A stretch of 64,000 nt of DNA. It comes from a virus. The notes below the pieces were generated by a model. It worked only from the letters and a program-made list of their open reading frames with translations, did no database searches and was not told the DNA's origin. Shown here piece after piece: positions 1 to 64,000 of this stretch. Position 1 is the first letter of the stretch; each line of letters opens with the position of its first letter. A program made the translations under genes and the position numbers. The stretch is taken from positions 32,001 to 96,000 of IMG/VR virus record IMGVR_UViG_3300027709_000056; one strand, 5' to 3'.

Positions 1-196
1 CCTTCCGTTTCTGGTGGAAGTCAGTATGTGCGTCCATGATTTCTACTCTACGTGCAGAGCATAAGCGTCTTATTTCACTTAACCATCGCCTAGCGGCACG
101 TTTTGTACTTTCGCTTTTACGTTTTTCAAAGTTTTCGTTAGCCTTAAAGTATTCTAGGTATGCTTTTGTTAGTAAATCGTGTGTATCATCTGTCAT
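1..196 (-). CDS. Small basic helical protein, possibly Hc1 (histone H1-like) family; truncated by the window edge
   Basis: Manual translation from ATG at 196 (ATGA overlap with the gp46 stop): MTDDTHDLLTKAYLEYFKANENFEKRKSESTKRAARRWLSEIRRLCSARRVEIMDAH..., open to position 1. The AARR..L.EI..L...RR.EI pattern recalls the Hc1 N-terminal helices (from memory). Confidence 0.5.
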   Translation of the reverse strand, partial: MTDDTHDLLTKAYLEYFKANENFEKRKSESTKRAARRWLSEIRRLCSARRVEIMDAHTDFHQKRK

Positions 197-1965
197 TGCA
201 TAATCTCTACATCATTATCATAAGAAGTGAAACCGTTTTCTTTAATAACTTTTAATACGTTAGTTACTCTACCCATCAATTCATCTTTATGTGAAATAAG
301 ATAGATGTTTTTATTACGCTCTCTACCCATTTTCTTTAGAATGCTTAATGCTGATTCAACACCAGCTGTATCCATACCACTATCTATTAGCTCATCAACA
401 AACAATAAGTTAACGTGTTGATATAAACTTTCCCAAACATCTCTAAATGAAAAACTTAATCCTAGGATTAATCTATTACGTTCACCTCTTGATAAGTTAT
501 CAAAGTCTAAGTCTTGACCAAGTTGTGTAATTTCCACATTTAAGTCATTTAAGAATTTAACAGAGTGTGGTAAGCCAACTCTATCAAGATAGAAAGTAAG
601 TCTATTATTTAAATAGTTAAGATTTTGATCAATAATTTTCTTTCTTATGAAACTATCTTTATTAGTTAATAGTTTATATAAAAATTCTTGGTGTTCTTTT
701 TCAGAGTTTAACGCATTAATAGTGTCCCAATTAACTTCTTGTAATGCTGTATGTTTTAAATCATCAATTTGTTCTTGGTAAGGATCAGTTTCTTCTTCTT
801 TTTCAGTTAATACCTTTTTCAAGTTTTCAACATTACCTCTATGTTCATAGGCTTCTTTAGCTGTTTCATAAAATGTATTAGGCTTTCTACTTATATCACC
901 AATGCTTTCTAATTTCTTTTGTACTTTTTCTTGCTTCTCAGCAATTTCAATCATATATGTATGTGCATCACCATAGTCTGCTTGAATTGAGTTTTTCATT
1001 TCTTCAAGTTTATCGGTATGTAATTCTTGACCACAAGCATAACATATTGCGTGTTCGAGGTTATCAAGATCAGCACCTACCTTTTGTACGTTTTTATCTG
1101 CTTGTTCTAATGCACGTTCAACAGTTGCTAATTCTTTTGTAAGGTTCTTATGATGCTTATTAAGATCAGTCCATTCAGATAGTCTTTCGTGATCTTCTAA
1201 TTCACTGTCAATATCTAATTGTTCTAGTTCACGAATTCCTTTTTGCAGTTTAACACAAGTCTCTTTATTTTGTGCTATCCAAGCCTTACGTCTACTTTGT
1301 AGTTTCTCAATATTTTCTTTAATCTTTTCATTACTATCTTGAACCGCAGTTAGTCTTGCATTCTCGTGAGTAGTTTTATCTCTATTAATACGTATTTGCT
1401 CACGTAACAAGTCTGCTTTTTCAGATAGTATAGTAATACCTAATAGTTGTTCTATAATAGCACGTTGATCGTTGTTCTTCATTGCTAAGAACGGTAGTGT
1501 ATATGTGTTTAAAGCGAGTATATGCTTAAACATATCATGGCTCATACCTAGTAATGTATTAATATCTTGTTGTGTTTTACGAGAATCGCCTTGACTTTCG
1601 TCAGTTATTTCCTGATCTTCATTATTAATAGAAAATTTTAGTAAATTAGGCTTTCTGCCCCTTTCAATGTGGTATCTTTCTCCATTTTTTTCAAAACTTA
1701 AAGTAACTAACATACCTTTGTTGTTAGTTTTGTTTACTAAATTGTCACGTCTAATGTTTGTAAGAGCCATTCCATACAATGCATAACTTAACGCATTGAT
1801 TATTGTTGTTTTACCAGTACCATTACGTGATCCAGCATCATCACCACCTTGATCTAAGTTTTCACCAAGTACAAGTGTTAACTGATCTCTATTAAAGTTA
1901 ATTGCTTGTGTAGTATTACCCACACTCATGAAGTTTTTAACAGTTAGGTCTTGTATTTTAATCAC
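193..1965 (-). CDS. gp46: Recombination endonuclease ATPase subunit (T4 gp46 / SbcC / Rad50-like)
   Basis: Walker A RNGTGKTT, long coiled coil, zinc hook CYAC, signature LSRGE, Walker B LLFVDE, H-loop ISH; directly downstream of the gp47-like gene. Confidence 0.95.
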   Translation of the reverse strand: MIKIQDLTVKNFMSVGNTTQAINFNRDQLTLVLGENLDQGGDDAGSRNGTGKTTIINALSYALYGMALTNIRRDNLVNKTNNKGMLVTLSFEKNGERYHIERGRKPNLLKFSINNEDQEITDESQGDSRKTQQDINTLLGMSHDMFKHILALNTYTLPFLAMKNNDQRAIIEQLLGITILSEKADLLREQIRINRDKTTHENARLTAVQDSNEKIKENIEKLQSRRKAWIAQNKETCVKLQKGIRELEQLDIDSELEDHERLSEWTDLNKHHKNLTKELATVERALEQADKNVQKVGADLDNLEHAICYACGQELHTDKLEEMKNSIQADYGDAHTYMIEIAEKQEKVQKKLESIGDISRKPNTFYETAKEAYEHRGNVENLKKVLTEKEEETDPYQEQIDDLKHTALQEVNWDTINALNSEKEHQEFLYKLLTNKDSFIRKKIIDQNLNYLNNRLTFYLDRVGLPHSVKFLNDLNVEITQLGQDLDFDNLSRGERNRLILGLSFSFRDVWESLYQHVNLLFVDELIDSGMDTAGVESALSILKKMGRERNKNIYLISHKDELMGRVTNVLKVIKENGFTSYDNDVEIMQ

Positions 1966-2977
1966 GATCTTCTCCTAACTTGTTATAAATGTCAAGTAGT
2001 TTTGTCTTATCATAATTATCAGACTCAATAGCTTGAATTTCTTTAGCAACAATTTGGTCAACACTTTCGAATTTTGTAATATCAATGTCAGTATTAATCT
2101 CTTCGTCTTTATTATTTGGTATAAGTGTAATCTCTCTACACTCATATTCATTAATAAATGTTTCTTTAATGAAACTTGCTTCTTCATATGATATAGGTAA
2201 GTCTAATGTAACTCGCAAATACATCTTTGGTTTAAGTAATGTATCTTTTTCATCTAATAAGCGTGATAATTTAACTGTACGATACTTGGGACAATTCCAC
2301 CAGTTAAGATATTCAGGAGCGCCGCCGTGCTCTAATATCATCATACCGCGTTCATCGTCCCAAGCATCAGCATAGTTATGAGGTAATGCATTACCTATAT
2401 AATTAATACAGCCTTTAACTTGTCTTTTATGGAAGTGTCCAGAGAACACATACTCTTGATTTTTAAAATGATCAGGTTGGAGCTCACCTGTGTCAGGCAT
2501 TTGTACCATAGCGTTCATATAAAACGTTGGAAGTTCAAAGTGACCAAATACATATTTGCTTTTAATCTTCGGAATCTGTTTCCATTCGTCGCCCACAAGC
2601 CAAGGTATTAAAGTAGTATCACCTTTTGTTGTAATTTTGTTGATAATAGTAATGCCAGGAATGTGTTTTCCAAACTCTACAGAATGAATATCACGTTTGT
2701 CTTTATAATATAGGTCATGATTGCCAGGAAAGAAGTAAAAGTTTTTAAATGCTTTACCAAGTTTTTCCAAACTTCGTAAAGTAGCGTCCATGGTAGTAAT
2801 ATTTAGACTGTTTCTATTGTGATGCCAGTCACCCATAAAGATACCGGTTTCACAATTATGCTTTTTAGCTTGGTCAATATACCAATCTATAAATTCTTCA
2901 CAGTCGTCATTGTGTACTTTACTGTTTGATTTTAATCCAAAGTGTATATCCGTAAAGACGGCGGCCTTTTTAAACAT
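1958..2977 (-). CDS. gp47: Recombination endonuclease nuclease subunit (T4 gp47 / SbcD / Mre11-like)
   Basis: Metallophosphoesterase motifs DIHFG, GDWHH, GNHD, GHFE, SGHFH; paired with gp46. Confidence 0.95.
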   Translation of the reverse strand: MFKKAAVFTDIHFGLKSNSKVHNDDCEEFIDWYIDQAKKHNCETGIFMGDWHHNRNSLNITTMDATLRSLEKLGKAFKNFYFFPGNHDLYYKDKRDIHSVEFGKHIPGITIINKITTKGDTTLIPWLVGDEWKQIPKIKSKYVFGHFELPTFYMNAMVQMPDTGELQPDHFKNQEYVFSGHFHKRQVKGCINYIGNALPHNYADAWDDERGMMILEHGGAPEYLNWWNCPKYRTVKLSRLLDEKDTLLKPKMYLRVTLDLPISYEEASFIKETFINEYECREITLIPNNKDEEINTDIDITKFESVDQIVAKEIQAIESDNYDKTKLLDIYNKLGEDRD

Positions 2978-3829
2978 TTACTTTTCTTTTACCTTTTTTT
3001 CTGCAGGTTTCCAGTTTTTATTATGTTCTTTCATTTCACGTTCCCACGCTCCTTGATTTTGTCGAGTAAATGATGGGTTCATATGATTCATTTCTAAAAT
3101 ATCGTCCCTAATGTTTTGATTGCGTTTTTCAATGTTAATAATTCTAACAAATGAGTTTGTAACTGCGGCAGTATAGTATGCAAATGGATTGTTTGATTTA
3201 GATTCGTCAAATTGTAAGCCTATTTGTGCAAGTTGTAAAATTGCTTGACCTTTCATTTCGTCATTATACGTATATCCTCTAACATTGCCTCGAGTTGCAT
3301 ATCGCTCACATAGTTTCATCCACATCATTGCAAGTTTTTCAGTTGCTTGTCCACAACCTTTATCATAATAGCCGTTTTCCATACCTCCAACCCAATGGCT
3401 TTTGCCAACGCATACTAATTCACCTTCGTCGTTAAACTTATAATGTTGAAATGGTGGGAAGTTTAGCTTTTCTTTAGTATCAGCTATAGTTTTTGGCTTA
3501 CGTTTACGCCCTTTATCGTCGGGTATATGATCAAACATCATTATTCTAAAAATAACGTCTGTTTTGTTTATTTTTTTATAATCAATTTCGCAGTCTGCTT
3601 GTTTTACTTTTTCACCGTTAGCTTTACGTTCTTCATAGTCTTTTTGACCTAAACGTTTGGCTTTATTCCGCTTTGCTTCAGCGGTTGTGCGTATATTAAT
3701 CTTATCTAAACTTGGTAAGATTATATCGAATTGGTTAAATGTATCTTCTGTGTAACTTGTAAATGTGTTTTTTGATTTGTGGATCTCCGCTAAAAGATCT
3801 CGATTGTTCAAATAATTCACCTTTCTCAT
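2978..3829 (-). CDS. gp55: Late-transcription sigma factor (T4 gp55-like)
   Basis: YLNNRDLL and RGYTYNDEM...QFDESKSNNPFAYYT...NSFVRII match the gp55 pattern; T4-like order 55-47-46. Start placed at ATG 3829 behind a GGAG SD (the ORF track starts at 3841). Confidence 0.85.
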   Translation of the reverse strand: MRKVNYLNNRDLLAEIHKSKNTFTSYTEDTFNQFDIILPSLDKINIRTTAEAKRNKAKRLGQKDYEERKANGEKVKQADCEIDYKKINKTDVIFRIMMFDHIPDDKGRKRKPKTIADTKEKLNFPPFQHYKFNDEGELVCVGKSHWVGGMENGYYDKGCGQATEKLAMMWMKLCERYATRGNVRGYTYNDEMKGQAILQLAQIGLQFDESKSNNPFAYYTAAVTNSFVRIINIEKRNQNIRDDILEMNHMNPSFTRQNQGAWEREMKEHNKNWKPAEKKVKEK

Positions 3830-3851
3830 TAAATTCTCCATGTAAGCTCTT

Positions 3852-3880
3852 ATTATAAACTATGTACTTAATAAAGTCAA
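3852..3880 (-). promoter_or_regulatory. Host sigma70-type promoter for the gp55-47-46 operon
   Basis: Minus strand reads TTGACT (3880-3875), 17 nt, TATAAT (3857-3852), just upstream of gp55. Confidence 0.75.
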
Positions 3881-3881
3881 C

Positions 3882-3887
3882 TAAATA
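3882..3887 (+). promoter_or_regulatory. Putative late promoter (TAAATA) for the baseplate operon
   Basis: cTAAATActtgtAGGAG...ATG(3907); resembles the T4 late consensus TATAAATA, and the motif recurs before most operons in the window. Confidence 0.65.
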
Positions 3888-3906
3888 CTTGTAGGAGTAT
3901 AACCAA

Positions 3907-4848
3907 ATGGCGGCATCAGACGAAAATTTTATAGATCGATTGGCATCAAATGCTAGGTCAACTGTTGGTGGTATAGTCAATTCAGCAAGACAAGGTTTTG
4001 CACCACTTTTAGAAAATGGTCCAGCGGCAGGAGTTGGTAAGTTAATTCGAACCAATGCTTCAGACCAATTACCGAACATAATTAAAAATGAAAAGAACCC
4101 TGCAAGAAATGGTGTCGAACAGGCTCGATTTCCAGAAGCAACTGAAAAAGATTGGCGTGTTAAATTAAGTATTCCCAATATTGAACCTTTTAGAACAGAC
4201 TCGCACATTTTACAGCCGTTACGTGCGACTAACGGTTTAGTTTTTCCGTATACTCCTACGGTATTAATTTCTCATAGTGCCAGCTATAATGCATTACAGC
4301 CTACACATAGTAATTATCCGTTCCAAGTGTACTCACAATCACAAGTGGACCAGTTAGTTATTACAGGCGACTTTTTTGTACAAAATGGATTAGAAGCCCA
4401 ATATTGGGTTGCGGCGTTGCATTATTTAAGAAGTGTAACAAAAATGTTTTATGGTGGTACAACCGAAACGCAAGGAGCACCACCGCCAGTAGTTTTCTTA
4501 GACGGGTATGGAGATTATATTTTTGATCATGTACCAGTTGTTATAACTACGTTTACAATTGATATGCCAGACTCAGTTGACTATATTGCAACTGAAGTTA
4601 ATGCTGGTTCAGGTACACATTTTAATTCTGTTAAAAGAGATCCAACAGATAATGTAGCACCAGAAGCCGCGGCAAATCAATTCTATGGTGATGCTCAAAC
4701 TAATCCAAAACATCATAGTTGGGCACCGTCACAAAGTATGGTAGCTATAACTTGTCAACCGCTTTACAGCAGAACGCAAGTTGAAAAATTCAGTCTTGAG
4801 AACTTTGTTAACGGCGCATACATTGGTAATAAATCAGGATTTATTTAA
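3907..4848 (+). CDS. Baseplate/tail-tube initiator-like protein (gp48/gp54-like)
   Basis: First gene of the baseplate operon; LVFPYTPTV...ITGDF...LRSVTK..YG...PPPVVFLDGYG...PVVIT pattern typical of tube-initiator folds; precedes the LysM gene. Confidence 0.55.
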   Translation: MAASDENFIDRLASNARSTVGGIVNSARQGFAPLLENGPAAGVGKLIRTNASDQLPNIIKNEKNPARNGVEQARFPEATEKDWRVKLSIPNIEPFRTDSHILQPLRATNGLVFPYTPTVLISHSASYNALQPTHSNYPFQVYSQSQVDQLVITGDFFVQNGLEAQYWVAALHYLRSVTKMFYGGTTETQGAPPPVVFLDGYGDYIFDHVPVVITTFTIDMPDSVDYIATEVNAGSGTHFNSVKRDPTDNVAPEAAANQFYGDAQTNPKHHSWAPSQSMVAITCQPLYSRTQVEKFSLENFVNGAYIGNKSGFI

Positions 4849-5150
4849 TGCCAGCATATTCATCATCAAGCCCTTGGTATACTACAGGATATTCTAATAC
4901 CGGAGACACATTAGGTTATTTTAGAATTAGACCTGTTCCCGCATCACCAGATGATCAACCTTATACAATTGATCCTCAATATAATCATAGACCAGATCTT
5001 CTTGCATACGATTTATATGGTAGTCCGAAACTTTGGTGGATATTTACTCAACGTAATATGGACATACTTGAAGATCCAATATATGATTTTGAATCAGGAG
5101 TTGAAATTTTAGTTTTAAATGCAAGTGCCGTAAAAGATCTATTAGGATAA
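4848..5150 (+). CDS. gp53: Baseplate wedge LysM-like protein (T4 gp53-like)
   Basis: YTIDPQYNHRPDLLAYDLYGSPKLWWIF motif; 100 aa; position in the baseplate operon. Confidence 0.75.
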   Translation: MPAYSSSSPWYTTGYSNTGDTLGYFRIRPVPASPDDQPYTIDPQYNHRPDLLAYDLYGSPKLWWIFTQRNMDILEDPIYDFESGVEILVLNASAVKDLLG

Positions 5151-5154
5151 AAAT

Positions 5155-8001
5155 ATGTTATTCAATATACTTCCAGAAACTTTAAAAAAAACAAGTTTGG
5201 CCGCTACGATCGATAAAGCCAAAGAAGCAATAGTGACTGGTGGTGCAACAGTTAGCCAAGAAGCAGAAAATTTAGTAGCTAATTTTGAAAGTTCACAGGC
5301 GGGTGGTGCATTGGTTGATCAGTTTGACGACTTTAGTAATAGAGCTACTGATTTTGTTAAAAGCGACCAATTTAGTGAAGCTACTGATATAGTTGCTAAC
5401 AAATTACATTCTGTTGCCGGCGAAGTTACAAGTAAACTTAATAGTGCTGGTAATGTTATTAATGAAATTACAGGCGGCGGCCAAAAAGATGCCTCAGATG
5501 CAGTAAAAAGTTTTTTAGATTCGAAACAAGGTCAAAAAATAACCAAAGAAGTCCAAATTATCGGTCAGCAAGTTGGTCAAGAAATTAGAAATTTTAAAAA
5601 AGGTATAAAAAAAGAGTTACCTAGTCTTCAGCCAAACGTATTAGAAAATTTTGTTAGTTCTAATTACGTAATTTCATTAGGTGTATTATCAAATAGAGAA
5701 TTAGAAAGACCTAATGACACATATTATAAAAATGGCGAACCTGAAACAATGATTATTAAATCAGGTGGTGGTTCACAAAGTTTAGGTTCGAAAAAAGTAA
5801 TGACTTCTTTTGAAAGAGCCGCAAAAGGTCCACCTAGTGAAATCAAAAACGAAAACAGAGTTGAATTTTTTATAGAAGATTTACAGATAGAGTCAGTTAT
5901 TACACCTAATGCAAGTACACGTATGGCTACTATTAATAAGTTTAGTTTTAAAGTTCTAGAGCCATATAGTATGGGACAATTTTTAGAAGCTCTTGCAATT
6001 GGGGCTCGTCGAGCAGGCCATCAAAATTATATTGGTGCACCATTTATTTTAATGCTAGACTGGGTAGGACATCTTGAAAACGGCCAAACAGCTAGATTAG
6101 GTGATTTTGATTATAGACCATCCAATGGGCCTGTTGGCAAACATAGAAAACGTTTTTTGCCTTTAAAATTACTTAAATCAGGAATGCGTGTAAATGCTGG
6201 TGGATCAGAATATGAAATAAATGCTGTTGCCTTTAATGACATGGCACTTTCTGATGTTGTTCAACAAATTCCAGGTGATATAGAAATAGAAGGTGATACT
6301 GTAGCTAAAGTATTACAAACAGGTGTTAATAGTTTAACAACTAAAATTAATGAAGTTTTATTAAAGCGTGATGCTGATAATAAATTTAAGTTTGCAGATG
6401 AATATGTAATTTTATTCCCTACAAAACTAGGAAGTGAAGATGAATTTGATGAAGGTAACGATGAAGGTGCAATAAAAGATTTAGGAACAATTAAAGCCGT
6501 AGAAGAAGCACGTAAACAATATAATCTAAACCCTAATGGTACAAACGAAGAACAATTAAACAAAGCATTAGAAGCCAACCAAATGGATTTCGAAGCCTGG
6601 ACTAAAAAGAATTTAGGTATATCAGTAACAAGAGACAAAAAACATGAGTCGTTTAAAGATTCATTACAAGAAGATGCTAATATTAATAAGATAGGAAAAT
6701 CAGAAGTTCAATTTTCATTCTTACAAGGTGGTAATACTAAAAATTTACCTGATGGATTTGTATATGATGAAAAGAAAGAAGTATATGTATTAAGAAATAT
6801 GCAAATTCCTAAAAATGGTCGAGCTTTTAGATTTACAAAAAATACTAAAATTAATAATATTATTGAAGAAATAGTTATTCAAAGTAACTATGGTAGACAG
6901 CTTAGAGAAGCGGCTAGTAAAGACGGCACTAAGGAATGGTTTAAAATTGAAACACAAACATATAATATACCTGTTTATGAAGTAGAAGCTACAAAAGGTC
7001 GTTTTCCGAAGCTATATGTTTTTAGAGTTGTACCATATCATAAGCATTCTGGAGTTTGGACATCACCAACAGCTACAGCTAAAGGTGTTAAAGAAATAAA
7101 AAAGAGAGTTGTTAAAAATTATGAGTATATTTACACAGGTGAAAATAAAGATGTTATTGACTTTGATTTAAATTTTGAATATAGATTTATAACTCAAGTA
7201 TCTGCAGATCATGGTGCTACAACAAAAGATAGACAAAACCCTGGACAATTTGCTACAACACATGAAGCAAATTTAATTAGACGAGAACAATCTATTGCAG
7301 AAGGCGAACATCAAAATAAAACTCAAGTATTCGGCCCTCACCTACCAGTTAAAGAAGAAGAAAAAATAAAAACAGGTTGGAAGTCTCTTAGAGAAATGCC
7401 TTTAGTTAATATATCTAAATCAGGAATACGAGCTGTTCCTGCCGGCGAAGCAGACCAGATAGCTAGAGATTTTCATGAAGCTACTGTTAATCATAATGTT
7501 GATTTAATGAGAGCTAATTTAGAAATATGGGGAGACCCGTATTTTATATCTGATAGTGGAATGGGAAACTATAACAGTAAAGGTAATTTCGAAGAATATG
7601 TTGATGAACATGGAATGATGCATTGGCAAAACAAATCCATTTATATTAATTTAAATTTTAGAACACCATTTGATTATGATAAAGACGGCCGCCTGGCTTT
7701 TCCAACAGTTGGTGGAAAAAGATTAGAACACTTTAGTGGTCTTTATCAGCCAATTAGAGTTACATCTAATTTTAGTAAAGGAAGTTTTAGACAAACATTA
7801 ACACTTCTAAGAATGAATAATCAGACTGGTAAACCAAATGCAACTGATGAGACTCCAGTCCATCCTAATCCACATAAAAATACAAATAATCAGACTGGAG
7901 TGGTTGGATTAGCAGGGAATTCTGTACCTCCGTCTAGAAGAGGTTTCACTGGTAATAATGCCAGTTTAGCTGGCGGCGCCGACAACAGGCGGGTGGGCTA
8001 A
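5155..8001 (+). CDS. Baseplate central hub protein (gp27/gp44/late control D-like)
   Basis: 948 aa, located between the LysM and spike genes; C-terminal LEIWGDPYF...FSGLYQPIRVTSNFSKGSFRQTLTL resembles hub beta-barrel ends. Confidence 0.55.
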   Translation: MLFNILPETLKKTSLAATIDKAKEAIVTGGATVSQEAENLVANFESSQAGGALVDQFDDFSNRATDFVKSDQFSEATDIVANKLHSVAGEVTSKLNSAGNVINEITGGGQKDASDAVKSFLDSKQGQKITKEVQIIGQQVGQEIRNFKKGIKKELPSLQPNVLENFVSSNYVISLGVLSNRELERPNDTYYKNGEPETMIIKSGGGSQSLGSKKVMTSFERAAKGPPSEIKNENRVEFFIEDLQIESVITPNASTRMATINKFSFKVLEPYSMGQFLEALAIGARRAGHQNYIGAPFILMLDWVGHLENGQTARLGDFDYRPSNGPVGKHRKRFLPLKLLKSGMRVNAGGSEYEINAVAFNDMALSDVVQQIPGDIEIEGDTVAKVLQTGVNSLTTKINEVLLKRDADNKFKFADEYVILFPTKLGSEDEFDEGNDEGAIKDLGTIKAVEEARKQYNLNPNGTNEEQLNKALEANQMDFEAWTKKNLGISVTRDKKHESFKDSLQEDANINKIGKSEVQFSFLQGGNTKNLPDGFVYDEKKEVYVLRNMQIPKNGRAFRFTKNTKINNIIEEIVIQSNYGRQLREAASKDGTKEWFKIETQTYNIPVYEVEATKGRFPKLYVFRVVPYHKHSGVWTSPTATAKGVKEIKKRVVKNYEYIYTGENKDVIDFDLNFEYRFITQVSADHGATTKDRQNPGQFATTHEANLIRREQSIAEGEHQNKTQVFGPHLPVKEEEKIKTGWKSLREMPLVNISKSGIRAVPAGEADQIARDFHEATVNHNVDLMRANLEIWGDPYFISDSGMGNYNSKGNFEEYVDEHGMMHWQNKSIYINLNFRTPFDYDKDGRLAFPTVGGKRLEHFSGLYQPIRVTSNFSKGSFRQTLTLLRMNNQTGKPNATDETPVHPNPHKNTNNQTGVVGLAGNSVPPSRRGFTGNNASLAGGADNRRVG

Positions 8002-9569
8002 TGTCAAAACGAATAGAAGGAATCACAAGAGATAAACAAACCGAAGCACCGGCTAATGGGCCGTTCTTGGCTAAAGTTATCAGTCATGTTGATTCAAAGT
8101 TTATGGGGAATCTTACTGTACAGTTATTAAAACAAACTGCTACTGGTAATCAAGATTCAGCATCAGGACAGGTTTTTGCCGCAAAATATTTGTCACCCTT
8201 TGGAGGACAAACACCAATTTGGTCAGCATCAAAAAATGACACGTATAGAGATAGTCAACAAAGTTATGGTATGTGGATGGTTCCACCTGATCCAGGAACA
8301 CTTGTATTAGTAATATTTGCAGAAGGTAATATTAATGAGTGTTTTTGGATAGGTTGTATTCAAGATGAGTATATGAACTTTGCTACACCAGGAATCGCGG
8401 CAACTACGTATACAACTGATGGCACACCAGAAGAGTTAAAAGGTAAAAAACTTCCTGTAGCTGAATATAATAAAGCACTAGAAACCGCACAAGGGCAAGA
8501 CCCAACACAATTTTTAAAACCGTATCAAAAAGAATTTACAGATAGTTTAGTAACACAAGGATTATTAGAAGATGAAACTAGGGGTATAACAACTTCTAGT
8601 GCTAGACGTGAAGTTCCTAGTACAGTATTTGGTATTAGTACTCCAGGACCTTTAGATAAAAGAGTCGGAGCACCAAAAGGTAAAGTTGGAACTACAGATG
8701 CTCAAGCTCTTGTGCATAGAAGTAGACTTGGTGGATCATCATTTGTAATGGATGATGGTAATGATAAACTTTTAAGAAAAAATCCTGCAACTATGGCTCC
8801 ACCAGAATATGCAAATGTTATGCTTAATGAAACTAATGGTAATAGAACATTGCCACATAATGAATTAGTTAGATTAAGAACTAGAACAGGCCATCAAGTA
8901 TTATTACATAATACAGAAGATTTAATTTATATTGCTAATGCAAAAGGTAGTGCTTGGGTTGAGTTAACAGCAGACGGAAAAATAGACATTTATGCAAAAG
9001 ATAGTATGAGTGTGCATACTGAAAATGACTTTAATTTAACAGCAGATAGAGATATTACAATGGAAGCTGGTGCAAATATATCAATAAAAGCAAGTGGATC
9101 TTATCTTAGTACTGAAGATCCTAAACTTATTAAGGGTAGAATACAAATAGAATCAGCGGCAAATACTAAAATGTATGTTGGTGGAAATCATTGGGTTACT
9201 ACGCTAGGAAATTATGAAGCTAAAACTAATGGTGAAACTAAAATTACATCGGGTGGACAATCACATATTAAGTCGGGCGGTAATCATATAGAAACTGCTC
9301 CACAAATTCATATGAATGGTCCAGCGGCATCGGCCGCACAGATAGTTACACCTCTCAGTAAGCATATTTTACCAGGTACGCCAACAGGTAGTTTATTAGG
9401 TACTATAGGACAAAGAGCACCTATGCATGAACCGTGGTCGCATCATGAGAATTTAGATCCAACAAAATTTAAAATCGCGTTAACAGATAGAGACAATATA
9501 CTAACAGTAATTACACCTGAGGTTGTTCCTCCAACGCCTGACCCATTTAAGAAGGAAGGGATAAAATAG
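8001..9569 (+). CDS. Baseplate spike / gp5-VgrG-like protein, no evident lysozyme domain
   Basis: N-terminal OB-fold pattern (GPFLAKVISHVD...WMVPPDPGTLVLVIFAEGNINECFWIG); RTRTGHQ followed by beta-helix repeats; His-rich tip (IHMNGP, PMHEPWSHH). Confidence 0.7.
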   Translation: MSKRIEGITRDKQTEAPANGPFLAKVISHVDSKFMGNLTVQLLKQTATGNQDSASGQVFAAKYLSPFGGQTPIWSASKNDTYRDSQQSYGMWMVPPDPGTLVLVIFAEGNINECFWIGCIQDEYMNFATPGIAATTYTTDGTPEELKGKKLPVAEYNKALETAQGQDPTQFLKPYQKEFTDSLVTQGLLEDETRGITTSSARREVPSTVFGISTPGPLDKRVGAPKGKVGTTDAQALVHRSRLGGSSFVMDDGNDKLLRKNPATMAPPEYANVMLNETNGNRTLPHNELVRLRTRTGHQVLLHNTEDLIYIANAKGSAWVELTADGKIDIYAKDSMSVHTENDFNLTADRDITMEAGANISIKASGSYLSTEDPKLIKGRIQIESAANTKMYVGGNHWVTTLGNYEAKTNGETKITSGGQSHIKSGGNHIETAPQIHMNGPAASAAQIVTPLSKHILPGTPTGSLLGTIGQRAPMHEPWSHHENLDPTKFKIALTDRDNILTVITPEVVPPTPDPFKKEGIK

Positions 9570-9573
9570 AGGT

Positions 9574-9579
9574 TAAATA
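9574..9579 (+). promoter_or_regulatory. Putative late promoter (TAAATA), 6 nt before the gp25 ATG
   Basis: gtTAAATAtacattATG in a 16-nt intergenic gap. Confidence 0.55.
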
Positions 9580-9585
9580 TACATT

Positions 9586-10029
9586 ATGAGCGTTTCAAAT
9601 AGAGAATTATACAAACAAATAGTAGTAGAGACTGGTAAGAAAGCACCTTCTCCTGTTAAGAGTAGAGCGTATCGAGGGTTGAGTACTGTTGACCCTGCTA
9701 ACAATAGTCATATACTATATGATATTCAATTAATTAAACAAGATATTATAAATCATTTCCATATACGCCAAGGAGAGAAGTTAGAAAATCCAGAGTTTGG
9801 AACTATTATTTGGGACGCCATATATGAGCCTTTAACAGAGGGATTAAAAGAAACAATTGCAACTAATGTTACAGATATTGTTAATTCAGATCCACGGGTA
9901 GTAGCAGAGAGTATTCTTATTGATTCATATGAAAGTGGAATTATAATTGATTGTACATTAACGTATCTACCGTACAATATTTCGGAGCAAATGAGATTAA
10001 AATTTGATGAGGGTGCGATACCATCTTAG
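9586..10029 (+). CDS. gp25: Baseplate wedge subunit (T4 gp25-like)
   Basis: IKQDIINHFHIRQGEKLENPEFGTIIWDAIYEP motif; 147 aa; between the spike and gp6. Confidence 0.85.
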   Translation: MSVSNRELYKQIVVETGKKAPSPVKSRAYRGLSTVDPANNSHILYDIQLIKQDIINHFHIRQGEKLENPEFGTIIWDAIYEPLTEGLKETIATNVTDIVNSDPRVVAESILIDSYESGIIIDCTLTYLPYNISEQMRLKFDEGAIPS

Positions 10030-10063
10030 GTGGATAATTAAGTATGCATTTAATGAAATCAAA

Positions 10064-10069
10064 TAAATA
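10064..10069 (+). promoter_or_regulatory. Putative late promoter (TAAATA)
   Basis: aTAAATAtaattaataggg, nearly identical to TAAATAtagttaatagggg at 32829; upstream of gp6. Confidence 0.65.
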
Positions 10070-10088
10070 TAATTAATAGGGAAAGATA

Positions 10089-13000
10089 ATGTCAGTAACC
10101 AATAGACAAAATAGATTACTTCTTTCAGAGGATTGGAAACGAGTATATCAAAGTTTTAGAAACGCAGATTTCAAGTCTTATGACTTCGATAGTTTACGCC
10201 GTACGATGATTGCGTATATAAGGGAAAATTATCCTGAAGATTTTAATGATTATATTGACTCTAGTGAATATCTAGCTTTAGTCGATCTTATTGCATTTTT
10301 AGGACAAAATATTGCTTACCGTATTGATCTTAATTCTAGGGAAAATTTTCTTGAATTAGCTGAACGCAGAGATTCAGTATTACGTTTAGCACGACTATTA
10401 TCATATAATCCAAAGCGTAATCAAACAGCTAATGGACTAATAAAATTTGATGCTGTTTCTACATCAGAAGAAGTAGTAGACTCTAATGGTACTAATTTAG
10501 CTAATCAAACAATTGTATGGAATGACCCGGCTAATCCAGACTGGAAAGAACAGTTTGAAAAAGTTCTTAATGCGGCATTGCCAATTAATTCTATTGTTGG
10601 AAAACCAGTTAAAAAAGATATTGTAGAAGGTATAATAACACATCAATATAGATATAAATCAAGTAATACTGATGTTCCTGTTTATAGTTTTGCTAAAAAC
10701 ATAGATGGAAGAAATATACAGTTTCAAATAGTTTCAACAGATGTTACTGATGGAGTTATATCTGAAGAAGCACCGTTACCAGGTAACAGTTTAGCATTTT
10801 TATATAGAGATGATGGACGAGGGCCTGGAAGTAGTAATACAGGTTATTTTTGTCATTTCCGTCAAGGAACAATCGACCAAGGCGGCTTTACAGTTGATGC
10901 ACCAAGTACTAATCAATCAATTGCTGTTGACGCCACTAATGTTAATAATACAGATGTTTGGCTTTATAAATTAAATTCAATTGGAGCAGAATCAGAATTG
11001 TGGACTAAAGTTGATGCAGTTGAAGGTAATAATATTGTTTATAATAGTGTACGTAAAAAGATTAGAAATGTTTATGGTGTACTTACTAAAGCACAAGATA
11101 AAATTAATTTAATTTTTTCAGATGGTACGTTTGGAAATTTACCTAAAGGTGATTTTAGAGTTTATTATAGAACAAGTATTAATCAAGCGTACAATATTGT
11201 TCCTGAAGATATGACAGCTATTGGAGTATCAATACCTTATACTTCTGCTGTTGGAAATCAAGAAACACTTAACTTAACACTAGCATTAAAATATACTGTA
11301 GACAATAGTAGCACTTCAGAAACTAATGTAAGTATTCGTGAAAATGCACCAGCTACGTACTATACGCAAAATAGAATGGTTACTGGAGAAGATTATCAAG
11401 TTTCACCATTAGGTATTAGTCAAGAAATTATTAAAGTTAAAAGTGTTAATAGAGCGTCTAGCGGTATTTCACGTTACTTTGATTTACTAGATAGTACAGG
11501 AAAATATTCAAGCACAAATTTATTTGGTAATGATGGTGTATTATATAAAGAAACATTAACCAAATATAAAAATTTTACGTTTGTAACAAAAATTGATATT
11601 GAAGGAACAATAGTAAACACTATTGAGCCTATATTAGCCGAAAAACAATTATTAAATTATTACTTAACACATTTTCCTAAAACAATCGTTTCAGATTTAG
11701 GAGCTCTTTGGGTTCAAACAACAACAGGTACTAATTTAACAACTGGACATTTTGAAGATTCAGATGGAACAAAATATCAAGTAGGTACTTATACAGGTAG
11801 TGCTTTAAGATTTATTGAACCAGGTACATTAATAAAATTTACAGCACCGGCTGGATATCATTTTATGAAAGATGGTACACTAATGACTGGTGCCGCTGAT
11901 CATGTTGATGCACTTGAGTATAAGTGGGTAAAAGTTATTAGTGTTGTTGGCGACGGAACTGCCGATAATGCTGATGGATCAGGACCGATTATACTTAATG
12001 ATGTAATTCCTGCAACGGCTGTATTAAATGAAGTTGTACCAAAGTTTTCTAAGTCAATAGAGTCAGCTGTACAAACACAAATTATTGATCAAATTTACGC
12101 AACTAAAACATTTGGTTTACGTTACGACATTAATTTAAGACAATGGCGTGTAATTTCTGAAAACAATTTAAGCATTCTAGGAGATTTTAGTACAGGTAAA
12201 ACAGGAGATACTACTAATCAACAATTAGATGCAAGTTGGTTATTACTATTTGAAACTGACGGTGAAAAGTATACAATTACATATCGTTCTTTAAGGTATA
12301 TTTTTGAAAGTGCCGCAGAGATTAGATTCTATTTTGATAGTAGCGATAAAGTATTCGACAATAAAACAGGACAAATTATTAAAGATAAAATTTCAGTCTT
12401 ATCTATTAACTTAAAGCCTGATTTACTTACGCCATTTAATGGTAACCATGATTGGGAAATTAGTGATGCATACCGTGATGCTGATGGATATGTTGATAGT
12501 AAAAAAATTGAAATTAGTTTTTATGATGATGATGAAGACGGAGTAGTAGACGATCCAGAAACATTTATTAAAGTAGTTAATGAAACAACTAATCCATTAA
12601 CGAAATACATTTTTCAAAAGAAATATATTACTACTGATGGAACAGAAGATTATAGTTTTGTAAGTACTGAAGAAGAAAGTATTTTAACAAAACAAAATGA
12701 AAGTTCAATAGGAGCATTAAGTCAGTATACTGCTGGACAAGTATTCTATCTAGCTACAGAAGACGTATTTAAAAAGTATACAGATGGAGCACTAGCATTA
12801 ACAACTGACTATAAATCATATGTCGGAAGAAGCGGACTTAAATTTCAATATATTCATGCGGCAGATGATGATAACAGAATTGATCCTAGTAGCAGTAATA
12901 TTATTGATACGTACCTATTAACAAAACAGTATGATAATTCGTTTAGAGAATATTTAGATGGTACACTAACTTCAAAACCGTTGCCGCCAAGTAGTGATAA

Positions 13001-13550
13001 CTTGTATAATAATTATGGTTCAGAAATTAACAAAATTAAGTCAATTAGTGACGAAGTCATTTACCATCCTGTAAAATATAAAGTTTTATTTGGAGCAACT
13101 GCTGACCTTGATTTACAAGCTACTTTTAAAATAGTTAAGAATCCTGATCAAGTTGTTAATACTAATGCACTTAAGGCATCTGTTATTTCATCAATTAATC
13201 AATTTTTTGCTTTAGATAATTGGGATTTTGGAGATACATTTTACTTCTCAGAGTTGAGTACTTATATTATGGCTACCGTTGCACCAGATTTAGTAACAAT
13301 TGTAATTGTTCCTAATCAAGAGTTGCAAGGGTTTGGTAGTTTATTTGAAGTTAAGTCTGAATCAGATGAAATTTTTATTAGTGGTGCAACAGTTGACAAT
13401 ATTGAAGTTATAGATTCTGTTACAGCAAGTAGACTTAAAGCATCTGGTAAAGTTTTAACAGTTGCATCTAGCACAAATGCAGGTCTGCAAAGTGCTGGGA
13501 CATATACATCGGGTACTATTACATCAAGCTCTGGGGGGACTAAAATCTAA
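10089..13550 (+). CDS. gp6: Baseplate wedge subunit (T4 gp6-like)
   Basis: YDFDSLRRTMIAYIR..YPEDFNDY..SS...LVDLIAF...RENFLELAERRDSVLRLARLLSYNP and SIRENAPATYYTQNRMVTGEDY are classic gp6/BaseplateJ motifs. Confidence 0.9.
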   Translation: MSVTNRQNRLLLSEDWKRVYQSFRNADFKSYDFDSLRRTMIAYIRENYPEDFNDYIDSSEYLALVDLIAFLGQNIAYRIDLNSRENFLELAERRDSVLRLARLLSYNPKRNQTANGLIKFDAVSTSEEVVDSNGTNLANQTIVWNDPANPDWKEQFEKVLNAALPINSIVGKPVKKDIVEGIITHQYRYKSSNTDVPVYSFAKNIDGRNIQFQIVSTDVTDGVISEEAPLPGNSLAFLYRDDGRGPGSSNTGYFCHFRQGTIDQGGFTVDAPSTNQSIAVDATNVNNTDVWLYKLNSIGAESELWTKVDAVEGNNIVYNSVRKKIRNVYGVLTKAQDKINLIFSDGTFGNLPKGDFRVYYRTSINQAYNIVPEDMTAIGVSIPYTSAVGNQETLNLTLALKYTVDNSSTSETNVSIRENAPATYYTQNRMVTGEDYQVSPLGISQEIIKVKSVNRASSGISRYFDLLDSTGKYSSTNLFGNDGVLYKETLTKYKNFTFVTKIDIEGTIVNTIEPILAEKQLLNYYLTHFPKTIVSDLGALWVQTTTGTNLTTGHFEDSDGTKYQVGTYTGSALRFIEPGTLIKFTAPAGYHFMKDGTLMTGAADHVDALEYKWVKVISVVGDGTADNADGSGPIILNDVIPATAVLNEVVPKFSKSIESAVQTQIIDQIYATKTFGLRYDINLRQWRVISENNLSILGDFSTGKTGDTTNQQLDASWLLLFETDGEKYTITYRSLRYIFESAAEIRFYFDSSDKVFDNKTGQIIKDKISVLSINLKPDLLTPFNGNHDWEISDAYRDADGYVDSKKIEISFYDDDEDGVVDDPETFIKVVNETTNPLTKYIFQKKYITTDGTEDYSFVSTEEESILTKQNESSIGALSQYTAGQVFYLATEDVFKKYTDGALALTTDYKSYVGRSGLKFQYIHAADDDNRIDPSSSNIIDTYLLTKQYDNSFREYLDGTLTSKPLPPSSDNLYNNYGSEINKIKSISDEVIYHPVKYKVLFGATADLDLQATFKIVKNPDQVVNTNALKASVISSINQFFALDNWDFGDTFYFSELSTYIMATVAPDLVTIVIVPNQELQGFGSLFEVKSESDEIFISGATVDNIEVIDSVTASRLKASGKVLTVASSTNAGLQSAGTYTSGTITSSSGGTKI

Positions 13551-16500
13551 TGCCATTTACTGATGACCAGCATGAGTATCCACTTCCAGGGTCAGGTAAA
13601 AAACCCCCAAAAAGAGAAAGTGCTGAATTACTTCCAAGATATTTTAGAACTCAACATAATAAGAAGTTTCTAAATGCAACTTTAGATCAACTAAACCAAC
13701 CAGGTGTAGCTGAAAAATTAAGTGGATATTTCGGACGTCGTACGGCTAAAGCATATGAAGCCGGCGATACTTATATTGCTGAAAATAATAGTGATAGAGA
13801 AAATTATCAATTAGAACCAGCCGCAGTAATTAAAGATGATTTAAATAATGTAACTTTTTATAAAGATTATTTAGATTATATTAATCAGACAAGAGCATTT
13901 GGCGGTACAGTTGATAACCATGATAAATTAAATAGCCAAGAATATTATGCTTGGAATCCTAATATTGATTGGGATAAATTTACTAACTTTAGAGAATATT
14001 ACTGGTTACCAGGAGGCCCAATTGGTATTGGTATTGTTGGTCAAGCCGATAATATTATAAGCACTTATAAAGTAACTAAAAAAGATAACTTAGATAACAA
14101 TGGTTATGTTTTTACTCCAGACGGATTAACACAAAATCCAACATTAAAATTATATAGAGGGCAAACCTACATCTTTGAAATTGATGCATTAGGAATGCCA
14201 CTAACTTTTAGAACTGCACGTTCATTAGATCCTAGTTTATTATATTCTAAAGGATTAGATGATAGTACTCAGACTGTTGATGTAGGAACAATTACTTGGA
14301 CTATTGATAATTCAGCACCTGATACATTATATTATGTAAACGGAAATGATATTAATGCAAGTGGATTAATTCAAATTGCAGATGCAATTGAAAATTCTTC
14401 AATTGATGTAGAAAACGAAATCGTTGGTAAAAAGACTTATACAATGACAAATGGTTATTCATTGTCTAATGGTATGAAAGTTTACTTCCAAGGGAATGTA
14501 ACACCAACAAAGTATGCTACAGGTGAATGGTATGTTGAAGGTGTAGGAAATGAAATTAAATTAGTTCACGAAAAAGATTTAGAAATTCCTGCTACGTATT
14601 CAACAAATAAACCTGTACCATTTGATACTGAAGGATTTGATAGACTGCCTTATAGTAATGCTAATAGTTTTGCAGGCGTTAAAGATTATCTTGTAATTAA
14701 TAGAGCATCTAGAAGTAGAAGTCCATGGACAAGGTATAACAGATGGTTTCATAGAGATGTTATTGAAACAGTTGCAACTATTAACGGCACACCAACAGAA
14801 ATAGATCAAGATTATAGAGCAAAACGTCCTATTATAGAATTTGAAGCAGGATTAAAGTTATATAATTTTGGTACTAGTGCTAAAGATGATATTGATTTAC
14901 TTGATACATTTACTAAAGATGTTTTTTCAGATATAGAAGGAGCAACAGGATATAATATTGATGGTTTAGATATTGTTGATAATATGAGAATATTATTTAC
15001 TGCTGATCCAGATAGTAGAGTAAAAGGAAAAATTTTTAAAGTAAAGTTTATTACACATAACCTTGTAAGACAAATTAGTCTTATTGAAGAAACAGATACA
15101 AATCCAATCGAAAATGAAACAGTATTAGTTAGAAATGGTGAAACTTATAAAGGTAAAATGTGGTTTTATAATGGCACCGATTGGAAAGCAGGTCAAGATA
15201 AAACTATTATAAATCAGACACCGTTATTTGAATTATATGATAGTGTAGGATATAGTTTTGCAAATAACACTTATTATGCGGCATCAACATTTAAAGGAAA
15301 TAAAGTTTTTAGTTATAAAGTTGGTGCAGGAACTGTCAATGATGCAGAGTTAGGATTTTCTTTAAGTTATAGAGCACTAGAAAACACTGGTGATATTTTA
15401 TTTGATTTTAATTTGTTAAGTGACAATTTTGCATACCAAAAAGACAATGCAGTTTTAACAAAAAATACAGATATAGGATTGTTACGAGTTTATACTGCTA
15501 TTAATACATTTACATATACTTCAGGATGGATTAAAGCGAAAGCTAATAGTCGTCAACACGTTATAAGACAGTATGTTGTAACTACAAAATTTAATGATTT
15601 TGCTATTGATGTTTATGACCGTAGTGGTGACCTAAATGATCTATGGGACAGAGTTTATGTTAATAATGTAAGACAATATAACGGAGTAGATTATGTACTT
15701 AATAGAATTAATGGTACAGCCTTTGTTACTTTTGTAAAAAAATTAAAAGAAGATGATGTATTATTAATTAAAACTAATAGTGCTACAAAGAAAAACGTTA
15801 ATGGCTATTATGAAATGCCATTAAATTTAGAAAGAAATCCATTAAACAACAATGTTCTTACTTTTACTTTGGGTGAAGTAACAGATCACGTACAAAGTAT
15901 GACTGAATATCGTGATGATACTACTGGGACATTTCCTGGTAATACTAATTTAAGAGATTTAGGAGATCTTGCTCCATATGGTAGACGATTTGTTCAACAT
16001 AGTGGGCCAATAAATCTTGCATTGTTCAGTATAACAGATCAAGAATCAAATATTATTCATGCAATTAGACACGCTAGTAAAGAATACGGAAAGTTTAGAC
16101 GTTTATTTCTTCAGGAAGCAAACCAATTAGGATTTGATGGAGAAACAAAAGAACACTTTGACCGTGTAATGAAGAAAGTTGTTAGAAGTAAAACAAATGA
16201 TATGCCATATTACTTTAGTGATATGATTGGTATAGGAACGTCTACTAAAACAACGCATACAGTTGAAGATATAGATACAGTATTTTATGCCCTAGCACAA
16301 GATTTTGGTTTATCAGACTTATCATCAAGAGCAGTTTATGTTTATAAAAACGGAGTTCAACTTGTTCATGGTGTAGATTATTATTTTCCTGAAGAAGATC
16401 AACCAGGGTTTGTTGCTATTACTGGAACTAAAGTTATAGGCGATGTACTTGATGTTTATGAATATGAAACAAGTGATGGAAGTTATATTCCACCAACACC

Positions 16501-19500
16501 GAGTAAGTTAGGATTATATCCTGCATATAAACCATATAAATTTCTTGATGATACGTATCAAGTACCTACAGAAGTTATTCAAGGACATGATGGTAATATT
16601 TTTGTTTGCTATGGCGATTTTAGAGATGACTTATTATTAGAATTAGAAAAAAGAATTTATAATAATATAAAATGTGCATATGATAAAACAATTATTGACA
16701 TTCATGAGTTCGTTGGTGGTGAATCAAGAGATACAGGATTTACTAAATGGCAACGAGACAGAGCATTAATTACTGATTTTACAGCATGGTTATCTAATGT
16801 TGGTGATTTAGATTATAGTGATTATGGTTTTTATCAAAGAACAAATAGTTTTACATTTAACTATGGTAGTATGACATCTCCAAAAGGTGCTAAATTACCT
16901 GGTTACTGGCGAGGCATTTATAAAGAAGCATACGATACTGATCGCCCACATACACATCCTTGGGAAACATTAGGATATACACTTGAGCCGACATGGTGGA
17001 AAACTGTATACGGTCCAGCGCCTTATACAAGTGAAAATAAAATTTTATGGCAAGACATTGAAGATGGAGTAATTAGAGAACCTGGTAAATCATTAACATA
17101 TCTTCCTGCTTATGCTAGAAAAGATATTACAAAACATATTCCAGTTGATGATGTTGGAAAATTATTAAGTCCACTAGATAGTAACTATGCTAAAAATTAT
17201 GTTCTTGCATTAACAGAAGGTCCTTTTGAGTTTGGAGATGAAGCTCCAACAGAAACTGCTTGGCGTAGAAGTAGTGAGTATCCGTTTGCATTTATTGTAA
17301 GTTGGATTCTTAATCAACCAAGTAAAATTGTAGGACTAGGGTTTGATAGATCACGAATTATTAGAAACCCAGCTAAAGAAATTGTATATAGTGAGACTAG
17401 TAAAAGACTTAGATTAAAAGATTTAGTTTTTCCGAATACACATATGGATACAGTTAGGGTTAGTACATCCGGACTTGTTAATTACATTTTTGATTATATT
17501 GGTTCACGAACATTAGTATCTTATGATGCTTATAAGAAAAATTTAACAACATTAACTAATCAACTAGGATTTAAAGTTGCAGGGTTTACAAATAAAGCTA
17601 AATTTAAATTATTGTTAGATAGTAGAACTCCATATAATGAAGGGAATGTTTTTGTTCCTGATGAAAACTATAAAGTATTTTTAAATTCAAGTTCTGTTGT
17701 TGATTTAGTAAGTTATAGTGGAGTTATTATTGAAAAACAACCTGCAGGATTTATTGTAAAAGGATATGATAAAGCTAATCCTTACTTTAAGTATTTTGCG
17801 GTACGTGAAAGAGCAAATGATCCAGTTGAAAGAGTTGGTGGAGTTACTGATAGTTTTGTTATATGGAAATCAAACCAAACGTATGTTGAAGGACAAACTG
17901 TAGAATTTACTAACGAATATTATAGAGTTAAAGAAGGGCATATTAGTACTGGTGATTTTAATTCTAGCTTTTTTGCAAAATTAGTTGAATTACCAATATC
18001 AGGCGGAGTGTCAGCATATTTTAGACGCGAGTTTGATACTGAACCACCGTTTATTAATAGTACATTAGAATTATCATATGGACATTTATTTAGAACTGTT
18101 CAGGAAGTGGTTGATTTCTTATTAGGTTATGGAGCATGGCTAGAGTGGAAAGGCTTTGATTTTAATTGGTTTAATAAAGATATTAATTCAGTTGAAAACT
18201 GGACTTTAAGTGCTAAAGAATTTTTATTCTGGACTACACAAAACTGGAATGCAGATAGTGTTATAACATTAAGTCCTGCCGCTAACAAATTTAAGTTTAG
18301 AAAAGACTTTTATGTATCAGATAATATCTTTGATAGTTTTTATGATTATACACTCTTGAAAGCAGATGGTAAAAAATTATTACCTGAATTTGTTAATGTT
18401 TATAGAAGTGTTAATAATGAATTCCAAATAACAACTAAAAATAGTGCTGACGGAGTATATGCAGTTAAATTACCGCTAATACAAAAGGAGCACGTTGTTC
18501 TATTAGATAATCATACAGTTTTTAATGATATTGTTTATGATTTAGAACCAGGATATAGACAAGAAAGAATTAAAGTTTTAGGTTACAGAACAGATGACTG
18601 GACTGGTAATTTAAATATTCCTGGATTTATATATGATAATGCTATCTGTACTGATTGGATACAATATCAAGATTATGCTATTGGTGATACTGTACGTTAC
18701 AAAGAATTTTATTATGTTGCTAAAATAAAAATACCTGGGACTGAAAGTTTCGAAGCTGAAAACTGGGTACGCTTAGACGAAAAACCAACGTCCGAACTAA
18801 TTCCTAATTTAGATTATAAAGCAAAACAATTTAAAGATTTTTATGATTTAGATACTGATAACTTTGATACAGAACAACAAAGGATGTCACAGCATCTTAT
18901 TGGATATCAAAAAAGAAATTACCTTTCAAACATTATCAATGATGATGTTAGTCAGTATAAATTTTATCAAGGATTTATTCAAGATAAAGGTACACAAAAT
19001 AGTTTAACAAAATTATTCGATGCTTTAAGTAATGCAGATAAAGATAGTATTGAGTTTTATGAAGAATGGGGTATTAAATTAGGCCAATATGGATCAGCAG
19101 AAGCGTTTGACGAAATTGAATTTAAATTAGATGAAGCAAAATTTAAGTTAAGTCCGCAACCATTAGAGTTAGTTGATACTATTTTAGGAACAGAAACCGA
19201 TTTAATTTATAGACAAAGACCATTTGAAGTTTATCTTAAACCTAATAATTATGATCATAAGCCGTTTCCAACGAAATATAAAGCAACGGATTATATACCA
19301 ACAGCAGGCTTTGTTAATGAAAGTGATGTTAAGTTAACAGTTGCTACCTATGATGATATTTTAACTCAAGATATTAAAACTTTAAATGTTGGTGATTACG
19401 TATGGGCCGGGACACGAGGAACAACTTGGGATGTTGTCAAATATATTAGTACAACTGATAGAGTTACAGCTATAACTTCAGACACTGATGCTGGTACAAC

Positions 19501-22500
19501 TACAATAAAACTTAATACACAAGCTAGATATGAAGCAAATGAAATTATAGGTATTCTTGATGTAACTGATGCTGAGAAATTTTTTAAAGTTAAAAGTGTA
19601 TCATTAGATACTGTTATTTGTTATGCAAATGGTACTACAGAAGATGTAGAGGTAGCAACGGGATTTGTTACAACATTTACTTCTTCAAGAGTTGCTAGTT
19701 TAACTGAAGCAAATACTAAAGCTATTAATAGTTCATTAAAAGTAGGTGAATTATTTTGGATTGACGATGATGATTCAAGTCGTTGGATTGTCTTAGAAAA
19801 TAAACCTGCTTTTACTTCACATTCGTTAGTTACTAATCCTGAGTCAGGAATAGATCATGAATTTGGTAAAGTTATTGCGTCAGATGATAGAAATACTATT
19901 TTAATTGCATCAGCTCCAGGACTAGAAAAAGTTTATGTATTTTTACGAACTACTGAAGGTACGCCTTATGCACTAGCACAAGAGATTGATGCACCAACAG
20001 GACTTTATACAGGTAATGGAAAATTTGGTAGTAGTGTTGCATTAACTGATGACGGTGAGCATTTAGTTATTGGTGTGCCTGAAGCTAGTAATATAAAGAC
20101 AAAATTTAAAGGTAACTTTGATACTGCAACGTCTTATGTTGCGGGAGAACTTGTTAAGCATCTTGAAACATTCTGGGAAGCTCAATGGCCTGTTGCACCA
20201 GCAACTGGGGCATTAACATTTCCTAGTTTTGCTTCAACTTCTAAAATACAAGAATCTCATTATGATGCAGGAGCCAATTCGTATCCTACTATAGTGTTTG
20301 CTATAAGAGGTGATTATAATTTAGATGTTACAACAGATCATATATTAGTTAGAGCACCAACCAGTCAATATAATGGATCTGCACCTAATGATAAATTAGT
20401 TCTTAATTGGAATGAATTTTCACAAAATTATCCAACAGGAATTTTACCATGGGGATCAACAGGTCCTGGTGTAGCGGCATTTGAAGGAAGCAAAATTATT
20501 GCGGCTAAGATTGATGCTGTTTTATATGTTGACAACTTAATACGTGTTCCTAATGTTGGAGATTCACTTTCATCATCAGCGGCACTAGGAGAAGTAGCAT
20601 ACATTCGAATTGAAAATGTTAGTCAAGCAATAATTTATATGAAAGATGTTAGTGGACAGTTTTCTGCTACTGACGAAATTTTCTTAAATGCAGTAAGTTG
20701 CGGAACTTATACATTAATTCAACCAGAAGGCGGAGCAAGTACATTTGCTGGCTGGTGGAAGATAGATGGATTTACACCGTTTACTACAACACTTACTTCA
20801 GCACAAAATATTCAAACACCAAACTTTGTGCTCCAAGATTTTATATTACAATCTGAATCACGTTCACCTGTTGTATTTGGTAACACAATGGATGACGTTC
20901 GTGCATTAAGTTTAATTACTGATCCAACCAGAGGTGGTCGTTTAGGTCATTTAAGTTATTATGATAAAAATGGATTACCTAATTTAAGTGAACTTTGGTT
21001 TATAAGAGCTCCTAAAGTTTTTACAGATCCAGCTAATCCAACAGACCCATTAAATATTTGGGTTAATACTATTAGAGGTGGTGTTGAACCTATCTCAGTA
21101 TTTGACCCAGCAACGCTAGGTTTAACATTTAGTTACTTGAACGATACAACACATACAATTCATGACTTATGGTCAGGCTTTATTGATGTAACATTTACAA
21201 ACTTTGATGGTTTTGGGAATCCTTATATTCCACAAGAAGGTGATACTGTTATTGATGATACTACAGGCGCTGAAGCTGAAGTATCATATTTGCAAGAACA
21301 ATTATTAACGTGTAGATTATATTTAAAAAGTAGAGTAGGAACATTTAGGTTCGGAGTTAATAATGGTGAAACTAGTACCATTAGTATTAAAGATGCTATT
21401 AGCCTTGGTGTTAATAGACTATCGGGGAGATTAGATCATGCGGATATGGATAGTGCGACTACAGGTGAAATGGTTGTTGTTAAAAACACGGATTCAACTC
21501 AGTTTCCGGTTACTTCGTCGACTTTTCAAAACGAGTTAGAAGTACATTTTTATTCCAGCAGTACAGTTAGCGGAATTGCTCAAACACCGAGTTATCCTAC
21601 ACCACTGAATAAAGATTGGTTACAATATTATAATATTCCAGCTCATACTGAGGGTGTAGCAGGTTCGTATACTAATGAAGGAATGTATCTAGCTTATGCA
21701 AAAACAGATTCAAGAGAGTATTCATTAAATTATGGTTACATAATACCAGACAGAGGTAATAACAAGTATGTAGGAAAGCAATTAGAATTTGCAACAGATA
21801 ATAAGTTACATTATCTTTATGTTAGTACAGGAGACCTTAATACAGTAGGTAATGCTGGTAGAATTTATTTTGTTAAACATGGTACTGACGCTGATGCAAA
21901 TGAATATAGTTATGCATTAGGTAAGGACAAATATTATAAAGGAACATTTAGTAACAGTCAAACATACTTTGAAAATGATATAGTTTTATATACAAGTAAG
22001 TTTTATCAAAGTAAAACTAATTTAGCGGCTGGAGCCTTTCAGACATCTTTGTGGACAGAATTATCCACGCATATAGATTATGTAGGACATATTCCTAATG
22101 ATTCTGGTTTAACAGTTGATGGCGAAAATATTGCAGATCAAAGTACAATAAAGAATTTTGCTCAACCGTTTGCTGAAAGTAAAGACGGAAGTGTTTTAGT
22201 TGTTGTAGCAGAATATACTGATACTAATCCTAAAATTTTAATTTATAGATTAAACAACGGTCATTATGAATTTAGTCAAGTTATTGTAACACCTAATGCA
22301 GATATAGGATTTGGTCAAGCAATTGCAGTTTCAGATGATGGAACATTAGTTGCAGTCGGAGCCCCATTACAAGATGAGGTTAACGATAACAATGGTGCTG
22401 TTTATGTTTACAGACTAGTTTCTGGTAGCTTTATATGGTCACAAACACTTTATAGTCCGGAAGATGATGTAGCAGAAAGATTTGGGGCATCATTAGACTT

Positions 22501-25500
22501 TGATAAAAATAATTTAATTGTATCATCTAGAGGTGGCGACCTTATTTCAACTACAACATTTGATGCTAATACTGTAGTTGCTACTACACTTGATAATAAT
22601 CTTACTCAGTTTAAAACAGCAAACGAAGATAGTGGACAAGTTCTTGTATTCCAAAGATTTAATAATACATTAATTTATAGCGAAAGATTTGTTTATAATA
22701 ATCCTGCAACTCGTAGGTTTGGTGAAAATTTATTATTCAGAGATAATCATGTTTATGTTTCAATGCCTGAATTAACAATATCAACAACTGATAACGAGAT
22801 GGGCACTATACTTGACTTTAGACGTGATAGAGTTACACTATCATGGACTACTTTACGTACACCTATTGATCAAATTGATATAGAAAAATATAGAGGTGTG
22901 TTTATTTACGACACAAGAGATAATTCGTTAACTAAACAAATAGATTATATTGATCCTATCCAAGGAAAGATTGCTGGTACGGCTGAAGAAGAATTATCAT
23001 ATAAAACACCATATGACCCAGCAGTTTATACAACTGGAGAAGCTCCAGCTGTGGTTGATTCTGGAGGATACTGGGGTGAAAAATATGTTGGAAAACTTTG
23101 GTGGGATTTAAGTACTATAAAATTTCATAATCCTTACCAAGGCGACATAATTTATCAAACTGCTAACTGGGGTCGTTTATTTACAGGCGCAAGTGCTGAT
23201 ATTTACGAGTGGGTTGAAACTACACTTAAACCTTCAGAGTGGTTAGAACAAGCAGATACAGAAGAAGGATTAACTAAAGGAATTAGTGGAACACCTAAAT
23301 ATGATGATAATACTTTAGTGACAGGAAGAGTATTTGATAAACAAGGACAGTCTTTTTCTAACAAGTATTACTACTGGATTAAAAATAGAAAAATTATTCC
23401 AGGAATAATAGATAGAAAAACTAGTGCATATGATGTTGCACAATTAATTGCAGATCCACAAGCACAAGGATATCAATTTATAGCACCACTTTCAAACAAT
23501 AGATTTGCTTTGTATAATTGTGCAAATTTACTTTCAGGAGATAATTCTGCAATTAACTTCCGTTATTGGAATATTGAAACACCAACAAATATCCATAATG
23601 AATATCAAATTTTAAGTGATGGCTTGGGTACAAGTAGACCTAAACAGGAATTAGAACGTAAATGGTTTGATAGTTTAATTGGTTGGGATACAAAAATGAG
23701 ATCTGTTCCAGATCATGCATTAAGTGTAAAACAACGATATGGTATTTTAAATCGTCCAAGACAAAGTATGTTTGTTAATAGACTTGAAGGTGTTAAACAA
23801 TTTGTTGAACGAGTTAATTTAGTTTTTAAGCAAAACATAATTATTGATGAATATGATATTAGTAAATTTAATTTAGTTGATCCATTACCTACATTAAATT
23901 CTGGAACGTATGATGCAGTTGTTGATACGTATGCTGAAATAGTTTATGTTGGTACGGCTAAAGTTGAACAAGCTATCTTAACGCCAACTTGGGTTAATGG
24001 TAAGTTAACAGATGTAAAAATTACTAATCCTGGGCGTGGATATAAAGTACCACCTACATATGACTTTGCTAATATTGGTAATGGTAGTGGTGCTGTTATA
24101 ACTTTAACAATTGATACTTTAGGAAAAATTACTTCAGCAGTTATTAAATATGAAGGTAAAGATTATCCAAGTACTACTTCTATTGAAGTTAGAAAGTTTA
24201 GCACACTTATTAAAACAGACGAAACAGTCCAAAATAAATGGGCTATTTACGGATATAATGCAACTTCAAAAACGTGGGAAAGAACTGCAAGTCAAAGTTA
24301 TAATGTACCTAAGTTTTGGTCTTATGCTAATTGGTATGCTATGGGGTATACTCAGTTTACAGATGTTGATTATCTAATAGACGAAAGTTATCAATTAACA
24401 GCTTTAGATGATAGTATTGGTGATATAATTAAAATTAAAACAGTTGGTTCAGGTGGTTGGTTACTATTAGAGAAAACATCTGATGCGCCTGCTGTAGATT
24501 ATACTACTAATTATAAAACAATTGGTAGAGCAAACGGAACCCTTGAATTATCTTCAAAGTTATATAATTATCCAGCTTCACATATTGGTTATGATGCTTT
24601 AAGTTATGATACTAGTGATTATGATAATCAACCAGTACATGAACTTAGATTAATATTACAAGCACTACGTGATGATATTTTAATAGATGATCTTGCAGTA
24701 GAATATAATAAGTTATTCTTTTCAAGTGTACGTTATGCATTTTCAGAACAAAAATATGTTGACTGGGCATTTAAAACAAGCTTCATGAAAGCAAAACATA
24801 ACATAGGAGATCTTAAACAAAAAATTACTTTCCAAAACGATAATCTTTCTAGTTATGAAGATTTTGTAGCAGAAGCAAAACCGTATAAAACAAAAATTAG
24901 AGAATACTTAACTTCGTATACAAAAACAGATCCTACAAATTCGTCAGTAACTGATTTCGATTTACCACCAGCTTATAATGTACAAGATGGTAAAATTGTT
25001 CCGTCTGCTTTAAAAATAAAAGACGATGCAGTATATGGAGTAGATCCAGGGTTAGTAACTTATCCAAATAAACATTGGAAAGAAAATTTAGGATATGACG
25101 TTGTAGAAATACAAATTAAAGATGGTGGAACAGGATATCTTGAGGTTCCAGTAATTACATTTAGTGGCGGTGGCGGAACAGGAGCCAAAGCTAGAGCATA
25201 TATTGGTACCGGTGGAAAAATTACTGCAATTATGATGACAAATGTTGGGTCAGGATACTTATCTGCACCAACAGTTATTATTAATGGTACACAATCAGAT
25301 GATGGTAAGGAAGCAAGTGTTTCAGCTAAACTAGGCAATGGAAAAGTTCGTAATAGTCATATTATATCAAAGTATGATAGAGTTACAGGAACATTTTTAA
25401 TTACAACATTAACAGAAACACAAAACTTTACAGGTAATGCAAGTGAAATTAATTTTGATTTAACATGGCCAATGGACTTAAGGCCTTCACAAATTGAAGT

Positions 25501-28270
25501 TACAGTTGCAAACATTGAATCATTAAACAGTGAGTACACATACTCTAATGTTGCAGATGAAACTAAGACTTATACAAGATATAAAGGTCGTATAACATTT
25601 ACTAATCCGCCAGCTAATAATGCCGCTATTGTGGTCAAGTATAGTAAATCAATTAATATGCTTCAAGCACAAGACCGTATTAGTTTATTTTATAAACCAA
25701 CAGACGGAATGCTAGGAAATGATATAGCACAATTAATGGATGGTATTGATTACGGTGGTGTAGAAGTTAGAAGTTTTGATTTTGGTGGAGGCGCAGGTTG
25801 GAGTTCAGAGCCTTGGTATACATCAACTTGGGATACGTATGATAATACGTATGAAGACGAAGTCTTTACATTAGATGGCAGTACAAATGTTTTTGCTCTT
25901 GCAAAACCATTAGAAGATGGCGTAATTTATAATGTTTATAAAAATGGTGTTAGAGTAGACGATCCAGAATATGATGGTAGTACTGTACCGGGTAATCCTA
26001 GTGCAGTTATGCAATCTATTACAGGTGATGGTACAACACAAACTGTTCAACTTAATGAAGAATTAATTCCAACAGTTGATGGCGATGTAATTATTATTAG
26101 AAAGTCTTCAAGCGATGGAAGTTTTATTCCAGATCCAGATGCATATGATACATTATTACAAGGTGGCGATATGGCATATACATCAGCAAGGGGTCTTGCA
26201 TCGGAAGAAATTGTTGTTGATGGTGATGGCTTTGTTACAGAATTAACATCAAAAGGTCCAGAAGAATTAATTCCAGGACAAGTTCTTGATACAGTTGATT
26301 TTAAAGTTTATGATAGATCTACAGATGGATCAAGTATTATTAGTAGTCATAATTATTTTGGGGATGGATCTAAAACTGCATTTCCTATTACTAACATACC
26401 AGCAAGTCAAACAGATTTATTTGTAAAAGTAAATGGAATAATTTTAGATGCTACTCAATATACTGTAAATTATCAAACTAAACAAGTTGTGATTACTAAC
26501 GCACCAGGACTTGACGAGCAAGTACACATTTCAACAATGTCAAACAATGGTGAAAAAATTATAGACTTTGATTCATTTGTTGGCGACGGTTCAACATCAC
26601 AGTTTGTTACGTCGGTTATTTATAAAACAGGATTGTCATATACATTAACAGTAGATGGCGAAACAGTACAAACTGATCTAGATGAAACCGATGCTACATA
26701 TGAAGTACCAGGTAGGGTTGTTTTTAAATTAGGAACTGTACCTAACTCTGATGCAGTAATTCAATATGTAATTTATGATAGTGTTAGTAAAGCATTTAGC
26801 CAACTATCAACAGAAGCATTTACTGGCAATGGAGTTGACGCATCATTCACATTAAGTCAAGTACCATTTACTAGTGAACCAACTAGTCATAACATTATAG
26901 TTAAATTAAATAATAAGATTTTAAGTGCAGGATATAATCAACAATTTACAGTTGTTGCAGGACGTGAATATCAATTAAGACAATGGCAAATTTCAACAGC
27001 AACTATTAGTTCTGAAAATGTGTATGTTTTCTTAAATGGTGTTCAGTTAGAAATAGGAATAGAATGGCGTTGGGACACATATAATGGAACAGCAGTATTA
27101 TTTGATACTACAGGAACCATAGGTGATAACTTAGAAGTGTTTGTACTTGATAGTGGAGATTATCAATTAGGATACTTTGATAGTGGAACATCTTTATTTG
27201 TTAAAACACCTAATAAAGTTTATTTAGATGTTGTTCCAGCTAATGGTGATATACTAACAATCTATCAATTTAGTAAGCATGATATTAGAAAAATTGAGAG
27301 AGAAGTATTTGATGTTGTAGCAAGAAATGACGTTACAGTTGGTACTGATGGTTATACAGAGTATCATCAATTAACTAAAGGAATAATTAGATTACGTGAA
27401 GAAGCCTTTGATGCTGAATATGTGTGGGTTACATTAAATCAAGACTTATTAACTCCAAGCATTGATTATTATGTTACAGATGATAAAAAACATATCAAAA
27501 TTGTAGTTGATATCGATCCTAATGATAAGATAGAAGTAATTCATTTTACTAATCCTATTATTGTTCCAAAATTTGGATTTAGAATTTTCAAAGATATGTT
27601 GAATAGAACACATTATAAACGACTTGGAGATGATAATAAATATACATTAGCAGAAGATTTACATTGGTATGATAGCAGAATTTATGTAACAAATTATGAT
27701 CGTTTACCTCTTCCTAACAAGGATAAAGGTATTCCAGGAATAATTTTTATAAACAGCGAACGTATTGAGTATTATTTGAAGGAAGGTGGAGCTATTAGGC
27801 AGTTACGTAGAGGCACGTTAGGTACAGGTATTGCAGAGTTACATAAAGCTGGATCAGAGTTAATTGATCAGAGCGGAACGCAAACAATACCATATACTGA
27901 TGAGACAAAAACGCAGGTATTTGAAGCAGATGGGTCTACAGCGGCTATTACAGTTGATTTTATTCCAAAAACTGTTAATGAATTTGAAGTATTTGTAGCA
28001 GGTAAGCGATTACGTAAAAATGCAATTAGTTCATTCGATGTAACGCTTAATTTAGATAGTCCTGAAGGAGATGTTACGTTACCACCTGAATTTAGTGTAG
28101 ATGGTACAACATCAACGGTGACATTATTAAATACACCAGCTATTAATAGTAAAATTATAGTGGTGAGAAAGCTCGGAAGAACTTGGACTGATCTAGGTAC
28201 TCCGTTGCATAGACAGGAAAACAACATAGGGCGTTTCTTAAGAAGCAAAGAGGTTGCGTTACCTAAATAA
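13550..28270 (+). CDS. Giant (4906 aa) multidomain virion structural protein, probably the gp7-equivalent baseplate wedge with adhesion modules
   Basis: Uninterrupted ORF coupled to gp6 (TAATG overlap); FG-GAP-like repeats (KFGSSVALTDDGEHLVIGVP, GFGQAIAVSDDGTLVAVGAP), four W/F-x4-Y-x2-G/N-D/Q/E-x-V-x6-Y/W repeats, FxGDGS repeats, G.GY...P.V repeats. Confidence 0.7.
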   Translation: MPFTDDQHEYPLPGSGKKPPKRESAELLPRYFRTQHNKKFLNATLDQLNQPGVAEKLSGYFGRRTAKAYEAGDTYIAENNSDRENYQLEPAAVIKDDLNNVTFYKDYLDYINQTRAFGGTVDNHDKLNSQEYYAWNPNIDWDKFTNFREYYWLPGGPIGIGIVGQADNIISTYKVTKKDNLDNNGYVFTPDGLTQNPTLKLYRGQTYIFEIDALGMPLTFRTARSLDPSLLYSKGLDDSTQTVDVGTITWTIDNSAPDTLYYVNGNDINASGLIQIADAIENSSIDVENEIVGKKTYTMTNGYSLSNGMKVYFQGNVTPTKYATGEWYVEGVGNEIKLVHEKDLEIPATYSTNKPVPFDTEGFDRLPYSNANSFAGVKDYLVINRASRSRSPWTRYNRWFHRDVIETVATINGTPTEIDQDYRAKRPIIEFEAGLKLYNFGTSAKDDIDLLDTFTKDVFSDIEGATGYNIDGLDIVDNMRILFTADPDSRVKGKIFKVKFITHNLVRQISLIEETDTNPIENETVLVRNGETYKGKMWFYNGTDWKAGQDKTIINQTPLFELYDSVGYSFANNTYYAASTFKGNKVFSYKVGAGTVNDAELGFSLSYRALENTGDILFDFNLLSDNFAYQKDNAVLTKNTDIGLLRVYTAINTFTYTSGWIKAKANSRQHVIRQYVVTTKFNDFAIDVYDRSGDLNDLWDRVYVNNVRQYNGVDYVLNRINGTAFVTFVKKLKEDDVLLIKTNSATKKNVNGYYEMPLNLERNPLNNNVLTFTLGEVTDHVQSMTEYRDDTTGTFPGNTNLRDLGDLAPYGRRFVQHSGPINLALFSITDQESNIIHAIRHASKEYGKFRRLFLQEANQLGFDGETKEHFDRVMKKVVRSKTNDMPYYFSDMIGIGTSTKTTHTVEDIDTVFYALAQDFGLSDLSSRAVYVYKNGVQLVHGVDYYFPEEDQPGFVAITGTKVIGDVLDVYEYETSDGSYIPPTPSKLGLYPAYKPYKFLDDTYQVPTEVIQGHDGNIFVCYGDFRDDLLLELEKRIYNNIKCAYDKTIIDIHEFVGGESRDTGFTKWQRDRALITDFTAWLSNVGDLDYSDYGFYQRTNSFTFNYGSMTSPKGAKLPGYWRGIYKEAYDTDRPHTHPWETLGYTLEPTWWKTVYGPAPYTSENKILWQDIEDGVIREPGKSLTYLPAYARKDITKHIPVDDVGKLLSPLDSNYAKNYVLALTEGPFEFGDEAPTETAWRRSSEYPFAFIVSWILNQPSKIVGLGFDRSRIIRNPAKEIVYSETSKRLRLKDLVFPNTHMDTVRVSTSGLVNYIFDYIGSRTLVSYDAYKKNLTTLTNQLGFKVAGFTNKAKFKLLLDSRTPYNEGNVFVPDENYKVFLNSSSVVDLVSYSGVIIEKQPAGFIVKGYDKANPYFKYFAVRERANDPVERVGGVTDSFVIWKSNQTYVEGQTVEFTNEYYRVKEGHISTGDFNSSFFAKLVELPISGGVSAYFRREFDTEPPFINSTLELSYGHLFRTVQEVVDFLLGYGAWLEWKGFDFNWFNKDINSVENWTLSAKEFLFWTTQNWNADSVITLSPAANKFKFRKDFYVSDNIFDSFYDYTLLKADGKKLLPEFVNVYRSVNNEFQITTKNSADGVYAVKLPLIQKEHVVLLDNHTVFNDIVYDLEPGYRQERIKVLGYRTDDWTGNLNIPGFIYDNAICTDWIQYQDYAIGDTVRYKEFYYVAKIKIPGTESFEAENWVRLDEKPTSELIPNLDYKAKQFKDFYDLDTDNFDTEQQRMSQHLIGYQKRNYLSNIINDDVSQYKFYQGFIQDKGTQNSLTKLFDALSNADKDSIEFYEEWGIKLGQYGSAEAFDEIEFKLDEAKFKLSPQPLELVDTILGTETDLIYRQRPFEVYLKPNNYDHKPFPTKYKATDYIPTAGFVNESDVKLTVATYDDILTQDIKTLNVGDYVWAGTRGTTWDVVKYISTTDRVTAITSDTDAGTTTIKLNTQARYEANEIIGILDVTDAEKFFKVKSVSLDTVICYANGTTEDVEVATGFVTTFTSSRVASLTEANTKAINSSLKVGELFWIDDDDSSRWIVLENKPAFTSHSLVTNPESGIDHEFGKVIASDDRNTILIASAPGLEKVYVFLRTTEGTPYALAQEIDAPTGLYTGNGKFGSSVALTDDGEHLVIGVPEASNIKTKFKGNFDTATSYVAGELVKHLETFWEAQWPVAPATGALTFPSFASTSKIQESHYDAGANSYPTIVFAIRGDYNLDVTTDHILVRAPTSQYNGSAPNDKLVLNWNEFSQNYPTGILPWGSTGPGVAAFEGSKIIAAKIDAVLYVDNLIRVPNVGDSLSSSAALGEVAYIRIENVSQAIIYMKDVSGQFSATDEIFLNAVSCGTYTLIQPEGGASTFAGWWKIDGFTPFTTTLTSAQNIQTPNFVLQDFILQSESRSPVVFGNTMDDVRALSLITDPTRGGRLGHLSYYDKNGLPNLSELWFIRAPKVFTDPANPTDPLNIWVNTIRGGVEPISVFDPATLGLTFSYLNDTTHTIHDLWSGFIDVTFTNFDGFGNPYIPQEGDTVIDDTTGAEAEVSYLQEQLLTCRLYLKSRVGTFRFGVNNGETSTISIKDAISLGVNRLSGRLDHADMDSATTGEMVVVKNTDSTQFPVTSSTFQNELEVHFYSSSTVSGIAQTPSYPTPLNKDWLQYYNIPAHTEGVAGSYTNEGMYLAYAKTDSREYSLNYGYIIPDRGNNKYVGKQLEFATDNKLHYLYVSTGDLNTVGNAGRIYFVKHGTDADANEYSYALGKDKYYKGTFSNSQTYFENDIVLYTSKFYQSKTNLAAGAFQTSLWTELSTHIDYVGHIPNDSGLTVDGENIADQSTIKNFAQPFAESKDGSVLVVVAEYTDTNPKILIYRLNNGHYEFSQVIVTPNADIGFGQAIAVSDDGTLVAVGAPLQDEVNDNNGAVYVYRLVSGSFIWSQTLYSPEDDVAERFGASLDFDKNNLIVSSRGGDLISTTTFDANTVVATTLDNNLTQFKTANEDSGQVLVFQRFNNTLIYSERFVYNNPATRRFGENLLFRDNHVYVSMPELTISTTDNEMGTILDFRRDRVTLSWTTLRTPIDQIDIEKYRGVFIYDTRDNSLTKQIDYIDPIQGKIAGTAEEELSYKTPYDPAVYTTGEAPAVVDSGGYWGEKYVGKLWWDLSTIKFHNPYQGDIIYQTANWGRLFTGASADIYEWVETTLKPSEWLEQADTEEGLTKGISGTPKYDDNTLVTGRVFDKQGQSFSNKYYYWIKNRKIIPGIIDRKTSAYDVAQLIADPQAQGYQFIAPLSNNRFALYNCANLLSGDNSAINFRYWNIETPTNIHNEYQILSDGLGTSRPKQELERKWFDSLIGWDTKMRSVPDHALSVKQRYGILNRPRQSMFVNRLEGVKQFVERVNLVFKQNIIIDEYDISKFNLVDPLPTLNSGTYDAVVDTYAEIVYVGTAKVEQAILTPTWVNGKLTDVKITNPGRGYKVPPTYDFANIGNGSGAVITLTIDTLGKITSAVIKYEGKDYPSTTSIEVRKFSTLIKTDETVQNKWAIYGYNATSKTWERTASQSYNVPKFWSYANWYAMGYTQFTDVDYLIDESYQLTALDDSIGDIIKIKTVGSGGWLLLEKTSDAPAVDYTTNYKTIGRANGTLELSSKLYNYPASHIGYDALSYDTSDYDNQPVHELRLILQALRDDILIDDLAVEYNKLFFSSVRYAFSEQKYVDWAFKTSFMKAKHNIGDLKQKITFQNDNLSSYEDFVAEAKPYKTKIREYLTSYTKTDPTNSSVTDFDLPPAYNVQDGKIVPSALKIKDDAVYGVDPGLVTYPNKHWKENLGYDVVEIQIKDGGTGYLEVPVITFSGGGGTGAKARAYIGTGGKITAIMMTNVGSGYLSAPTVIINGTQSDDGKEASVSAKLGNGKVRNSHIISKYDRVTGTFLITTLTETQNFTGNASEINFDLTWPMDLRPSQIEVTVANIESLNSEYTYSNVADETKTYTRYKGRITFTNPPANNAAIVVKYSKSINMLQAQDRISLFYKPTDGMLGNDIAQLMDGIDYGGVEVRSFDFGGGAGWSSEPWYTSTWDTYDNTYEDEVFTLDGSTNVFALAKPLEDGVIYNVYKNGVRVDDPEYDGSTVPGNPSAVMQSITGDGTTQTVQLNEELIPTVDGDVIIIRKSSSDGSFIPDPDAYDTLLQGGDMAYTSARGLASEEIVVDGDGFVTELTSKGPEELIPGQVLDTVDFKVYDRSTDGSSIISSHNYFGDGSKTAFPITNIPASQTDLFVKVNGIILDATQYTVNYQTKQVVITNAPGLDEQVHISTMSNNGEKIIDFDSFVGDGSTSQFVTSVIYKTGLSYTLTVDGETVQTDLDETDATYEVPGRVVFKLGTVPNSDAVIQYVIYDSVSKAFSQLSTEAFTGNGVDASFTLSQVPFTSEPTSHNIIVKLNNKILSAGYNQQFTVVAGREYQLRQWQISTATISSENVYVFLNGVQLEIGIEWRWDTYNGTAVLFDTTGTIGDNLEVFVLDSGDYQLGYFDSGTSLFVKTPNKVYLDVVPANGDILTIYQFSKHDIRKIEREVFDVVARNDVTVGTDGYTEYHQLTKGIIRLREEAFDAEYVWVTLNQDLLTPSIDYYVTDDKKHIKIVVDIDPNDKIEVIHFTNPIIVPKFGFRIFKDMLNRTHYKRLGDDNKYTLAEDLHWYDSRIYVTNYDRLPLPNKDKGIPGIIFINSERIEYYLKEGGAIRQLRRGTLGTGIAELHKAGSELIDQSGTQTIPYTDETKTQVFEADGSTAAITVDFIPKTVNEFEVFVAGKRLRKNAISSFDVTLNLDSPEGDVTLPPEFSVDGTTSTVTLLNTPAINSKIIVVRKLGRTWTDLGTPLHRQENNIGRFLRSKEVALPK

Positions 28271-28273
28271 ATA
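28268..28273 (+). promoter_or_regulatory. Putative late promoter (TAAATA)
   Basis: TAAATAcacttgtagga; shares cttgtagga with the 3882 site. Confidence 0.6.
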
Positions 28274-28291
28274 CACTTGTAGGATATTAAT

Positions 28292-28906
28292 ATGATAGAC
28301 AATTTTAAAGAACAAAACGGTGTACTCTTACAAGGATACATCAAGATTTTTAATCCAGAGACTGGTGAAATCTTCGTAGATAAGCGAAATGCAATACACT
28401 ACGAAAACATGAGTCTTGCATTAGCAGACAGTCTGGCAAACCAAGGCTATGGCTTTATTAATAGCATGGTATTTGGTAATGGTGGTACTTCTGTTGATCC
28501 TACTGGAATTATTACGTATTTGTCACCAAATTCAACGGGCACAAACGCTAGTTTATATAGTCAAACTTATACTAAAGTAATTGATGATAATTCAATTAAC
28601 AATACAGATCCTACACGAAATAAACTAGAAACTCGTCACGTTAGTGGTACAAATTATACAGATATTCTAGCAACTTGTTTACTAGACTATGGCGAACCTG
28701 GCGGACAAGATGCTATTGATAATGCAACAGGAAGTGACAGCCTTTACGTATTTGATGAGCTTGGACTTGTTAGTTATGCAACATCAGGAACAGGACGATT
28801 ACTAACACACGTAATTTTCCATCCAGTACAAAAGAGCTTGAACAGATTAGTTCAAATTGATTACACCGTAAGGGTGCAAAGTTTAACCGGCTTTAATGAG
28901 GCGTAA
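28292..28906 (+). CDS. Baseplate-fibre adaptor / tail-collar fibre protein (DUF3751-like)
   Basis: SMVFGNGGT...LYSQTY...FDELGL...LLTHVIFHPVQK pattern; sits immediately before the fibre genes. Confidence 0.5.
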   Translation: MIDNFKEQNGVLLQGYIKIFNPETGEIFVDKRNAIHYENMSLALADSLANQGYGFINSMVFGNGGTSVDPTGIITYLSPNSTGTNASLYSQTYTKVIDDNSINNTDPTRNKLETRHVSGTNYTDILATCLLDYGEPGGQDAIDNATGSDSLYVFDELGLVSYATSGTGRLLTHVIFHPVQKSLNRLVQIDYTVRVQSLTGFNEA

Positions 28907-28910
28907 GTAA

Positions 28911-30938
28911 ATGGCATATATAGTATCACATACAGACCTTGCTAACAAAGGTACTATTACAGTTGAAGATAATACTATCAACCAAACTACAAGTTTGGAT
29001 ATTCCAGGACGTAATACTACTGCTTATGGTACAGCAATTGCTGATAACTTTTTACACTTACTAGAAAATTTTGCTTTTAATACATCACCAAGAAATCCTG
29101 TCGAAGGTCAACTATGGTATGATACTACTGTAGGCGCTGACCAATTAAAAATTTATGATGGTACAAACTGGATTTCTGCAAGTGGATTAAAAAAAGCAAC
29201 AAACGAACCTGCCGCAAATCAATCAGTAGTAGGTGACCTTTGGGTTGATACAGATAATCAACAACTTTATCTTTATACAGGATCAGGTTGGATTTTAGTC
29301 GGACCGACATTTAGTGATGGATTGTCAACTGGCGTAAAGCCAACAATTATTGTAGGAACAGATAATGTTTCTTATACAGTTTTACAAGTAGAAATAAAAG
29401 CAAAAGTAGCCGCAATTATTTCAGCAGATACATTTACTCCAAAAATTGTTATTACAGGATTTACTACAGTTAATCCAGGATATAATTTAAGTACAGCAGA
29501 CATTACAGGTGATGGTGCAGGAAAATATTATGGAGTTGCAGAAAAGGCAGAGAACTTAATTGTTGGAAGTCAAACAGTACCAGCATCTAGCTTTTTAAGA
29601 AATGATGTAACAAGTACAAGTTTATTTGCACTTAAAGTTAAAAATAATTCTGGTATTATTGTTGGAGCGGATAGTGCCATGTCAATTGGCGTTGAAGGCC
29701 AAGCAGGTATTATTGCCCACCAAACATCAGGATCTAATATTGATATAAGAGTTAATGATGCTGGCGAAATTAAAACAGTTATTAGAATTGATTCAGAAGC
29801 TAGAGTAGGTATTAATAATTTATCACCAGATCAAGCGTTAGATGTTACAGGTAATATTCAAACTAGTAATTTGTTACTAGTTGAAGGAACTACAGATTCG
29901 TCAACTATTAGTACAGGTAGTATTACAACTAAAGGTGGCGTAGGAATTGCTAAAAAATTATTTGTAGGTGGTGATAGTAATATTGCAGGACTACTTACAA
30001 CACAAAATATTATTCCAAACGTAACGAATGCACGTAATATAGGAACTGTAAATGAACAATGGCTAAACGTATATGCACAAAATTTTATAGGTAACTTAAC
30101 AGGAAATATCACAGGTACAGTTAGTGGACGTTCAGGCTCAGCAGATAAACTTGCGAGTCCAACAACATTCCAACTGACTGGAGATGTTTCAGCACCGTCG
30201 TTTAGTTTTGATGGACAAGACGAAAGTACTAAAACATTTACAACATCTATTGCAAATAGTTTTATTGCTAATAAAGACGAAAGTGCTACAACTCAAGTTG
30301 ATGATGAATTTTTAATTAATAGAGTAAGCGGAACTACTGGTGTATATAAAGTTAATAGAACTAACTTGTTTAGTGCTATGCCAACATATCCAATTGGGGC
30401 TATTACAATGTATGGCGGTTTAGTACCACCAAATGGTTGGTTAATGTGTGACGGTACTGAAATTCTAATTGCATTATATCAGAATTTATTTACTGCTATT
30501 CAATATAATTTTAAAGATATTACACTTGTTACAGCAGGGTCGTTTGCTTTACCAGATTTAAGAGGTAGATTTCCATTAGGTGCAGATAACATGGGCGGCG
30601 AAAGTGCTAATACAGTTACAAGTGCGGCGGCAGATAATATAGGAACACATAGCGGTCAACAAGACCAACAAGTTGCTGTTACAAATTTACCAGAACACGA
30701 ACATGATTTAAGAGGTGATAGTGGAGATCAATTTTATTCTTATAGAAAAGTTGCAGGCAATCCTAATGATTTAGGAAATATAGTATATGGTGCATTAGAA
30801 GGAGCAACTGGCGGTCAGGCTATGCCAACAAGTGGTGGAGTATTAACAGGACAAACATTAGGACAAGCAGTAGATATTATGAATCCATATATGACAATTA
30901 ATTATATCATATATGCAGGTGAGGCAGTAGAAAGCTAA
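28911..30938 (+). CDS. Tail fibre with phage tail-collar domain (gp10/gp12-like)
   Basis: C-terminal PIGAITMYGG..PPNGWLMCDG...FALPDLRGRFPLG, HEH metal motif, MNPYMTINYII; N-terminal anchor domain shared with the next two ORFs. Confidence 0.8.
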   Translation: MAYIVSHTDLANKGTITVEDNTINQTTSLDIPGRNTTAYGTAIADNFLHLLENFAFNTSPRNPVEGQLWYDTTVGADQLKIYDGTNWISASGLKKATNEPAANQSVVGDLWVDTDNQQLYLYTGSGWILVGPTFSDGLSTGVKPTIIVGTDNVSYTVLQVEIKAKVAAIISADTFTPKIVITGFTTVNPGYNLSTADITGDGAGKYYGVAEKAENLIVGSQTVPASSFLRNDVTSTSLFALKVKNNSGIIVGADSAMSIGVEGQAGIIAHQTSGSNIDIRVNDAGEIKTVIRIDSEARVGINNLSPDQALDVTGNIQTSNLLLVEGTTDSSTISTGSITTKGGVGIAKKLFVGGDSNIAGLLTTQNIIPNVTNARNIGTVNEQWLNVYAQNFIGNLTGNITGTVSGRSGSADKLASPTTFQLTGDVSAPSFSFDGQDESTKTFTTSIANSFIANKDESATTQVDDEFLINRVSGTTGVYKVNRTNLFSAMPTYPIGAITMYGGLVPPNGWLMCDGTEILIALYQNLFTAIQYNFKDITLVTAGSFALPDLRGRFPLGADNMGGESANTVTSAAADNIGTHSGQQDQQVAVTNLPEHEHDLRGDSGDQFYSYRKVAGNPNDLGNIVYGALEGATGGQAMPTSGGVLTGQTLGQAVDIMNPYMTINYIIYAGEAVES

Positions 30939-32821
30939 TGAGTTATAAATTAAATAAAACAGACGGAAGTTTATTAGTTGATTTAGTTGACGGGCAGTTA
31001 GATACAACTACAACTGATATTTCTTTAATTGGAAAAAATTATACAGGGTTTGGTGAATCATTAAATGAAAATTTAATTAAAATGCTGGAGAATTTTTCTA
31101 AAGCATCTGCTCCTAGCAATCCTTTAATTGGTCAATTATGGTATGATACAACAACTCAACGAGTAAAAGTATATGACGGTGTTGGCTTTAGAACAAGTGG
31201 TGCACCGGCAGTAGACTCGCAACAACCAGCTACATTAGTTGCTGGCGATCTTTGGATTGATAGTTTAAATAATCAATTACATTTTTATGATGGTACTGAT
31301 TTAGAATTAGCAGGACCACTTTATACTAAAGCTCAAGGTAAAAGTGGATTTGAAGTTTCTACACTTATAGATACATTTAATAATAGTCAAATAGTAATGA
31401 AATATTTTGTTGCTGGTACTATAGTAGGTGTATGGAGTAATACAGAATTTATACCAGCAGTTGGATTTACAATTTCAGGAATAACTGGATCTATTAAAAA
31501 AGGATTCACACCAGTTAGTCTTGATGATTTTAGATGGCGTGGTATTGCCGATGAAGCTAGTGCATTAAGAACCTCAGGTGGCATTGTTAAATCAGCAGAG
31601 AAATTTTTACCTGCAGACGCCGACGCAACTACAACAGGTTCATTAACAGTACAAAATACCGGCGGACTTACAATTGGTCTAGCACAAAATAATATTTTAA
31701 AAGTAGTAGGTACATCTTTTGTTACTGAAAACCAGTTATCAAATCATGATTGGAAAGTTAGAGTTAGAAAGCCAACAGGATTTATTGATGCTCTTGTAGT
31801 TGATACATCAGAAGAGCATTTCGGAATTTTTAAATCAGACCCGCAACACGCACTTCATGTAGGCGGTGATATGAAAGTTGAAGGCGACTTTATAGTAGGT
31901 GGTACTTCACTTTTTGTAGAAACAACAAATTTAAGAGTGCAAGATAAGAATATTGAATTAGCAATAACAAGTGATAGTACTGTACTTGATAATGCTGGAG
32001 TAGATGGCGGAGGTATTATACTTAAAGCCAATCAAGCCAGTTTAAATGTAGATAAAGAATGGGTATGGAAAAATAATGCAGGCGACGCCGATTCACAATC
32101 GTGGACTAGTTCAGAGAATATTGATTTAGCCTCAAATAAACATTATATGATTGATGGGGTGAAGGTATTAGAGCACAATGAATTAGGAGGCCAAGTATTA
32201 AAGTCATCTTTAACAAGTGTTGGAACACTTGCAACACTAAATGTTGATAAATTAAGGTTTTGTGGTGATCCTGCTTCTGGTGGTGCTGGAGCAAATACTA
32301 TTCAATCTATAGATATTGGATTACGAATTAAGAGTGCAGGTGCTATTGAACTTGATACTGCTCAAGAAATTACAGGGGTAGCTGAGCCCACAACTAATTC
32401 ATCAGTTGCAACCAAGTATTATGTAGATGATCAAATAAATCTAGAGCCTGTTATTATGAATTTAGACGTAACTGGGTTAAGTTCTACTGAAATTGCTTCA
32501 ATTATTGAAGATATATATCCAGCTAATAACAAAAGACCAGGGTCGTATGCTTATATAATTACTTCATCATTAACGGGAGCAACTGTAAGCGGAATTAATG
32601 TAGATACACCAGTTTTAACTAAATCACTTATAGCAGTTGATTCAAATGGTGTACAAAATGAGAGTGTATTACAAGATATTGCATTTACGGCGGCAAGCGG
32701 TACTGTAAATATAACGATTCAACGTGGTTTGAAACGGTTTCAAACAGTTGGTTCACCTGGATCACTTGTTTGGCAGTTTGAGAGTAACATTAATTCTACC
32801 CATGTACCGCCATTGTGGTAG
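30938..32821 (+). CDS. Tail fibre / baseplate-anchored fibre paralog
   Basis: N-terminus ...DGQLDTTTTDISLIGKNYTGFGESLNENLIKMLENF...NPLIGQLWYD is paralogous to 28911 and 32859. Confidence 0.65.
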   Translation: MSYKLNKTDGSLLVDLVDGQLDTTTTDISLIGKNYTGFGESLNENLIKMLENFSKASAPSNPLIGQLWYDTTTQRVKVYDGVGFRTSGAPAVDSQQPATLVAGDLWIDSLNNQLHFYDGTDLELAGPLYTKAQGKSGFEVSTLIDTFNNSQIVMKYFVAGTIVGVWSNTEFIPAVGFTISGITGSIKKGFTPVSLDDFRWRGIADEASALRTSGGIVKSAEKFLPADADATTTGSLTVQNTGGLTIGLAQNNILKVVGTSFVTENQLSNHDWKVRVRKPTGFIDALVVDTSEEHFGIFKSDPQHALHVGGDMKVEGDFIVGGTSLFVETTNLRVQDKNIELAITSDSTVLDNAGVDGGGIILKANQASLNVDKEWVWKNNAGDADSQSWTSSENIDLASNKHYMIDGVKVLEHNELGGQVLKSSLTSVGTLATLNVDKLRFCGDPASGGAGANTIQSIDIGLRIKSAGAIELDTAQEITGVAEPTTNSSVATKYYVDDQINLEPVIMNLDVTGLSSTEIASIIEDIYPANNKRPGSYAYIITSSLTGATVSGINVDTPVLTKSLIAVDSNGVQNESVLQDIAFTAASGTVNITIQRGLKRFQTVGSPGSLVWQFESNINSTHVPPLW

Positions 32822-32828
32822 GAAATGA

Positions 32829-32834
32829 TAAATA
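32829..32834 (+). promoter_or_regulatory. Putative late promoter (TAAATA)
   Basis: gaTAAATAtagttaatagggg, 24 nt upstream of ATG 32859. Confidence 0.65.
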
Positions 32835-32858
32835 TAGTTAATAGGGGTTAAAACTAAT

Positions 32859-34364
32859 ATGGCATATACAATAGATAGATATAGTGGTGTAACACTAGTA
32901 GTCGTAGAAGATGGTACAGTTGATCAAACTACTGACATTAAATTAGTAGGTAAAAATTATGCTGGATACGGCGAAATTCAAAATGAAAATTTCTTACACT
33001 TACTAGAGAATTTTAGTGGTGCGGCGCAACCACCAAAAGCCATTTCAGGACAAATTTGGTTTGACGCTACGTCTAGTAAATTAAAATTTTATGATGGTTC
33101 TAAATTTAGAACTACAGGCGGTGCTGAAGTTGCCGCTACTGCTCCAGCAGGACTAGCCACTGGTGATTTATGGTGGGATTCTGCAAATGAGCAATTATAT
33201 GCTTTTAACGGATCAGGTTATATTTTAGTAGGCCCACAAGGTGTTGGTACTACTGTTTCACAAATGGTATCAAAAACTGTTCGTGATACAACTAGTGTAA
33301 ACAGAGTTATTATTGCGGCTACTGTTAATGATGAAGTAATCTTTATTATTAGCTCAGTAGCATTTACAATAGATTCAACTGATCCAACTAACGCTATTAC
33401 AGGATTCGATAGTATTAAGAAGGGTACTACCCTACGTAATACAATAAATGCAACAGGCGGTGTAACTAGTACAACAGATTATTACTGGGGAACTGCAAGT
33501 AACTCATTAAAATTAGAAGGTTATGGTGCTTCAGAATTTGCTCTTGCAGGATCAGGAGCATTTACTTCATTAGCAACGTTCTCCGACGCTGGTATTGCCA
33601 TTGGTGACTCCAATGACATGAAAGTTTACATCGAAAATGATAATGAAGGTGTAATACAAAATCAGGTTGGTACAAAAATTAAATTTAAAGTAGATGATTC
33701 CGGAGGTATTGTTAAAGAACCTCTTACAATAACAGCTGAAGGAATGTATCCACCAACAGATAATACGTTTGAGTTGGGTACAACTTCATTTAAATTTGCA
33801 AATATTCACTCAACTGCATTTACTGGATTAGCTTCACAAGCCGAAACAATGAAAGTTGGTGCTAATTTTAGATCAGCAGATACTGCCGCAACTAATAATA
33901 CTGTAGCAGTTAGAGATGGTAGTGGTAATTTAACTGCAAATTTATTTACAGGTACAGCTACACAGGCACAATATGCTGACTTGGCAGAGAAATATACAAC
34001 TGATACAGAATATGACTTTGGTACAGTGGTTGCAGTTAGCGAAGGTGCATCAAAAGAACTTACAAAATGTGATGTAACAAATGAACAACACACTTTAGGG
34101 TTTGTTGCTCCAGCACCAGTTGGTGTTGTTAGTGAAAGCCCAGCTTATTTAATGAATTCAGATGCAGACGGTCAAAATATTGCACTTAAAGGACGAGTTC
34201 CAGTAAGAGTATTAGGCCCAGTAAACAAAGGTAATGCCGTTTATGCAGGCTTGAATGGAACAGCTACTACGTCAATTGAAAATGGGGCTCTAATAGTAGG
34301 GGTTGCCCTAGAAACAAATACTTCGTCCGCTGAGAAATTAGTAGAATGTATATTAAAGGTATAG
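32859..34364 (+). CDS. Tail fibre paralog with C-terminal peptidase G2 / intramolecular-chaperone-like domain
   Basis: Same N-terminal anchor; C-terminal AQYADLAEKY...GTVV...VGVVS..PAYLMN...IALKGRVPVRV.G.V.KG pattern. Confidence 0.65.
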   Translation: MAYTIDRYSGVTLVVVEDGTVDQTTDIKLVGKNYAGYGEIQNENFLHLLENFSGAAQPPKAISGQIWFDATSSKLKFYDGSKFRTTGGAEVAATAPAGLATGDLWWDSANEQLYAFNGSGYILVGPQGVGTTVSQMVSKTVRDTTSVNRVIIAATVNDEVIFIISSVAFTIDSTDPTNAITGFDSIKKGTTLRNTINATGGVTSTTDYYWGTASNSLKLEGYGASEFALAGSGAFTSLATFSDAGIAIGDSNDMKVYIENDNEGVIQNQVGTKIKFKVDDSGGIVKEPLTITAEGMYPPTDNTFELGTTSFKFANIHSTAFTGLASQAETMKVGANFRSADTAATNNTVAVRDGSGNLTANLFTGTATQAQYADLAEKYTTDTEYDFGTVVAVSEGASKELTKCDVTNEQHTLGFVAPAPVGVVSESPAYLMNSDADGQNIALKGRVPVRVLGPVNKGNAVYAGLNGTATTSIENGALIVGVALETNTSSAEKLVECILKV

Positions 34365-34367
34365 AAA

Positions 34368-35276
34368 ATGGCAGTTGGCGATATAATTACAGCCGCAAGG
34401 TATAATAATCTTCAAAGTAGAGTTGCAACTATTATGGGCGTCGGCTCAGCTGACGATGGCTACGGCCAGACTTTAAATAGTTCGCAAGTAGGAGTTACCG
34501 ACAAAGTAACAGCTACTCATATGGCGTTATTGTTTAATGATATTGTAGCTGGTAGAATCCACCAAACAAATATAACACCTAGCAATATTGCACTTATTTC
34601 AGGTGCAGATCTAATTGAAGATAGTAATACAGTTAATAAAAAGGGTGTTGCCCAATACGAGAACAGAACTGGTGAACTTGAAACTGAAAAAAACAATATT
34701 GATGTAAACCAAGCTAGTGCTGAATCAGGTATTCAAGGCCAATATACTACTCCTTGGAATGGTCAACTTGATCATATTGTTAATGTAACATTTACAGGTT
34801 CAGACCATGCAAGACACTTTTTCAACTCAGGTGGACAAGTCCGCTTAAATGCCAATATTGCTTATGTTGGGACAGAAGAGAAAACTGTTGATTGGATGAA
34901 TATTTTAGCAAATATGGCACAAATTCAGTTTGGGGCTTCTAGTACGTTAGCTACTGGGACAGGATCGGGTGAAGCTTTAAAAGGTTATTTCCAGCTTACT
35001 ACGTCCTACCAAACACTTTTCACTAAACAAGGTACAGGTGATTATACAGAAAACTCTTATGTTGTTGAAGTAAAAGGAAATACTGTACCCTATCCTGATA
35101 TTGTAACATTTAGACTTAATTTTAACGATGATGATCCTACAGATCCAGGTACTCCAACTGATGAAACAGTTAAAGGTACTCTTACAAGCATTGTTAGTCA
35201 ATTCCGTGCAACTGGTGTAAACGTTGAAGTTCCAACGCCTACTTATGCCAATGATGCGGGCAGTAACTTAACCTAA
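34368..35276 (+). CDS. Putative virion structural / fibre protein
   Basis: 302 aa, Gly/Thr/Asn-rich composition like the neighbouring structural proteins; last gene of the fibre cluster. Confidence 0.5.
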   Translation: MAVGDIITAARYNNLQSRVATIMGVGSADDGYGQTLNSSQVGVTDKVTATHMALLFNDIVAGRIHQTNITPSNIALISGADLIEDSNTVNKKGVAQYENRTGELETEKNNIDVNQASAESGIQGQYTTPWNGQLDHIVNVTFTGSDHARHFFNSGGQVRLNANIAYVGTEEKTVDWMNILANMAQIQFGASSTLATGTGSGEALKGYFQLTTSYQTLFTKQGTGDYTENSYVVEVKGNTVPYPDIVTFRLNFNDDDPTDPGTPTDETVKGTLTSIVSQFRATGVNVEVPTPTYANDAGSNLT

Positions 35277-35303
35277 TTTAAACTCTCCAAAACATTTTTA
35301 CTG

Positions 35304-35309
35304 TAAATA
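35304..35309 (+). promoter_or_regulatory. Putative late promoter (TAAATA) for the glycosylation operon
   Basis: gTAAATAtactactagtatAGGAGacagttATG(35333). Confidence 0.65.
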
Positions 35310-35332
35310 TACTACTAGTATAGGAGACAGTT

Positions 35333-35692
35333 ATGGATGAACGGTTAGCCAAAGCATTAGATTTTTCTAATTATATGGTTACGCTTAATAATCAAAAGCG
35401 TATTTTAAAAGAAAAATATTATGAAAGTGCAGTTCATTACTTTAATGGTGGCCAATTTTCAGTAACTAAAGAGCTGATTACGTTTGTTAGTATGCTTATT
35501 AGCAAAGGTAATGATTCTGATGTAGTATTACTTGATGATAATGATACTCCAATTAAAATTCAAGATTTAGTTAAATTCTTTGACGATATATTGGACATAT
35601 ATTTTACAGCTACTAATGAATATCAAACTGAGTATGAAAAAATTAGAACTAAACGAACAGTTGATGGGTTAGTCCAGTATGAGCAGTCATAA
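35333..35692 (+). CDS. Hypothetical protein (119 aa)
   Basis: Strong AGGAG SD; overlaps the next gene; no motif recognised. Confidence 0.7.
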   Translation: MDERLAKALDFSNYMVTLNNQKRILKEKYYESAVHYFNGGQFSVTKELITFVSMLISKGNDSDVVLLDDNDTPIKIQDLVKFFDDILDIYFTATNEYQTEYEKIRTKRTVDGLVQYEQS

Positions 35693-36533
35693 GCAAGGTA
35701 TTTTAATTTTTGCTAGAAACAATGCTCAAATTGATTACATAAAACAAGCTCACTTTTTAGCAAAGCGTGTTAAGGAATATTTAAATCTTCCCACATCTAT
35801 AGTTACGGATAGCATAAAGTATCTACATGAAACCTATACAGATTATAAAACTGTATTTGACCAGATTATTGAGGTACCGTATACTAAAGCTCCCAGTAGC
35901 AAACGCTATTATGATGGTGCGAATGTATATAAACAGTTAGAATTTAGGAACGATTTAAGAACTAGTGCATACGATTTAACACCATATGAAGAAACATTAC
36001 TATTAGATAGTGATTACATTGTAAGTAATAGTTTATTTAAACATTGTTTTACACAAGACCATGATTTTTTAATTTATAAAGATGCATACGATTTATGTGA
36101 TCATAGAGATTTTCCAGAATTTGTTCATATTAGTGATACTAGTGTTGATTTTTACTGGGCAACTTGTGTATTTTTTAGAAAAACAGAAACTAATAAAATA
36201 TTTTTTGACCTAACAAAGCATATACAAGAAAACTGGCAACACTATAATAGTATTTTTCAAATTAATAAACGTACCTTTCGTAACGACTGGGTGTTTAGTA
36301 TTGCAGTACATATAATGAATGGTTATCAACGAGGAGATTTTTCACACTCATTACCTAGTAAATTATACTATACAAGCGGCCTGGATATTTGTTGGGAAAT
36401 AAAAGACGATCAGTTTTTCTTTTTAATACAAAAAGAGAAATTCTTAGGTGAATATACGCCTTTAAAAATTAGAGGTAGTAGTGTTCATGTAATAAACAAG
36501 TTTAGTCTTAATAGGGTAATAGATAATGAGTAA
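35679..36533 (+). CDS. GT-A fold glycosyltransferase (GT8-like)
   Basis: AYDLTPYEETLLLDSDY (DxD motif); paralog of the next ORF. Confidence 0.65.
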   Translation: MSSHKQGILIFARNNAQIDYIKQAHFLAKRVKEYLNLPTSIVTDSIKYLHETYTDYKTVFDQIIEVPYTKAPSSKRYYDGANVYKQLEFRNDLRTSAYDLTPYEETLLLDSDYIVSNSLFKHCFTQDHDFLIYKDAYDLCDHRDFPEFVHISDTSVDFYWATCVFFRKTETNKIFFDLTKHIQENWQHYNSIFQINKRTFRNDWVFSIAVHIMNGYQRGDFSHSLPSKLYYTSGLDICWEIKDDQFFFLIQKEKFLGEYTPLKIRGSSVHVINKFSLNRVIDNE

Positions 36534-37362
36534 AGGGTTTGTATTTTTAGCACAAAATAGTGAAGACGATTATGTTTTACAAGCGTGTTTATTAGCCATG
36601 AGCTTAAAAGCAACTCAGGAAGATTGTAATATTTGTTTAATTACTAATGATGATGTTCCAGCAAAGTATAAAAAGCTATTTGACGTCATTAAAGAAATTC
36701 CATGGAATGATAGTGCAAAAGATAAAGAGTGGAAAGTAGATAATCGTTGGAAACTATATCATGCATCACCGTATGATGAAACAATTGTACTTGATACAGA
36801 TATGTTGGTATTACAAGACTTAACAAACTGGTGGTCATTCTTAAAAAATTATGATTTATTTTTTGTTAACCGTGTTTATACATACAGGGGAGAATTAATA
36901 ACAAGTGATTATTACCGTAAAACATTTACTGCAAATAATCTACCTAACTTATATGCAGGGTTTCATTATTTTAAAAAATCAGAGTTTGCAAAAGAGTTTT
37001 ATACTTGGTTAGAATTAGTAATGAATAATTGGGAACTGTTTTATGGCAAGTATGCTAAAGAATTGTACCAAAAAAGGGTAAGTGTTGATTTAAGTGCGGC
37101 AATAGTTGCTAAAATACTTGACTGTGATAAGAAGATTACAAATAATAAGAGTTTATTTCCTAGTTTCACACATATGAAGACTTATGTACAAGGCTGGGAA
37201 AACAGTAGTAGCAAATGGCAGAATCGTGTAGGTAGTTATTTGACTCCAGACCTAAAATTAAAAGTAGGGAACCATATGCAACAAGGAATTTTTCATTATA
37301 CTGAGAAAGATTTTGTTACACATGACAAAATTAAGAAATATAGGAAGTGGTTAGGCGTATGA
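36526..37362 (+). CDS. GT-A fold glycosyltransferase (GT8-like)
   Basis: KLYHASPYDETIVLDTDML (DxD motif), YAGFHYF. Confidence 0.7.
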   Translation: MSKGFVFLAQNSEDDYVLQACLLAMSLKATQEDCNICLITNDDVPAKYKKLFDVIKEIPWNDSAKDKEWKVDNRWKLYHASPYDETIVLDTDMLVLQDLTNWWSFLKNYDLFFVNRVYTYRGELITSDYYRKTFTANNLPNLYAGFHYFKKSEFAKEFYTWLELVMNNWELFYGKYAKELYQKRVSVDLSAAIVAKILDCDKKITNNKSLFPSFTHMKTYVQGWENSSSKWQNRVGSYLTPDLKLKVGNHMQQGIFHYTEKDFVTHDKIKKYRKWLGV

Positions 37363-38132
37363 AACCTCAAATTACGATAGCAGGATATGGATACGTAGGT
37401 AAAGCAGTTCATAGTGTTTTAACTAACGCAAAAATTGTAGATCCTAAGTATAATAAAGAGTCAATATCATCTTGGTGGAATAAACCAGGTGGAGTAATCA
37501 TATGTGTAGGTACTCCAACGTTTCAAGGTGTTTGTCAAATGAAAAATGTTATTGATGTTGTAAAGCAAGTACCTAATAGAATACCTATTTTAATAAAAAG
37601 CACAATAAGTTTACGTGGGTGGGAAACATTAATAACAATGTTTGGTAATAAGCCTATAACTTTTAGTCCTGAATTTCTTACTGCCGCAAATCCACTTGAA
37701 GATTTTCAGAAGCAAGGTATGATGTATATAGGAGGCGGCCATACAAAGTTTTGGAGAAAGGTGTTTGATCCGTATTTTACTGTAACTGTAGAAAATCCAA
37801 GAGCATTAATAATTGCAAAATTATTTAGAAATGCTTTTTTAGCCACTAAAGTAAATTTCTTTAATCAAATATATGATTATTGTAAGGAACATGAGTTGGA
37901 TTATAATACAGTTAATAGTTTAATTGCTGTTGATAAACGTATAGGACATAGTCATACAGCAGTTCCTGGTGATGATGGTGTGCAAGGGTTTGGCGGGCGT
38001 TGTTTACCGAAAGATGTTGAAGCATTACTTAATACAGATCCAGAAGCTTTAACGATATTAGCAGAAGTTTTAAAATATAATCGCGGAATTAGAAAAGATT
38101 TAAAGTTATTAAGGGAACAAGGTACAATATAA
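37359..38132 (+). CDS. UDP-glucose/GDP-mannose dehydrogenase family protein, lacking the C-terminal domain
   Basis: GYGYVG Rossmann motif, ICVGTP, IKST, SPEFL, AFLATKVNFFNQI, GFGGRCLPKD; ends soon after the central domain. Start adjusted to ATG 37359 (ATGA overlap). Confidence 0.85.
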   Translation: MKPQITIAGYGYVGKAVHSVLTNAKIVDPKYNKESISSWWNKPGGVIICVGTPTFQGVCQMKNVIDVVKQVPNRIPILIKSTISLRGWETLITMFGNKPITFSPEFLTAANPLEDFQKQGMMYIGGGHTKFWRKVFDPYFTVTVENPRALIIAKLFRNAFLATKVNFFNQIYDYCKEHELDYNTVNSLIAVDKRIGHSHTAVPGDDGVQGFGGRCLPKDVEALLNTDPEALTILAEVLKYNRGIRKDLKLLREQGTI

Positions 38133-38692
38133 TGGAACGTTACGCTGTTTTTAATCCTGACACAGGCGAGGTATTATCATTACCTAATTATAAACCAGAA
38201 TCTGGAAGTTATATTGCAGTAGATACCCAAGACATTAAAGGTATTTTATCAGGTCATGAACCTATGTCGTATTATTACGTGCATTTTTCTAAACTTACAA
38301 AAAAGTATGAGTTAAGACTACGATTAAACAATAATATAGATAGCTATAACGTCAATGACTTAATTTATGAAATCCCAAAGCGGAAAAAAGCTAATGCAGA
38401 TGTAACTATAACACAAAATACTAAAGACACTTGTTGGAAGATTAAAGTAGATGGAGATCTTAAAGCTAGTATTTTAGCACAAAAGGTTAGTTCAAATTAT
38501 ATAGTAAGTTTTAGTATTACTAGAGTTAATGATCCTAATATTCTTTATAAAACTCTAGAATTAAATTTTGCTAATTTAGAAAATAACAAATATGTTATTA
38601 TTCCATTTACAGAAGACTTTGAATTCAGGGGTGAGCCTGTTTCAATTTACACAATGAAAAAATTTGACAAATATTCTTTGGAGGTGATTTAA
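38132..38692 (+). CDS. Hypothetical protein (186 aa)
   Basis: Translationally coupled (TAATG); no motif recognised. Confidence 0.65.
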   Translation: MERYAVFNPDTGEVLSLPNYKPESGSYIAVDTQDIKGILSGHEPMSYYYVHFSKLTKKYELRLRLNNNIDSYNVNDLIYEIPKRKKANADVTITQNTKDTCWKIKVDGDLKASILAQKVSSNYIVSFSITRVNDPNILYKTLELNFANLENNKYVIIPFTEDFEFRGEPVSIYTMKKFDKYSLEVI

Positions 38693-38964
38693 TGTTTTAT
38701 TTCTTTTTATTATTATTTTTATTAAATGACGGATTCAGTATGATGAGACATTATAGTCCTTATCTACGTGATCTTAGACAACGTATTATTGACCGAATGA
38801 CACATACAAGATTTATAGTTGTTCATAGTATTATTGATATTAGTTGTGTTATTGGTATGATTTGGGCTTATAATAGCAAGTACAATTTATATGCAATCAT
38901 AGTAGTTGCTATGATTATGATTGTTTGGTACATACCATTAGGATGGCGAAAGTATAAAAAATGA
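38692..38964 (+). CDS. Small membrane protein (90 aa, about 3 hydrophobic segments)
   Basis: GGAGG SD; hydrophobic stretches; basic C-terminus. Confidence 0.6.
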   Translation: MFYFFLLLFLLNDGFSMMRHYSPYLRDLRQRIIDRMTHTRFIVVHSIIDISCVIGMIWAYNSKYNLYAIIVVAMIMIVWYIPLGWRKYKK

Positions 38965-39860
38965 GCAATATTAAAATTGCAGAGCAAGATATTATCTTTT
39001 TAAGTTACGATGAACCTAATGCTGAAAAGAATTATGTTGATCTAGTACAAAAAGTGCCGTGGGCAAAGCGTGTTCATGGAGTAGAAGGTTCAGATGCCGC
39101 TCACAAGGCGTGTGCAGAGTTATCTGAAACTAAACATTTTGTTACTGTAGATGGTGATACAATTATTAATCAAAAGTTTTTAGATGTAGTATTAAACTTA
39201 GATGAATTAGGTGTAGATGATGACTATCAATTTAGTTGGTGCGGTAAAGTTAACATCAATGGACTAATGTATGGTAATGGTAGTTTGAAAATGTGGACTA
39301 AAGACTTTGTTAAGAATATGCGTACACATGAAAACACAGATGGTAACGATGATACTATGATTGAATTTTGTTATTTTGACAATTACTATCAGTTAAATGA
39401 CAATTATAGTGAAAGTATTATTAATTCAACTAAAGCCCAAGCCTTTAGAGCAGGGTTTAGAGAAGGTGTTAAGATGAGTCTTAACAGAGGTGCTAGAGTT
39501 ACTGATTTAGCAAAAGATATTTGGTGGCAAAATTATCATAGATTGTTAATATGGATGAATGTTGGTACAGATGTAGAGAACGGGTTATGGGCAATTTATG
39601 GTGCTAGAGAAGGATGCCATCTTGCACTTACTGATTGGGACGTTTCGCAAACAAGAGATTTTACTATTCTTAACAAAATGTGGGATGAAAAATATAGCAA
39701 AATAAAACACTCAAATGAACTGTATCATAAAATAGGTGAACTTGGTTGGCGTTTAAATGAACTAGGATTACCAATGGATCAAAAACCATTGTCAGCAGAT
39801 CAAAGTAAGTTCTTTAAAACTGTTTACATTAATACAGATAGAGTGATACGTAGAAAATGA
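38961..39860 (+). CDS. GT-A-like glycosyltransferase
   Basis: DIIFLSYDEPNAE...RVHGVEG...AH...VTVDGD; paralog of 47177..47857. Confidence 0.55.
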   Translation: MSNIKIAEQDIIFLSYDEPNAEKNYVDLVQKVPWAKRVHGVEGSDAAHKACAELSETKHFVTVDGDTIINQKFLDVVLNLDELGVDDDYQFSWCGKVNINGLMYGNGSLKMWTKDFVKNMRTHENTDGNDDTMIEFCYFDNYYQLNDNYSESIINSTKAQAFRAGFREGVKMSLNRGARVTDLAKDIWWQNYHRLLIWMNVGTDVENGLWAIYGAREGCHLALTDWDVSQTRDFTILNKMWDEKYSKIKHSNELYHKIGELGWRLNELGLPMDQKPLSADQSKFFKTVYINTDRVIRRK

Positions 39861-40162
39861 AAAATTGTAGATACTATATAGGAACATTTCGTATGAAAGA
39901 TGATGAAAGTTCTGATATATGGCATGATACAATTATGACAGAACAAATGGGTGACATATTAAGTGATGCATTTCTTTATGGCGGGGAAGTAATGGAAGAA
40001 AGAAGTGTGCCTAGCGACTTTGATATGCTTCATTGTCATTTGTATGTAAGATTTAAAGATGAAAGAAAAGCTATATTGTTTATATTAAAATATCCGCAAG
40101 TTAGACGTTCAGAAAAAATTCAAAGAGACGATTATGCTAAAAACTTGAATTGGGTAGGCTAA
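39857..40162 (+). CDS. Hypothetical protein (101 aa)
   Basis: Overlap-coupled to both neighbours. Confidence 0.55.
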   Translation: MKNCRYYIGTFRMKDDESSDIWHDTIMTEQMGDILSDAFLYGGEVMEERSVPSDFDMLHCHLYVRFKDERKAILFILKYPQVRRSEKIQRDDYAKNLNWVG

Positions 40163-42738
40163 TGGAAAAAGAATTAGATAAAATTAAAAGAATATTACCT
40201 ATCACTGATGCAGAAATTAGTCCTACTTTTTGTTTAGCCAAATGGCATCATACTACTATCTATCTAGCAACAGGTGAAACGCATAGTTGTTATCATCCTG
40301 CTCCACACAAAATACCTTTAGAAGAACTTAAAGACAATCCAAGTGCTTTACATAATACTATAGAAAAGAAAGACCAACGTAATAAAATGCTATGTGGCGA
40401 AAAGCCAGATGGTTGTAGTTATTGTTGGAAAATTGAAGCTATGGGTAAAGACTATGTAAGTGATAGACATATTAAAACAGCAAGTATATACACACCAGAA
40501 CGAGTTGCAGAAATAAAAGAGAAAGGAAAAGACTTTAATGTTAATCCTGAATACATAGAAATTAGTTTTTCAAATGAATGTAATTTTAAGTGTGGATATT
40601 GTCACCCTAAAGCTAGTAGTAGGTACTGGAAAGAGATAGAAGACCATGGTCCTTATAGTAAATCAAGTACACATAGACAAGATATTGATTGGTTTAAAGT
40701 TTATCAAAATGAAGAAGAGAATCCATATGTAAAAGCATGGTGGGAATGGTGGCCCGAAGTTAGTAAAACATTAAACATTTTGCGTATTACTGGTGGTGAA
40801 CCTTTAATGCACAAAAGTCTTTGGGACTTATTCGAAAAACTAGAAGCAGATCCAAAGCCACATATTCAAATTGAAGTTAATAGTAATATGGGTGTTAAGC
40901 ATTCGTTAGTTGAGAAACTAACAAAAATAGTATTAAGACTTAAAGCAAAAAATTGTATTAAAAGTTTTAAATTATACACAAGTATTGATACGTGGGGACC
41001 TAAAGCTGAATATATTCGTACAGGATTAGATTTAGAATTGTGGGAAAAGAACTTAGATTACTTTTTAAGGAATACTCCTTTCTCTGTTATTTTTATGATT
41101 ACATTTAATATCTTTAGTGTTACAAGTTTTAATTTATTATTAGAAAAAATATTAGAATGGCGTTCTAGGTATAATGGAATTGTAGCTAATCAAGTAAGAT
41201 GGCAAAAAGTACAATTTGATACGCCTCATTTAAAAGAACCTAGTATATATGATATGAATATATTACCTAAAGATGAGTTTATGCCATATATGGAAAAGAA
41301 CTTACAATCTATGATTGAACATCAAGATGATAAAGATAGGAATAAATTTAGTTCATTAGAAGTAGAAAAGTTTAGACGTGTAGTTGACTATATGCGTACA
41401 ACACATTACACACCAGTCAAACTTAAACAAGCTCATAAAGACTTTTATAATTGGTTTACAGAATTTGATAAAAGAAAAAGCACTAATTTAGTTAAAACGT
41501 TTCCTGAATTCGAAGTATTTTATGATGATTGTTTTATGGCAACCATGGAAGGTAAAACTCTTTGTATGCTTCCGTGGGTTCATATGTATGTAGGTGCAGA
41601 TGGAAACGTTTTACCTTGTTGTATAGGTGATTATAAACAGCCTTTAGGTAGTACGCATAAAAATAGCATAAAAGAGATTTGGAATAGTCCGCAATATAAA
41701 AAATTACGTCTGCAAATGCTTAATAACGAGAAACCATCAGCCTGTAATCAATGCTGGAAACACGAAGAAGCAGGAGGTGAAAGTAGTCGTTATAATAAAA
41801 ATAAAATGTTTAAAGAAGATTTACCGTTAATAGAAAAAACTAATAGTGATGGTAGTTTAGATGAAATGAAACTACGTTATATGGATGTACGTTGGAGTAA
41901 TATTTGTAATTTTAAATGTAGAACTTGTAGTGCGTCATTTAGTTCTACTTGGGCTCAAGAAGATAATGAATGCGGTGATAAGAAAGATGTCTTTATTTTT
42001 GCTGGCGGCAAAGATAACGATTCGTTATACGAACAATTTAAACCACATTTTAAAGATGTAAAAGTTTTTTATTTTGCTGGCGGTGAACCGTTAGTTACTG
42101 ATAAGCATTATGATATTTTAGAACACTTAATTGAAACTAATAATACAGATGTTTCATTACAATACAATTCAAATCTTAGTAATTTGTTTTATAAGAAAAA
42201 ATGTGTTACAGAATTATGGAATAAATTTTCTGATGTTAAAGTAGCGGCAAGTTTAGATAGTTGGGGAGACAGAGCTGAATATATTCGTGAAGGAACAGAA
42301 TGGCCTGTAATAATGGACAATTTAAATCGTGTAAAAAAAGATTCACCACACGTAAATATGACGTTCAATAGTGTTATAAGTGTTTTTAATATTTTAACAA
42401 TTACAGATTTTTTAACTTATATGGAAAATAATGGCTTTAAAACTAATCATGGTGTATTATATAATCTTGTTCATCCAGCACATTATCATATAAATGTTTT
42501 ACCTGCTAATTTAAAACAACTAGCATATCAAAAGATTGTAGCTCATGCACAAACAGTCCATAATAAAGGAATGTCTATGCAATTACAAGGTGTGTTAGAT
42601 TATATTAATGATTCAAAATTCGATCAAATGGCACAAATTAATTTTATATCAACTACACTACGTTATGATAAAATAAGAAATAGATCTTTTAGTAAAACAT
42701 TTCCTGAACTTAAAGATGCATTCGGTGATCGTTATTAG
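40162..42738 (+). CDS. Tandem double radical SAM protein; each half has an N-terminal twitch/SPASM-like Cys domain
   Basis: Two CxxxCxxC motifs (CNFKCGYC, CNFKCRTC), two GGEP motifs, two N-terminal FC/LC..W.H...G....C domains. Start set to ATG 40162 (TAATG overlap). Confidence 0.9.
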   Translation: MEKELDKIKRILPITDAEISPTFCLAKWHHTTIYLATGETHSCYHPAPHKIPLEELKDNPSALHNTIEKKDQRNKMLCGEKPDGCSYCWKIEAMGKDYVSDRHIKTASIYTPERVAEIKEKGKDFNVNPEYIEISFSNECNFKCGYCHPKASSRYWKEIEDHGPYSKSSTHRQDIDWFKVYQNEEENPYVKAWWEWWPEVSKTLNILRITGGEPLMHKSLWDLFEKLEADPKPHIQIEVNSNMGVKHSLVEKLTKIVLRLKAKNCIKSFKLYTSIDTWGPKAEYIRTGLDLELWEKNLDYFLRNTPFSVIFMITFNIFSVTSFNLLLEKILEWRSRYNGIVANQVRWQKVQFDTPHLKEPSIYDMNILPKDEFMPYMEKNLQSMIEHQDDKDRNKFSSLEVEKFRRVVDYMRTTHYTPVKLKQAHKDFYNWFTEFDKRKSTNLVKTFPEFEVFYDDCFMATMEGKTLCMLPWVHMYVGADGNVLPCCIGDYKQPLGSTHKNSIKEIWNSPQYKKLRLQMLNNEKPSACNQCWKHEEAGGESSRYNKNKMFKEDLPLIEKTNSDGSLDEMKLRYMDVRWSNICNFKCRTCSASFSSTWAQEDNECGDKKDVFIFAGGKDNDSLYEQFKPHFKDVKVFYFAGGEPLVTDKHYDILEHLIETNNTDVSLQYNSNLSNLFYKKKCVTELWNKFSDVKVAASLDSWGDRAEYIREGTEWPVIMDNLNRVKKDSPHVNMTFNSVISVFNILTITDFLTYMENNGFKTNHGVLYNLVHPAHYHINVLPANLKQLAYQKIVAHAQTVHNKGMSMQLQGVLDYINDSKFDQMAQINFISTTLRYDKIRNRSFSKTFPELKDAFGDRY

Positions 42739-43654
42739 CAGGTTTACGTGTTAGTAGATCATGTCTCATCCTATTTAACCAGTCTACAGGTTGATCGTAA
42801 ATACTAAACTTCTTTTGCCCTCTAGAGATGTCATTCATATGCTTAATCCATTTATTTTGAACTTCTCCAACTGCTTTATCAGTACGATCACTCCAATCAT
42901 GTTTAAAAGTTCTTTTTAAGTAATCATAGTGTTCTAATGGATGTGGATGTCCGTCTTGAAAAACTTTATTAATTAATCTTCGATCAGACTCAAATTTTTG
43001 CATCCAGTTATTATTAAAAAGTACATCATAAAAACTAGGTTTTAAATGAGCCGTTGTATCTAGATACATTTGTTTAAATTGATCAAGTCTCGAATTACCA
43101 AATTTTTTAGGTCTGTCATCAATTTTCTGAGTAACGTCCCATTGGTTTGCAAATTCAATTAAGTTATTCATTTGTATGAAATGCCATTGTGCTTTATGTT
43201 TAAGCATTTCATGAGCACCTTTAATAAAAGCTAAATCTCTAACAATTGCTCCGTACTCACTAAAATACTTGTCTCTCCATTCTTCATCATATATATTTTG
43301 TGTATAAATATTTCCTGGAGTTACCCAAGTACCATACTTTTTTCCGTGCTTACTGTCGTGCGTTTCGCGACCCGGTTCAAAGAATCTATCTTCTCTACTA
43401 ACATTAGTCCATTGTACTATTATTAAATCATAGTGATTAAAATTATAAGCCGCGTCAGCCTGCATTAATGAATTGTAGATATAATGATTGCCAGCACCAG
43501 ATTTACCAAAGTTATAAAACTCAGCTTCATGAAATTCAGTACCTAAAATATTAGCCCATGTAGTCCACAAGTATTGTGTAAAGCTACAACCAAAGCAAAA
43601 TATTCTATTAAGTGGATTGTTTATTAATTTTGTAGCCATTATATTTTTTTTCAC
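42710..43654 (-). CDS. SGNH/GDSL hydrolase-fold protein
   Basis: FCFGCSF (block I), NFGKSGAGN (block II), DGHP (block V). The true start may be the ATG about 15 nt inside the GTG-initiated ORF. Confidence 0.6.
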   Translation of the reverse strand: MKKNIMATKLINNPLNRIFCFGCSFTQYLWTTWANILGTEFHEAEFYNFGKSGAGNHYIYNSLMQADAAYNFNHYDLIIVQWTNVSREDRFFEPGRETHDSKHGKKYGTWVTPGNIYTQNIYDEEWRDKYFSEYGAIVRDLAFIKGAHEMLKHKAQWHFIQMNNLIEFANQWDVTQKIDDRPKKFGNSRLDQFKQMYLDTTAHLKPSFYDVLFNNNWMQKFESDRRLINKVFQDGHPHPLEHYDYLKRTFKHDWSDRTDKAVGEVQNKWIKHMNDISRGQKKFSIYDQPVDWLNRMRHDLLTRKPANNDHRMHL

Positions 43655-43656
43655 TC

Positions 43657-43821
43657 CTAAAGTTTCCCACGCTTCAACATTTCTTTTGTTACTTTGTAGG
43701 GTATTTTTTCAATTTTGCCACCTTTAGCAAGAAATTCTTTCATCATACGATCACGTTCCTCTTGTGTTGTTCTTTTTTCAGGTTTAGTACTAGTGTATGC
43801 TCTGTTTATCTCAATGCCCAT
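43657..43821 (-). CDS. 54-aa SutA-like (RNA-polymerase-binding) protein, missed by the ORF track
   Basis: Manual translation: MGIEINRAYTSTKPEKRTTQEERDRMMKEFLAKGGKIEKIPYKVTKEMLKRGKL*. It fills the gap and overlaps the upstream stop; ERD...EFL..GGK...I resembles the SutA core (recalled from memory). Confidence 0.65.
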   Translation of the reverse strand: MGIEINRAYTSTKPEKRTTQEERDRMMKEFLAKGGKIEKIPYKVTKEMLKRGKL

Positions 43822-45079
43822 TTGCTATCTTTATTATTTTTTTTGCTAGGTTTAACATAGTTTCTTCAGTGTGCTTATTATTATACATAACTTTAAAATT
43901 GTATTTAAGTATATCTCGTTGTTTAAATTTCCATTCTTGGTGTGCACCTTTACTCATATTATCTAGCTCTTTTACTTTATCTTTAATTACCTCAAATAGT
44001 TTGCACCACCGTAGATATGTATCTTCTTCGCTGTCAAAACTGTAATCAAATGTATCTTCATATAATTTATACCCAAATTTTTCTAAGTTTTTGTTAATAT
44101 TTTGTTGTCCCCAAATAATAAAAGGTTGCATATGATATATAGCCCTAAATGTTTTTTCACTCCAAAACATACTAGTTTTATTCCAGTCTTCAACATACGT
44201 TTCATTTACTACCTGAAATAATGTAGTCCAATGTAAATGCGAATGTAAACTCATAGCATGATTAGTTGTAAAGTCTTCAGTATCTGCTATTAAGGGTAAT
44301 TCTTTATAAAACTTTTCTATTTGTTCTTCAGTTATATTAAATCCAGCTGGGAAAGTCTTTTTTAAATTATGTGCTTTTAAAAGTCCACCTTCAAATGCAT
44401 TATGGCTTACTACACCCTTTTCAAATATACCACTGTGAAAAAGCTCATAAGCACTCATTGTTCTATGAGGTCTGTTTACTCTACTAAGACTTAGATAGTA
44501 TTTTTCACCATAATAAAATCTTTTACTATGTTTACGTACCTCTGTATAGCGTTCGTCTATAAGTGTATCAACGTCAGTTCTAGTAGTATCAAGTTCATAA
44601 CGATTATTAACATTTTTTAATCCAAAAAGCATTTTTTCAAAATTATTAAAACAAGCAACATTAATAGATTCTGTTTCGTTATGTTTTTTGTTATATTTTT
44701 TTATGTTTTTAGTATCTAGCATATTTGAAGAAACAAAAATTATTTTTTTAGGACTAATATTATGTTTTTTACAGTTGTTATATAATATATCAAAAAACGG
44801 TAGATCATATAGAGTACTAAAGCCTTCAGTACTTGCATCAAAAAAGAAAAATGATTTTGGATCGTTACGTAATTGTTTAAGATTCTTTTTTCGCAGATAT
44901 TGAAATATATCAACACCGGCTCTCCATTGGGGATATTTTATTAGCACATGAAAAATGGTTATTGTAGGATCGTAGATATCATTCTCTTTAAATGCGTGTA
45001 ACAACTTTACTAAAGCAAGTGAAGTTTCTACTTGGCGTACATATACGTTTGGTTTAATGTAGTAATTTGCTGGAATCAT
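43811..45079 (-). CDS. Putative glycosyltransferase (GT10/exostosin-like C-terminal motif)
   Basis: LSLSRVNRPHR and FQVVNETY...FWSEKTFRAIYHMQPFIIWG resemble the GT10 F.LAFENS...YITEK....A....PIV.G motif. Confidence 0.45.
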   Translation of the reverse strand: MIPANYYIKPNVYVRQVETSLALVKLLHAFKENDIYDPTITIFHVLIKYPQWRAGVDIFQYLRKKNLKQLRNDPKSFFFFDASTEGFSTLYDLPFFDILYNNCKKHNISPKKIIFVSSNMLDTKNIKKYNKKHNETESINVACFNNFEKMLFGLKNVNNRYELDTTRTDVDTLIDERYTEVRKHSKRFYYGEKYYLSLSRVNRPHRTMSAYELFHSGIFEKGVVSHNAFEGGLLKAHNLKKTFPAGFNITEEQIEKFYKELPLIADTEDFTTNHAMSLHSHLHWTTLFQVVNETYVEDWNKTSMFWSEKTFRAIYHMQPFIIWGQQNINKNLEKFGYKLYEDTFDYSFDSEEDTYLRWCKLFEVIKDKVKELDNMSKGAHQEWKFKQRDILKYNFKVMYNNKHTEETMLNLAKKIIKIANGH

Positions 45080-45107
45080 ATATAAAAATCACTGGGTTAA
45101 AATGCCA

Positions 45108-45113
45108 TAAATA
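45108..45113 (+). promoter_or_regulatory. Putative late promoter (TAAATA) for the ugd operon
   Basis: caTAAATAttagc in the divergent intergenic region. Confidence 0.5.
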
Positions 45114-45123
45114 TTAGCTGTAG

Positions 45124-45131
45124 TATTTATA
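45124..45131 (-). promoter_or_regulatory. T4-consensus late promoter TATAAATA
   Basis: Forward tatttata is the exact T4 late consensus on the minus strand, upstream of the 45079 start. Confidence 0.65.
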
Positions 45132-45160
45132 TACGCATATAATGATTTAAGGATAACTTG

Positions 45161-46333
45161 ATGAAGATAGGATTTATTGGTTTAGGAAAACTAGGCTTAC
45201 CATGTGCTGAAGTAGTTGCTGAAAAAGGCCATGATGTTACTGGTTATGATCCTGCAAATATAACAAGTGATTTAGTTAGTATTAAAGAAAAAATCAAAGA
45301 TGCAGTACAAGACAGGGATATTGTTTTTGTTGCTGTTCCAACGCCCCATCATCCAGATTATGACGGTAAAGCTCCTACGGCACACTTAGAACCTAAAGAT
45401 TTTAGTTACGATATTGTTGTTGATGTGTTAAGAGAAGCCAATGAGCATATGACTCAAGAACAGTTGCTAGTCCTTATTAGTACTGTTTTACCTGGTACTA
45501 CTCGCAAAGAATTTGCACCATTAGTTACAAATACTCGCTTTGTTTATAATCCATATTTTATTGCTATGGGAACAGTAGCTTGGGATATGGTAAATCCTGA
45601 AATGGTAATTGTAGGAACTGATACCGGAAAAATAAATGGTGATGCAGAACAGTTAGTAGAATTTTATAAAGGTATAATGGAAAACAAGCCACGGTATGAA
45701 GTATGCACGTGGGACGAATGTGAATGTATTAAAGTTTTTTACAATACATTTATTAGTATGAAAATTGGATTTGTAAATATGATCCAAGATGTTGCTGAAA
45801 AGCAAGGTAATATTAATGTTGATGTAGTCACTAACGCTCTTTCAAAAAGTAAAAATCGAATTATTAGTACCCGATATATGACAGCAGGAATGGGTGATGG
45901 TGGAGCCTGTCATCCAAGAGATAATATTGCATTACGGTATATGGCCAAAAAATTGGACTTGCAATATGATCTGTTTGATGCTATAATGAAAGCTAGAGAA
46001 GTACAGGCTAAAAACATGGCTAAGAAATTAGTCAGTTTAGCCATAAAAAATAACTTGCCAATATTATTAAATGGCATCAGTTATAAACCAGGAGTACCAT
46101 ATATAGATGGAAGTTATAGTTTGTTAGTTGGTCATTATTGTTCAGAAGTTGAATATCATTGTATGAGAGTTGATCCGTTAGTGTGTCCACAGAAAGGACC
46201 ATTTAGTGCAATTGTTTTATTATCACACCCTGAATTGTATTGCTTTTTAAATGACGATAGTATAGTTGTTGACCCATGGAGAAAATATAAATCTAGCAAA
46301 CATAAGGTTATCCATTATGGCAATACGAGATGA
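45161..46333 (+). CDS. UDP-glucose/GDP-mannose dehydrogenase family protein (full length, divergent)
   Basis: GFIGLGKLGLP, FVAVPTP, ISTVLPGTT, NPYF, KVFYNTFISMKI, DGGACHPRD, GISYKPG; AAGGA SD before ATG 45161. Confidence 0.9.
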   Translation: MKIGFIGLGKLGLPCAEVVAEKGHDVTGYDPANITSDLVSIKEKIKDAVQDRDIVFVAVPTPHHPDYDGKAPTAHLEPKDFSYDIVVDVLREANEHMTQEQLLVLISTVLPGTTRKEFAPLVTNTRFVYNPYFIAMGTVAWDMVNPEMVIVGTDTGKINGDAEQLVEFYKGIMENKPRYEVCTWDECECIKVFYNTFISMKIGFVNMIQDVAEKQGNINVDVVTNALSKSKNRIISTRYMTAGMGDGGACHPRDNIALRYMAKKLDLQYDLFDAIMKAREVQAKNMAKKLVSLAIKNNLPILLNGISYKPGVPYIDGSYSLLVGHYCSEVEYHCMRVDPLVCPQKGPFSAIVLLSHPELYCFLNDDSIVVDPWRKYKSSKHKVIHYGNTR

Positions 46334-47184
46334 AAAAAATATTAATAATTGGAGACAGTAACGGATTAGGTGAATGGGGACAAGTTACTCCTGGACCAGG
46401 CGTTGCTAATAACAATAATAATACTATTTTTCGACCGTATAACCAAGACAAATATTTAGAAGGCAAACATCCTAAACCTTTTCAGTTAGTTCATCCAGGG
46501 TTTGGTTACTTTTTAGATTTAAAAGGTCATGCTACTTGTAATCATAGTTTTGGTGGCGCAGGTAATTTTGAATCAATTTTTAAAGCCGAAGAAGCATTAG
46601 GGTTGGCACCGCCTTTTACATCTCCTACTTTTTATACTCCTGATGTTATTATATGGATGTTAACAGAACCTTGTAGAAATTATACTTTAGAATCAAAATA
46701 TATTTGTCAAAATTCTGGACAAGCAGGGTTATGGGATTTAGATAAGCATTATTATAAATTGTACCAACCTAACATTGTTGATAAGATACCAACAATAGCC
46801 GAATTAAATCGTGTGCTTATGAAAACTGCATTTGATGGCGCACAAGACATTTATAATGAATTAAAAATTCCTTTTATTATAATAGAAGGTTGGGGCGAAA
46901 CATATGGTTTAGAAAAAGATTATACTTTTATTAAACATATTCATAAAGGTTGGTTACAAAAAATATTAGGCAAACAAATACCATTGCTTACATCATGGAG
47001 TGCAATTAATAATCTTAAACAGTCAAGACATGATTTAGCTGAAACTGAAGAATTTAAAACAGAAGTTAATAGATATGAAGACGTGATCGATTACATGAAA
47101 CAATCAGATGATTTTCCGGATAACGGACATCCAGGTAGAGAACTTCATAAAAAATTAGCAGATGAGCTAGAACCTTATGTATGA
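46330..47184 (+). CDS. SGNH/GDSL hydrolase-fold protein
   Basis: IIGDSNG, SFGGAGN, DNGHP. Confidence 0.7.
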   Translation: MKKILIIGDSNGLGEWGQVTPGPGVANNNNNTIFRPYNQDKYLEGKHPKPFQLVHPGFGYFLDLKGHATCNHSFGGAGNFESIFKAEEALGLAPPFTSPTFYTPDVIIWMLTEPCRNYTLESKYICQNSGQAGLWDLDKHYYKLYQPNIVDKIPTIAELNRVLMKTAFDGAQDIYNELKIPFIIIEGWGETYGLEKDYTFIKHIHKGWLQKILGKQIPLLTSWSAINNLKQSRHDLAETEEFKTEVNRYEDVIDYMKQSDDFPDNGHPGRELHKKLADELEPYV

Positions 47185-47857
47185 TATAGTCTTTATAAGT
47201 TATGAAGAACCTAATGCAGATAAAGTTTACGAAGACTTAAAAGCTAGGTTTCCCATGGCTAAACGTGTTCATGGAGTAAAAGGAATACACCAGGCACATA
47301 TAGCCGCGGCAAAAAAGTGTTTTACAAAAATGTTTTGGGTAGTAGACGGAGATGCTCAGTTAAAAGAAGATTGGAAGTTTGATTATATTGCAAGTGAATG
47401 GGATCTTGATGCTGTTCATGTATGGCGTTGTCAGAATCCTATTAATTTTTTAGAATATGGACACGGTGGTGTAAAGTTATTGCCAAGGCAACTTACAATA
47501 GATATGGATGTTAGTCATCCTGATATGACAACTAGTATTAGTAATAAATTTTTTGCCCATCAAGAGATTAGTAATACTACAGCATTTAGTACAGATCCTT
47601 TTAATACGTGGAAAAGTGCATTCCGAGAATGTGTTAAATTATCAAGTAAACTTATTAGAGGACAAGTAGACGAAGAAACTGAAATGCGATTAATGGTGTG
47701 GTGTAATGAAGGTAAAGGAAAACCTAATGGCGACTATGCTATAATGGGTGCAAGAGCAGGTAAGAAGTACGGAGAAGAAAATATAGGTAATAAGGAAGCA
47801 CTATTTAAAATTAATGATTTTAAGTGGCTTAAAGAAATGTATGATAGAGAAAATTAA
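47177..47857 (+). CDS. GT-A-like glycosyltransferase
   Basis: DIVFISYEEPNA...RVHGVKGIHQAH...WVVDGD; paralog of 38961. Confidence 0.55.
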   Translation: MYDIVFISYEEPNADKVYEDLKARFPMAKRVHGVKGIHQAHIAAAKKCFTKMFWVVDGDAQLKEDWKFDYIASEWDLDAVHVWRCQNPINFLEYGHGGVKLLPRQLTIDMDVSHPDMTTSISNKFFAHQEISNTTAFSTDPFNTWKSAFRECVKLSSKLIRGQVDEETEMRLMVWCNEGKGKPNGDYAIMGARAGKKYGEENIGNKEALFKINDFKWLKEMYDREN

Positions 47858-48803
47858 AGAAAACATAACCAAAGTTGGATTAAAAACTTTAATTGAAAAT
47901 AAAGATCTTTTTACTGTTAGTTGGATTCTTGGACGATTTTGTAATTACGATTGTAGTTATTGTTGGCCGTATGCTAAAAGTAAAACTGTAGATCATAGAC
48001 CTCTTTTACAATATATCGGAACAATGGATGAAATTAAAAGTCAGGCTAGAGTAAATGGCTTTACAAAGTTTCATTTTAGTTTTAGTGGAGGCGAACCTAC
48101 AGCATATAAAGGTCTAATAGATTTACTTAAAGCATATAAAGAACCTGTTAGTAATTATCTTAGTGTGCATATGACTACTAATGCTAGTCCAGGATTTAAT
48201 TGGTGGAATAAATGGTTAACAGCAACAGACGGATTAGATCGTAAAAGTTTAACGGCAAGTTATCATGCAGAGTTTTCTAATGAAAAAGAGTTTGCAGGTA
48301 AACTTAAATTTTTACAGGAGCACGGAGTATTAGTTACAATTAATCAAGTTATGGTTCCAGATCGTTGGGATGAATACTATGGGAGAGCGTTACGTTTTAA
48401 AGATGAAGGATTGCACGTAACCCTTAAACCACAAAGTAATCCAACTGCAAGTTCTGTTGTAGAAGGATATACATTTGAGCAATGGGAAATATTACAAAAC
48501 GAAATGCAGATGGATATAAATCAGATGTTATTATTTGATACTGATGGAAAACAGTACGAATTAGATCAAGCAGAACGACTTAATGCTTATGAGTTTAATA
48601 AATTTAAAGGTTGGACTTGTAATGCTGGCTACCAAAGTTGTATTATCCGTGAACCAGGTGGCGAAATTAAAAGAGGCTATAGTTGTCATGACGAGCCGTT
48701 AGGTACTATTGATGAAGGATTTACTTTATTTAAAGAACCACGTGAGTGTATTACACCAACGTGTGTAAGTAGTGCAGATAGTAAGATACCAAAATGGAAA
48801 TAA
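47841..48803 (+). CDS. Radical SAM protein with C-terminal Cys-rich (SPASM-like) domain
   Basis: CNYDCSYC, FSGGEPT, C-terminal WTCNAG...SC...C...C. Start set to ATG 47841. Confidence 0.9.
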   Translation: MIEKIKENITKVGLKTLIENKDLFTVSWILGRFCNYDCSYCWPYAKSKTVDHRPLLQYIGTMDEIKSQARVNGFTKFHFSFSGGEPTAYKGLIDLLKAYKEPVSNYLSVHMTTNASPGFNWWNKWLTATDGLDRKSLTASYHAEFSNEKEFAGKLKFLQEHGVLVTINQVMVPDRWDEYYGRALRFKDEGLHVTLKPQSNPTASSVVEGYTFEQWEILQNEMQMDINQMLLFDTDGKQYELDQAERLNAYEFNKFKGWTCNAGYQSCIIREPGGEIKRGYSCHDEPLGTIDEGFTLFKEPRECITPTCVSSADSKIPKWK

Positions 48804-49798
48804 TTGAAGTAAAAAATGATGGTTGGTCAAATGACTTGTTAAGAGTCGATGTTGCAATCGGAAATATCTGTAATTATAAGTGTTGGTATTGTTGGCCAGA
48901 ATCTCATGCTGGAAATATTAAATGGCCCGATTTTGATTCTTATGTTAAAAATCTTTCACATTTATTAGATTATTATTTAGAGAATAGTGAAAAGAAACGA
49001 TTTGATATTACTCTTATGGGTGGCGAAGTTACTCATTGGAAAAGATTTACAGATCTTATAAAATATTTTAAAGAAAGATATGATTGTATCTTTACATTAA
49101 CAACTAATGCTTCTAAAAAAATATCTTGGTGGCAAGATGCTTACAAATATTTAGATTATGTTAATATAAGTGTTCACCACGAATTTTCAGACCCTAATCA
49201 TCTTAAAGACGTTGCAGATTTTTTATATGAGAAAAATGTTTATCTTGTAACACTTGTTCTAATGGATCCGTTAGCTTGGGATAAGTGTACAGATATAGTT
49301 GATACTTTAAAAACTAGTAAACATAGATGGACAATAAAACAAATGCCAATAGTTGAACATGGTGATATAAAAATTGTATATACAGATGAGCAAAAGAATG
49401 TTCTTAATACATTAAGAGCACGTAAACCTAATATTTGGTATTATTGGAGGTCTAATAAAAGTTATAAAAGTAAAGTAAAAGTAATAGACACTAATAATAA
49501 GAAACACTCTTTTGAAGACAACGAAATACTACGAAGAGTTTTTACTGAAGAATCTTCACGTAAACTTAATAATTTTAAAGGTTGGGAATGTGATGTAGGA
49601 GTTCATTGGATAGCAATTAAGTCCAATGGACAAATATCAGGTATTTGTAATAATGGATTATATGATGAAGGAAAAACATATAATTTAAATGATGTCGATT
49701 TTAAAACAACCTTTAGACCGAAAATTACACCTACAATATGTGAGCAGGCCGCTTGTTGGTGTGGGTTTGAAACTGATATGCCTAAAAGAAAATTATGA
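48794..49798 (+). CDS. Radical SAM protein with C-terminal Cys-rich (SPASM-like) domain
   Basis: CNYKCWYC, MGGEVT, WECDVG...GIC...CEQAACWC. Confidence 0.9.
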   Translation: MEIIEVKNDGWSNDLLRVDVAIGNICNYKCWYCWPESHAGNIKWPDFDSYVKNLSHLLDYYLENSEKKRFDITLMGGEVTHWKRFTDLIKYFKERYDCIFTLTTNASKKISWWQDAYKYLDYVNISVHHEFSDPNHLKDVADFLYEKNVYLVTLVLMDPLAWDKCTDIVDTLKTSKHRWTIKQMPIVEHGDIKIVYTDEQKNVLNTLRARKPNIWYYWRSNKSYKSKVKVIDTNNKKHSFEDNEILRRVFTEESSRKLNNFKGWECDVGVHWIAIKSNGQISGICNNGLYDEGKTYNLNDVDFKTTFRPKITPTICEQAACWCGFETDMPKRKL

Positions 49799-50412
49799 AG
49801 ATAGATATTAATGATATAGCTTATTGGATGGATGCAATCCGTGATGAAGAAAATCATCAACGTTATCATATGCTAGAAAGCTTCTGGCACGGACAACTTA
49901 AAAGTAAAGTTTGGTTATGTGAAGAACTTCCTAAAGTTACTCATGCAACAACAAATAAAATAGTTATTTTTGGCGGTTGGTATGGAGTATTATCAACAAT
50001 GCTTTTTAATAGTGAGCTTGGTGTTAGACATATTACGAGTGTTGATATTGATCCTAAATGTGAAGAGATAGCAGTAAAGATGAATAAAAAATATGAAATG
50101 GCTGAACCGTCTACTTTTAAGGCAGTTACAGCAGATATGTGTGATTACGAATATACAGAACATCCGCAGATTGTTATTAATTTAAGTTGTGAACATATTA
50201 CGCAAAAACAATATGAGGCTTGGCTAGAAAAAATAGATCCTGATACATGGATAGTTGTACAAAGTAATAATTTTGCATCACATAAAGAACATATTAATTG
50301 TTCTGATAGTCTTGATGATTTTAAATGGAAATCTAAAATTAGTAAACCTTTTTATACAGGAACATTAGAATTACCTAAATATGATAGGTATATGATAATT
50401 GGAAGAAAATGA
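49795..50412 (+). CDS. Class I SAM-dependent methyltransferase
   Basis: IVIFGGWYGVL (motif I variant), SVDIDP, TADM, INLSCEH. Confidence 0.75.
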   Translation: MKIDINDIAYWMDAIRDEENHQRYHMLESFWHGQLKSKVWLCEELPKVTHATTNKIVIFGGWYGVLSTMLFNSELGVRHITSVDIDPKCEEIAVKMNKKYEMAEPSTFKAVTADMCDYEYTEHPQIVINLSCEHITQKQYEAWLEKIDPDTWIVVQSNNFASHKEHINCSDSLDDFKWKSKISKPFYTGTLELPKYDRYMIIGRK

Positions 50413-51218
50413 CAGACCTAAACGAAATGATTAATCTTATTGAGCGAAAAGTAATTAAGAATCTTGCCCCTAGTATGCCAAAGTATATTACTTCTGGAAA
50501 GATTTTACCACCAGATGGTCATAACGATATAGTTAATGGTTTTACTGTAAGTGGTACAGATACTGCGGATCACTTTGAGTATAATAGTACGGCATTCGGA
50601 GATGATTGGGAGTATCAAACAAAGCAAGTCAATTACACACTTAATAAACATTCTTATCGAACAAAAGAATTTGCAGATGTTGATTGGAAAGAATCAGTAG
50701 TTATATTTGGTTGTAGTAATGTATTTGGTGTCGGCGTTGATGATGCTGACACTATTAGTAATCAACTATCTATTATACTTAATCGTCCTGTAATAAATCT
50801 AGGTGTTGGCGGAAGTTCTATTGACTTTAACTTACATAATTCAGTAATTTTAAATGCTAATTACCCAACACCAAAAGCAGTAGTTCATATTTGGACAGGG
50901 TCTGATAGAACAGTATATTATCAACGTAAGAAATTAATTTTTCATGGTGGGTGGACTCTTGAACCTAACAACTATTTTGACCACTGGGCAAAACATAAAG
51001 AACACGGACAGATTCAAGCCTTGTTTGCTAGTTTAATTAGTAAACAATTATGGAAAGATACTGGTTATTACGAAGCAAGTTTCTTTACAGAAACTGCTGA
51101 TCTTTTAGACTGTGATGATTTAAGTGTAACAGATAAAGCAAGAGATAATTTGCATCCCGGTAAGAAAACTACAAAACTTACCGCAGAAAGAATAGCTAAG
51201 AATTTATGTATAAGTTAG
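50409..51218 (+). CDS. SGNH/GDSL hydrolase-fold protein
   Basis: IFGCSNVFG, NLGVGGSS, DNLHPG. Confidence 0.65.
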   Translation: MTDLNEMINLIERKVIKNLAPSMPKYITSGKILPPDGHNDIVNGFTVSGTDTADHFEYNSTAFGDDWEYQTKQVNYTLNKHSYRTKEFADVDWKESVVIFGCSNVFGVGVDDADTISNQLSIILNRPVINLGVGGSSIDFNLHNSVILNANYPTPKAVVHIWTGSDRTVYYQRKKLIFHGGWTLEPNNYFDHWAKHKEHGQIQALFASLISKQLWKDTGYYEASFFTETADLLDCDDLSVTDKARDNLHPGKKTTKLTAERIAKNLCIS

Positions 51219-52198
51219 ACGACATAAAATCAATCCACTTTGAAGTAACAAGTAAATGTCAAGCTCGTTGTCCTATGTGTCCACGACGTACTCGAGGGGG
51301 ACCTTTAAATATAACTCTTGATGAAATTACCTTTAATACATTTATTAAATGGTTCCCAATAGACTTTATTAAACAATTAGTTGATTTTAATATGTGTGGT
51401 AATTTAGGTGATCCAATTATAGCAGAAGACACTCTTGAAATTTTTAATTATTTGCGTGAGCATAATTCAACCATGACATTACAAATGCATACTAATGGCA
51501 GTGGTAGAAGTAAGGAATGGTGGCAGGCTCTTGCAGGTATTAATGTTAAAGTTATATTTGGTATTGATGGATTAAAAGATACACATTCTTTGTACAGAAT
51601 TAGCACAGATTGGCAAAGGATTATAGATAATGCACAAACGTTTATTAATGCAGGTGGAGATGCACGTTGGGATATGTTAGTCTTTAAACATAATGAACAC
51701 CAAGTTGATACTTGTGAACAGATGAGTAAAGATTTAGGGTTTAAAGGATTTAGTATTAAACATACTACAAGATTTAGAGATGGTAAATTAGATGTTATTG
51801 ATGATGACTATAATGTTACCCATACGCTTTATCCTACAAAGAAAAGCGAAGAAGCAATTGCAAAAGTCAAAACAGCTCAAAGCGAGTTATTACCAACTAT
51901 TACTTGTAAAGCAAAAAAAGATAGTCAGTTATACGTAAGTGCTAGGGGAAATGTTTCACCTTGTTGTTGGTTAGATTTAGAATGGGTACCAGAAGTATCA
52001 ATATCACGTATTGATTATATGTCCAAAATAAACCAATTTCCAAATTTGCATAATACAAGTTTACGTGAAATATTTGATAGTGGATTTTTTAGTGCTATTA
52101 GTGGATGTTGGTCGACAACAGGATTAAAAGAATGCTCAAAACAATGTGGTAGTTTTGATAAACTTAATGCACAATTTGAACAATTAGAGCATGAATAA
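51206..52198 (+). CDS. Radical SAM protein with C-terminal SPASM/twitch-like domain
   Basis: CQARCPMC, CGNLGDP, HTNGS, C-terminal YVSARGNVSPCCW...C...C. Confidence 0.9.
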   Translation: MYKLDDIKSIHFEVTSKCQARCPMCPRRTRGGPLNITLDEITFNTFIKWFPIDFIKQLVDFNMCGNLGDPIIAEDTLEIFNYLREHNSTMTLQMHTNGSGRSKEWWQALAGINVKVIFGIDGLKDTHSLYRISTDWQRIIDNAQTFINAGGDARWDMLVFKHNEHQVDTCEQMSKDLGFKGFSIKHTTRFRDGKLDVIDDDYNVTHTLYPTKKSEEAIAKVKTAQSELLPTITCKAKKDSQLYVSARGNVSPCCWLDLEWVPEVSISRIDYMSKINQFPNLHNTSLREIFDSGFFSAISGCWSTTGLKECSKQCGSFDKLNAQFEQLEHE

Positions 52199-52313
52199 TA
52201 CGTTATATACGTCTAAAAATACGCTGGTATACTTGCACACGTCTATAATACTTAACCACGCTTAAACGACGTTATACGCTGTTTAAGACGCCTTTTTAAA
52301 CGCACTTAATACC
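52199..52313. other. ACG-rich convergent intergenic element with an imperfect hairpin (possible bidirectional terminator, protein-binding array or small Arg-rich ORF remnant)
   Basis: All 10 CG dinucleotides in 115 nt occur as ACG on the + strand; inverted repeat CTTAAAC(52261-67)/GTTTAAG(52281-87). Confidence 0.45.
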
Positions 52314-52568
52314 CTATTTTACTACTGTTTGATATGTAAATTCTTCAGGACTTGATATGTCTATTGTCTTATCTTTATAGTAGAATCTTAAAGTATTTGG
52401 AGAGTTTTCAAAGTCAAGATACATATCACATAGACTGTTCATCCAGGCTGTATGTGTCTTACCGGTATGGACTACTTTACCATTTTCTATAACTTCGTAA
52501 TCAATAATTACTAGGTCATATTTGGTATCAAAATTCTTTGCCAAAGCATTTGTTATTTCTATTTCCAT
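52314..52568 (-). CDS. Hypothetical protein (84 aa)
   Basis: GGAG SD, overlap-coupled to the upstream ORF. Confidence 0.6.
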   Translation of the reverse strand: MEIEITNALAKNFDTKYDLVIIDYEVIENGKVVHTGKTHTAWMNSLCDMYLDFENSPNTLRFYYKDKTIDISSPEEFTYQTVVK

Positions 52569-53284
52569 TGTTTCTCCGCATACTGTTTTACAGTATCTGT
52601 GAAATCCAATTTTCCTAAATTATATTCAAGATAAAAAAGCATACTGTTTAAATCGTTTTTCATTCTATCCCTAAATCCTAATTCGGACGTATTCCATTTT
52701 TTAAAGTCTGCCCAAAAGTAGCCTTCTTCATCTTTAAGTCTTTTTGTTGGTGGTATGCCTACTTCTGGAAATCCGCAATTAGGAATACTGTCAACTACTG
52801 TTTTTAGATTCTTAAACAATATAACAGCCTGATCGATATATTCAATAAAGTATTTTTCATCTATATTACCTTCAAATATATCATATTGAAAATCTAAACC
52901 TACTTGGTGGCATGGTCTTTGAACAACACTAAAGAAAAAAGCATCATCAGTAATTTCATTTTCAATTGGAATTTCTGTTCTGAAGTCTTTGCTATTTTGA
53001 GATAGTTTATATAATTGTAAAAATGCTGGCCAATCGTGTTCTGTGAATTGCCATTGCTTTGTAAGTTTATAAACTGTTCCTGTCAGGTTTATATGAATTG
53101 CTGTAACATCTCTATGTATTGTTACACCTCTATGTCTGGAGAAGGCATTTTTATTATAGGTCCAAATATATTTGCCTTCGGTTTCATCTCTAGTACAGTT
53201 TGAATGGAATGCGTCAGCTTTTTCTTGATTCCATGTTGATAATAGCTTTTCTAAATATTCTTTAATTTCAGTATTCTCAAGCAT
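52559..53284 (-). CDS. Hypothetical protein, possibly a degenerate kinase-like fold
   Basis: 241 aa; GTVYKL and YFWADF weakly recall kinase VAIK and DFG positions; no HGD motif. Confidence 0.35.
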   Translation of the reverse strand: MLENTEIKEYLEKLLSTWNQEKADAFHSNCTRDETEGKYIWTYNKNAFSRHRGVTIHRDVTAIHINLTGTVYKLTKQWQFTEHDWPAFLQLYKLSQNSKDFRTEIPIENEITDDAFFFSVVQRPCHQVGLDFQYDIFEGNIDEKYFIEYIDQAVILFKNLKTVVDSIPNCGFPEVGIPPTKRLKDEEGYFWADFKKWNTSELGFRDRMKNDLNSMLFYLEYNLGKLDFTDTVKQYAEKQWK

Positions 53285-53289
53285 AGTAG

Positions 53290-53305
53290 TACTTATTATT
53301 AAATA
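53290..53305. promoter_or_regulatory. Back-to-back late-type promoters (TAAGTA on -, TAAATA on +), each 5 nt from an ATG
   Basis: 26-nt gap: minus strand TAAGTA-ctact-ATG(53284); plus strand TAAATA-cagta-ATG(53311); no SD in the gap. Confidence 0.55.
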
Positions 53306-53310
53306 CAGTA

Positions 53311-54414
53311 ATGCTCATCTATAATGAAATGATTGGTCAGTGGGTTAATCAAAACTCTAAACGATCTATTGATAAAACTGAAGGATATTATACCTATAGT
53401 AACGGTAACAAATATCTTGATACCCAAATGGGTAATAGCAGTTTTATATTTGGATATAATGATAAGCGAATACTAGATGCTATTTCAAATAGTAGTGTAG
53501 ATTTTTTACACTCATCAAAAACTAGTGATACGTTAAATTCAGTTACAAAGAAATTATTAGAACTATCTAAGATGAGTACTGTTCTTTGGAGCCACAGTGG
53601 TAGTGATGCTGTCGAGTCAGCAGTTGCATTAAATGATCGATATTGGGATATTGTAGATCCAACAAAAAAGAAAATTATTACAATTGAAAATAATTATCAC
53701 GGTGCAACATATCTTACTAAAGCTATGCGAGGTGAAGTTCCCTTAGATCGATTTATTATAACAAAAGACTTTGGAATACAAGCGGCAATTGATGAAACTG
53801 TTGGAGCAGTTATTGTTGAAAGTATACCTTGGCTACACGGAGTGAATCCACGAAGTAAGCAATGGTGGATAAATTTAAGAGATTTATGTACAAATAGAAA
53901 TATTAATTTAATAGTTGATGATGTCGCTGGAAGTTTTGGTAAATTAGGTTATGCATTTAGCACGGATAGATATAATATATCTGCTGACATAATTGCTACA
54001 AGCAAAGCTATAACGGCAGGGTATGTTCCATTTGGAGCCACGTTTGCAAATAAGAAAATTGTTGATGTATTAAAAGATAGTAACTGGGATCATAGTCATA
54101 CCTATAATCCTTCCGCTTATGCCATAGAAGCGTGTAATTGTGTTTTAGAAAGACTTGATGAATTTAACAATATACCACGACTAGAACAAAATCTATCTGA
54201 CATATTCTTTCATACAGGATTAGAATCTTGTAATATAGGATTAGTAGGAGAATTAAAATTACCTACAACTAAAAGTCCAGAGCAATATTGGAAAGCAGGA
54301 CTTGAACTTAATATATACGTTCCTGACAGATTTATAATAGTAATGCCTGTAATTGCTAACGAAGAATACTTTTTCCGTTTAGCAACTTCAATTAGGACTT
54401 TACTTTCGTTATAA
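53311..54414 (+). CDS. PLP-dependent aminotransferase, class III (BioA/ArgD-like)
   Basis: YLDTQMG, SGSDAVE, NYHGAT, LIVDDVAGSFGKLG, DIIATSKAITAGYVP (PLP lysine). Confidence 0.9.
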   Translation: MLIYNEMIGQWVNQNSKRSIDKTEGYYTYSNGNKYLDTQMGNSSFIFGYNDKRILDAISNSSVDFLHSSKTSDTLNSVTKKLLELSKMSTVLWSHSGSDAVESAVALNDRYWDIVDPTKKKIITIENNYHGATYLTKAMRGEVPLDRFIITKDFGIQAAIDETVGAVIVESIPWLHGVNPRSKQWWINLRDLCTNRNINLIVDDVAGSFGKLGYAFSTDRYNISADIIATSKAITAGYVPFGATFANKKIVDVLKDSNWDHSHTYNPSAYAIEACNCVLERLDEFNNIPRLEQNLSDIFFHTGLESCNIGLVGELKLPTTKSPEQYWKAGLELNIYVPDRFIIVMPVIANEEYFFRLATSIRTLLSL

Positions 54415-55294
54415 AAATATCTGCCGCACAAGTACACCAATTTCTATTACATATAACAGACTGTGTTGGATGTGCAAATGTTCCTTGATATATGTTTCCT
54501 AAACTACCACCTACTCTACAAGTAGCACGATGAACTTCTCCGTCCCAGTTTATCATAAGACTTTCTAAACCTATATTACATTTCCAATCAGTAAATTTAT
54601 TTCTATGCTGTTTAATAATATCATTAGCATGAACAATTTCTTCGTCATCAACCAAACAGTTAGCATCAGCAGTAGCATTAAGTTCTAATAACCAACCTAG
54701 ATCATCTTTTATATATTTGTTATCGTCAAATTTGTCATGATCTTCATCACCCCAGCGTATTCTTCGTACTGCATATTTTACGTTGTTAGTATCAAATAGC
54801 TCTACAGTTTTACGTACTGCATCCATATAATCATGATGGGCCATTACATTTACAAAGAAATTCTTCTTTCCTTGTTTTTTATATTCAAGTATTGTATCAA
54901 TGACTCTTTGATAATCTGCTTCAAAGTGTAGGCTAAACAATATGTGGTTCCAATATTCTTCATTTTCTAAATGCCAAGCGTGTGTTCTAGTTCCATTAGT
55001 CGTAAGACTTACCCATGATACGTTTTTAGCTTTTAAATAATGTAGAAGCTCTTCAAATTTAGGATGAACTGTTGGTTCCCCTCCTGTAAAAGTAATTCTT
55101 ACAGGTTTATCTGTTTCACAAATCTTATCTACAGTATCTTTTAGTATTTGTATGTCCGTGTGTTTGCTAAAATTATCGTGTATACTAGCTGGACAATAAG
55201 AGCAATCGTAATTACATCTTTTGCCAAGATTCCATTGTACGCTAAGACTATCTTGATGTCCCCATCTACTAGTAACCTTATACATACTCTGCAA
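54392..55294 (-). CDS. Radical SAM protein with C-terminal Cys-rich (SPASM-like) domain
   Basis: CNYDCSYC, FTGGEPT, TTNG, WKCNIG...ATC...CNRNWCTC; paralog of 47841 and 48794. Confidence 0.9.
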   Translation of the reverse strand: MQSMYKVTSRWGHQDSLSVQWNLGKRCNYDCSYCPASIHDNFSKHTDIQILKDTVDKICETDKPVRITFTGGEPTVHPKFEELLHYLKAKNVSWVSLTTNGTRTHAWHLENEEYWNHILFSLHFEADYQRVIDTILEYKKQGKKNFFVNVMAHHDYMDAVRKTVELFDTNNVKYAVRRIRWGDEDHDKFDDNKYIKDDLGWLLELNATADANCLVDDEEIVHANDIIKQHRNKFTDWKCNIGLESLMINWDGEVHRATCRVGGSLGNIYQGTFAHPTQSVICNRNWCTCAADIFITKVKS

Positions 55295-56990
55295 ACTCCG
55301 GAGTTATAACTTCAAATGGTCCTTGATTACGACTTTTATCTAAGTTATGATTAAATTTAATACAGTCTTGCCATAACTCGTCGTGTAGATTATCAGCTTT
55401 TAAGAAGTTAATATTATCCTGAATTTGTGTCAGTGTAAAATGTTTCATGCGTTCGTCATCTTTTACAAGTTTATAATTAACCACTTGAGATTTTAATGCT
55501 TCTAGTTTATCAATTACTTCTATTTTTAGTTTAGGTGGTATTACTTGTGCCGATAAAGCTCGTGGATACTGTACGTGATGACTGTAAAAAATAATCCCCA
55601 TCGTTTCTAAGAAGTATTCAATTACCTTATCAATTTGCATTATGTTATTTGCCTGTACAGTAAATGCTCCACCAATTCTTCTAACTGTAGGAATAGTTTT
55701 CATAATTTTAACGTTTTCTTCAACATCACTAAACTTACCATTACCTCTAATGTAATCATATACATCATGCAATCCGTCAATTGAAACATTAACTGCAACA
55801 CTTTTAAATTTAGGCCAATAGTCATGTATACTACGACCACCTTTAATTCCTAATACAGTTCCATTTGTAGCATACTTAATTTCCATATTTTTTCCGTATG
55901 GTGCTAACAGATCTAAAATTTTATAATGTTGTGGATCCATTAACGGTTCGCCACCAGCAAATTCTACTCGTCTAAAGAATGGTAGTAATTTTTTAAAACT
56001 TGACCACCAATTCTCTGAATCGTCAAACACATCGATATATTGTCCGGGTGTTTTAACTAGTCCCTCAACTGCTGGAATAAGAAAGTTGTTTTCTTTTTTA
56101 TAAAACTCTGTAACTTGATCCCAGTCTTTCCATTGTGTACTATCTAATGGGTTACACATACGACATCTAAGATTACATAAATTGTTTAGTTTGATTTCCA
56201 TAGTAGGAAATTCAAACGGCATTGAATAATCGTCTTCTAGTGTGTCTAATGCATCAGGGTATAAGTTGATCCTTGCTTCAGGTATTACTCCTGCTATATG
56301 ACGCTGTCGTAAGCTCTGTACACCCTGATCTTCTTTTCTAAAGCAAGGCTCACATACATCAGGACGTTCATTATTCAATACTTGTCGGCGAACTTCTTTC
56401 ATTTTATCGCCATTCCATACTTCTTCTAAAGTTTCATCTTTAATATTACCAATAGGAAGACTTCTGCAACATACTTTAATTGCACCATCTTCTCTTGTTG
56501 CTAATCCTGTAAAAGGGTGCATACAAAATGTTTTACTTTGCATACAAAATCTTTTACTTACATCTATAAAAATTTCTCTTAGATAATCTAATGCTCCAAT
56601 AGTTTCATTATATCTTAAACCAAGATCTATACATAATATTTTAACGTTAGGACTAACAATAGCACTATGAACAACACTAGTATCTAAAATAAAAGGAAAA
56701 TTTATAACGTATTCTTTATCTTTTACAGTAAGTTTAAATTCTTCTTTAGTAAGAGGAACAATTAAACAGCTATCACGACCGTCATCAGTGTGTTCTGGAA
56801 CGTTATTATCTGTAAATTCTGTTACTATTGTTGAGGATAGATCTATATTACTTTTAAATAATGCAGGTTCTACTTTATATTCTTTTACTATTCCGTCAGC
56901 ATATTCAAAAATAGGGTCATTCTTAAATGATGCTAAGATTACTTCTAATGCATTATCTGTTATTGTAACATTATTAAAGGGCTGAAGCAT
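55278..56990 (-). CDS. Fusion of an N-terminal cupin/2OG-Fe(II)-like domain with a twitch-type radical SAM
   Basis: N-terminal PEHTDD...SCLIVPL...PFILDTSVVHS (HxD...H); then FCMHPF..CC...C..C; CNLRCRMC; FAGGEP. Confidence 0.8.
   Translation of the reverse strand: MLQPFNNVTITDNALEVILASFKNDPIFEYADGIVKEYKVEPALFKSNIDLSSTIVTEFTDNNVPEHTDDGRDSCLIVPLTKEEFKLTVKDKEYVINFPFILDTSVVHSAIVSPNVKILCIDLGLRYNETIGALDYLREIFIDVSKRFCMQSKTFCMHPFTGLATREDGAIKVCCRSLPIGNIKDETLEEVWNGDKMKEVRRQVLNNERPDVCEPCFRKEDQGVQSLRQRHIAGVIPEARINLYPDALDTLEDDYSMPFEFPTMEIKLNNLCNLRCRMCNPLDSTQWKDWDQVTEFYKKENNFLIPAVEGLVKTPGQYIDVFDDSENWWSSFKKLLPFFRRVEFAGGEPLMDPQHYKILDLLAPYGKNMEIKYATNGTVLGIKGGRSIHDYWPKFKSVAVNVSIDGLHDVYDYIRGNGKFSDVEENVKIMKTIPTVRRIGGAFTVQANNIMQIDKVIEYFLETMGIIFYSHHVQYPRALSAQVIPPKLKIEVIDKLEALKSQVVNYKLVKDDERMKHFTLTQIQDNINFLKADNLHDELWQDCIKFNHNLDKSRNQGPFEVITPEFAEYV
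56518..56559 (+). repeat. 21-nt tandem direct repeat (2 copies, 20/21 identical) at the domain junction
   Basis: tgcatacaaaatgttttactt / tgcatacaaaatcttttactt, encoding SKRFCMQ-SKTFCMH on the minus strand. Confidence 0.85.
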
Positions 56991-57741
56991 TTTTCATTCC
57001 CCATTCTCGTTCTTGACACCAAAAACACTTGCCACAAGTAGGAACGTACTGTCCTTTTTTGTAATTTTTATAATCTAGGTCACCGAATATATCTGGGTAA
57101 TCAGTAGCATCACCCTCGCAACTTCTTGTTATATTAAGTAAGTCAGTAAGGTAATTTTTTTTAAATTGTTTAATAACCCAATCTTTTTTAGTTGCTATTA
57201 ATGGGTGACAAATTTTTGTCCCCATATGATCTTTTATAGCTTCAAGTGTAGGTTCTTTTCTATCAGCTAATGCCCCTTCAAGTTCTACATCTGGATTTTG
57301 ATTAACACCGGCAAACCAAGCATCTAGTTTATATTTGTGTACCAAATATTCGTTAAATGCACGTAAAATAATTTGATTACCAGATTTCATTTTCCCATCA
57401 ATCTCAATCGTTGGTCCTTTGCTACCCCATTCTAGTTCAGGTGGTATAAAATTTAAATGTCTTCGAAATTCAATCTTAGGGAAGCGTACGACAAACCAAT
57501 TAAACACTTCTTCAGCAATATGCTCTTGCCAAGGTCTTGTTTGCCAACAACGTATCTGTGTACTAATGTGTACTTTACAATTATCGTGTAAATTAGTACA
57601 AATTAAGTAGGCCATTAAGGCACTATCTGCACCGCCACTAAGACTGATTCCAATGTTTCGCCATTCAGTATTAATTGGAAAATACACGTTATCTATATGT
57701 ACGCCTGGTGTATCCGAGGTCTTATAAATATCATTATGCAT
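56974..57741 (-). CDS. QueC-like PP-loop ATP pyrophosphatase
   Basis: SLSGGADS, HPL, TRSC, CGKCFWCQER (QueC-type Zn motif). Confidence 0.75.
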   Translation of the reverse strand: MHNDIYKTSDTPGVHIDNVYFPINTEWRNIGISLSGGADSALMAYLICTNLHDNCKVHISTQIRCWQTRPWQEHIAEEVFNWFVVRFPKIEFRRHLNFIPPELEWGSKGPTIEIDGKMKSGNQIILRAFNEYLVHKYKLDAWFAGVNQNPDVELEGALADRKEPTLEAIKDHMGTKICHPLIATKKDWVIKQFKKNYLTDLLNITRSCEGDATDYPDIFGDLDYKNYKKGQYVPTCGKCFWCQEREWGMKNASAL

Positions 57742-57755
57742 AATAACAGTATTTA
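57723..57755. promoter_or_regulatory. Face-to-face late-type promoters: TATAAATA (+, 57723-57730) and TAAATA (-, 57750-57755)
   Basis: Exact T4 consensus on + inside the 5' end of the QueC-like gene, pointing to 57784; on the minus strand TAAATA-ctgttatt-ATG(57741). Confidence 0.5.
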
Positions 57756-57783
57756 TTGATGCCTAACTTGGTAAGATTTTAAT

Positions 57784-59199
57784 ATGACAAACCACAATTT
57801 CTGGAAAAATCACAATAACAAACAACTATCAGAATGGCAAAAGGACATTGAAGATAAATCAAATAGTCCTACTTTCTGTGTGTTACCTTGGATACACATG
57901 GCAACTAGACCAAATGGTGATATGCGATTGTGTTGTGGAGCGAATGCCAGCGGAGCAGGAGTAGACCCAACCATTGGTATAGTTAAAGATTCTACAGGAC
58001 AACACGCTAATTTTGGAAATCAAACACCAATGGAAGCGTGGAATAGTCAATATATGAAAGATGTAAGGAAAAATATGTTGGCTGGTAAAATATCTGCGAG
58101 TTGTCAAAAGTGTTTTCAAGAGGAAGCTAGAGGGATATCAAGCAAGAGAATATGGGAACATAATTACTGGCAAGACGAAAATATTAATATACAGGATTTA
58201 ATTAATGAGACTTTAGAAGACGGAACCGCTCCTGAAAGAATACATTATCTAGACCTAAGGCTAGGACATACTTGTAATTTAAAATGTATAATGTGTAGTC
58301 CGCATGATTCGAGTCAATGGGTTGGAGATTATTATAAGTTAAAAAAACTTACTACAGATAAAAATATACAAAGCCAATTACATTGGGTAAGAAAAGAGTT
58401 CAATAATCAATGGCATGAGAATCCTGAGTTTTGGGAAGAAATGTATAAGCAAATTCCTAACATTAAGCAAGTTTATTTTGCAGGGGGTGAGCCATTAATG
58501 ATTAGAGAACATAAAGAATTTATTAAGGAAATTATTAAGCAGGGTTACGAAAAGAATATTGTGTTGCGATATAATACAAATGGATTATTAATAGATGAAG
58601 AATTTATAAAATTATGGAGTCCCTTTAAAAGAGTACAAGTAGGTTTCAGTTTAGATGGAAACTTTCAAAGAAATCATTTCATTCGTTATCCTAGCGACTG
58701 GGAAATTGTTGATAATAATTTAGATTTACTTGATAATACGTCTGATAATATAGATGTAACTATTGCTACTTGTCTTAGCATTTTAAATATTAAACATCTT
58801 CCTGATTTTGTAAAGTGGAAAATTAATAAAAAATATAAAAAGATTAATACTAGAAAGAACAAGGAAGGATTAATTATAGGTGGAGGACTTGTTAATATCC
58901 ATTTAGTGTATATGCCTACATTCCTTGATATGAGAATATTACCTAAGGAACACAAAGAAGATGTAACAAAACGCTTTGAAGAACTTAAAACTTGGTTATG
59001 GGAAAACTATACACAAGATGATGCTTTTTGGAAATTAAATCCTTATGGTTGGAGAAGATACGAAGGTGTATTAGATTTTATGAATAGTGAAGATAAAACT
59101 GCGATGCTTCCTAGCTTTAAAGATTATATTAATAAGATGGATATAATTAGAGAAACTAATTTTAAAGAAGTTTTTCCTGAACTTGCTGATTTAGTCTAG
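57784..59199 (+). CDS. Radical SAM protein with N-terminal twitch/SPASM-like domain
   Basis: FCVLPWIH...GDMRLCC...CQKC; CNLKCIMC; FAGGEP; NTNG. Confidence 0.9.
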   Translation: MTNHNFWKNHNNKQLSEWQKDIEDKSNSPTFCVLPWIHMATRPNGDMRLCCGANASGAGVDPTIGIVKDSTGQHANFGNQTPMEAWNSQYMKDVRKNMLAGKISASCQKCFQEEARGISSKRIWEHNYWQDENINIQDLINETLEDGTAPERIHYLDLRLGHTCNLKCIMCSPHDSSQWVGDYYKLKKLTTDKNIQSQLHWVRKEFNNQWHENPEFWEEMYKQIPNIKQVYFAGGEPLMIREHKEFIKEIIKQGYEKNIVLRYNTNGLLIDEEFIKLWSPFKRVQVGFSLDGNFQRNHFIRYPSDWEIVDNNLDLLDNTSDNIDVTIATCLSILNIKHLPDFVKWKINKKYKKINTRKNKEGLIIGGGLVNIHLVYMPTFLDMRILPKEHKEDVTKRFEELKTWLWENYTQDDAFWKLNPYGWRRYEGVLDFMNSEDKTAMLPSFKDYINKMDIIRETNFKEVFPELADLV

Positions 59200-59757
59200 G
59201 TCTTCAAAAGTATTATTATCTTTATGGTATTTCTTAAAGTCTCTAGCCCAAATTTCTTTGTCTAATAACCAAACATTTTGTTGAGTATAAAGGTATTCAA
59301 AATCTTCTTTTAATAATGAAATGCCCTCAACTCCTCTACGCATAAGTTTATCAACTGCATGACTTCTACCTGCGCCATCTATGCTTTCTGGTCTATTTGT
59401 TGTGTGAATAAAATTACTAGGACCATGAAGTTTATCGATATACTTCATTTGTAGATAATAGTTTATTCCAGCGTTAAGTGAATTAAGTCTTAGATTACGA
59501 CTAGTTTTTTGATTAGCGTCAATTGTTGCACCCCTAAACCCACAACGCCAGTATGTTTTATTATCCATATAAAATTCATGAACACCACTAAACACTTTGA
59601 TACGATTATCTTCAATACCTCCAAAGAACTGTATATGTTCAAAGTAATCAAATTTTAATTTTTTAATTGATGTATTATTATCAAATCCTTTTTTTGCACA
59701 TTCTTCCATAAAAGAAGGTAGTAAAGGATCATCTTTATTAATTTGTTTCCAATGCAT
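59191..59757 (-). CDS. Hypothetical protein, possibly GNAT/acyltransferase-like
   Basis: 188 aa; alpha/beta pattern QFFGGIEDNRIKVFSGV...WRCGFRG loosely like GNAT strands; coupled to the ANL ligase. Confidence 0.3.
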   Translation of the reverse strand: MHWKQINKDDPLLPSFMEECAKKGFDNNTSIKKLKFDYFEHIQFFGGIEDNRIKVFSGVHEFYMDNKTYWRCGFRGATIDANQKTSRNLRLNSLNAGINYYLQMKYIDKLHGPSNFIHTTNRPESIDGAGRSHAVDKLMRRGVEGISLLKEDFEYLYTQQNVWLLDKEIWARDFKKYHKDNNTFEDLD

Positions 59758-60868
59758 TTCTAATCTTTTTATTCAGCGAGTTTCTTGGCACACTATCAAT
59801 CTTGCTATATTTAAGTGGAATGTTACACGGTGGTAGGTAGGGAACAAGCATTTCTTTAATTGCGTCTTTATCTGGATTACCTTTAGTATGCATTAATTCA
59901 ATATAGTCGCTTCCTGCTTTATTTTTAGGGACAGCCAGGCAATCTCCATAACCCATTTCCTCTAAATAATTTTCAATTAGTAATAGACTACATTGATAGC
60001 CATTTACTTTAACTACATCGTTTGATCTGCCTTTAAACTGTATTAAGCCATTCCCAACATATTGCTTTATTTCAAATAGATCAGCAGTAGCAACACCATT
60101 GTAGATTAATTCATCATTTCTAATTTTGCAATTTTTGTCAAGTTCTAAATAACAAGATGTTTCATCTAATTCAGTAGTTCTATGTCCTAGTACAGGACTA
60201 CCAATTTCTGTTGATCCATATATGTGATTAAAAACGTTGCACCCATTATCAAAAATGTATTTTGCGTGTCTTGGCAATAATTGACTAGCACCAGATGCCA
60301 CGATATCAAATTTGTCAAGTGGTAATTTAAGTTCAGCTATTCTAAATTGATCTATTAATCCAGGGATGAATATTGTAGCATTAACATCAGTTTGGAAATC
60401 ATCTTTAAGTGTTTGTCTATTTGATAATACAATTTTACAATCGTGTTTAACTATTGCTGGCAAAACAATATGCCAGAACCCACTAGTAAATGGTGGAATA
60501 AAATTTAACCAACTTGTATTACTGTTCCAATCAAGATGTTGTTCTGATTTTTTAATTATTTGTTTAAAGGCATTCTGATCAAACGAAACTAATTTAGGAG
60601 AACCTGTGGTTCCACTAGTGTGTAGAAAAACACAATCGTTTGCTGGTTGTTCCGCTAACTGTTTATCTAGTTCTTCCTTTTGCTTGGATGGAAGCATAGG
60701 TGCTCTAACTAATATGCGGCCGCCAACTTCCATCCAAGCAATATAAAGAGCTATGTGATCAAGATGATCAACAGATTCTATTATTACTATTTCATTTTTT
60801 AATTGCTGTTTGTATTTAGAAACAGTGACAGCATAATCTAAATAACTGCCATTGCGGAATATTTTCAC
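59738..60868 (-). CDS. Adenylate-forming (ANL) acyl-CoA synthetase / AMP ligase
   Basis: FLHTSGTTGSPK (P-loop), YGSTE, TADL, GRSNDVVKVNG. Confidence 0.9.
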   Translation of the reverse strand: MKIFRNGSYLDYAVTVSKYKQQLKNEIVIIESVDHLDHIALYIAWMEVGGRILVRAPMLPSKQKEELDKQLAEQPANDCVFLHTSGTTGSPKLVSFDQNAFKQIIKKSEQHLDWNSNTSWLNFIPPFTSGFWHIVLPAIVKHDCKIVLSNRQTLKDDFQTDVNATIFIPGLIDQFRIAELKLPLDKFDIVASGASQLLPRHAKYIFDNGCNVFNHIYGSTEIGSPVLGHRTTELDETSCYLELDKNCKIRNDELIYNGVATADLFEIKQYVGNGLIQFKGRSNDVVKVNGYQCSLLLIENYLEEMGYGDCLAVPKNKAGSDYIELMHTKGNPDKDAIKEMLVPYLPPCNIPLKYSKIDSVPRNSLNKKIRNALETN

Positions 60869-61509
60869 TAGAACCTCGTTATAAAGGCTACTGCTGTAAT
60901 TTCAGAATCATAATCACCTCGTTGCCATCCTCTGGTTACCATCATGCTTACCTTTGGTGTAATTTTATAACCAAGTCCGGCGGTAACTGTTTCTGTTTCC
61001 CAAACAATATCATCAGAATCTCTAAATCTATAATTTAGATCAGTAAAAAGTCTGTCAGTAAGTTTATACTGTGTTCCAACTTTTATTGTAAAATAATCAT
61101 CTGTGTTTTTGTCTGAGTTTTCATACTTTCTCCAACCCAAGCTATAGAATGCATACGGGGAAAAGTCTTTAATCCTCGTTGTATATCCAATACCAGCCAT
61201 CCACCTTGTTTCGTCATTAACAGCTGAAAGGTTCGGATAACCTTTCTGGTACATACCAGTTAATGTAAACCCGCTATCAAATCTATAAAATCCTTGGACT
61301 TGAAATAGGTCAACGCTTAATGTTTCGGAAATTGTTTCAACACCATAACCTGAACCTACAACTAACTTCTTTAAATTAAAAAGCGGTTCTTTTTTTACTG
61401 TTTCAGTATCAGTAGGTGGTGTTTGAGCATGGGCGGCAGTTAATCCAATAGGACCGGCTACCGCTGTCAATGATAGTATCATTGCTCCGATTAAGATAAT
61501 TTTTTTCAT
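60868..61509 (-). CDS. Outer-membrane beta-barrel protein with signal peptide
   Basis: MKKIILIGAMILSLTAVAG...AHA signal; alternating beta-strands with aromatic residues (GIGY, KVGTQYKL, AGLGYKI); C-terminal Phe. Start at ATG 61509 (ATGA overlap). Confidence 0.8.
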   Translation of the reverse strand: MKKIILIGAMILSLTAVAGPIGLTAAHAQTPPTDTETVKKEPLFNLKKLVVGSGYGVETISETLSVDLFQVQGFYRFDSGFTLTGMYQKGYPNLSAVNDETRWMAGIGYTTRIKDFSPYAFYSLGWRKYENSDKNTDDYFTIKVGTQYKLTDRLFTDLNYRFRDSDDIVWETETVTAGLGYKITPKVSMMVTRGWQRGDYDSEITAVAFITRF

Positions 61510-61913
61510 GTGGTCTTTCCCCAATTTATTAAGTTCCAAATTCTTTCATGTGTGTAATGTACAACGATGAACAGGATATTTGTTACAATAGTCCACTCTA
61601 ACGCATGAGCAGAACTAAGACCCATCATCATACCAATTACAAATAAAACAAACATGGACCATAGTCGCCAAGTAACCGTCTTAGCCGTTGTTCTAAAGTG
61701 TGTATCCTTGTTGTCTATTCTTTGCCATTTAACTCTATTCCATATTTTTTCTTGTACCCAGAACGATGCAAACCCAACAGTATATGATAGAATAACAAAT
61801 GTAATTCCAAATCCTGCTGAATAGTTCATTGCCAGTGCCGCGAGAAAAATGCTCACTGCAACGACTGTTCTGTATGAAAGAGTTTTTACTACTGTCCTAA
61901 GATTATTATCCAT
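61506..61913 (-). CDS. Membrane protein with two DUF2061-like repeats
   Basis: R..VKTLSYR...EKIWNRVKW and R..AKTVTWR...HERIWNLINW repeats; GGAGGA SD before ATG 61913. Confidence 0.75.
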   Translation of the reverse strand: MDNNLRTVVKTLSYRTVVAVSIFLAALAMNYSAGFGITFVILSYTVGFASFWVQEKIWNRVKWQRIDNKDTHFRTTAKTVTWRLWSMFVLFVIGMMMGLSSAHALEWTIVTNILFIVVHYTHERIWNLINWGKTT

Positions 61914-61960
61914 TATGTCCTCCAATTAAGATCTATGAGTTTCATAGTACAGTTACTATA

Positions 61961-61966
61961 TACTTA
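61961..61966 (-). promoter_or_regulatory. Putative late-type promoter variant (TAAGTA)
   Basis: aaTAAGTAtatag upstream of the DUF2061/OMP/ligase operon. Confidence 0.4.
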
Positions 61967-61989
61967 TTGTTCTGCAAAACCGGGGGGTA

Positions 61990-62466
61990 TTATTGTGGCA
62001 TTCCAGGCGGAGTGAATTTATCCCCAAATGATGATTTTAAATCACTATGTAATTTTTCTATTATTTCTTGGGGACTGTATATGCCTACATTATCCCAATC
62101 TACGATCTGTATATTATTTCCATCAATAAGAATATTGCTTAATTGCCAATCACCGTGGGCGTAAGGAGATGTATGATTAATATGATTAATACAGAAATTA
62201 TAAATTTTATCTATAAATTGTTCAGTAATCGGAAATGTATTTGCTGGTATTCCCGGTATAATTTTATAATCTATATATAAGCTCTCTGTAGTAACACCGT
62301 GAGTAATAACAAATCCAGGCATAAGTTTTTCTAAAATATCTAAATGTTCTTCAAGAGCCGCTTCATCTGGGTTATGTTCTGGTTTACATTGCCAAGTCTT
62401 TCTATAGAAATCTGGGAATTTCCAGACTTGCCGTGAGTTCTCTTTGTTATCTTTGATTAAGTCCAT
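61990..62466 (-). CDS. APH/choline/RIO-like phosphotransferase (small)
   Basis: YAHGDWQLSNILID...IVDWD catalytic motifs. Confidence 0.75.
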   Translation of the reverse strand: MDLIKDNKENSRQVWKFPDFYRKTWQCKPEHNPDEAALEEHLDILEKLMPGFVITHGVTTESLYIDYKIIPGIPANTFPITEQFIDKIYNFCINHINHTSPYAHGDWQLSNILIDGNNIQIVDWDNVGIYSPQEIIEKLHSDLKSSFGDKFTPPGMPQ

Positions 62467-63263
62467 ACGTCAAAACTCTCTTCCCCATAAACGCAACCGT
62501 TAATGTTGCAGTTTTTACAAGGAGATTTTCCAGACCTTAGTCCACTTGCTAATTTATTTCTATAGTCCATTATTTCATCACCAAGCCATATCTCCTTTAT
62601 CGAAGTTTTATGTATGTTACCAAGTATCCCTTTTCTAGCCCAATCCTCAGAGCATACTAACGCATCACCATTCCAGTCAATAAACATTTTGTAAAAGGGC
62701 AAGTAACAAGGCTTTGTAATATTTTCTAATTTTTTTCCAAGTATATTATTTGTTCTATCAACCAATGTTAATTCAAATCTTTCAGGATAACAATGCCTAG
62801 GCATTATTTCAATATTTGTATCTCCACGCATTTCTAATAGTTCTTTTGTTATATCTTTATCATACATACTAACCATTATGTGTGTACATCCTGCATCAGC
62901 AAAATTCTTTATCTTATTAGCAGTAAGAAAGTCACCGTTAGTGTTTATGTCAATCCACTTGGCATCAGTTTGAGCGATAATTTCTATTTGTCTTGCTAGT
63001 TTTTTATGTAACAACGGTTCGCCAAATCCTACAAAGCCAACCCTACCATTAAATTTAATATCCTTAAGATCATCAGCAAGTTTTTGTGTAGTGCTTTCTG
63101 ATATAACCCAGTTCTTATTTGTATATATGTCTGGATTGCTTCTTGGACAGAAGTCACAAAATCTGTTGCATATATCAACAGGATTAATCTGTATGCTTCT
63201 TAAAGAAGAAAGTTTATCAGTTGCACCGGATGATTGCTGGGTTCGTAAGTTATGTAGGTTCAT
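62457..63263 (-). CDS. Radical SAM/SPASM protein
   Basis: CNRFCDFC, GFGEPL, NTNG, C-terminal CYLPF...DWNGDALVC...LGNI...IW...CKNC. Confidence 0.9.
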   Translation of the reverse strand: MNLHNLRTQQSSGATDKLSSLRSIQINPVDICNRFCDFCPRSNPDIYTNKNWVISESTTQKLADDLKDIKFNGRVGFVGFGEPLLHKKLARQIEIIAQTDAKWIDINTNGDFLTANKIKNFADAGCTHIMVSMYDKDITKELLEMRGDTNIEIMPRHCYPERFELTLVDRTNNILGKKLENITKPCYLPFYKMFIDWNGDALVCSEDWARKGILGNIHKTSIKEIWLGDEIMDYRNKLASGLRSGKSPCKNCNINGCVYGEESFDVWT

Positions 63264-63265
63264 AG

Positions 63266-64000
63266 CTAACTCCAGTCATGCTTAGAATATTTGTTATATT
63301 CTGCTAGAGTGTCCATATCTATTAATGACATTCTATAAAGACCGTTAACTTGTTTATAGCCAAGTTTCTCTGTGTATTGATTAGGTTTCTTAAAAAGAAC
63401 GTAATTGCTATTTGAAGGAACGCAATCAAAGTTTGTTTCTAAGTAGTTTCTAGTTTTAATCATTCTTTTTATATGATTTGGAATATCATTTAATATGTAT
63501 TTTAATGTGTCGCTTGGTATTGTAGCACATATAGGTCTATATTTTTTTAGTTCTTCTATTACAGTTTTATTTGCTATGCACCAACCAAACCTTGCACCAG
63601 GCATAGCATAACTCTTAGATAATGTTTTTAATACTATAATGTTTTCTACGTGTTCATATATTACGCTTTCGTTAGCAAAGTCACCGTATGCTTCATCAAC
63701 AATTAGGTATTTGTAATCTTTTGCCATTTCAATAACACGTTCTTTAGAAATTACTGTACCATCATTACCGTTTGGGTTGATAAGATAGTATACATCATCT
63801 CCTAATGGAACATTAAATTGTGTAGCACCATACCAAGGATACTGACAAACTGTCATTGATAAATTATTATCTTGTAAAAAGCGTTCTAATCGAACTGCAA
63901 GTTCACTGATGCCATATCCAACTTCGATGTGCTTATAGTTGTAGTGGTGCGTTAAAACAGAAAGTTCATCAGCATGAGTAACATATCTTCTTACATCTAA
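63266..64000 (-). CDS. PLP-dependent aminotransferase class I/II (HisC/CobD-like), 5'-truncated by the window edge
   Basis: INPNGNDG, IVDEAY, KTLSKSYAMPGARFG; the frame stays open from 63856 to 64000. Confidence 0.85.
   Translation of the reverse strand, partial: LDVRRYVTHADELSVLTHHYNYKHIEVGYGISELAVRLERFLQDNNLSMTVCQYPWYGATQFNVPLGDDVYYLINPNGNDGTVISKERVIEMAKDYKYLIVDEAYGDFANESVIYEHVENIIVLKTLSKSYAMPGARFGWCIANKTVIEELKKYRPICATIPSDTLKYILNDIPNHIKRMIKTRNYLETNFDCVPSNSNYVLFKKPNQYTEKLGYKQVNGLYRMSLIDMDTLAEYNKYSKHDWS

What the first reader, a model, noticed from the sequence alone, without database searches (positions are those of the whole stretch)
40162..63263. Candidate new system: phage-encoded radical SAM biosynthetic island (8 genes, 9 domains) interleaved with sugar-, amine-, acyl- and phospho-transfer enzymes
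Seen: nine CxxxCxxC domains in about 23 kb, in three architectures: N-terminal twitch-like (40162 x2, 55278, 57784), C-terminal W.C..G Cys-rich (47841, 48794, 54392) and SPASM-like (51206, 62457). They are mixed with GTs, UDP-sugar dehydrogenases, SGNH proteins, an MTase, two PLP aminotransferases, kinases, an ANL ligase and a QueC-like enzyme. Established: twitch radical SAM enzymes such as BtrN oxidise aminocyclitols in pathways with PLP aminotransferases, and SPASM enzymes modify peptides and proteins. Inference: a late-expressed assembly line making unusual amino/acyl/methyl sugars or protein modifications for the virion or host surface. I know of no characterised phage pathway like it.
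Basis: partly seen in the sequence, partly recalled or inferred. Interest (0 to 1): 0.88.

Follow-up and report, generated by a model that had tools for sequence, protein, structure and literature searches.

The report
Phage eight-gene radical-SAM tailoring module
An uncultured marine giant phage carries nine iron-sulfur "radical SAM" enzyme domains beside its tail-fibre genes; six of them, plus two helper enzymes, form a fixed eight-gene set that recurs in hundreds of phage contigs and most likely builds or edits an unusual sugar-like compound whose chemistry nobody has tested.

Summary
The span 40150-63263 holds nine CxxxCxxC radical SAM domains in eight ORFs, all above Pfam's cut-off. They are the only PF04055 matches in the 199.8-kb contig. 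There are three paralogue classes, all of SPASM/twitch type. Four domains belong to NCBIfam NF033640 (N_Twi_rSAM), which has no member of known function that I found.

New here: six of the enzymes (A, B, D, E, F, H), a Rossmann methyltransferase-like protein (C) and a QueC-like PP-loop ATPase (G) form a fixed module. In 80 viral contigs anchored on G, 68-79 carry each partner, usually as a single copy. 435 viral loci encode a relative of G. No deposited phage genome does.

Around this core the window adds two nucleotide-sugar dehydrogenases, two PLP aminotransferases and an ANL ligase (firm). The SGNH-, kinase- and glycosyltransferase-like proteins are motif-level leads only.

The genes share an ATAAATA upstream motif with the fibre genes. 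No precursor peptide was seen, and no known cofactor enzyme matches.

Best reading (about 0.5): a cytoplasmic pathway tailoring a sugar- or nucleoside-like substrate. Product and target are unknown.

The same kind of island has been noted in this scan in at least 74 other genomes. Two papers mention it in passing.

The parts
35679..37362 (+). Two paralogous proteins of about 280 aa (35679-36533, 36526-37362) with a DxD-like 'VLDTDMLV' motif. Glycosyltransferase (GT-A/GT8-like) lead only.
   Evidence: Paralogy E 1.7e-9. No Pfam or NCBIfam family. hhalign against E. coli WaaJ/WaaO aligns only the DxD stretch, E 0.15.
37347..38132 (+). Truncated nucleotide-sugar dehydrogenase (261 aa; no C-terminal UDP-binding domain).
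   Evidence: PF00984 E 1.4e-16, PF03721 E 1.3e-6. TIGR03026 104.7 bits, below cut-off.
38961..39860 (+). 299-aa paralogue of the 226-aa protein at 47177. Conserved 'SY-EPNA ... VDGD' N-terminus. GT-A-like lead.
   Evidence: 33% identity to 47177-47857, E 4e-25. In 13 of 80 G-anchored loci. Family of 1,635 cluster representatives, often in multi-domain repeats. No relative by sequence in the PDB.
40150..42738 (+). 862-aa fusion of two complete N-terminal-twitch radical SAM units (N_Twi_rSAM x2).
   Evidence: NF033640 700.6 bits, two stretches. 313.9 and 399.1 bits separately. CxxxCxxC at residues 144 and 586. Best cultured relative: Ralstonia phage RsoM2USA gp202, 35%.
42710..43654 (-). 314-aa protein with an 'FGCSF ... 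GKSGAGN' N-terminus. SGNH-like lead.
   Evidence: No family hit. Pairwise E 0.001 to the 'FGCSY' family found in 34 of 80 related loci.
43811..45079 (-). 422-aa protein of unknown function, with TATAAATA 52 nt upstream.
   Evidence: No family hit. Motif position.
45158..46333 (+). Nucleotide-sugar (UDP-glucose/GDP-mannose type) dehydrogenase, divergent.
   Evidence: PF03721 E 1.3e-20, PF00984 E 1.3e-18. TIGR03026 177.4 bits against cut-off 189.8. Homologues in 7 of 80 G-anchored loci.
46330..47184 (+). 284-aa protein starting with an 'IIGDSNG' block. SGNH/GDSL-like lead.
   Evidence: Motif read from the translation. No HMM hit. In 4 of 80 loci.
47177..47857 (+). 226-aa accessory protein of the module. 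GT-A-like lead.
   Evidence: In 46 of 80 G-anchored loci. Model pLDDT 63.8. Only weak GT-A-type fold rows (HddC, PBCV-1 A64R, GtrB; E 0.13-0.3). Atlas nearest named cluster GT2, score 0.87.
47814..48803 (+). Core gene A: radical SAM with a C-terminal twitch-like Cys domain.
   Evidence: PF04055 E 3.9e-11. Class alignment A8. In 68 of 80 G-anchored loci.
48794..49798 (+). Core gene B: radical SAM of the same class as A and E.
   Evidence: PF04055 E 5.9e-10. 26% identity to A over 315 aa. In 76 of 80 loci.
49795..50412 (+). Core gene C: Rossmann, methyltransferase-like protein with conserved GGW.GV, D.D and N..CEH motifs.
   Evidence: Alignment A2. Spermine_synth E 0.0017, below cut-off. In 75 of 80 loci. 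4,555 relatives without any Pfam family. Homologues in RsoM2USA and Pelagibacter phage Mosig.
50409..51218 (+). 269-aa protein. Weak SGNH/GDSL lead.
   Evidence: NF047474 E 0.0018, far below cut-off. In 4 of 80 loci.
51206..52198 (+). Core gene D: radical SAM with a C-terminal SPASM domain.
   Evidence: PF04055 E 3.4e-7, PF13186 E 4.2e-5. In 70 of 80 loci.
52314..53284 (-). Two proteins of unknown function (84 aa and 241 aa).
   Evidence: No family hits. Conserved only in L004.
53311..54414 (+). Class-III PLP aminotransferase.
   Evidence: PF00202 E 1.1e-44. No NCBIfam equivalog reached. In 11 of 80 loci.
54392..55294 (-). Core gene E: radical SAM of the A/B/E class.
   Evidence: PF04055 E 1e-14. 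Alignment A8. In 79 of 80 loci.
55278..56990 (-). Core gene F: N_Twi_rSAM with an extra N-terminal extension of about 150 aa. It overlaps G by 17 nt.
   Evidence: NF033640 321.7 bits. Relatives are 420-450 aa. In 79 of 80 loci.
56974..57741 (-). Core gene G: PP-loop ATPase, QueC-like, with SGGADS and a C-terminal C...C..C..C motif.
   Evidence: Alignment A1. phrog_1550 E 2.8e-4. Atlas viral clusters carry PF06508 on 21-64% of members. PF06508 itself gives no match. 435 viral loci encode relatives. None among 50,697 deposited phage records.
57784..59199 (+). Core gene H: N_Twi_rSAM.
   Evidence: NF033640 398.1 bits. Model pLDDT 92.5. 3,584 relatives at E<=1e-10. In 78 of 80 loci.
59191..59757 (-). 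188-aa protein of unknown function, co-conserved with the ANL ligase.
   Evidence: 76% identity in L003-L005. No family hit.
59738..60868 (-). Short (376 aa) ANL-superfamily adenylating enzyme.
   Evidence: PF00501 E 8.7e-11. Only sub-threshold NCBIfam hits.
60868..61925 (-). Outer-membrane beta-barrel protein with a signal-like N-terminus (60868-61539), and a DUF2061 membrane protein (61506-61925).
   Evidence: PF13505 E 4.9e-9. PF09834 E 7e-8. Hydrophobic segments.
61990..62466 (-). 158-aa APH-like kinase fragment (lead).
   Evidence: PF01636 E 1.5e-4, 22.0 bits against cut-off 23.2.
62457..63263 (-). Ninth radical SAM domain: short SPASM-type enzyme (accessory, not part of the core).
   Evidence: PF13186 E 7.9e-13, PF04055 E 1e-11. 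In 0 of 80 G-anchored loci.
63266..64000 (-). HisC/CobD-like class-I/II PLP enzyme. It runs to window 64051, is 261 aa, and lacks about the first third of the fold.
   Evidence: PF00155 E 1.5e-16. TIGR01141 79.7 and TIGR01140 67.5 bits, both below cut-off. Full ORF seen in L001.

Best explanation
The island is this phage's enlarged copy of a conserved eight-gene pathway module. The module has six different SPASM/twitch radical SAM enzymes (A, B, E with a C-terminal twitch-like domain; D with SPASM; F, H with an N-terminal twitch domain). It also has a Rossmann methyltransferase-like protein (C) and a QueC-like PP-loop ATPase (G). It lies among the tail-fibre genes and is probably transcribed with them. 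I think it acts in the host cytoplasm on a small carbohydrate- or nucleoside-type substrate, such as a nucleotide sugar or a glycan being built from one, rather than on a ribosomal peptide. Proposed logic; every step below is inferred and none is shown. (1) The nucleotide-sugar dehydrogenases make a uronic acid. (2) G adenylates a carboxylate and converts it to an amide or nitrile, as QueC does. (3) Twitch-type radical SAM enzymes abstract H atoms from sugar carbons to oxidise, epimerise, deoxygenate, decarboxylate or join them. (4) The PLP aminotransferases aminate the resulting keto positions. (5) C methylates. (6) The ANL ligase acylates. (7) The GT-A-like proteins attach the product. What is shown: domain identities, the fixed co-occurrence and one-copy pattern of the eight genes, their position, and the shared upstream motif. 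The product and its target (virion fibres, host envelope, or a free metabolite) are unknown.
For: Fixed module: in 80 viral loci anchored on G, F is present in 79, E 79, H 78, B 76, C 75, D 70 and A 68, mostly one copy each. The single locus without partners ends about 90 bp after G. The H-anchored set gives the same picture. Genes overlap or abut: F/G overlap by 17 nt here, and A-C-D-H-B and E-F-G are contiguous in L019-L022. This leaves no room for a precursor-peptide gene inside the cassette. Sugar leaning: there are two nucleotide-sugar dehydrogenases in the island. Relatives add SDR-like, kinase-like, cupin/2OG-oxygenase, short epimerase-like and SGNH-like paralogues. Bacterial arrays of 6-10 N_Twi paralogues (Bdellovibrionales and Legionellales MAGs) lie beside carbamoyltransferase (2), GT2 (2), NeuB, phosphomannomutase and PfkB kinase genes. 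T4-like contigs put the cassette next to a CMP-sugar-type cytidylyltransferase. Only the porin-like protein, DUF2061 and one 90-aa ORF are clearly membrane or exported proteins (one further hydrophobic stretch inside the 862-aa enzyme), and no Wzx/Wzy-like polytopic protein is present. Not a cofactor pathway: every equivalog model (MoaA, PqqE, NirJ, AhbD, QueE, viperin and others) scores far below its cut-off. Position and regulation: the island follows a 4,906-aa virion structural protein and a Collar-domain fibre protein, and is followed by an Mtd_N fibre-like protein. 7 of the 10 ATAAATA motifs in the window lie within 80 nt upstream of gene starts. These include fibre genes (10089, 28292, 32859) and island operon starts (43811-45079, 45158, 56974-57741, 57784). 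The genome also encodes an IscA-type Fe-S carrier.
Against: No member of N_Twi_rSAM, of the A/B/E class, or of the C and G families that I could find has a tested function. The fold of H matches protein-, peptide-, sugar- and nucleotide-acting radical SAM enzymes equally well: anSME Z 13.3, CteB 12.8, BlsE 12.8, DesII 11.8, MoaA 11.6, viperin 11.5. No glycosyltransferase is statistically established. The firm sugar enzymes are accessory: the dehydrogenase is within 10 kb of the module in only 7 of 80 loci. The commonest neighbour, in 67 of 80 loci, is an Asp/Asn-hydroxylase-type cupin, a family that also acts on proteins. Single-copy bacterial homologues have no conserved neighbourhood. Most SPASM enzymes of known function modify peptides or proteins (my knowledge of the family). 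There are no expression data.
Confidence: 0.5

Rival explanations
1. The module post-translationally modifies a phage protein, for example a tail fibre or another virion protein. The SPASM/twitch enzymes would make cross-links, epimerise residues or oxidise side chains. The Asp/Asn-hydroxylase-type cupin would hydroxylate residues. G would activate a side-chain carboxylate, as lasso-peptide cyclases do. C would methylate.
For: The best fold matches of H include anSME, CteB, SkfB, SuiB, ChlB and EpeE, all enzymes that act on peptides or proteins. An Asp_Arg_Hydrox-type protein accompanies the module in 67 of 80 loci and lies just past the island here. An Mtd_N fibre-like protein is a neighbour in 17 of 80 loci. 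The island shares the ATAAATA motif with fibre genes.
Against: No conserved small ORF lies inside or beside the tightly packed cassette. No leader-recognition, protease or exporter genes were seen. The accessory set (nucleotide-sugar dehydrogenases, SDR-like, kinase-like, aminotransferases, ANL ligase) is typical of small-molecule pathways. Bacterial arrays sit by carbohydrate genes. The fold matches cover only the shared radical SAM core and are tied with sugar- and nucleotide-acting enzymes.
Confidence: 0.17
2. The module makes or edits a nucleobase or nucleoside, such as a 7-deazapurine derivative, for DNA hypermodification or as a free nucleoside. G would act as the phage's QueC-type carboxylate-to-nitrile enzyme.
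For: G has the PP-loop and a C-terminal Cys motif that aligns with the CxxCxxC of E. coli QueC. Its nearest viral clusters carry PF06508 on 21-64% of members. The contig encodes FolE, a QueE-like protein and QueD, but no PF06508 QueC. Of 20 other module-bearing contigs, 12 (4 of 4, then 8 of 16) carry FolE, in most of them 5-18 kb from the module. The 4 that were also searched for PF06508, one of them a 100%-complete 357.6-kb genome, lack a canonical QueC.
Against: FolE, QueD and QueE are never within 10 kb of the module in 100 loci. The FolE linkage is shared synteny within one roughly 350-kb phage lineage, not independent evidence. G sits inside the radical SAM cassette, not with FolE/QueE. 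PF06508 does not match G at all, and the hhalign probability against QueC is 4%. No TGT/DpdA match was found in the contig. Phages with FolE/QueD/QueE and no QueC are known to make other 7-deazaguanines without it (Cellulophaga phage phiST; PMC10516641).
Confidence: 0.12
3. This is the same chemistry as the best explanation, but the target is the host envelope. The product would alter lipopolysaccharide or outer-membrane lipids during infection to block superinfection. This was proposed for the glycosyltransferase-rich 'host recognition cluster' of pelagimyophages.
For: Zaragoza-Solas 2020 describe this kind of island (fibres, glycosyltransferases, UDP-glucose dehydrogenase, radical SAM cassettes) and propose O-chain modification (PMC7029224). 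The island encodes a signal-bearing outer-membrane beta-barrel protein and a DUF2061 membrane protein. Vibrio phage K566 has four N_Twi paralogues next to a PagP-like gene. LpxO-type lipid A hydroxylases belong to the Asp_Arg_Hydrox family (my knowledge).
Against: No lipid-carrier glycosyltransferase, flippase, polymerase or ligase is present, and nearly all island proteins are soluble. Likely late co-regulation with fibre genes leaves little time for envelope remodelling to pay off. The outer-membrane protein block is accessory, seen only in L003-L005.
Confidence: 0.15

Closest known systems
NCBIfam NF033640, N_Twi_rSAM (twitch domain-containing radical SAM protein)
   Same: Four domains here score 314-399 bits, above the 170-bit cut-off. 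They have the family's N-terminal Cys-rich twitch domain ahead of the CxxxCxxC core.
   Different: The family is only a catalogue entry, and I found no member with a tested function. Here two units are fused into one 862-aa protein, and F has an extra 150-aa N-terminus.
BtrN (butirosin) and BlsE (blasticidin S): twitch-type radical SAM enzymes acting on an aminocyclitol and on a nucleoside glucuronate
   Same: Same enzyme class (radical SAM core plus one auxiliary-cluster domain). They work in pathways with aminotransferases and sugar oxidation. BlsE is the only sequence-level PDB hit of H (E 0.004) and a top-tier fold match (Z 12.8).
   Different: Their twitch domain is C-terminal. Identity is about 15-20%. 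BlsE is tied with anSME and CteB in the fold search, and BtrN is not among the 50 listed matches. Each works as the single radical SAM enzyme of its pathway, not as one of six.
'Host recognition cluster' of pelagimyophages and cyanomyophages (Zaragoza-Solas et al. 2020, PMC7029224), and the T4-like environmental genome with 12 radical SAM genes (Nishimura et al. 2017, PMC5332604)
   Same: A hypervariable island within the structural region. [quoted passage not shown] Fe-S carrier genes occur in the same genomes.
   Different: Those papers only mention the radical SAM genes. They do not resolve a fixed eight-gene module or propose chemistry. This phage is a PA5oct/Atu_ph07-like jumbo phage of about 350 kb, not a 140-180-kb T4-like phage.
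QueC (7-cyano-7-deazaguanine synthase) and QueE in 7-deazaguanine synthesis
   Same: G has the SGGxDS PP-loop and a C-terminal Cys cluster. It is translationally coupled to a radical SAM enzyme, as QueC follows QueE in its pathway.
   Different: PF06508 does not match G. G is never next to FolE, QueD or QueE. Its partners are six SPASM/twitch enzymes, not a QueE.
Glucuronamide branch of Campylobacter jejuni capsule synthesis (UDP-glucose dehydrogenase, HisC/CobD-like PLP enzymes, ATP-dependent amide ligase). Recalled from the literature, not checked here.
   Same: The right-hand block here combines nucleotide-sugar dehydrogenases, a HisC/CobD-like PLP enzyme, an adenylating ligase and a kinase-like protein.
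   Different: There is no sequence-level link. The ligase here is ANL-type, not ATP-grasp. Several enzymes are truncated. No radical SAM enzymes act in that pathway.

Membership tests
Radical SAM superfamily (PF04055) | CxxxCxxC cluster motif and an HMM score above the gathering threshold | tested here: met
   Nine motifs. Nine PF04055 matches of 30.6-53 bits or more in the six-frame search, all over the cut-off.
NF033640 N_Twi_rSAM | Whole-protein score of at least 170 bits, with the twitch domain N-terminal to the radical SAM core | tested here: met
   399.1, 397.9, 322.7 and 313.9 bits for the four units. C32, C107 and C110 of H are invariant and C51 nearly invariant in 52 sequences, ahead of C164/C168/C171. 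The other five domains score under 55 bits and are not members.
SPASM/twitch subgroup (PF13186 / TIGR04085) | Auxiliary Cys-rich Fe-S domain recognised by the SPASM model | tested here: met
   PF13186 is above its 21.5-bit cut-off for 40150 (58.4), 51206 (24.2), 55278 (41.6), 57784 (23.5) and 62457 (48.9). This row covers six domains in those five proteins; A, B and E are listed separately.
SPASM/twitch subgroup, proteins A, B and E | Auxiliary Cys-rich domain recognised by the model | tested here: inconclusive
   No PF13186 hit. Alignment A8 shows an invariant C-terminal C..G ... C ... C ... C pattern with a nearly invariant Trp before it, which resembles the start of a SPASM/twitch domain.
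BtrN-type sugar/cyclitol dehydrogenase | Specific similarity to BtrN beyond the common radical SAM core | tested here: inconclusive
   BtrN is not among the 50 listed fold matches of H. The matches listed are tied within about 2 Z units across substrate classes.
Known cofactor or nucleotide radical SAM enzymes (MoaA, PqqE, NirJ, AhbC/D, QueE, NrdG, viperin, tungsten-cofactor maturase) | Score above the NCBIfam equivalog cut-off | tested here: not met
   Best scores are 20-63 bits against cut-offs of 131-650 bits for all eight proteins.
RiPP maturase system | A precursor-peptide gene next to the maturase, plus leader recognition, protease or export genes | tested here: not met
   Cassette genes overlap or abut. 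No universally conserved ORF of at least 60 aa other than enzymes was found in 80 loci. ORFs under 60 aa were not searched systematically.
QueC (PF06508) | HMM match; PP-loop SGGxDS; C-terminal Zn-binding Cys cluster | tested here: inconclusive
   The PP-loop and four conserved C-terminal Cys are present. PF06508 gives no match at E<=1. phrog_1550 'QueC-like' E 2.8e-4. hhalign against E. coli QueC: probability 4%, E 0.01.
Nucleotide-sugar dehydrogenase (TIGR03026; PF03721/PF00984) | N-terminal NAD domain and central domain above Pfam cut-offs; subfamily score of at least 189.8 bits | tested here: inconclusive
   For 45158-46333 the Pfam domains are met (74.2 and 67.3 bits), but TIGR03026 scores 177.4 bits, just under the cut-off. 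37347-38132 is truncated (104.7 bits).
GT-A glycosyltransferases (GT2/GT8) | HMM or fold match to a GT-A family; DxD motif | tested here: inconclusive
   DxD-like motifs are present. There is no Pfam or NCBIfam hit. Fold rows are E 0.13 or worse on a low-confidence model. The PDB profile search was empty. hhalign against WaaJ/WaaO gave E 0.15.
Class I SAM-dependent methyltransferase (protein C) | HMM match to a methyltransferase family; glycine-rich motif I and an acidic residue after strand 2 | tested here: inconclusive
   Motifs GGW.GV and D.D are conserved. The only hit is Spermine_synth, 18.4 bits, below the 22.9 cut-off. The PDB profile search gave nothing relevant.

The most novel reading that the evidence does not exclude
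The eight-gene set is a self-contained pathway in which six different radical SAM enzymes act in turn on one scaffold. It would make a single defined compound or modification of a class not yet described, for example a radical-built carbocyclic or C-C-linked sugar or nucleoside. This would be made by one of the most widespread enzyme sets in marine giant phages. The N-terminal-twitch family would then represent new radical SAM chemistry.
Probability: 0.25. Interest if true: 0.9.

Novelty: new variant of a known kind. Interest (0 to 1): 0.66.

Why it matters
Radical SAM enzymes carry out some of the hardest reactions in biology, yet most of the superfamily has no known function. Here six different ones are held together with two helpers. 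The set recurs in hundreds of IMG/VR phage contigs, and single components have thousands of relatives, mostly in ocean metagenomes. Such a fixed, one-copy-each set points to one defined product rather than a loose toolbox, which makes it a tractable target for heterologous expression. If the product decorates fibres or the host surface, it bears on host recognition and superinfection in abundant marine phages. If it is a nucleoside or a DNA base, it adds to phage anti-restriction chemistry. Either way it would give the first function to NCBIfam N_Twi_rSAM. That family also forms arrays of 6-10 paralogues in Bdellovibrionales and Legionellales genomes.

Tried and rejected
- T4 late promoter: the full consensus TATAAATA is depleted (4 found, 18.9 expected). 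Only the shorter ATAAATA shows placement upstream of genes.
- Known cofactor pathways: all equivalog models score far below their cut-offs.
- PDB profile searches for G, C and the GT-A-like family gave nothing meaningful.
- PHROGs and NCBIfam scans of ten unassigned island proteins gave only the QueC-like, PP-loop and weak GDSL leads.
- The 226-aa protein folded poorly (pLDDT 63.8), and its fold search gave no row at E<=0.001.
- hhalign gave no significant result for the 280-aa paralogues against E. coli GT8 enzymes, or for the 226-aa family against those paralogues.
- The fold search of the good H model could not separate protein-, peptide-, sugar- and nucleotide-type relatives.
- Neighbourhoods of single-copy bacterial N_Twi genes had no conserved context: PhyH in 4 of 82 ORFs, everything else in 3 or fewer.
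- FolE, QueD and QueE were sought next to the module in 100 loci and not found.
- G was sought in 50,697 deposited phage genomes and not found.
- Weak pairwise similarities (188-aa protein to a 185-aa family, E 0.006; 314-aa protein to the 'FGCSY' family, E 0.001) are kept as leads only.
- No complex prediction was run. Binding between module proteins is not claimed.

Full report
**What the window is.** The window is bases 32001-96000 of a 199,810-bp IMG/VR viral contig. CheckV estimates it at 56% complete, so the genome is about 350 kb. G+C is about 32%.
- It encodes gp46/gp47-type recombination nucleases. The best deposited relatives are Pseudomonas phage PA5oct (49.7%), Atu_ph07 and Sinorhizobium phage Phosso.
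- Upstream of the finding lie a DUF2345 hub-like protein, a 4,906-aa protein homologous to virion structural proteins of PA5oct and Atu_ph07, and a Collar-domain fibre protein.
- Just past the window end lie a cupin of the Asp/Asn-hydroxylase type and an Mtd_N fibre-like protein.
- The island is therefore embedded in the fibre region of a marine jumbo myovirus.

- Eight ORFs contain nine CxxxCxxC motifs.
- All nine domains pass Pfam's radical SAM threshold.
- A six-frame search of the whole contig finds these nine PF04055 matches and no others.
- Class 1 is four N-terminal-twitch units: two fused in the 862-aa protein at 40150-42738, plus F (55278-56990) and H (57784-59199). All four pass the cut-off of NCBIfam NF033640 at 314-399 bits.
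- Class 2 is three enzymes of about 300-330 aa: A (47814), B (48794) and E (54392). They share an invariant C-terminal C..G...C...C...C motif preceded by a nearly invariant Trp.
- Class 3 is two SPASM enzymes: D (51206) and the protein at 62457.
- None reaches the cut-off of any characterised equivalog such as MoaA, PqqE, NirJ, AhbD, QueE or viperin.

**Partner enzymes: firm and not firm.**
- Firm: a nucleotide-sugar dehydrogenase (45158-46333) and a truncated second one (37347-38132); a class-III aminotransferase (53311-54414); a HisC/CobD-like PLP enzyme (63266-64051, only 261 aa); an AMP-binding ligase (59738-60868); an outer-membrane beta-barrel protein; and a DUF2061 membrane protein.
- Leads only: the methyltransferase-like C (conserved Rossmann motifs, sub-threshold Spermine_synth hit); the QueC-like G; SGNH-like proteins (GDS or GCS motifs); and an APH-like fragment.
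- Glycosyltransferases are not established. Two families have DxD-type motifs: the 226-aa and 299-aa paralogues, and the two 280-aa paralogues.
- HMMs, a profile search against PDB sequences, hhalign against E. coli GT8 enzymes and a fold search on a low-confidence model all stayed non-significant.

**The main new result: a fixed eight-gene module.**
- Loci found with H showed the same set of neighbours in shuffled order.
- I then anchored on the non-radical-SAM gene G. 435 viral loci encode a relative of G.
- Among the best 80, F occurs within 10 kb in 79, E in 79, H in 78, B in 76, C in 75, D in 70 and A in 68, nearly always as one copy each.
- The only locus without partners ends about 90 bp after G.
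- In T4-like contigs of about 173 kb the eight genes are contiguous and overlapping.
- Single components are very abundant. H has 3,584 relatives at E<=1e-10 and C has 4,555, mostly from ocean metagenomes.
- G has no homologue in 50,697 deposited phage genomes. C has distant ones in RsoM2USA and Pelagibacter phage Mosig.
- This window splits the module into two blocks (47177-52198 and 54392-59199). It adds the double N_Twi fusion, a ninth SPASM enzyme and the amine/acyl block at 59191-64051, which is shared only with L003-L005.

**What accompanies the module elsewhere.** Clustering all ORFs of the 80 loci gave the following.
- A cupin of the Asp/Asn-hydroxylase type in 67 loci. Its homologue here lies at about window 65568-66056.
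- Further cupin paralogues in 63 loci and kinase-like paralogues in 65.
- SDR-like proteins in 43, an 'FGCSY' SGNH-like family in 34, and the 226-aa GT-A-like family in 46.
- The Mtd_N fibre-like protein in 17.
- In an earlier sample of ten H-anchored loci, an alternative oxidase and a short epimerase-like protein each occurred in 5.
- The SDR-, kinase- and cupin-like labels for these extra families come from motifs read by eye, with Pfam support only for the Asp_Arg_Hydrox cupin.

**Bacterial relatives of the N_Twi family.**
- They are mostly in Bdellovibrionales and Legionellales MAGs. There they form tandem arrays of 6-10 paralogues.
- Genes beside those arrays include two carbamoyltransferases, two GT2, NeuB, a phosphomannomutase and a PfkB kinase.
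- Single-copy homologues in other bacteria have no conserved context.

**Structure.**
- A 52-sequence alignment gave a confident model of H (pLDDT 92.5).
- Fold searches match only the radical SAM core, residues about 154-438.
- The matches are anSME Z 13.3, CteB 12.8, BlsE 12.8, SkfB 12.1, DesII 11.8, MoaA 11.6 and viperin 11.5.
- These are tied, so the fold does not say whether the substrate is a protein, a peptide, a sugar or a nucleotide.

**Regulation.**
- The complete T4 late consensus is depleted in the window.
- ATAAATA occurs ten times on both strands. Seven of these lie within 80 nt upstream of a gene start. Such upstream stretches make up about 3% of the sequence.
- The genes concerned include fibre and structural genes (10089, 28292, 32859) and island operon starts (43811-45079, 45158, 56974-57741, 57784).
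- This supports co-regulation with structural genes.

**Interpretation.**
- One orthologue each of six different radical SAM enzymes plus C and G, kept together across hundreds of contigs, argues for one multi-step pathway with a defined product.
- I favour a carbohydrate- or nucleoside-type small substrate, at about 0.5. The reasons are:
  - there is no room or candidate for a precursor peptide;
  - the accessory enzymes are of small-molecule type;
  - nucleotide-sugar dehydrogenases are present;
  - bacterial arrays sit among carbohydrate genes;
  - nearly all proteins are soluble.
- A uronic-acid theme is plausible but inferred. A dehydrogenase would make the acid, the QueC-like ATPase or the ANL ligase would activate the carboxylate, and PLP enzymes would supply amines.

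**Rivals that remain open.**
- Modification of a virion protein, about 0.17. It rests on protein- and peptide-type fold neighbours, the ubiquitous hydroxylase-type cupin and fibre adjacency.
- A nucleobase or 7-deazapurine role, about 0.12. The contig has FolE, a QueE-like gene and QueD but no canonical QueC or TGT. Of 20 other module-bearing contigs, 12 carry FolE; 4 of the 20 were also searched for a canonical QueC and none has one.
  - Against it: that linkage is shared synteny within one lineage, and these genes are never adjacent to the module.
  - Also against it: phages lacking QueC are known to make other 7-deazaguanines (PMC10516641).
- The target of the product (virion, host envelope or free metabolite) is unresolved.

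**Novelty.**
- Radical SAM genes in this genome region have been mentioned but not analysed. Examples are a T4-like environmental genome with 12 such genes (PMC5332604) and 'cassettes related to radical SAM proteins' in the pelagimyophage host recognition cluster (PMC7029224).
- This scan has flagged similar arrays in at least 74 other genomes, and follow-ups reached the same 'glycan-tailoring, chemistry untested' reading.
- This report adds five things:
  - the G-anchored proof of a fixed eight-gene core with one copy of each enzyme;
  - the finding that the glycosyltransferase calls are not yet established;
  - the upstream-motif evidence;
  - the open QueC-like/7-deazapurine question;
  - the cultured phages that could be used for tests, namely KVP40-like Vibrio phage K566 with four N_Twi paralogues, and RsoM2USA.

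Noticed in passing
G000:C1:107462-109030 (L001:12463-14030), C1:180544-180915: The contig encodes FolE (158 bits), an adjacent QueE-like radical SAM protein that PF04055 misses (so it is a tenth radical SAM enzyme), and QueD. There is no PF06508 QueC or PF01702 TGT match anywhere. FolE plus QueE-like lie 5-18 kb from the module in most related contigs that have FolE. The 4 of those contigs checked for QueC have no canonical one.
   Followed up: partly
G000:C1:176961-177260: An IscA/HesB-type A-type Fe-S carrier gene (59.8 bits). This fits a phage that must load at least 18 Fe-S clusters onto its radical SAM set. Nishimura 2017 noted the same pairing.
   Followed up: no
window 37347-38132, 59738-60868, 61990-62466, 63266-64051: Several island enzymes are markedly short for their families: nucleotide-sugar dehydrogenase 261 aa, ANL ligase 376 aa, APH-like 158 aa, class-I/II aminotransferase 261 aa. 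They may be half-size subunits, decayed genes, or parts of split enzymes. The 198-aa ORF upstream of the aminotransferase has no family hit.
   Followed up: partly
window, both strands; e.g. 45124-45131(-), 57723-57730(+): ATAAATA occurs 10 times and 7 of these are within 80 nt upstream of gene starts. The full T4 late consensus TATAAATA is four-fold depleted (4 against 18.9 expected), and two of its four copies sit at island operon starts.
   Followed up: partly
window 55278-56990 (-), residues 1-150: F carries an N-terminal extension of about 150 aa that its relatives (420-450 aa) lack. It has no family hit.
   Followed up: no
proteins P0246, P0335, P0276 and others: The domain of the 226-aa and 299-aa proteins (1,635 cluster representatives) often occurs as tandem repeats within single proteins of up to 2,164 aa. 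One 1,735-aa protein has 16 matched stretches.
   Followed up: no
L025, L029, L049, L071, L028 (Bdellovibrionales and Legionellales MAG contigs): Tandem arrays of 6-10 N_Twi_rSAM paralogues in bacterial genomes, one of them a closed 1.89-Mb chromosome. L026 and L066 also carry homologues of A, D and E, and L066 carries one of C.
   Followed up: partly
L017:11381-11995, and four more loci among the ten H-anchored loci sampled: An alternative oxidase / PTOX gene (PF01786, E 2e-82) sits inside the radical SAM cassette in some relatives. This is odd company for oxygen-sensitive enzymes.
   Followed up: no
L098 (Vibrio phage K566, OZ196521.1: 161548-168284): A cultured KVP40-like vibriophage has four N_Twi-like paralogues in a row, about 3 kb from a PagP-like lipid A acyltransferase gene and near nicotinamide phosphoribosyltransferase.
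   Followed up: partly
L001:6919-9417 (window about 69918-72416): A DUF2201 metallopeptidase/VWA protein paired with a MoxR-type AAA ATPase, just past the fibre-like gene.
   Followed up: no
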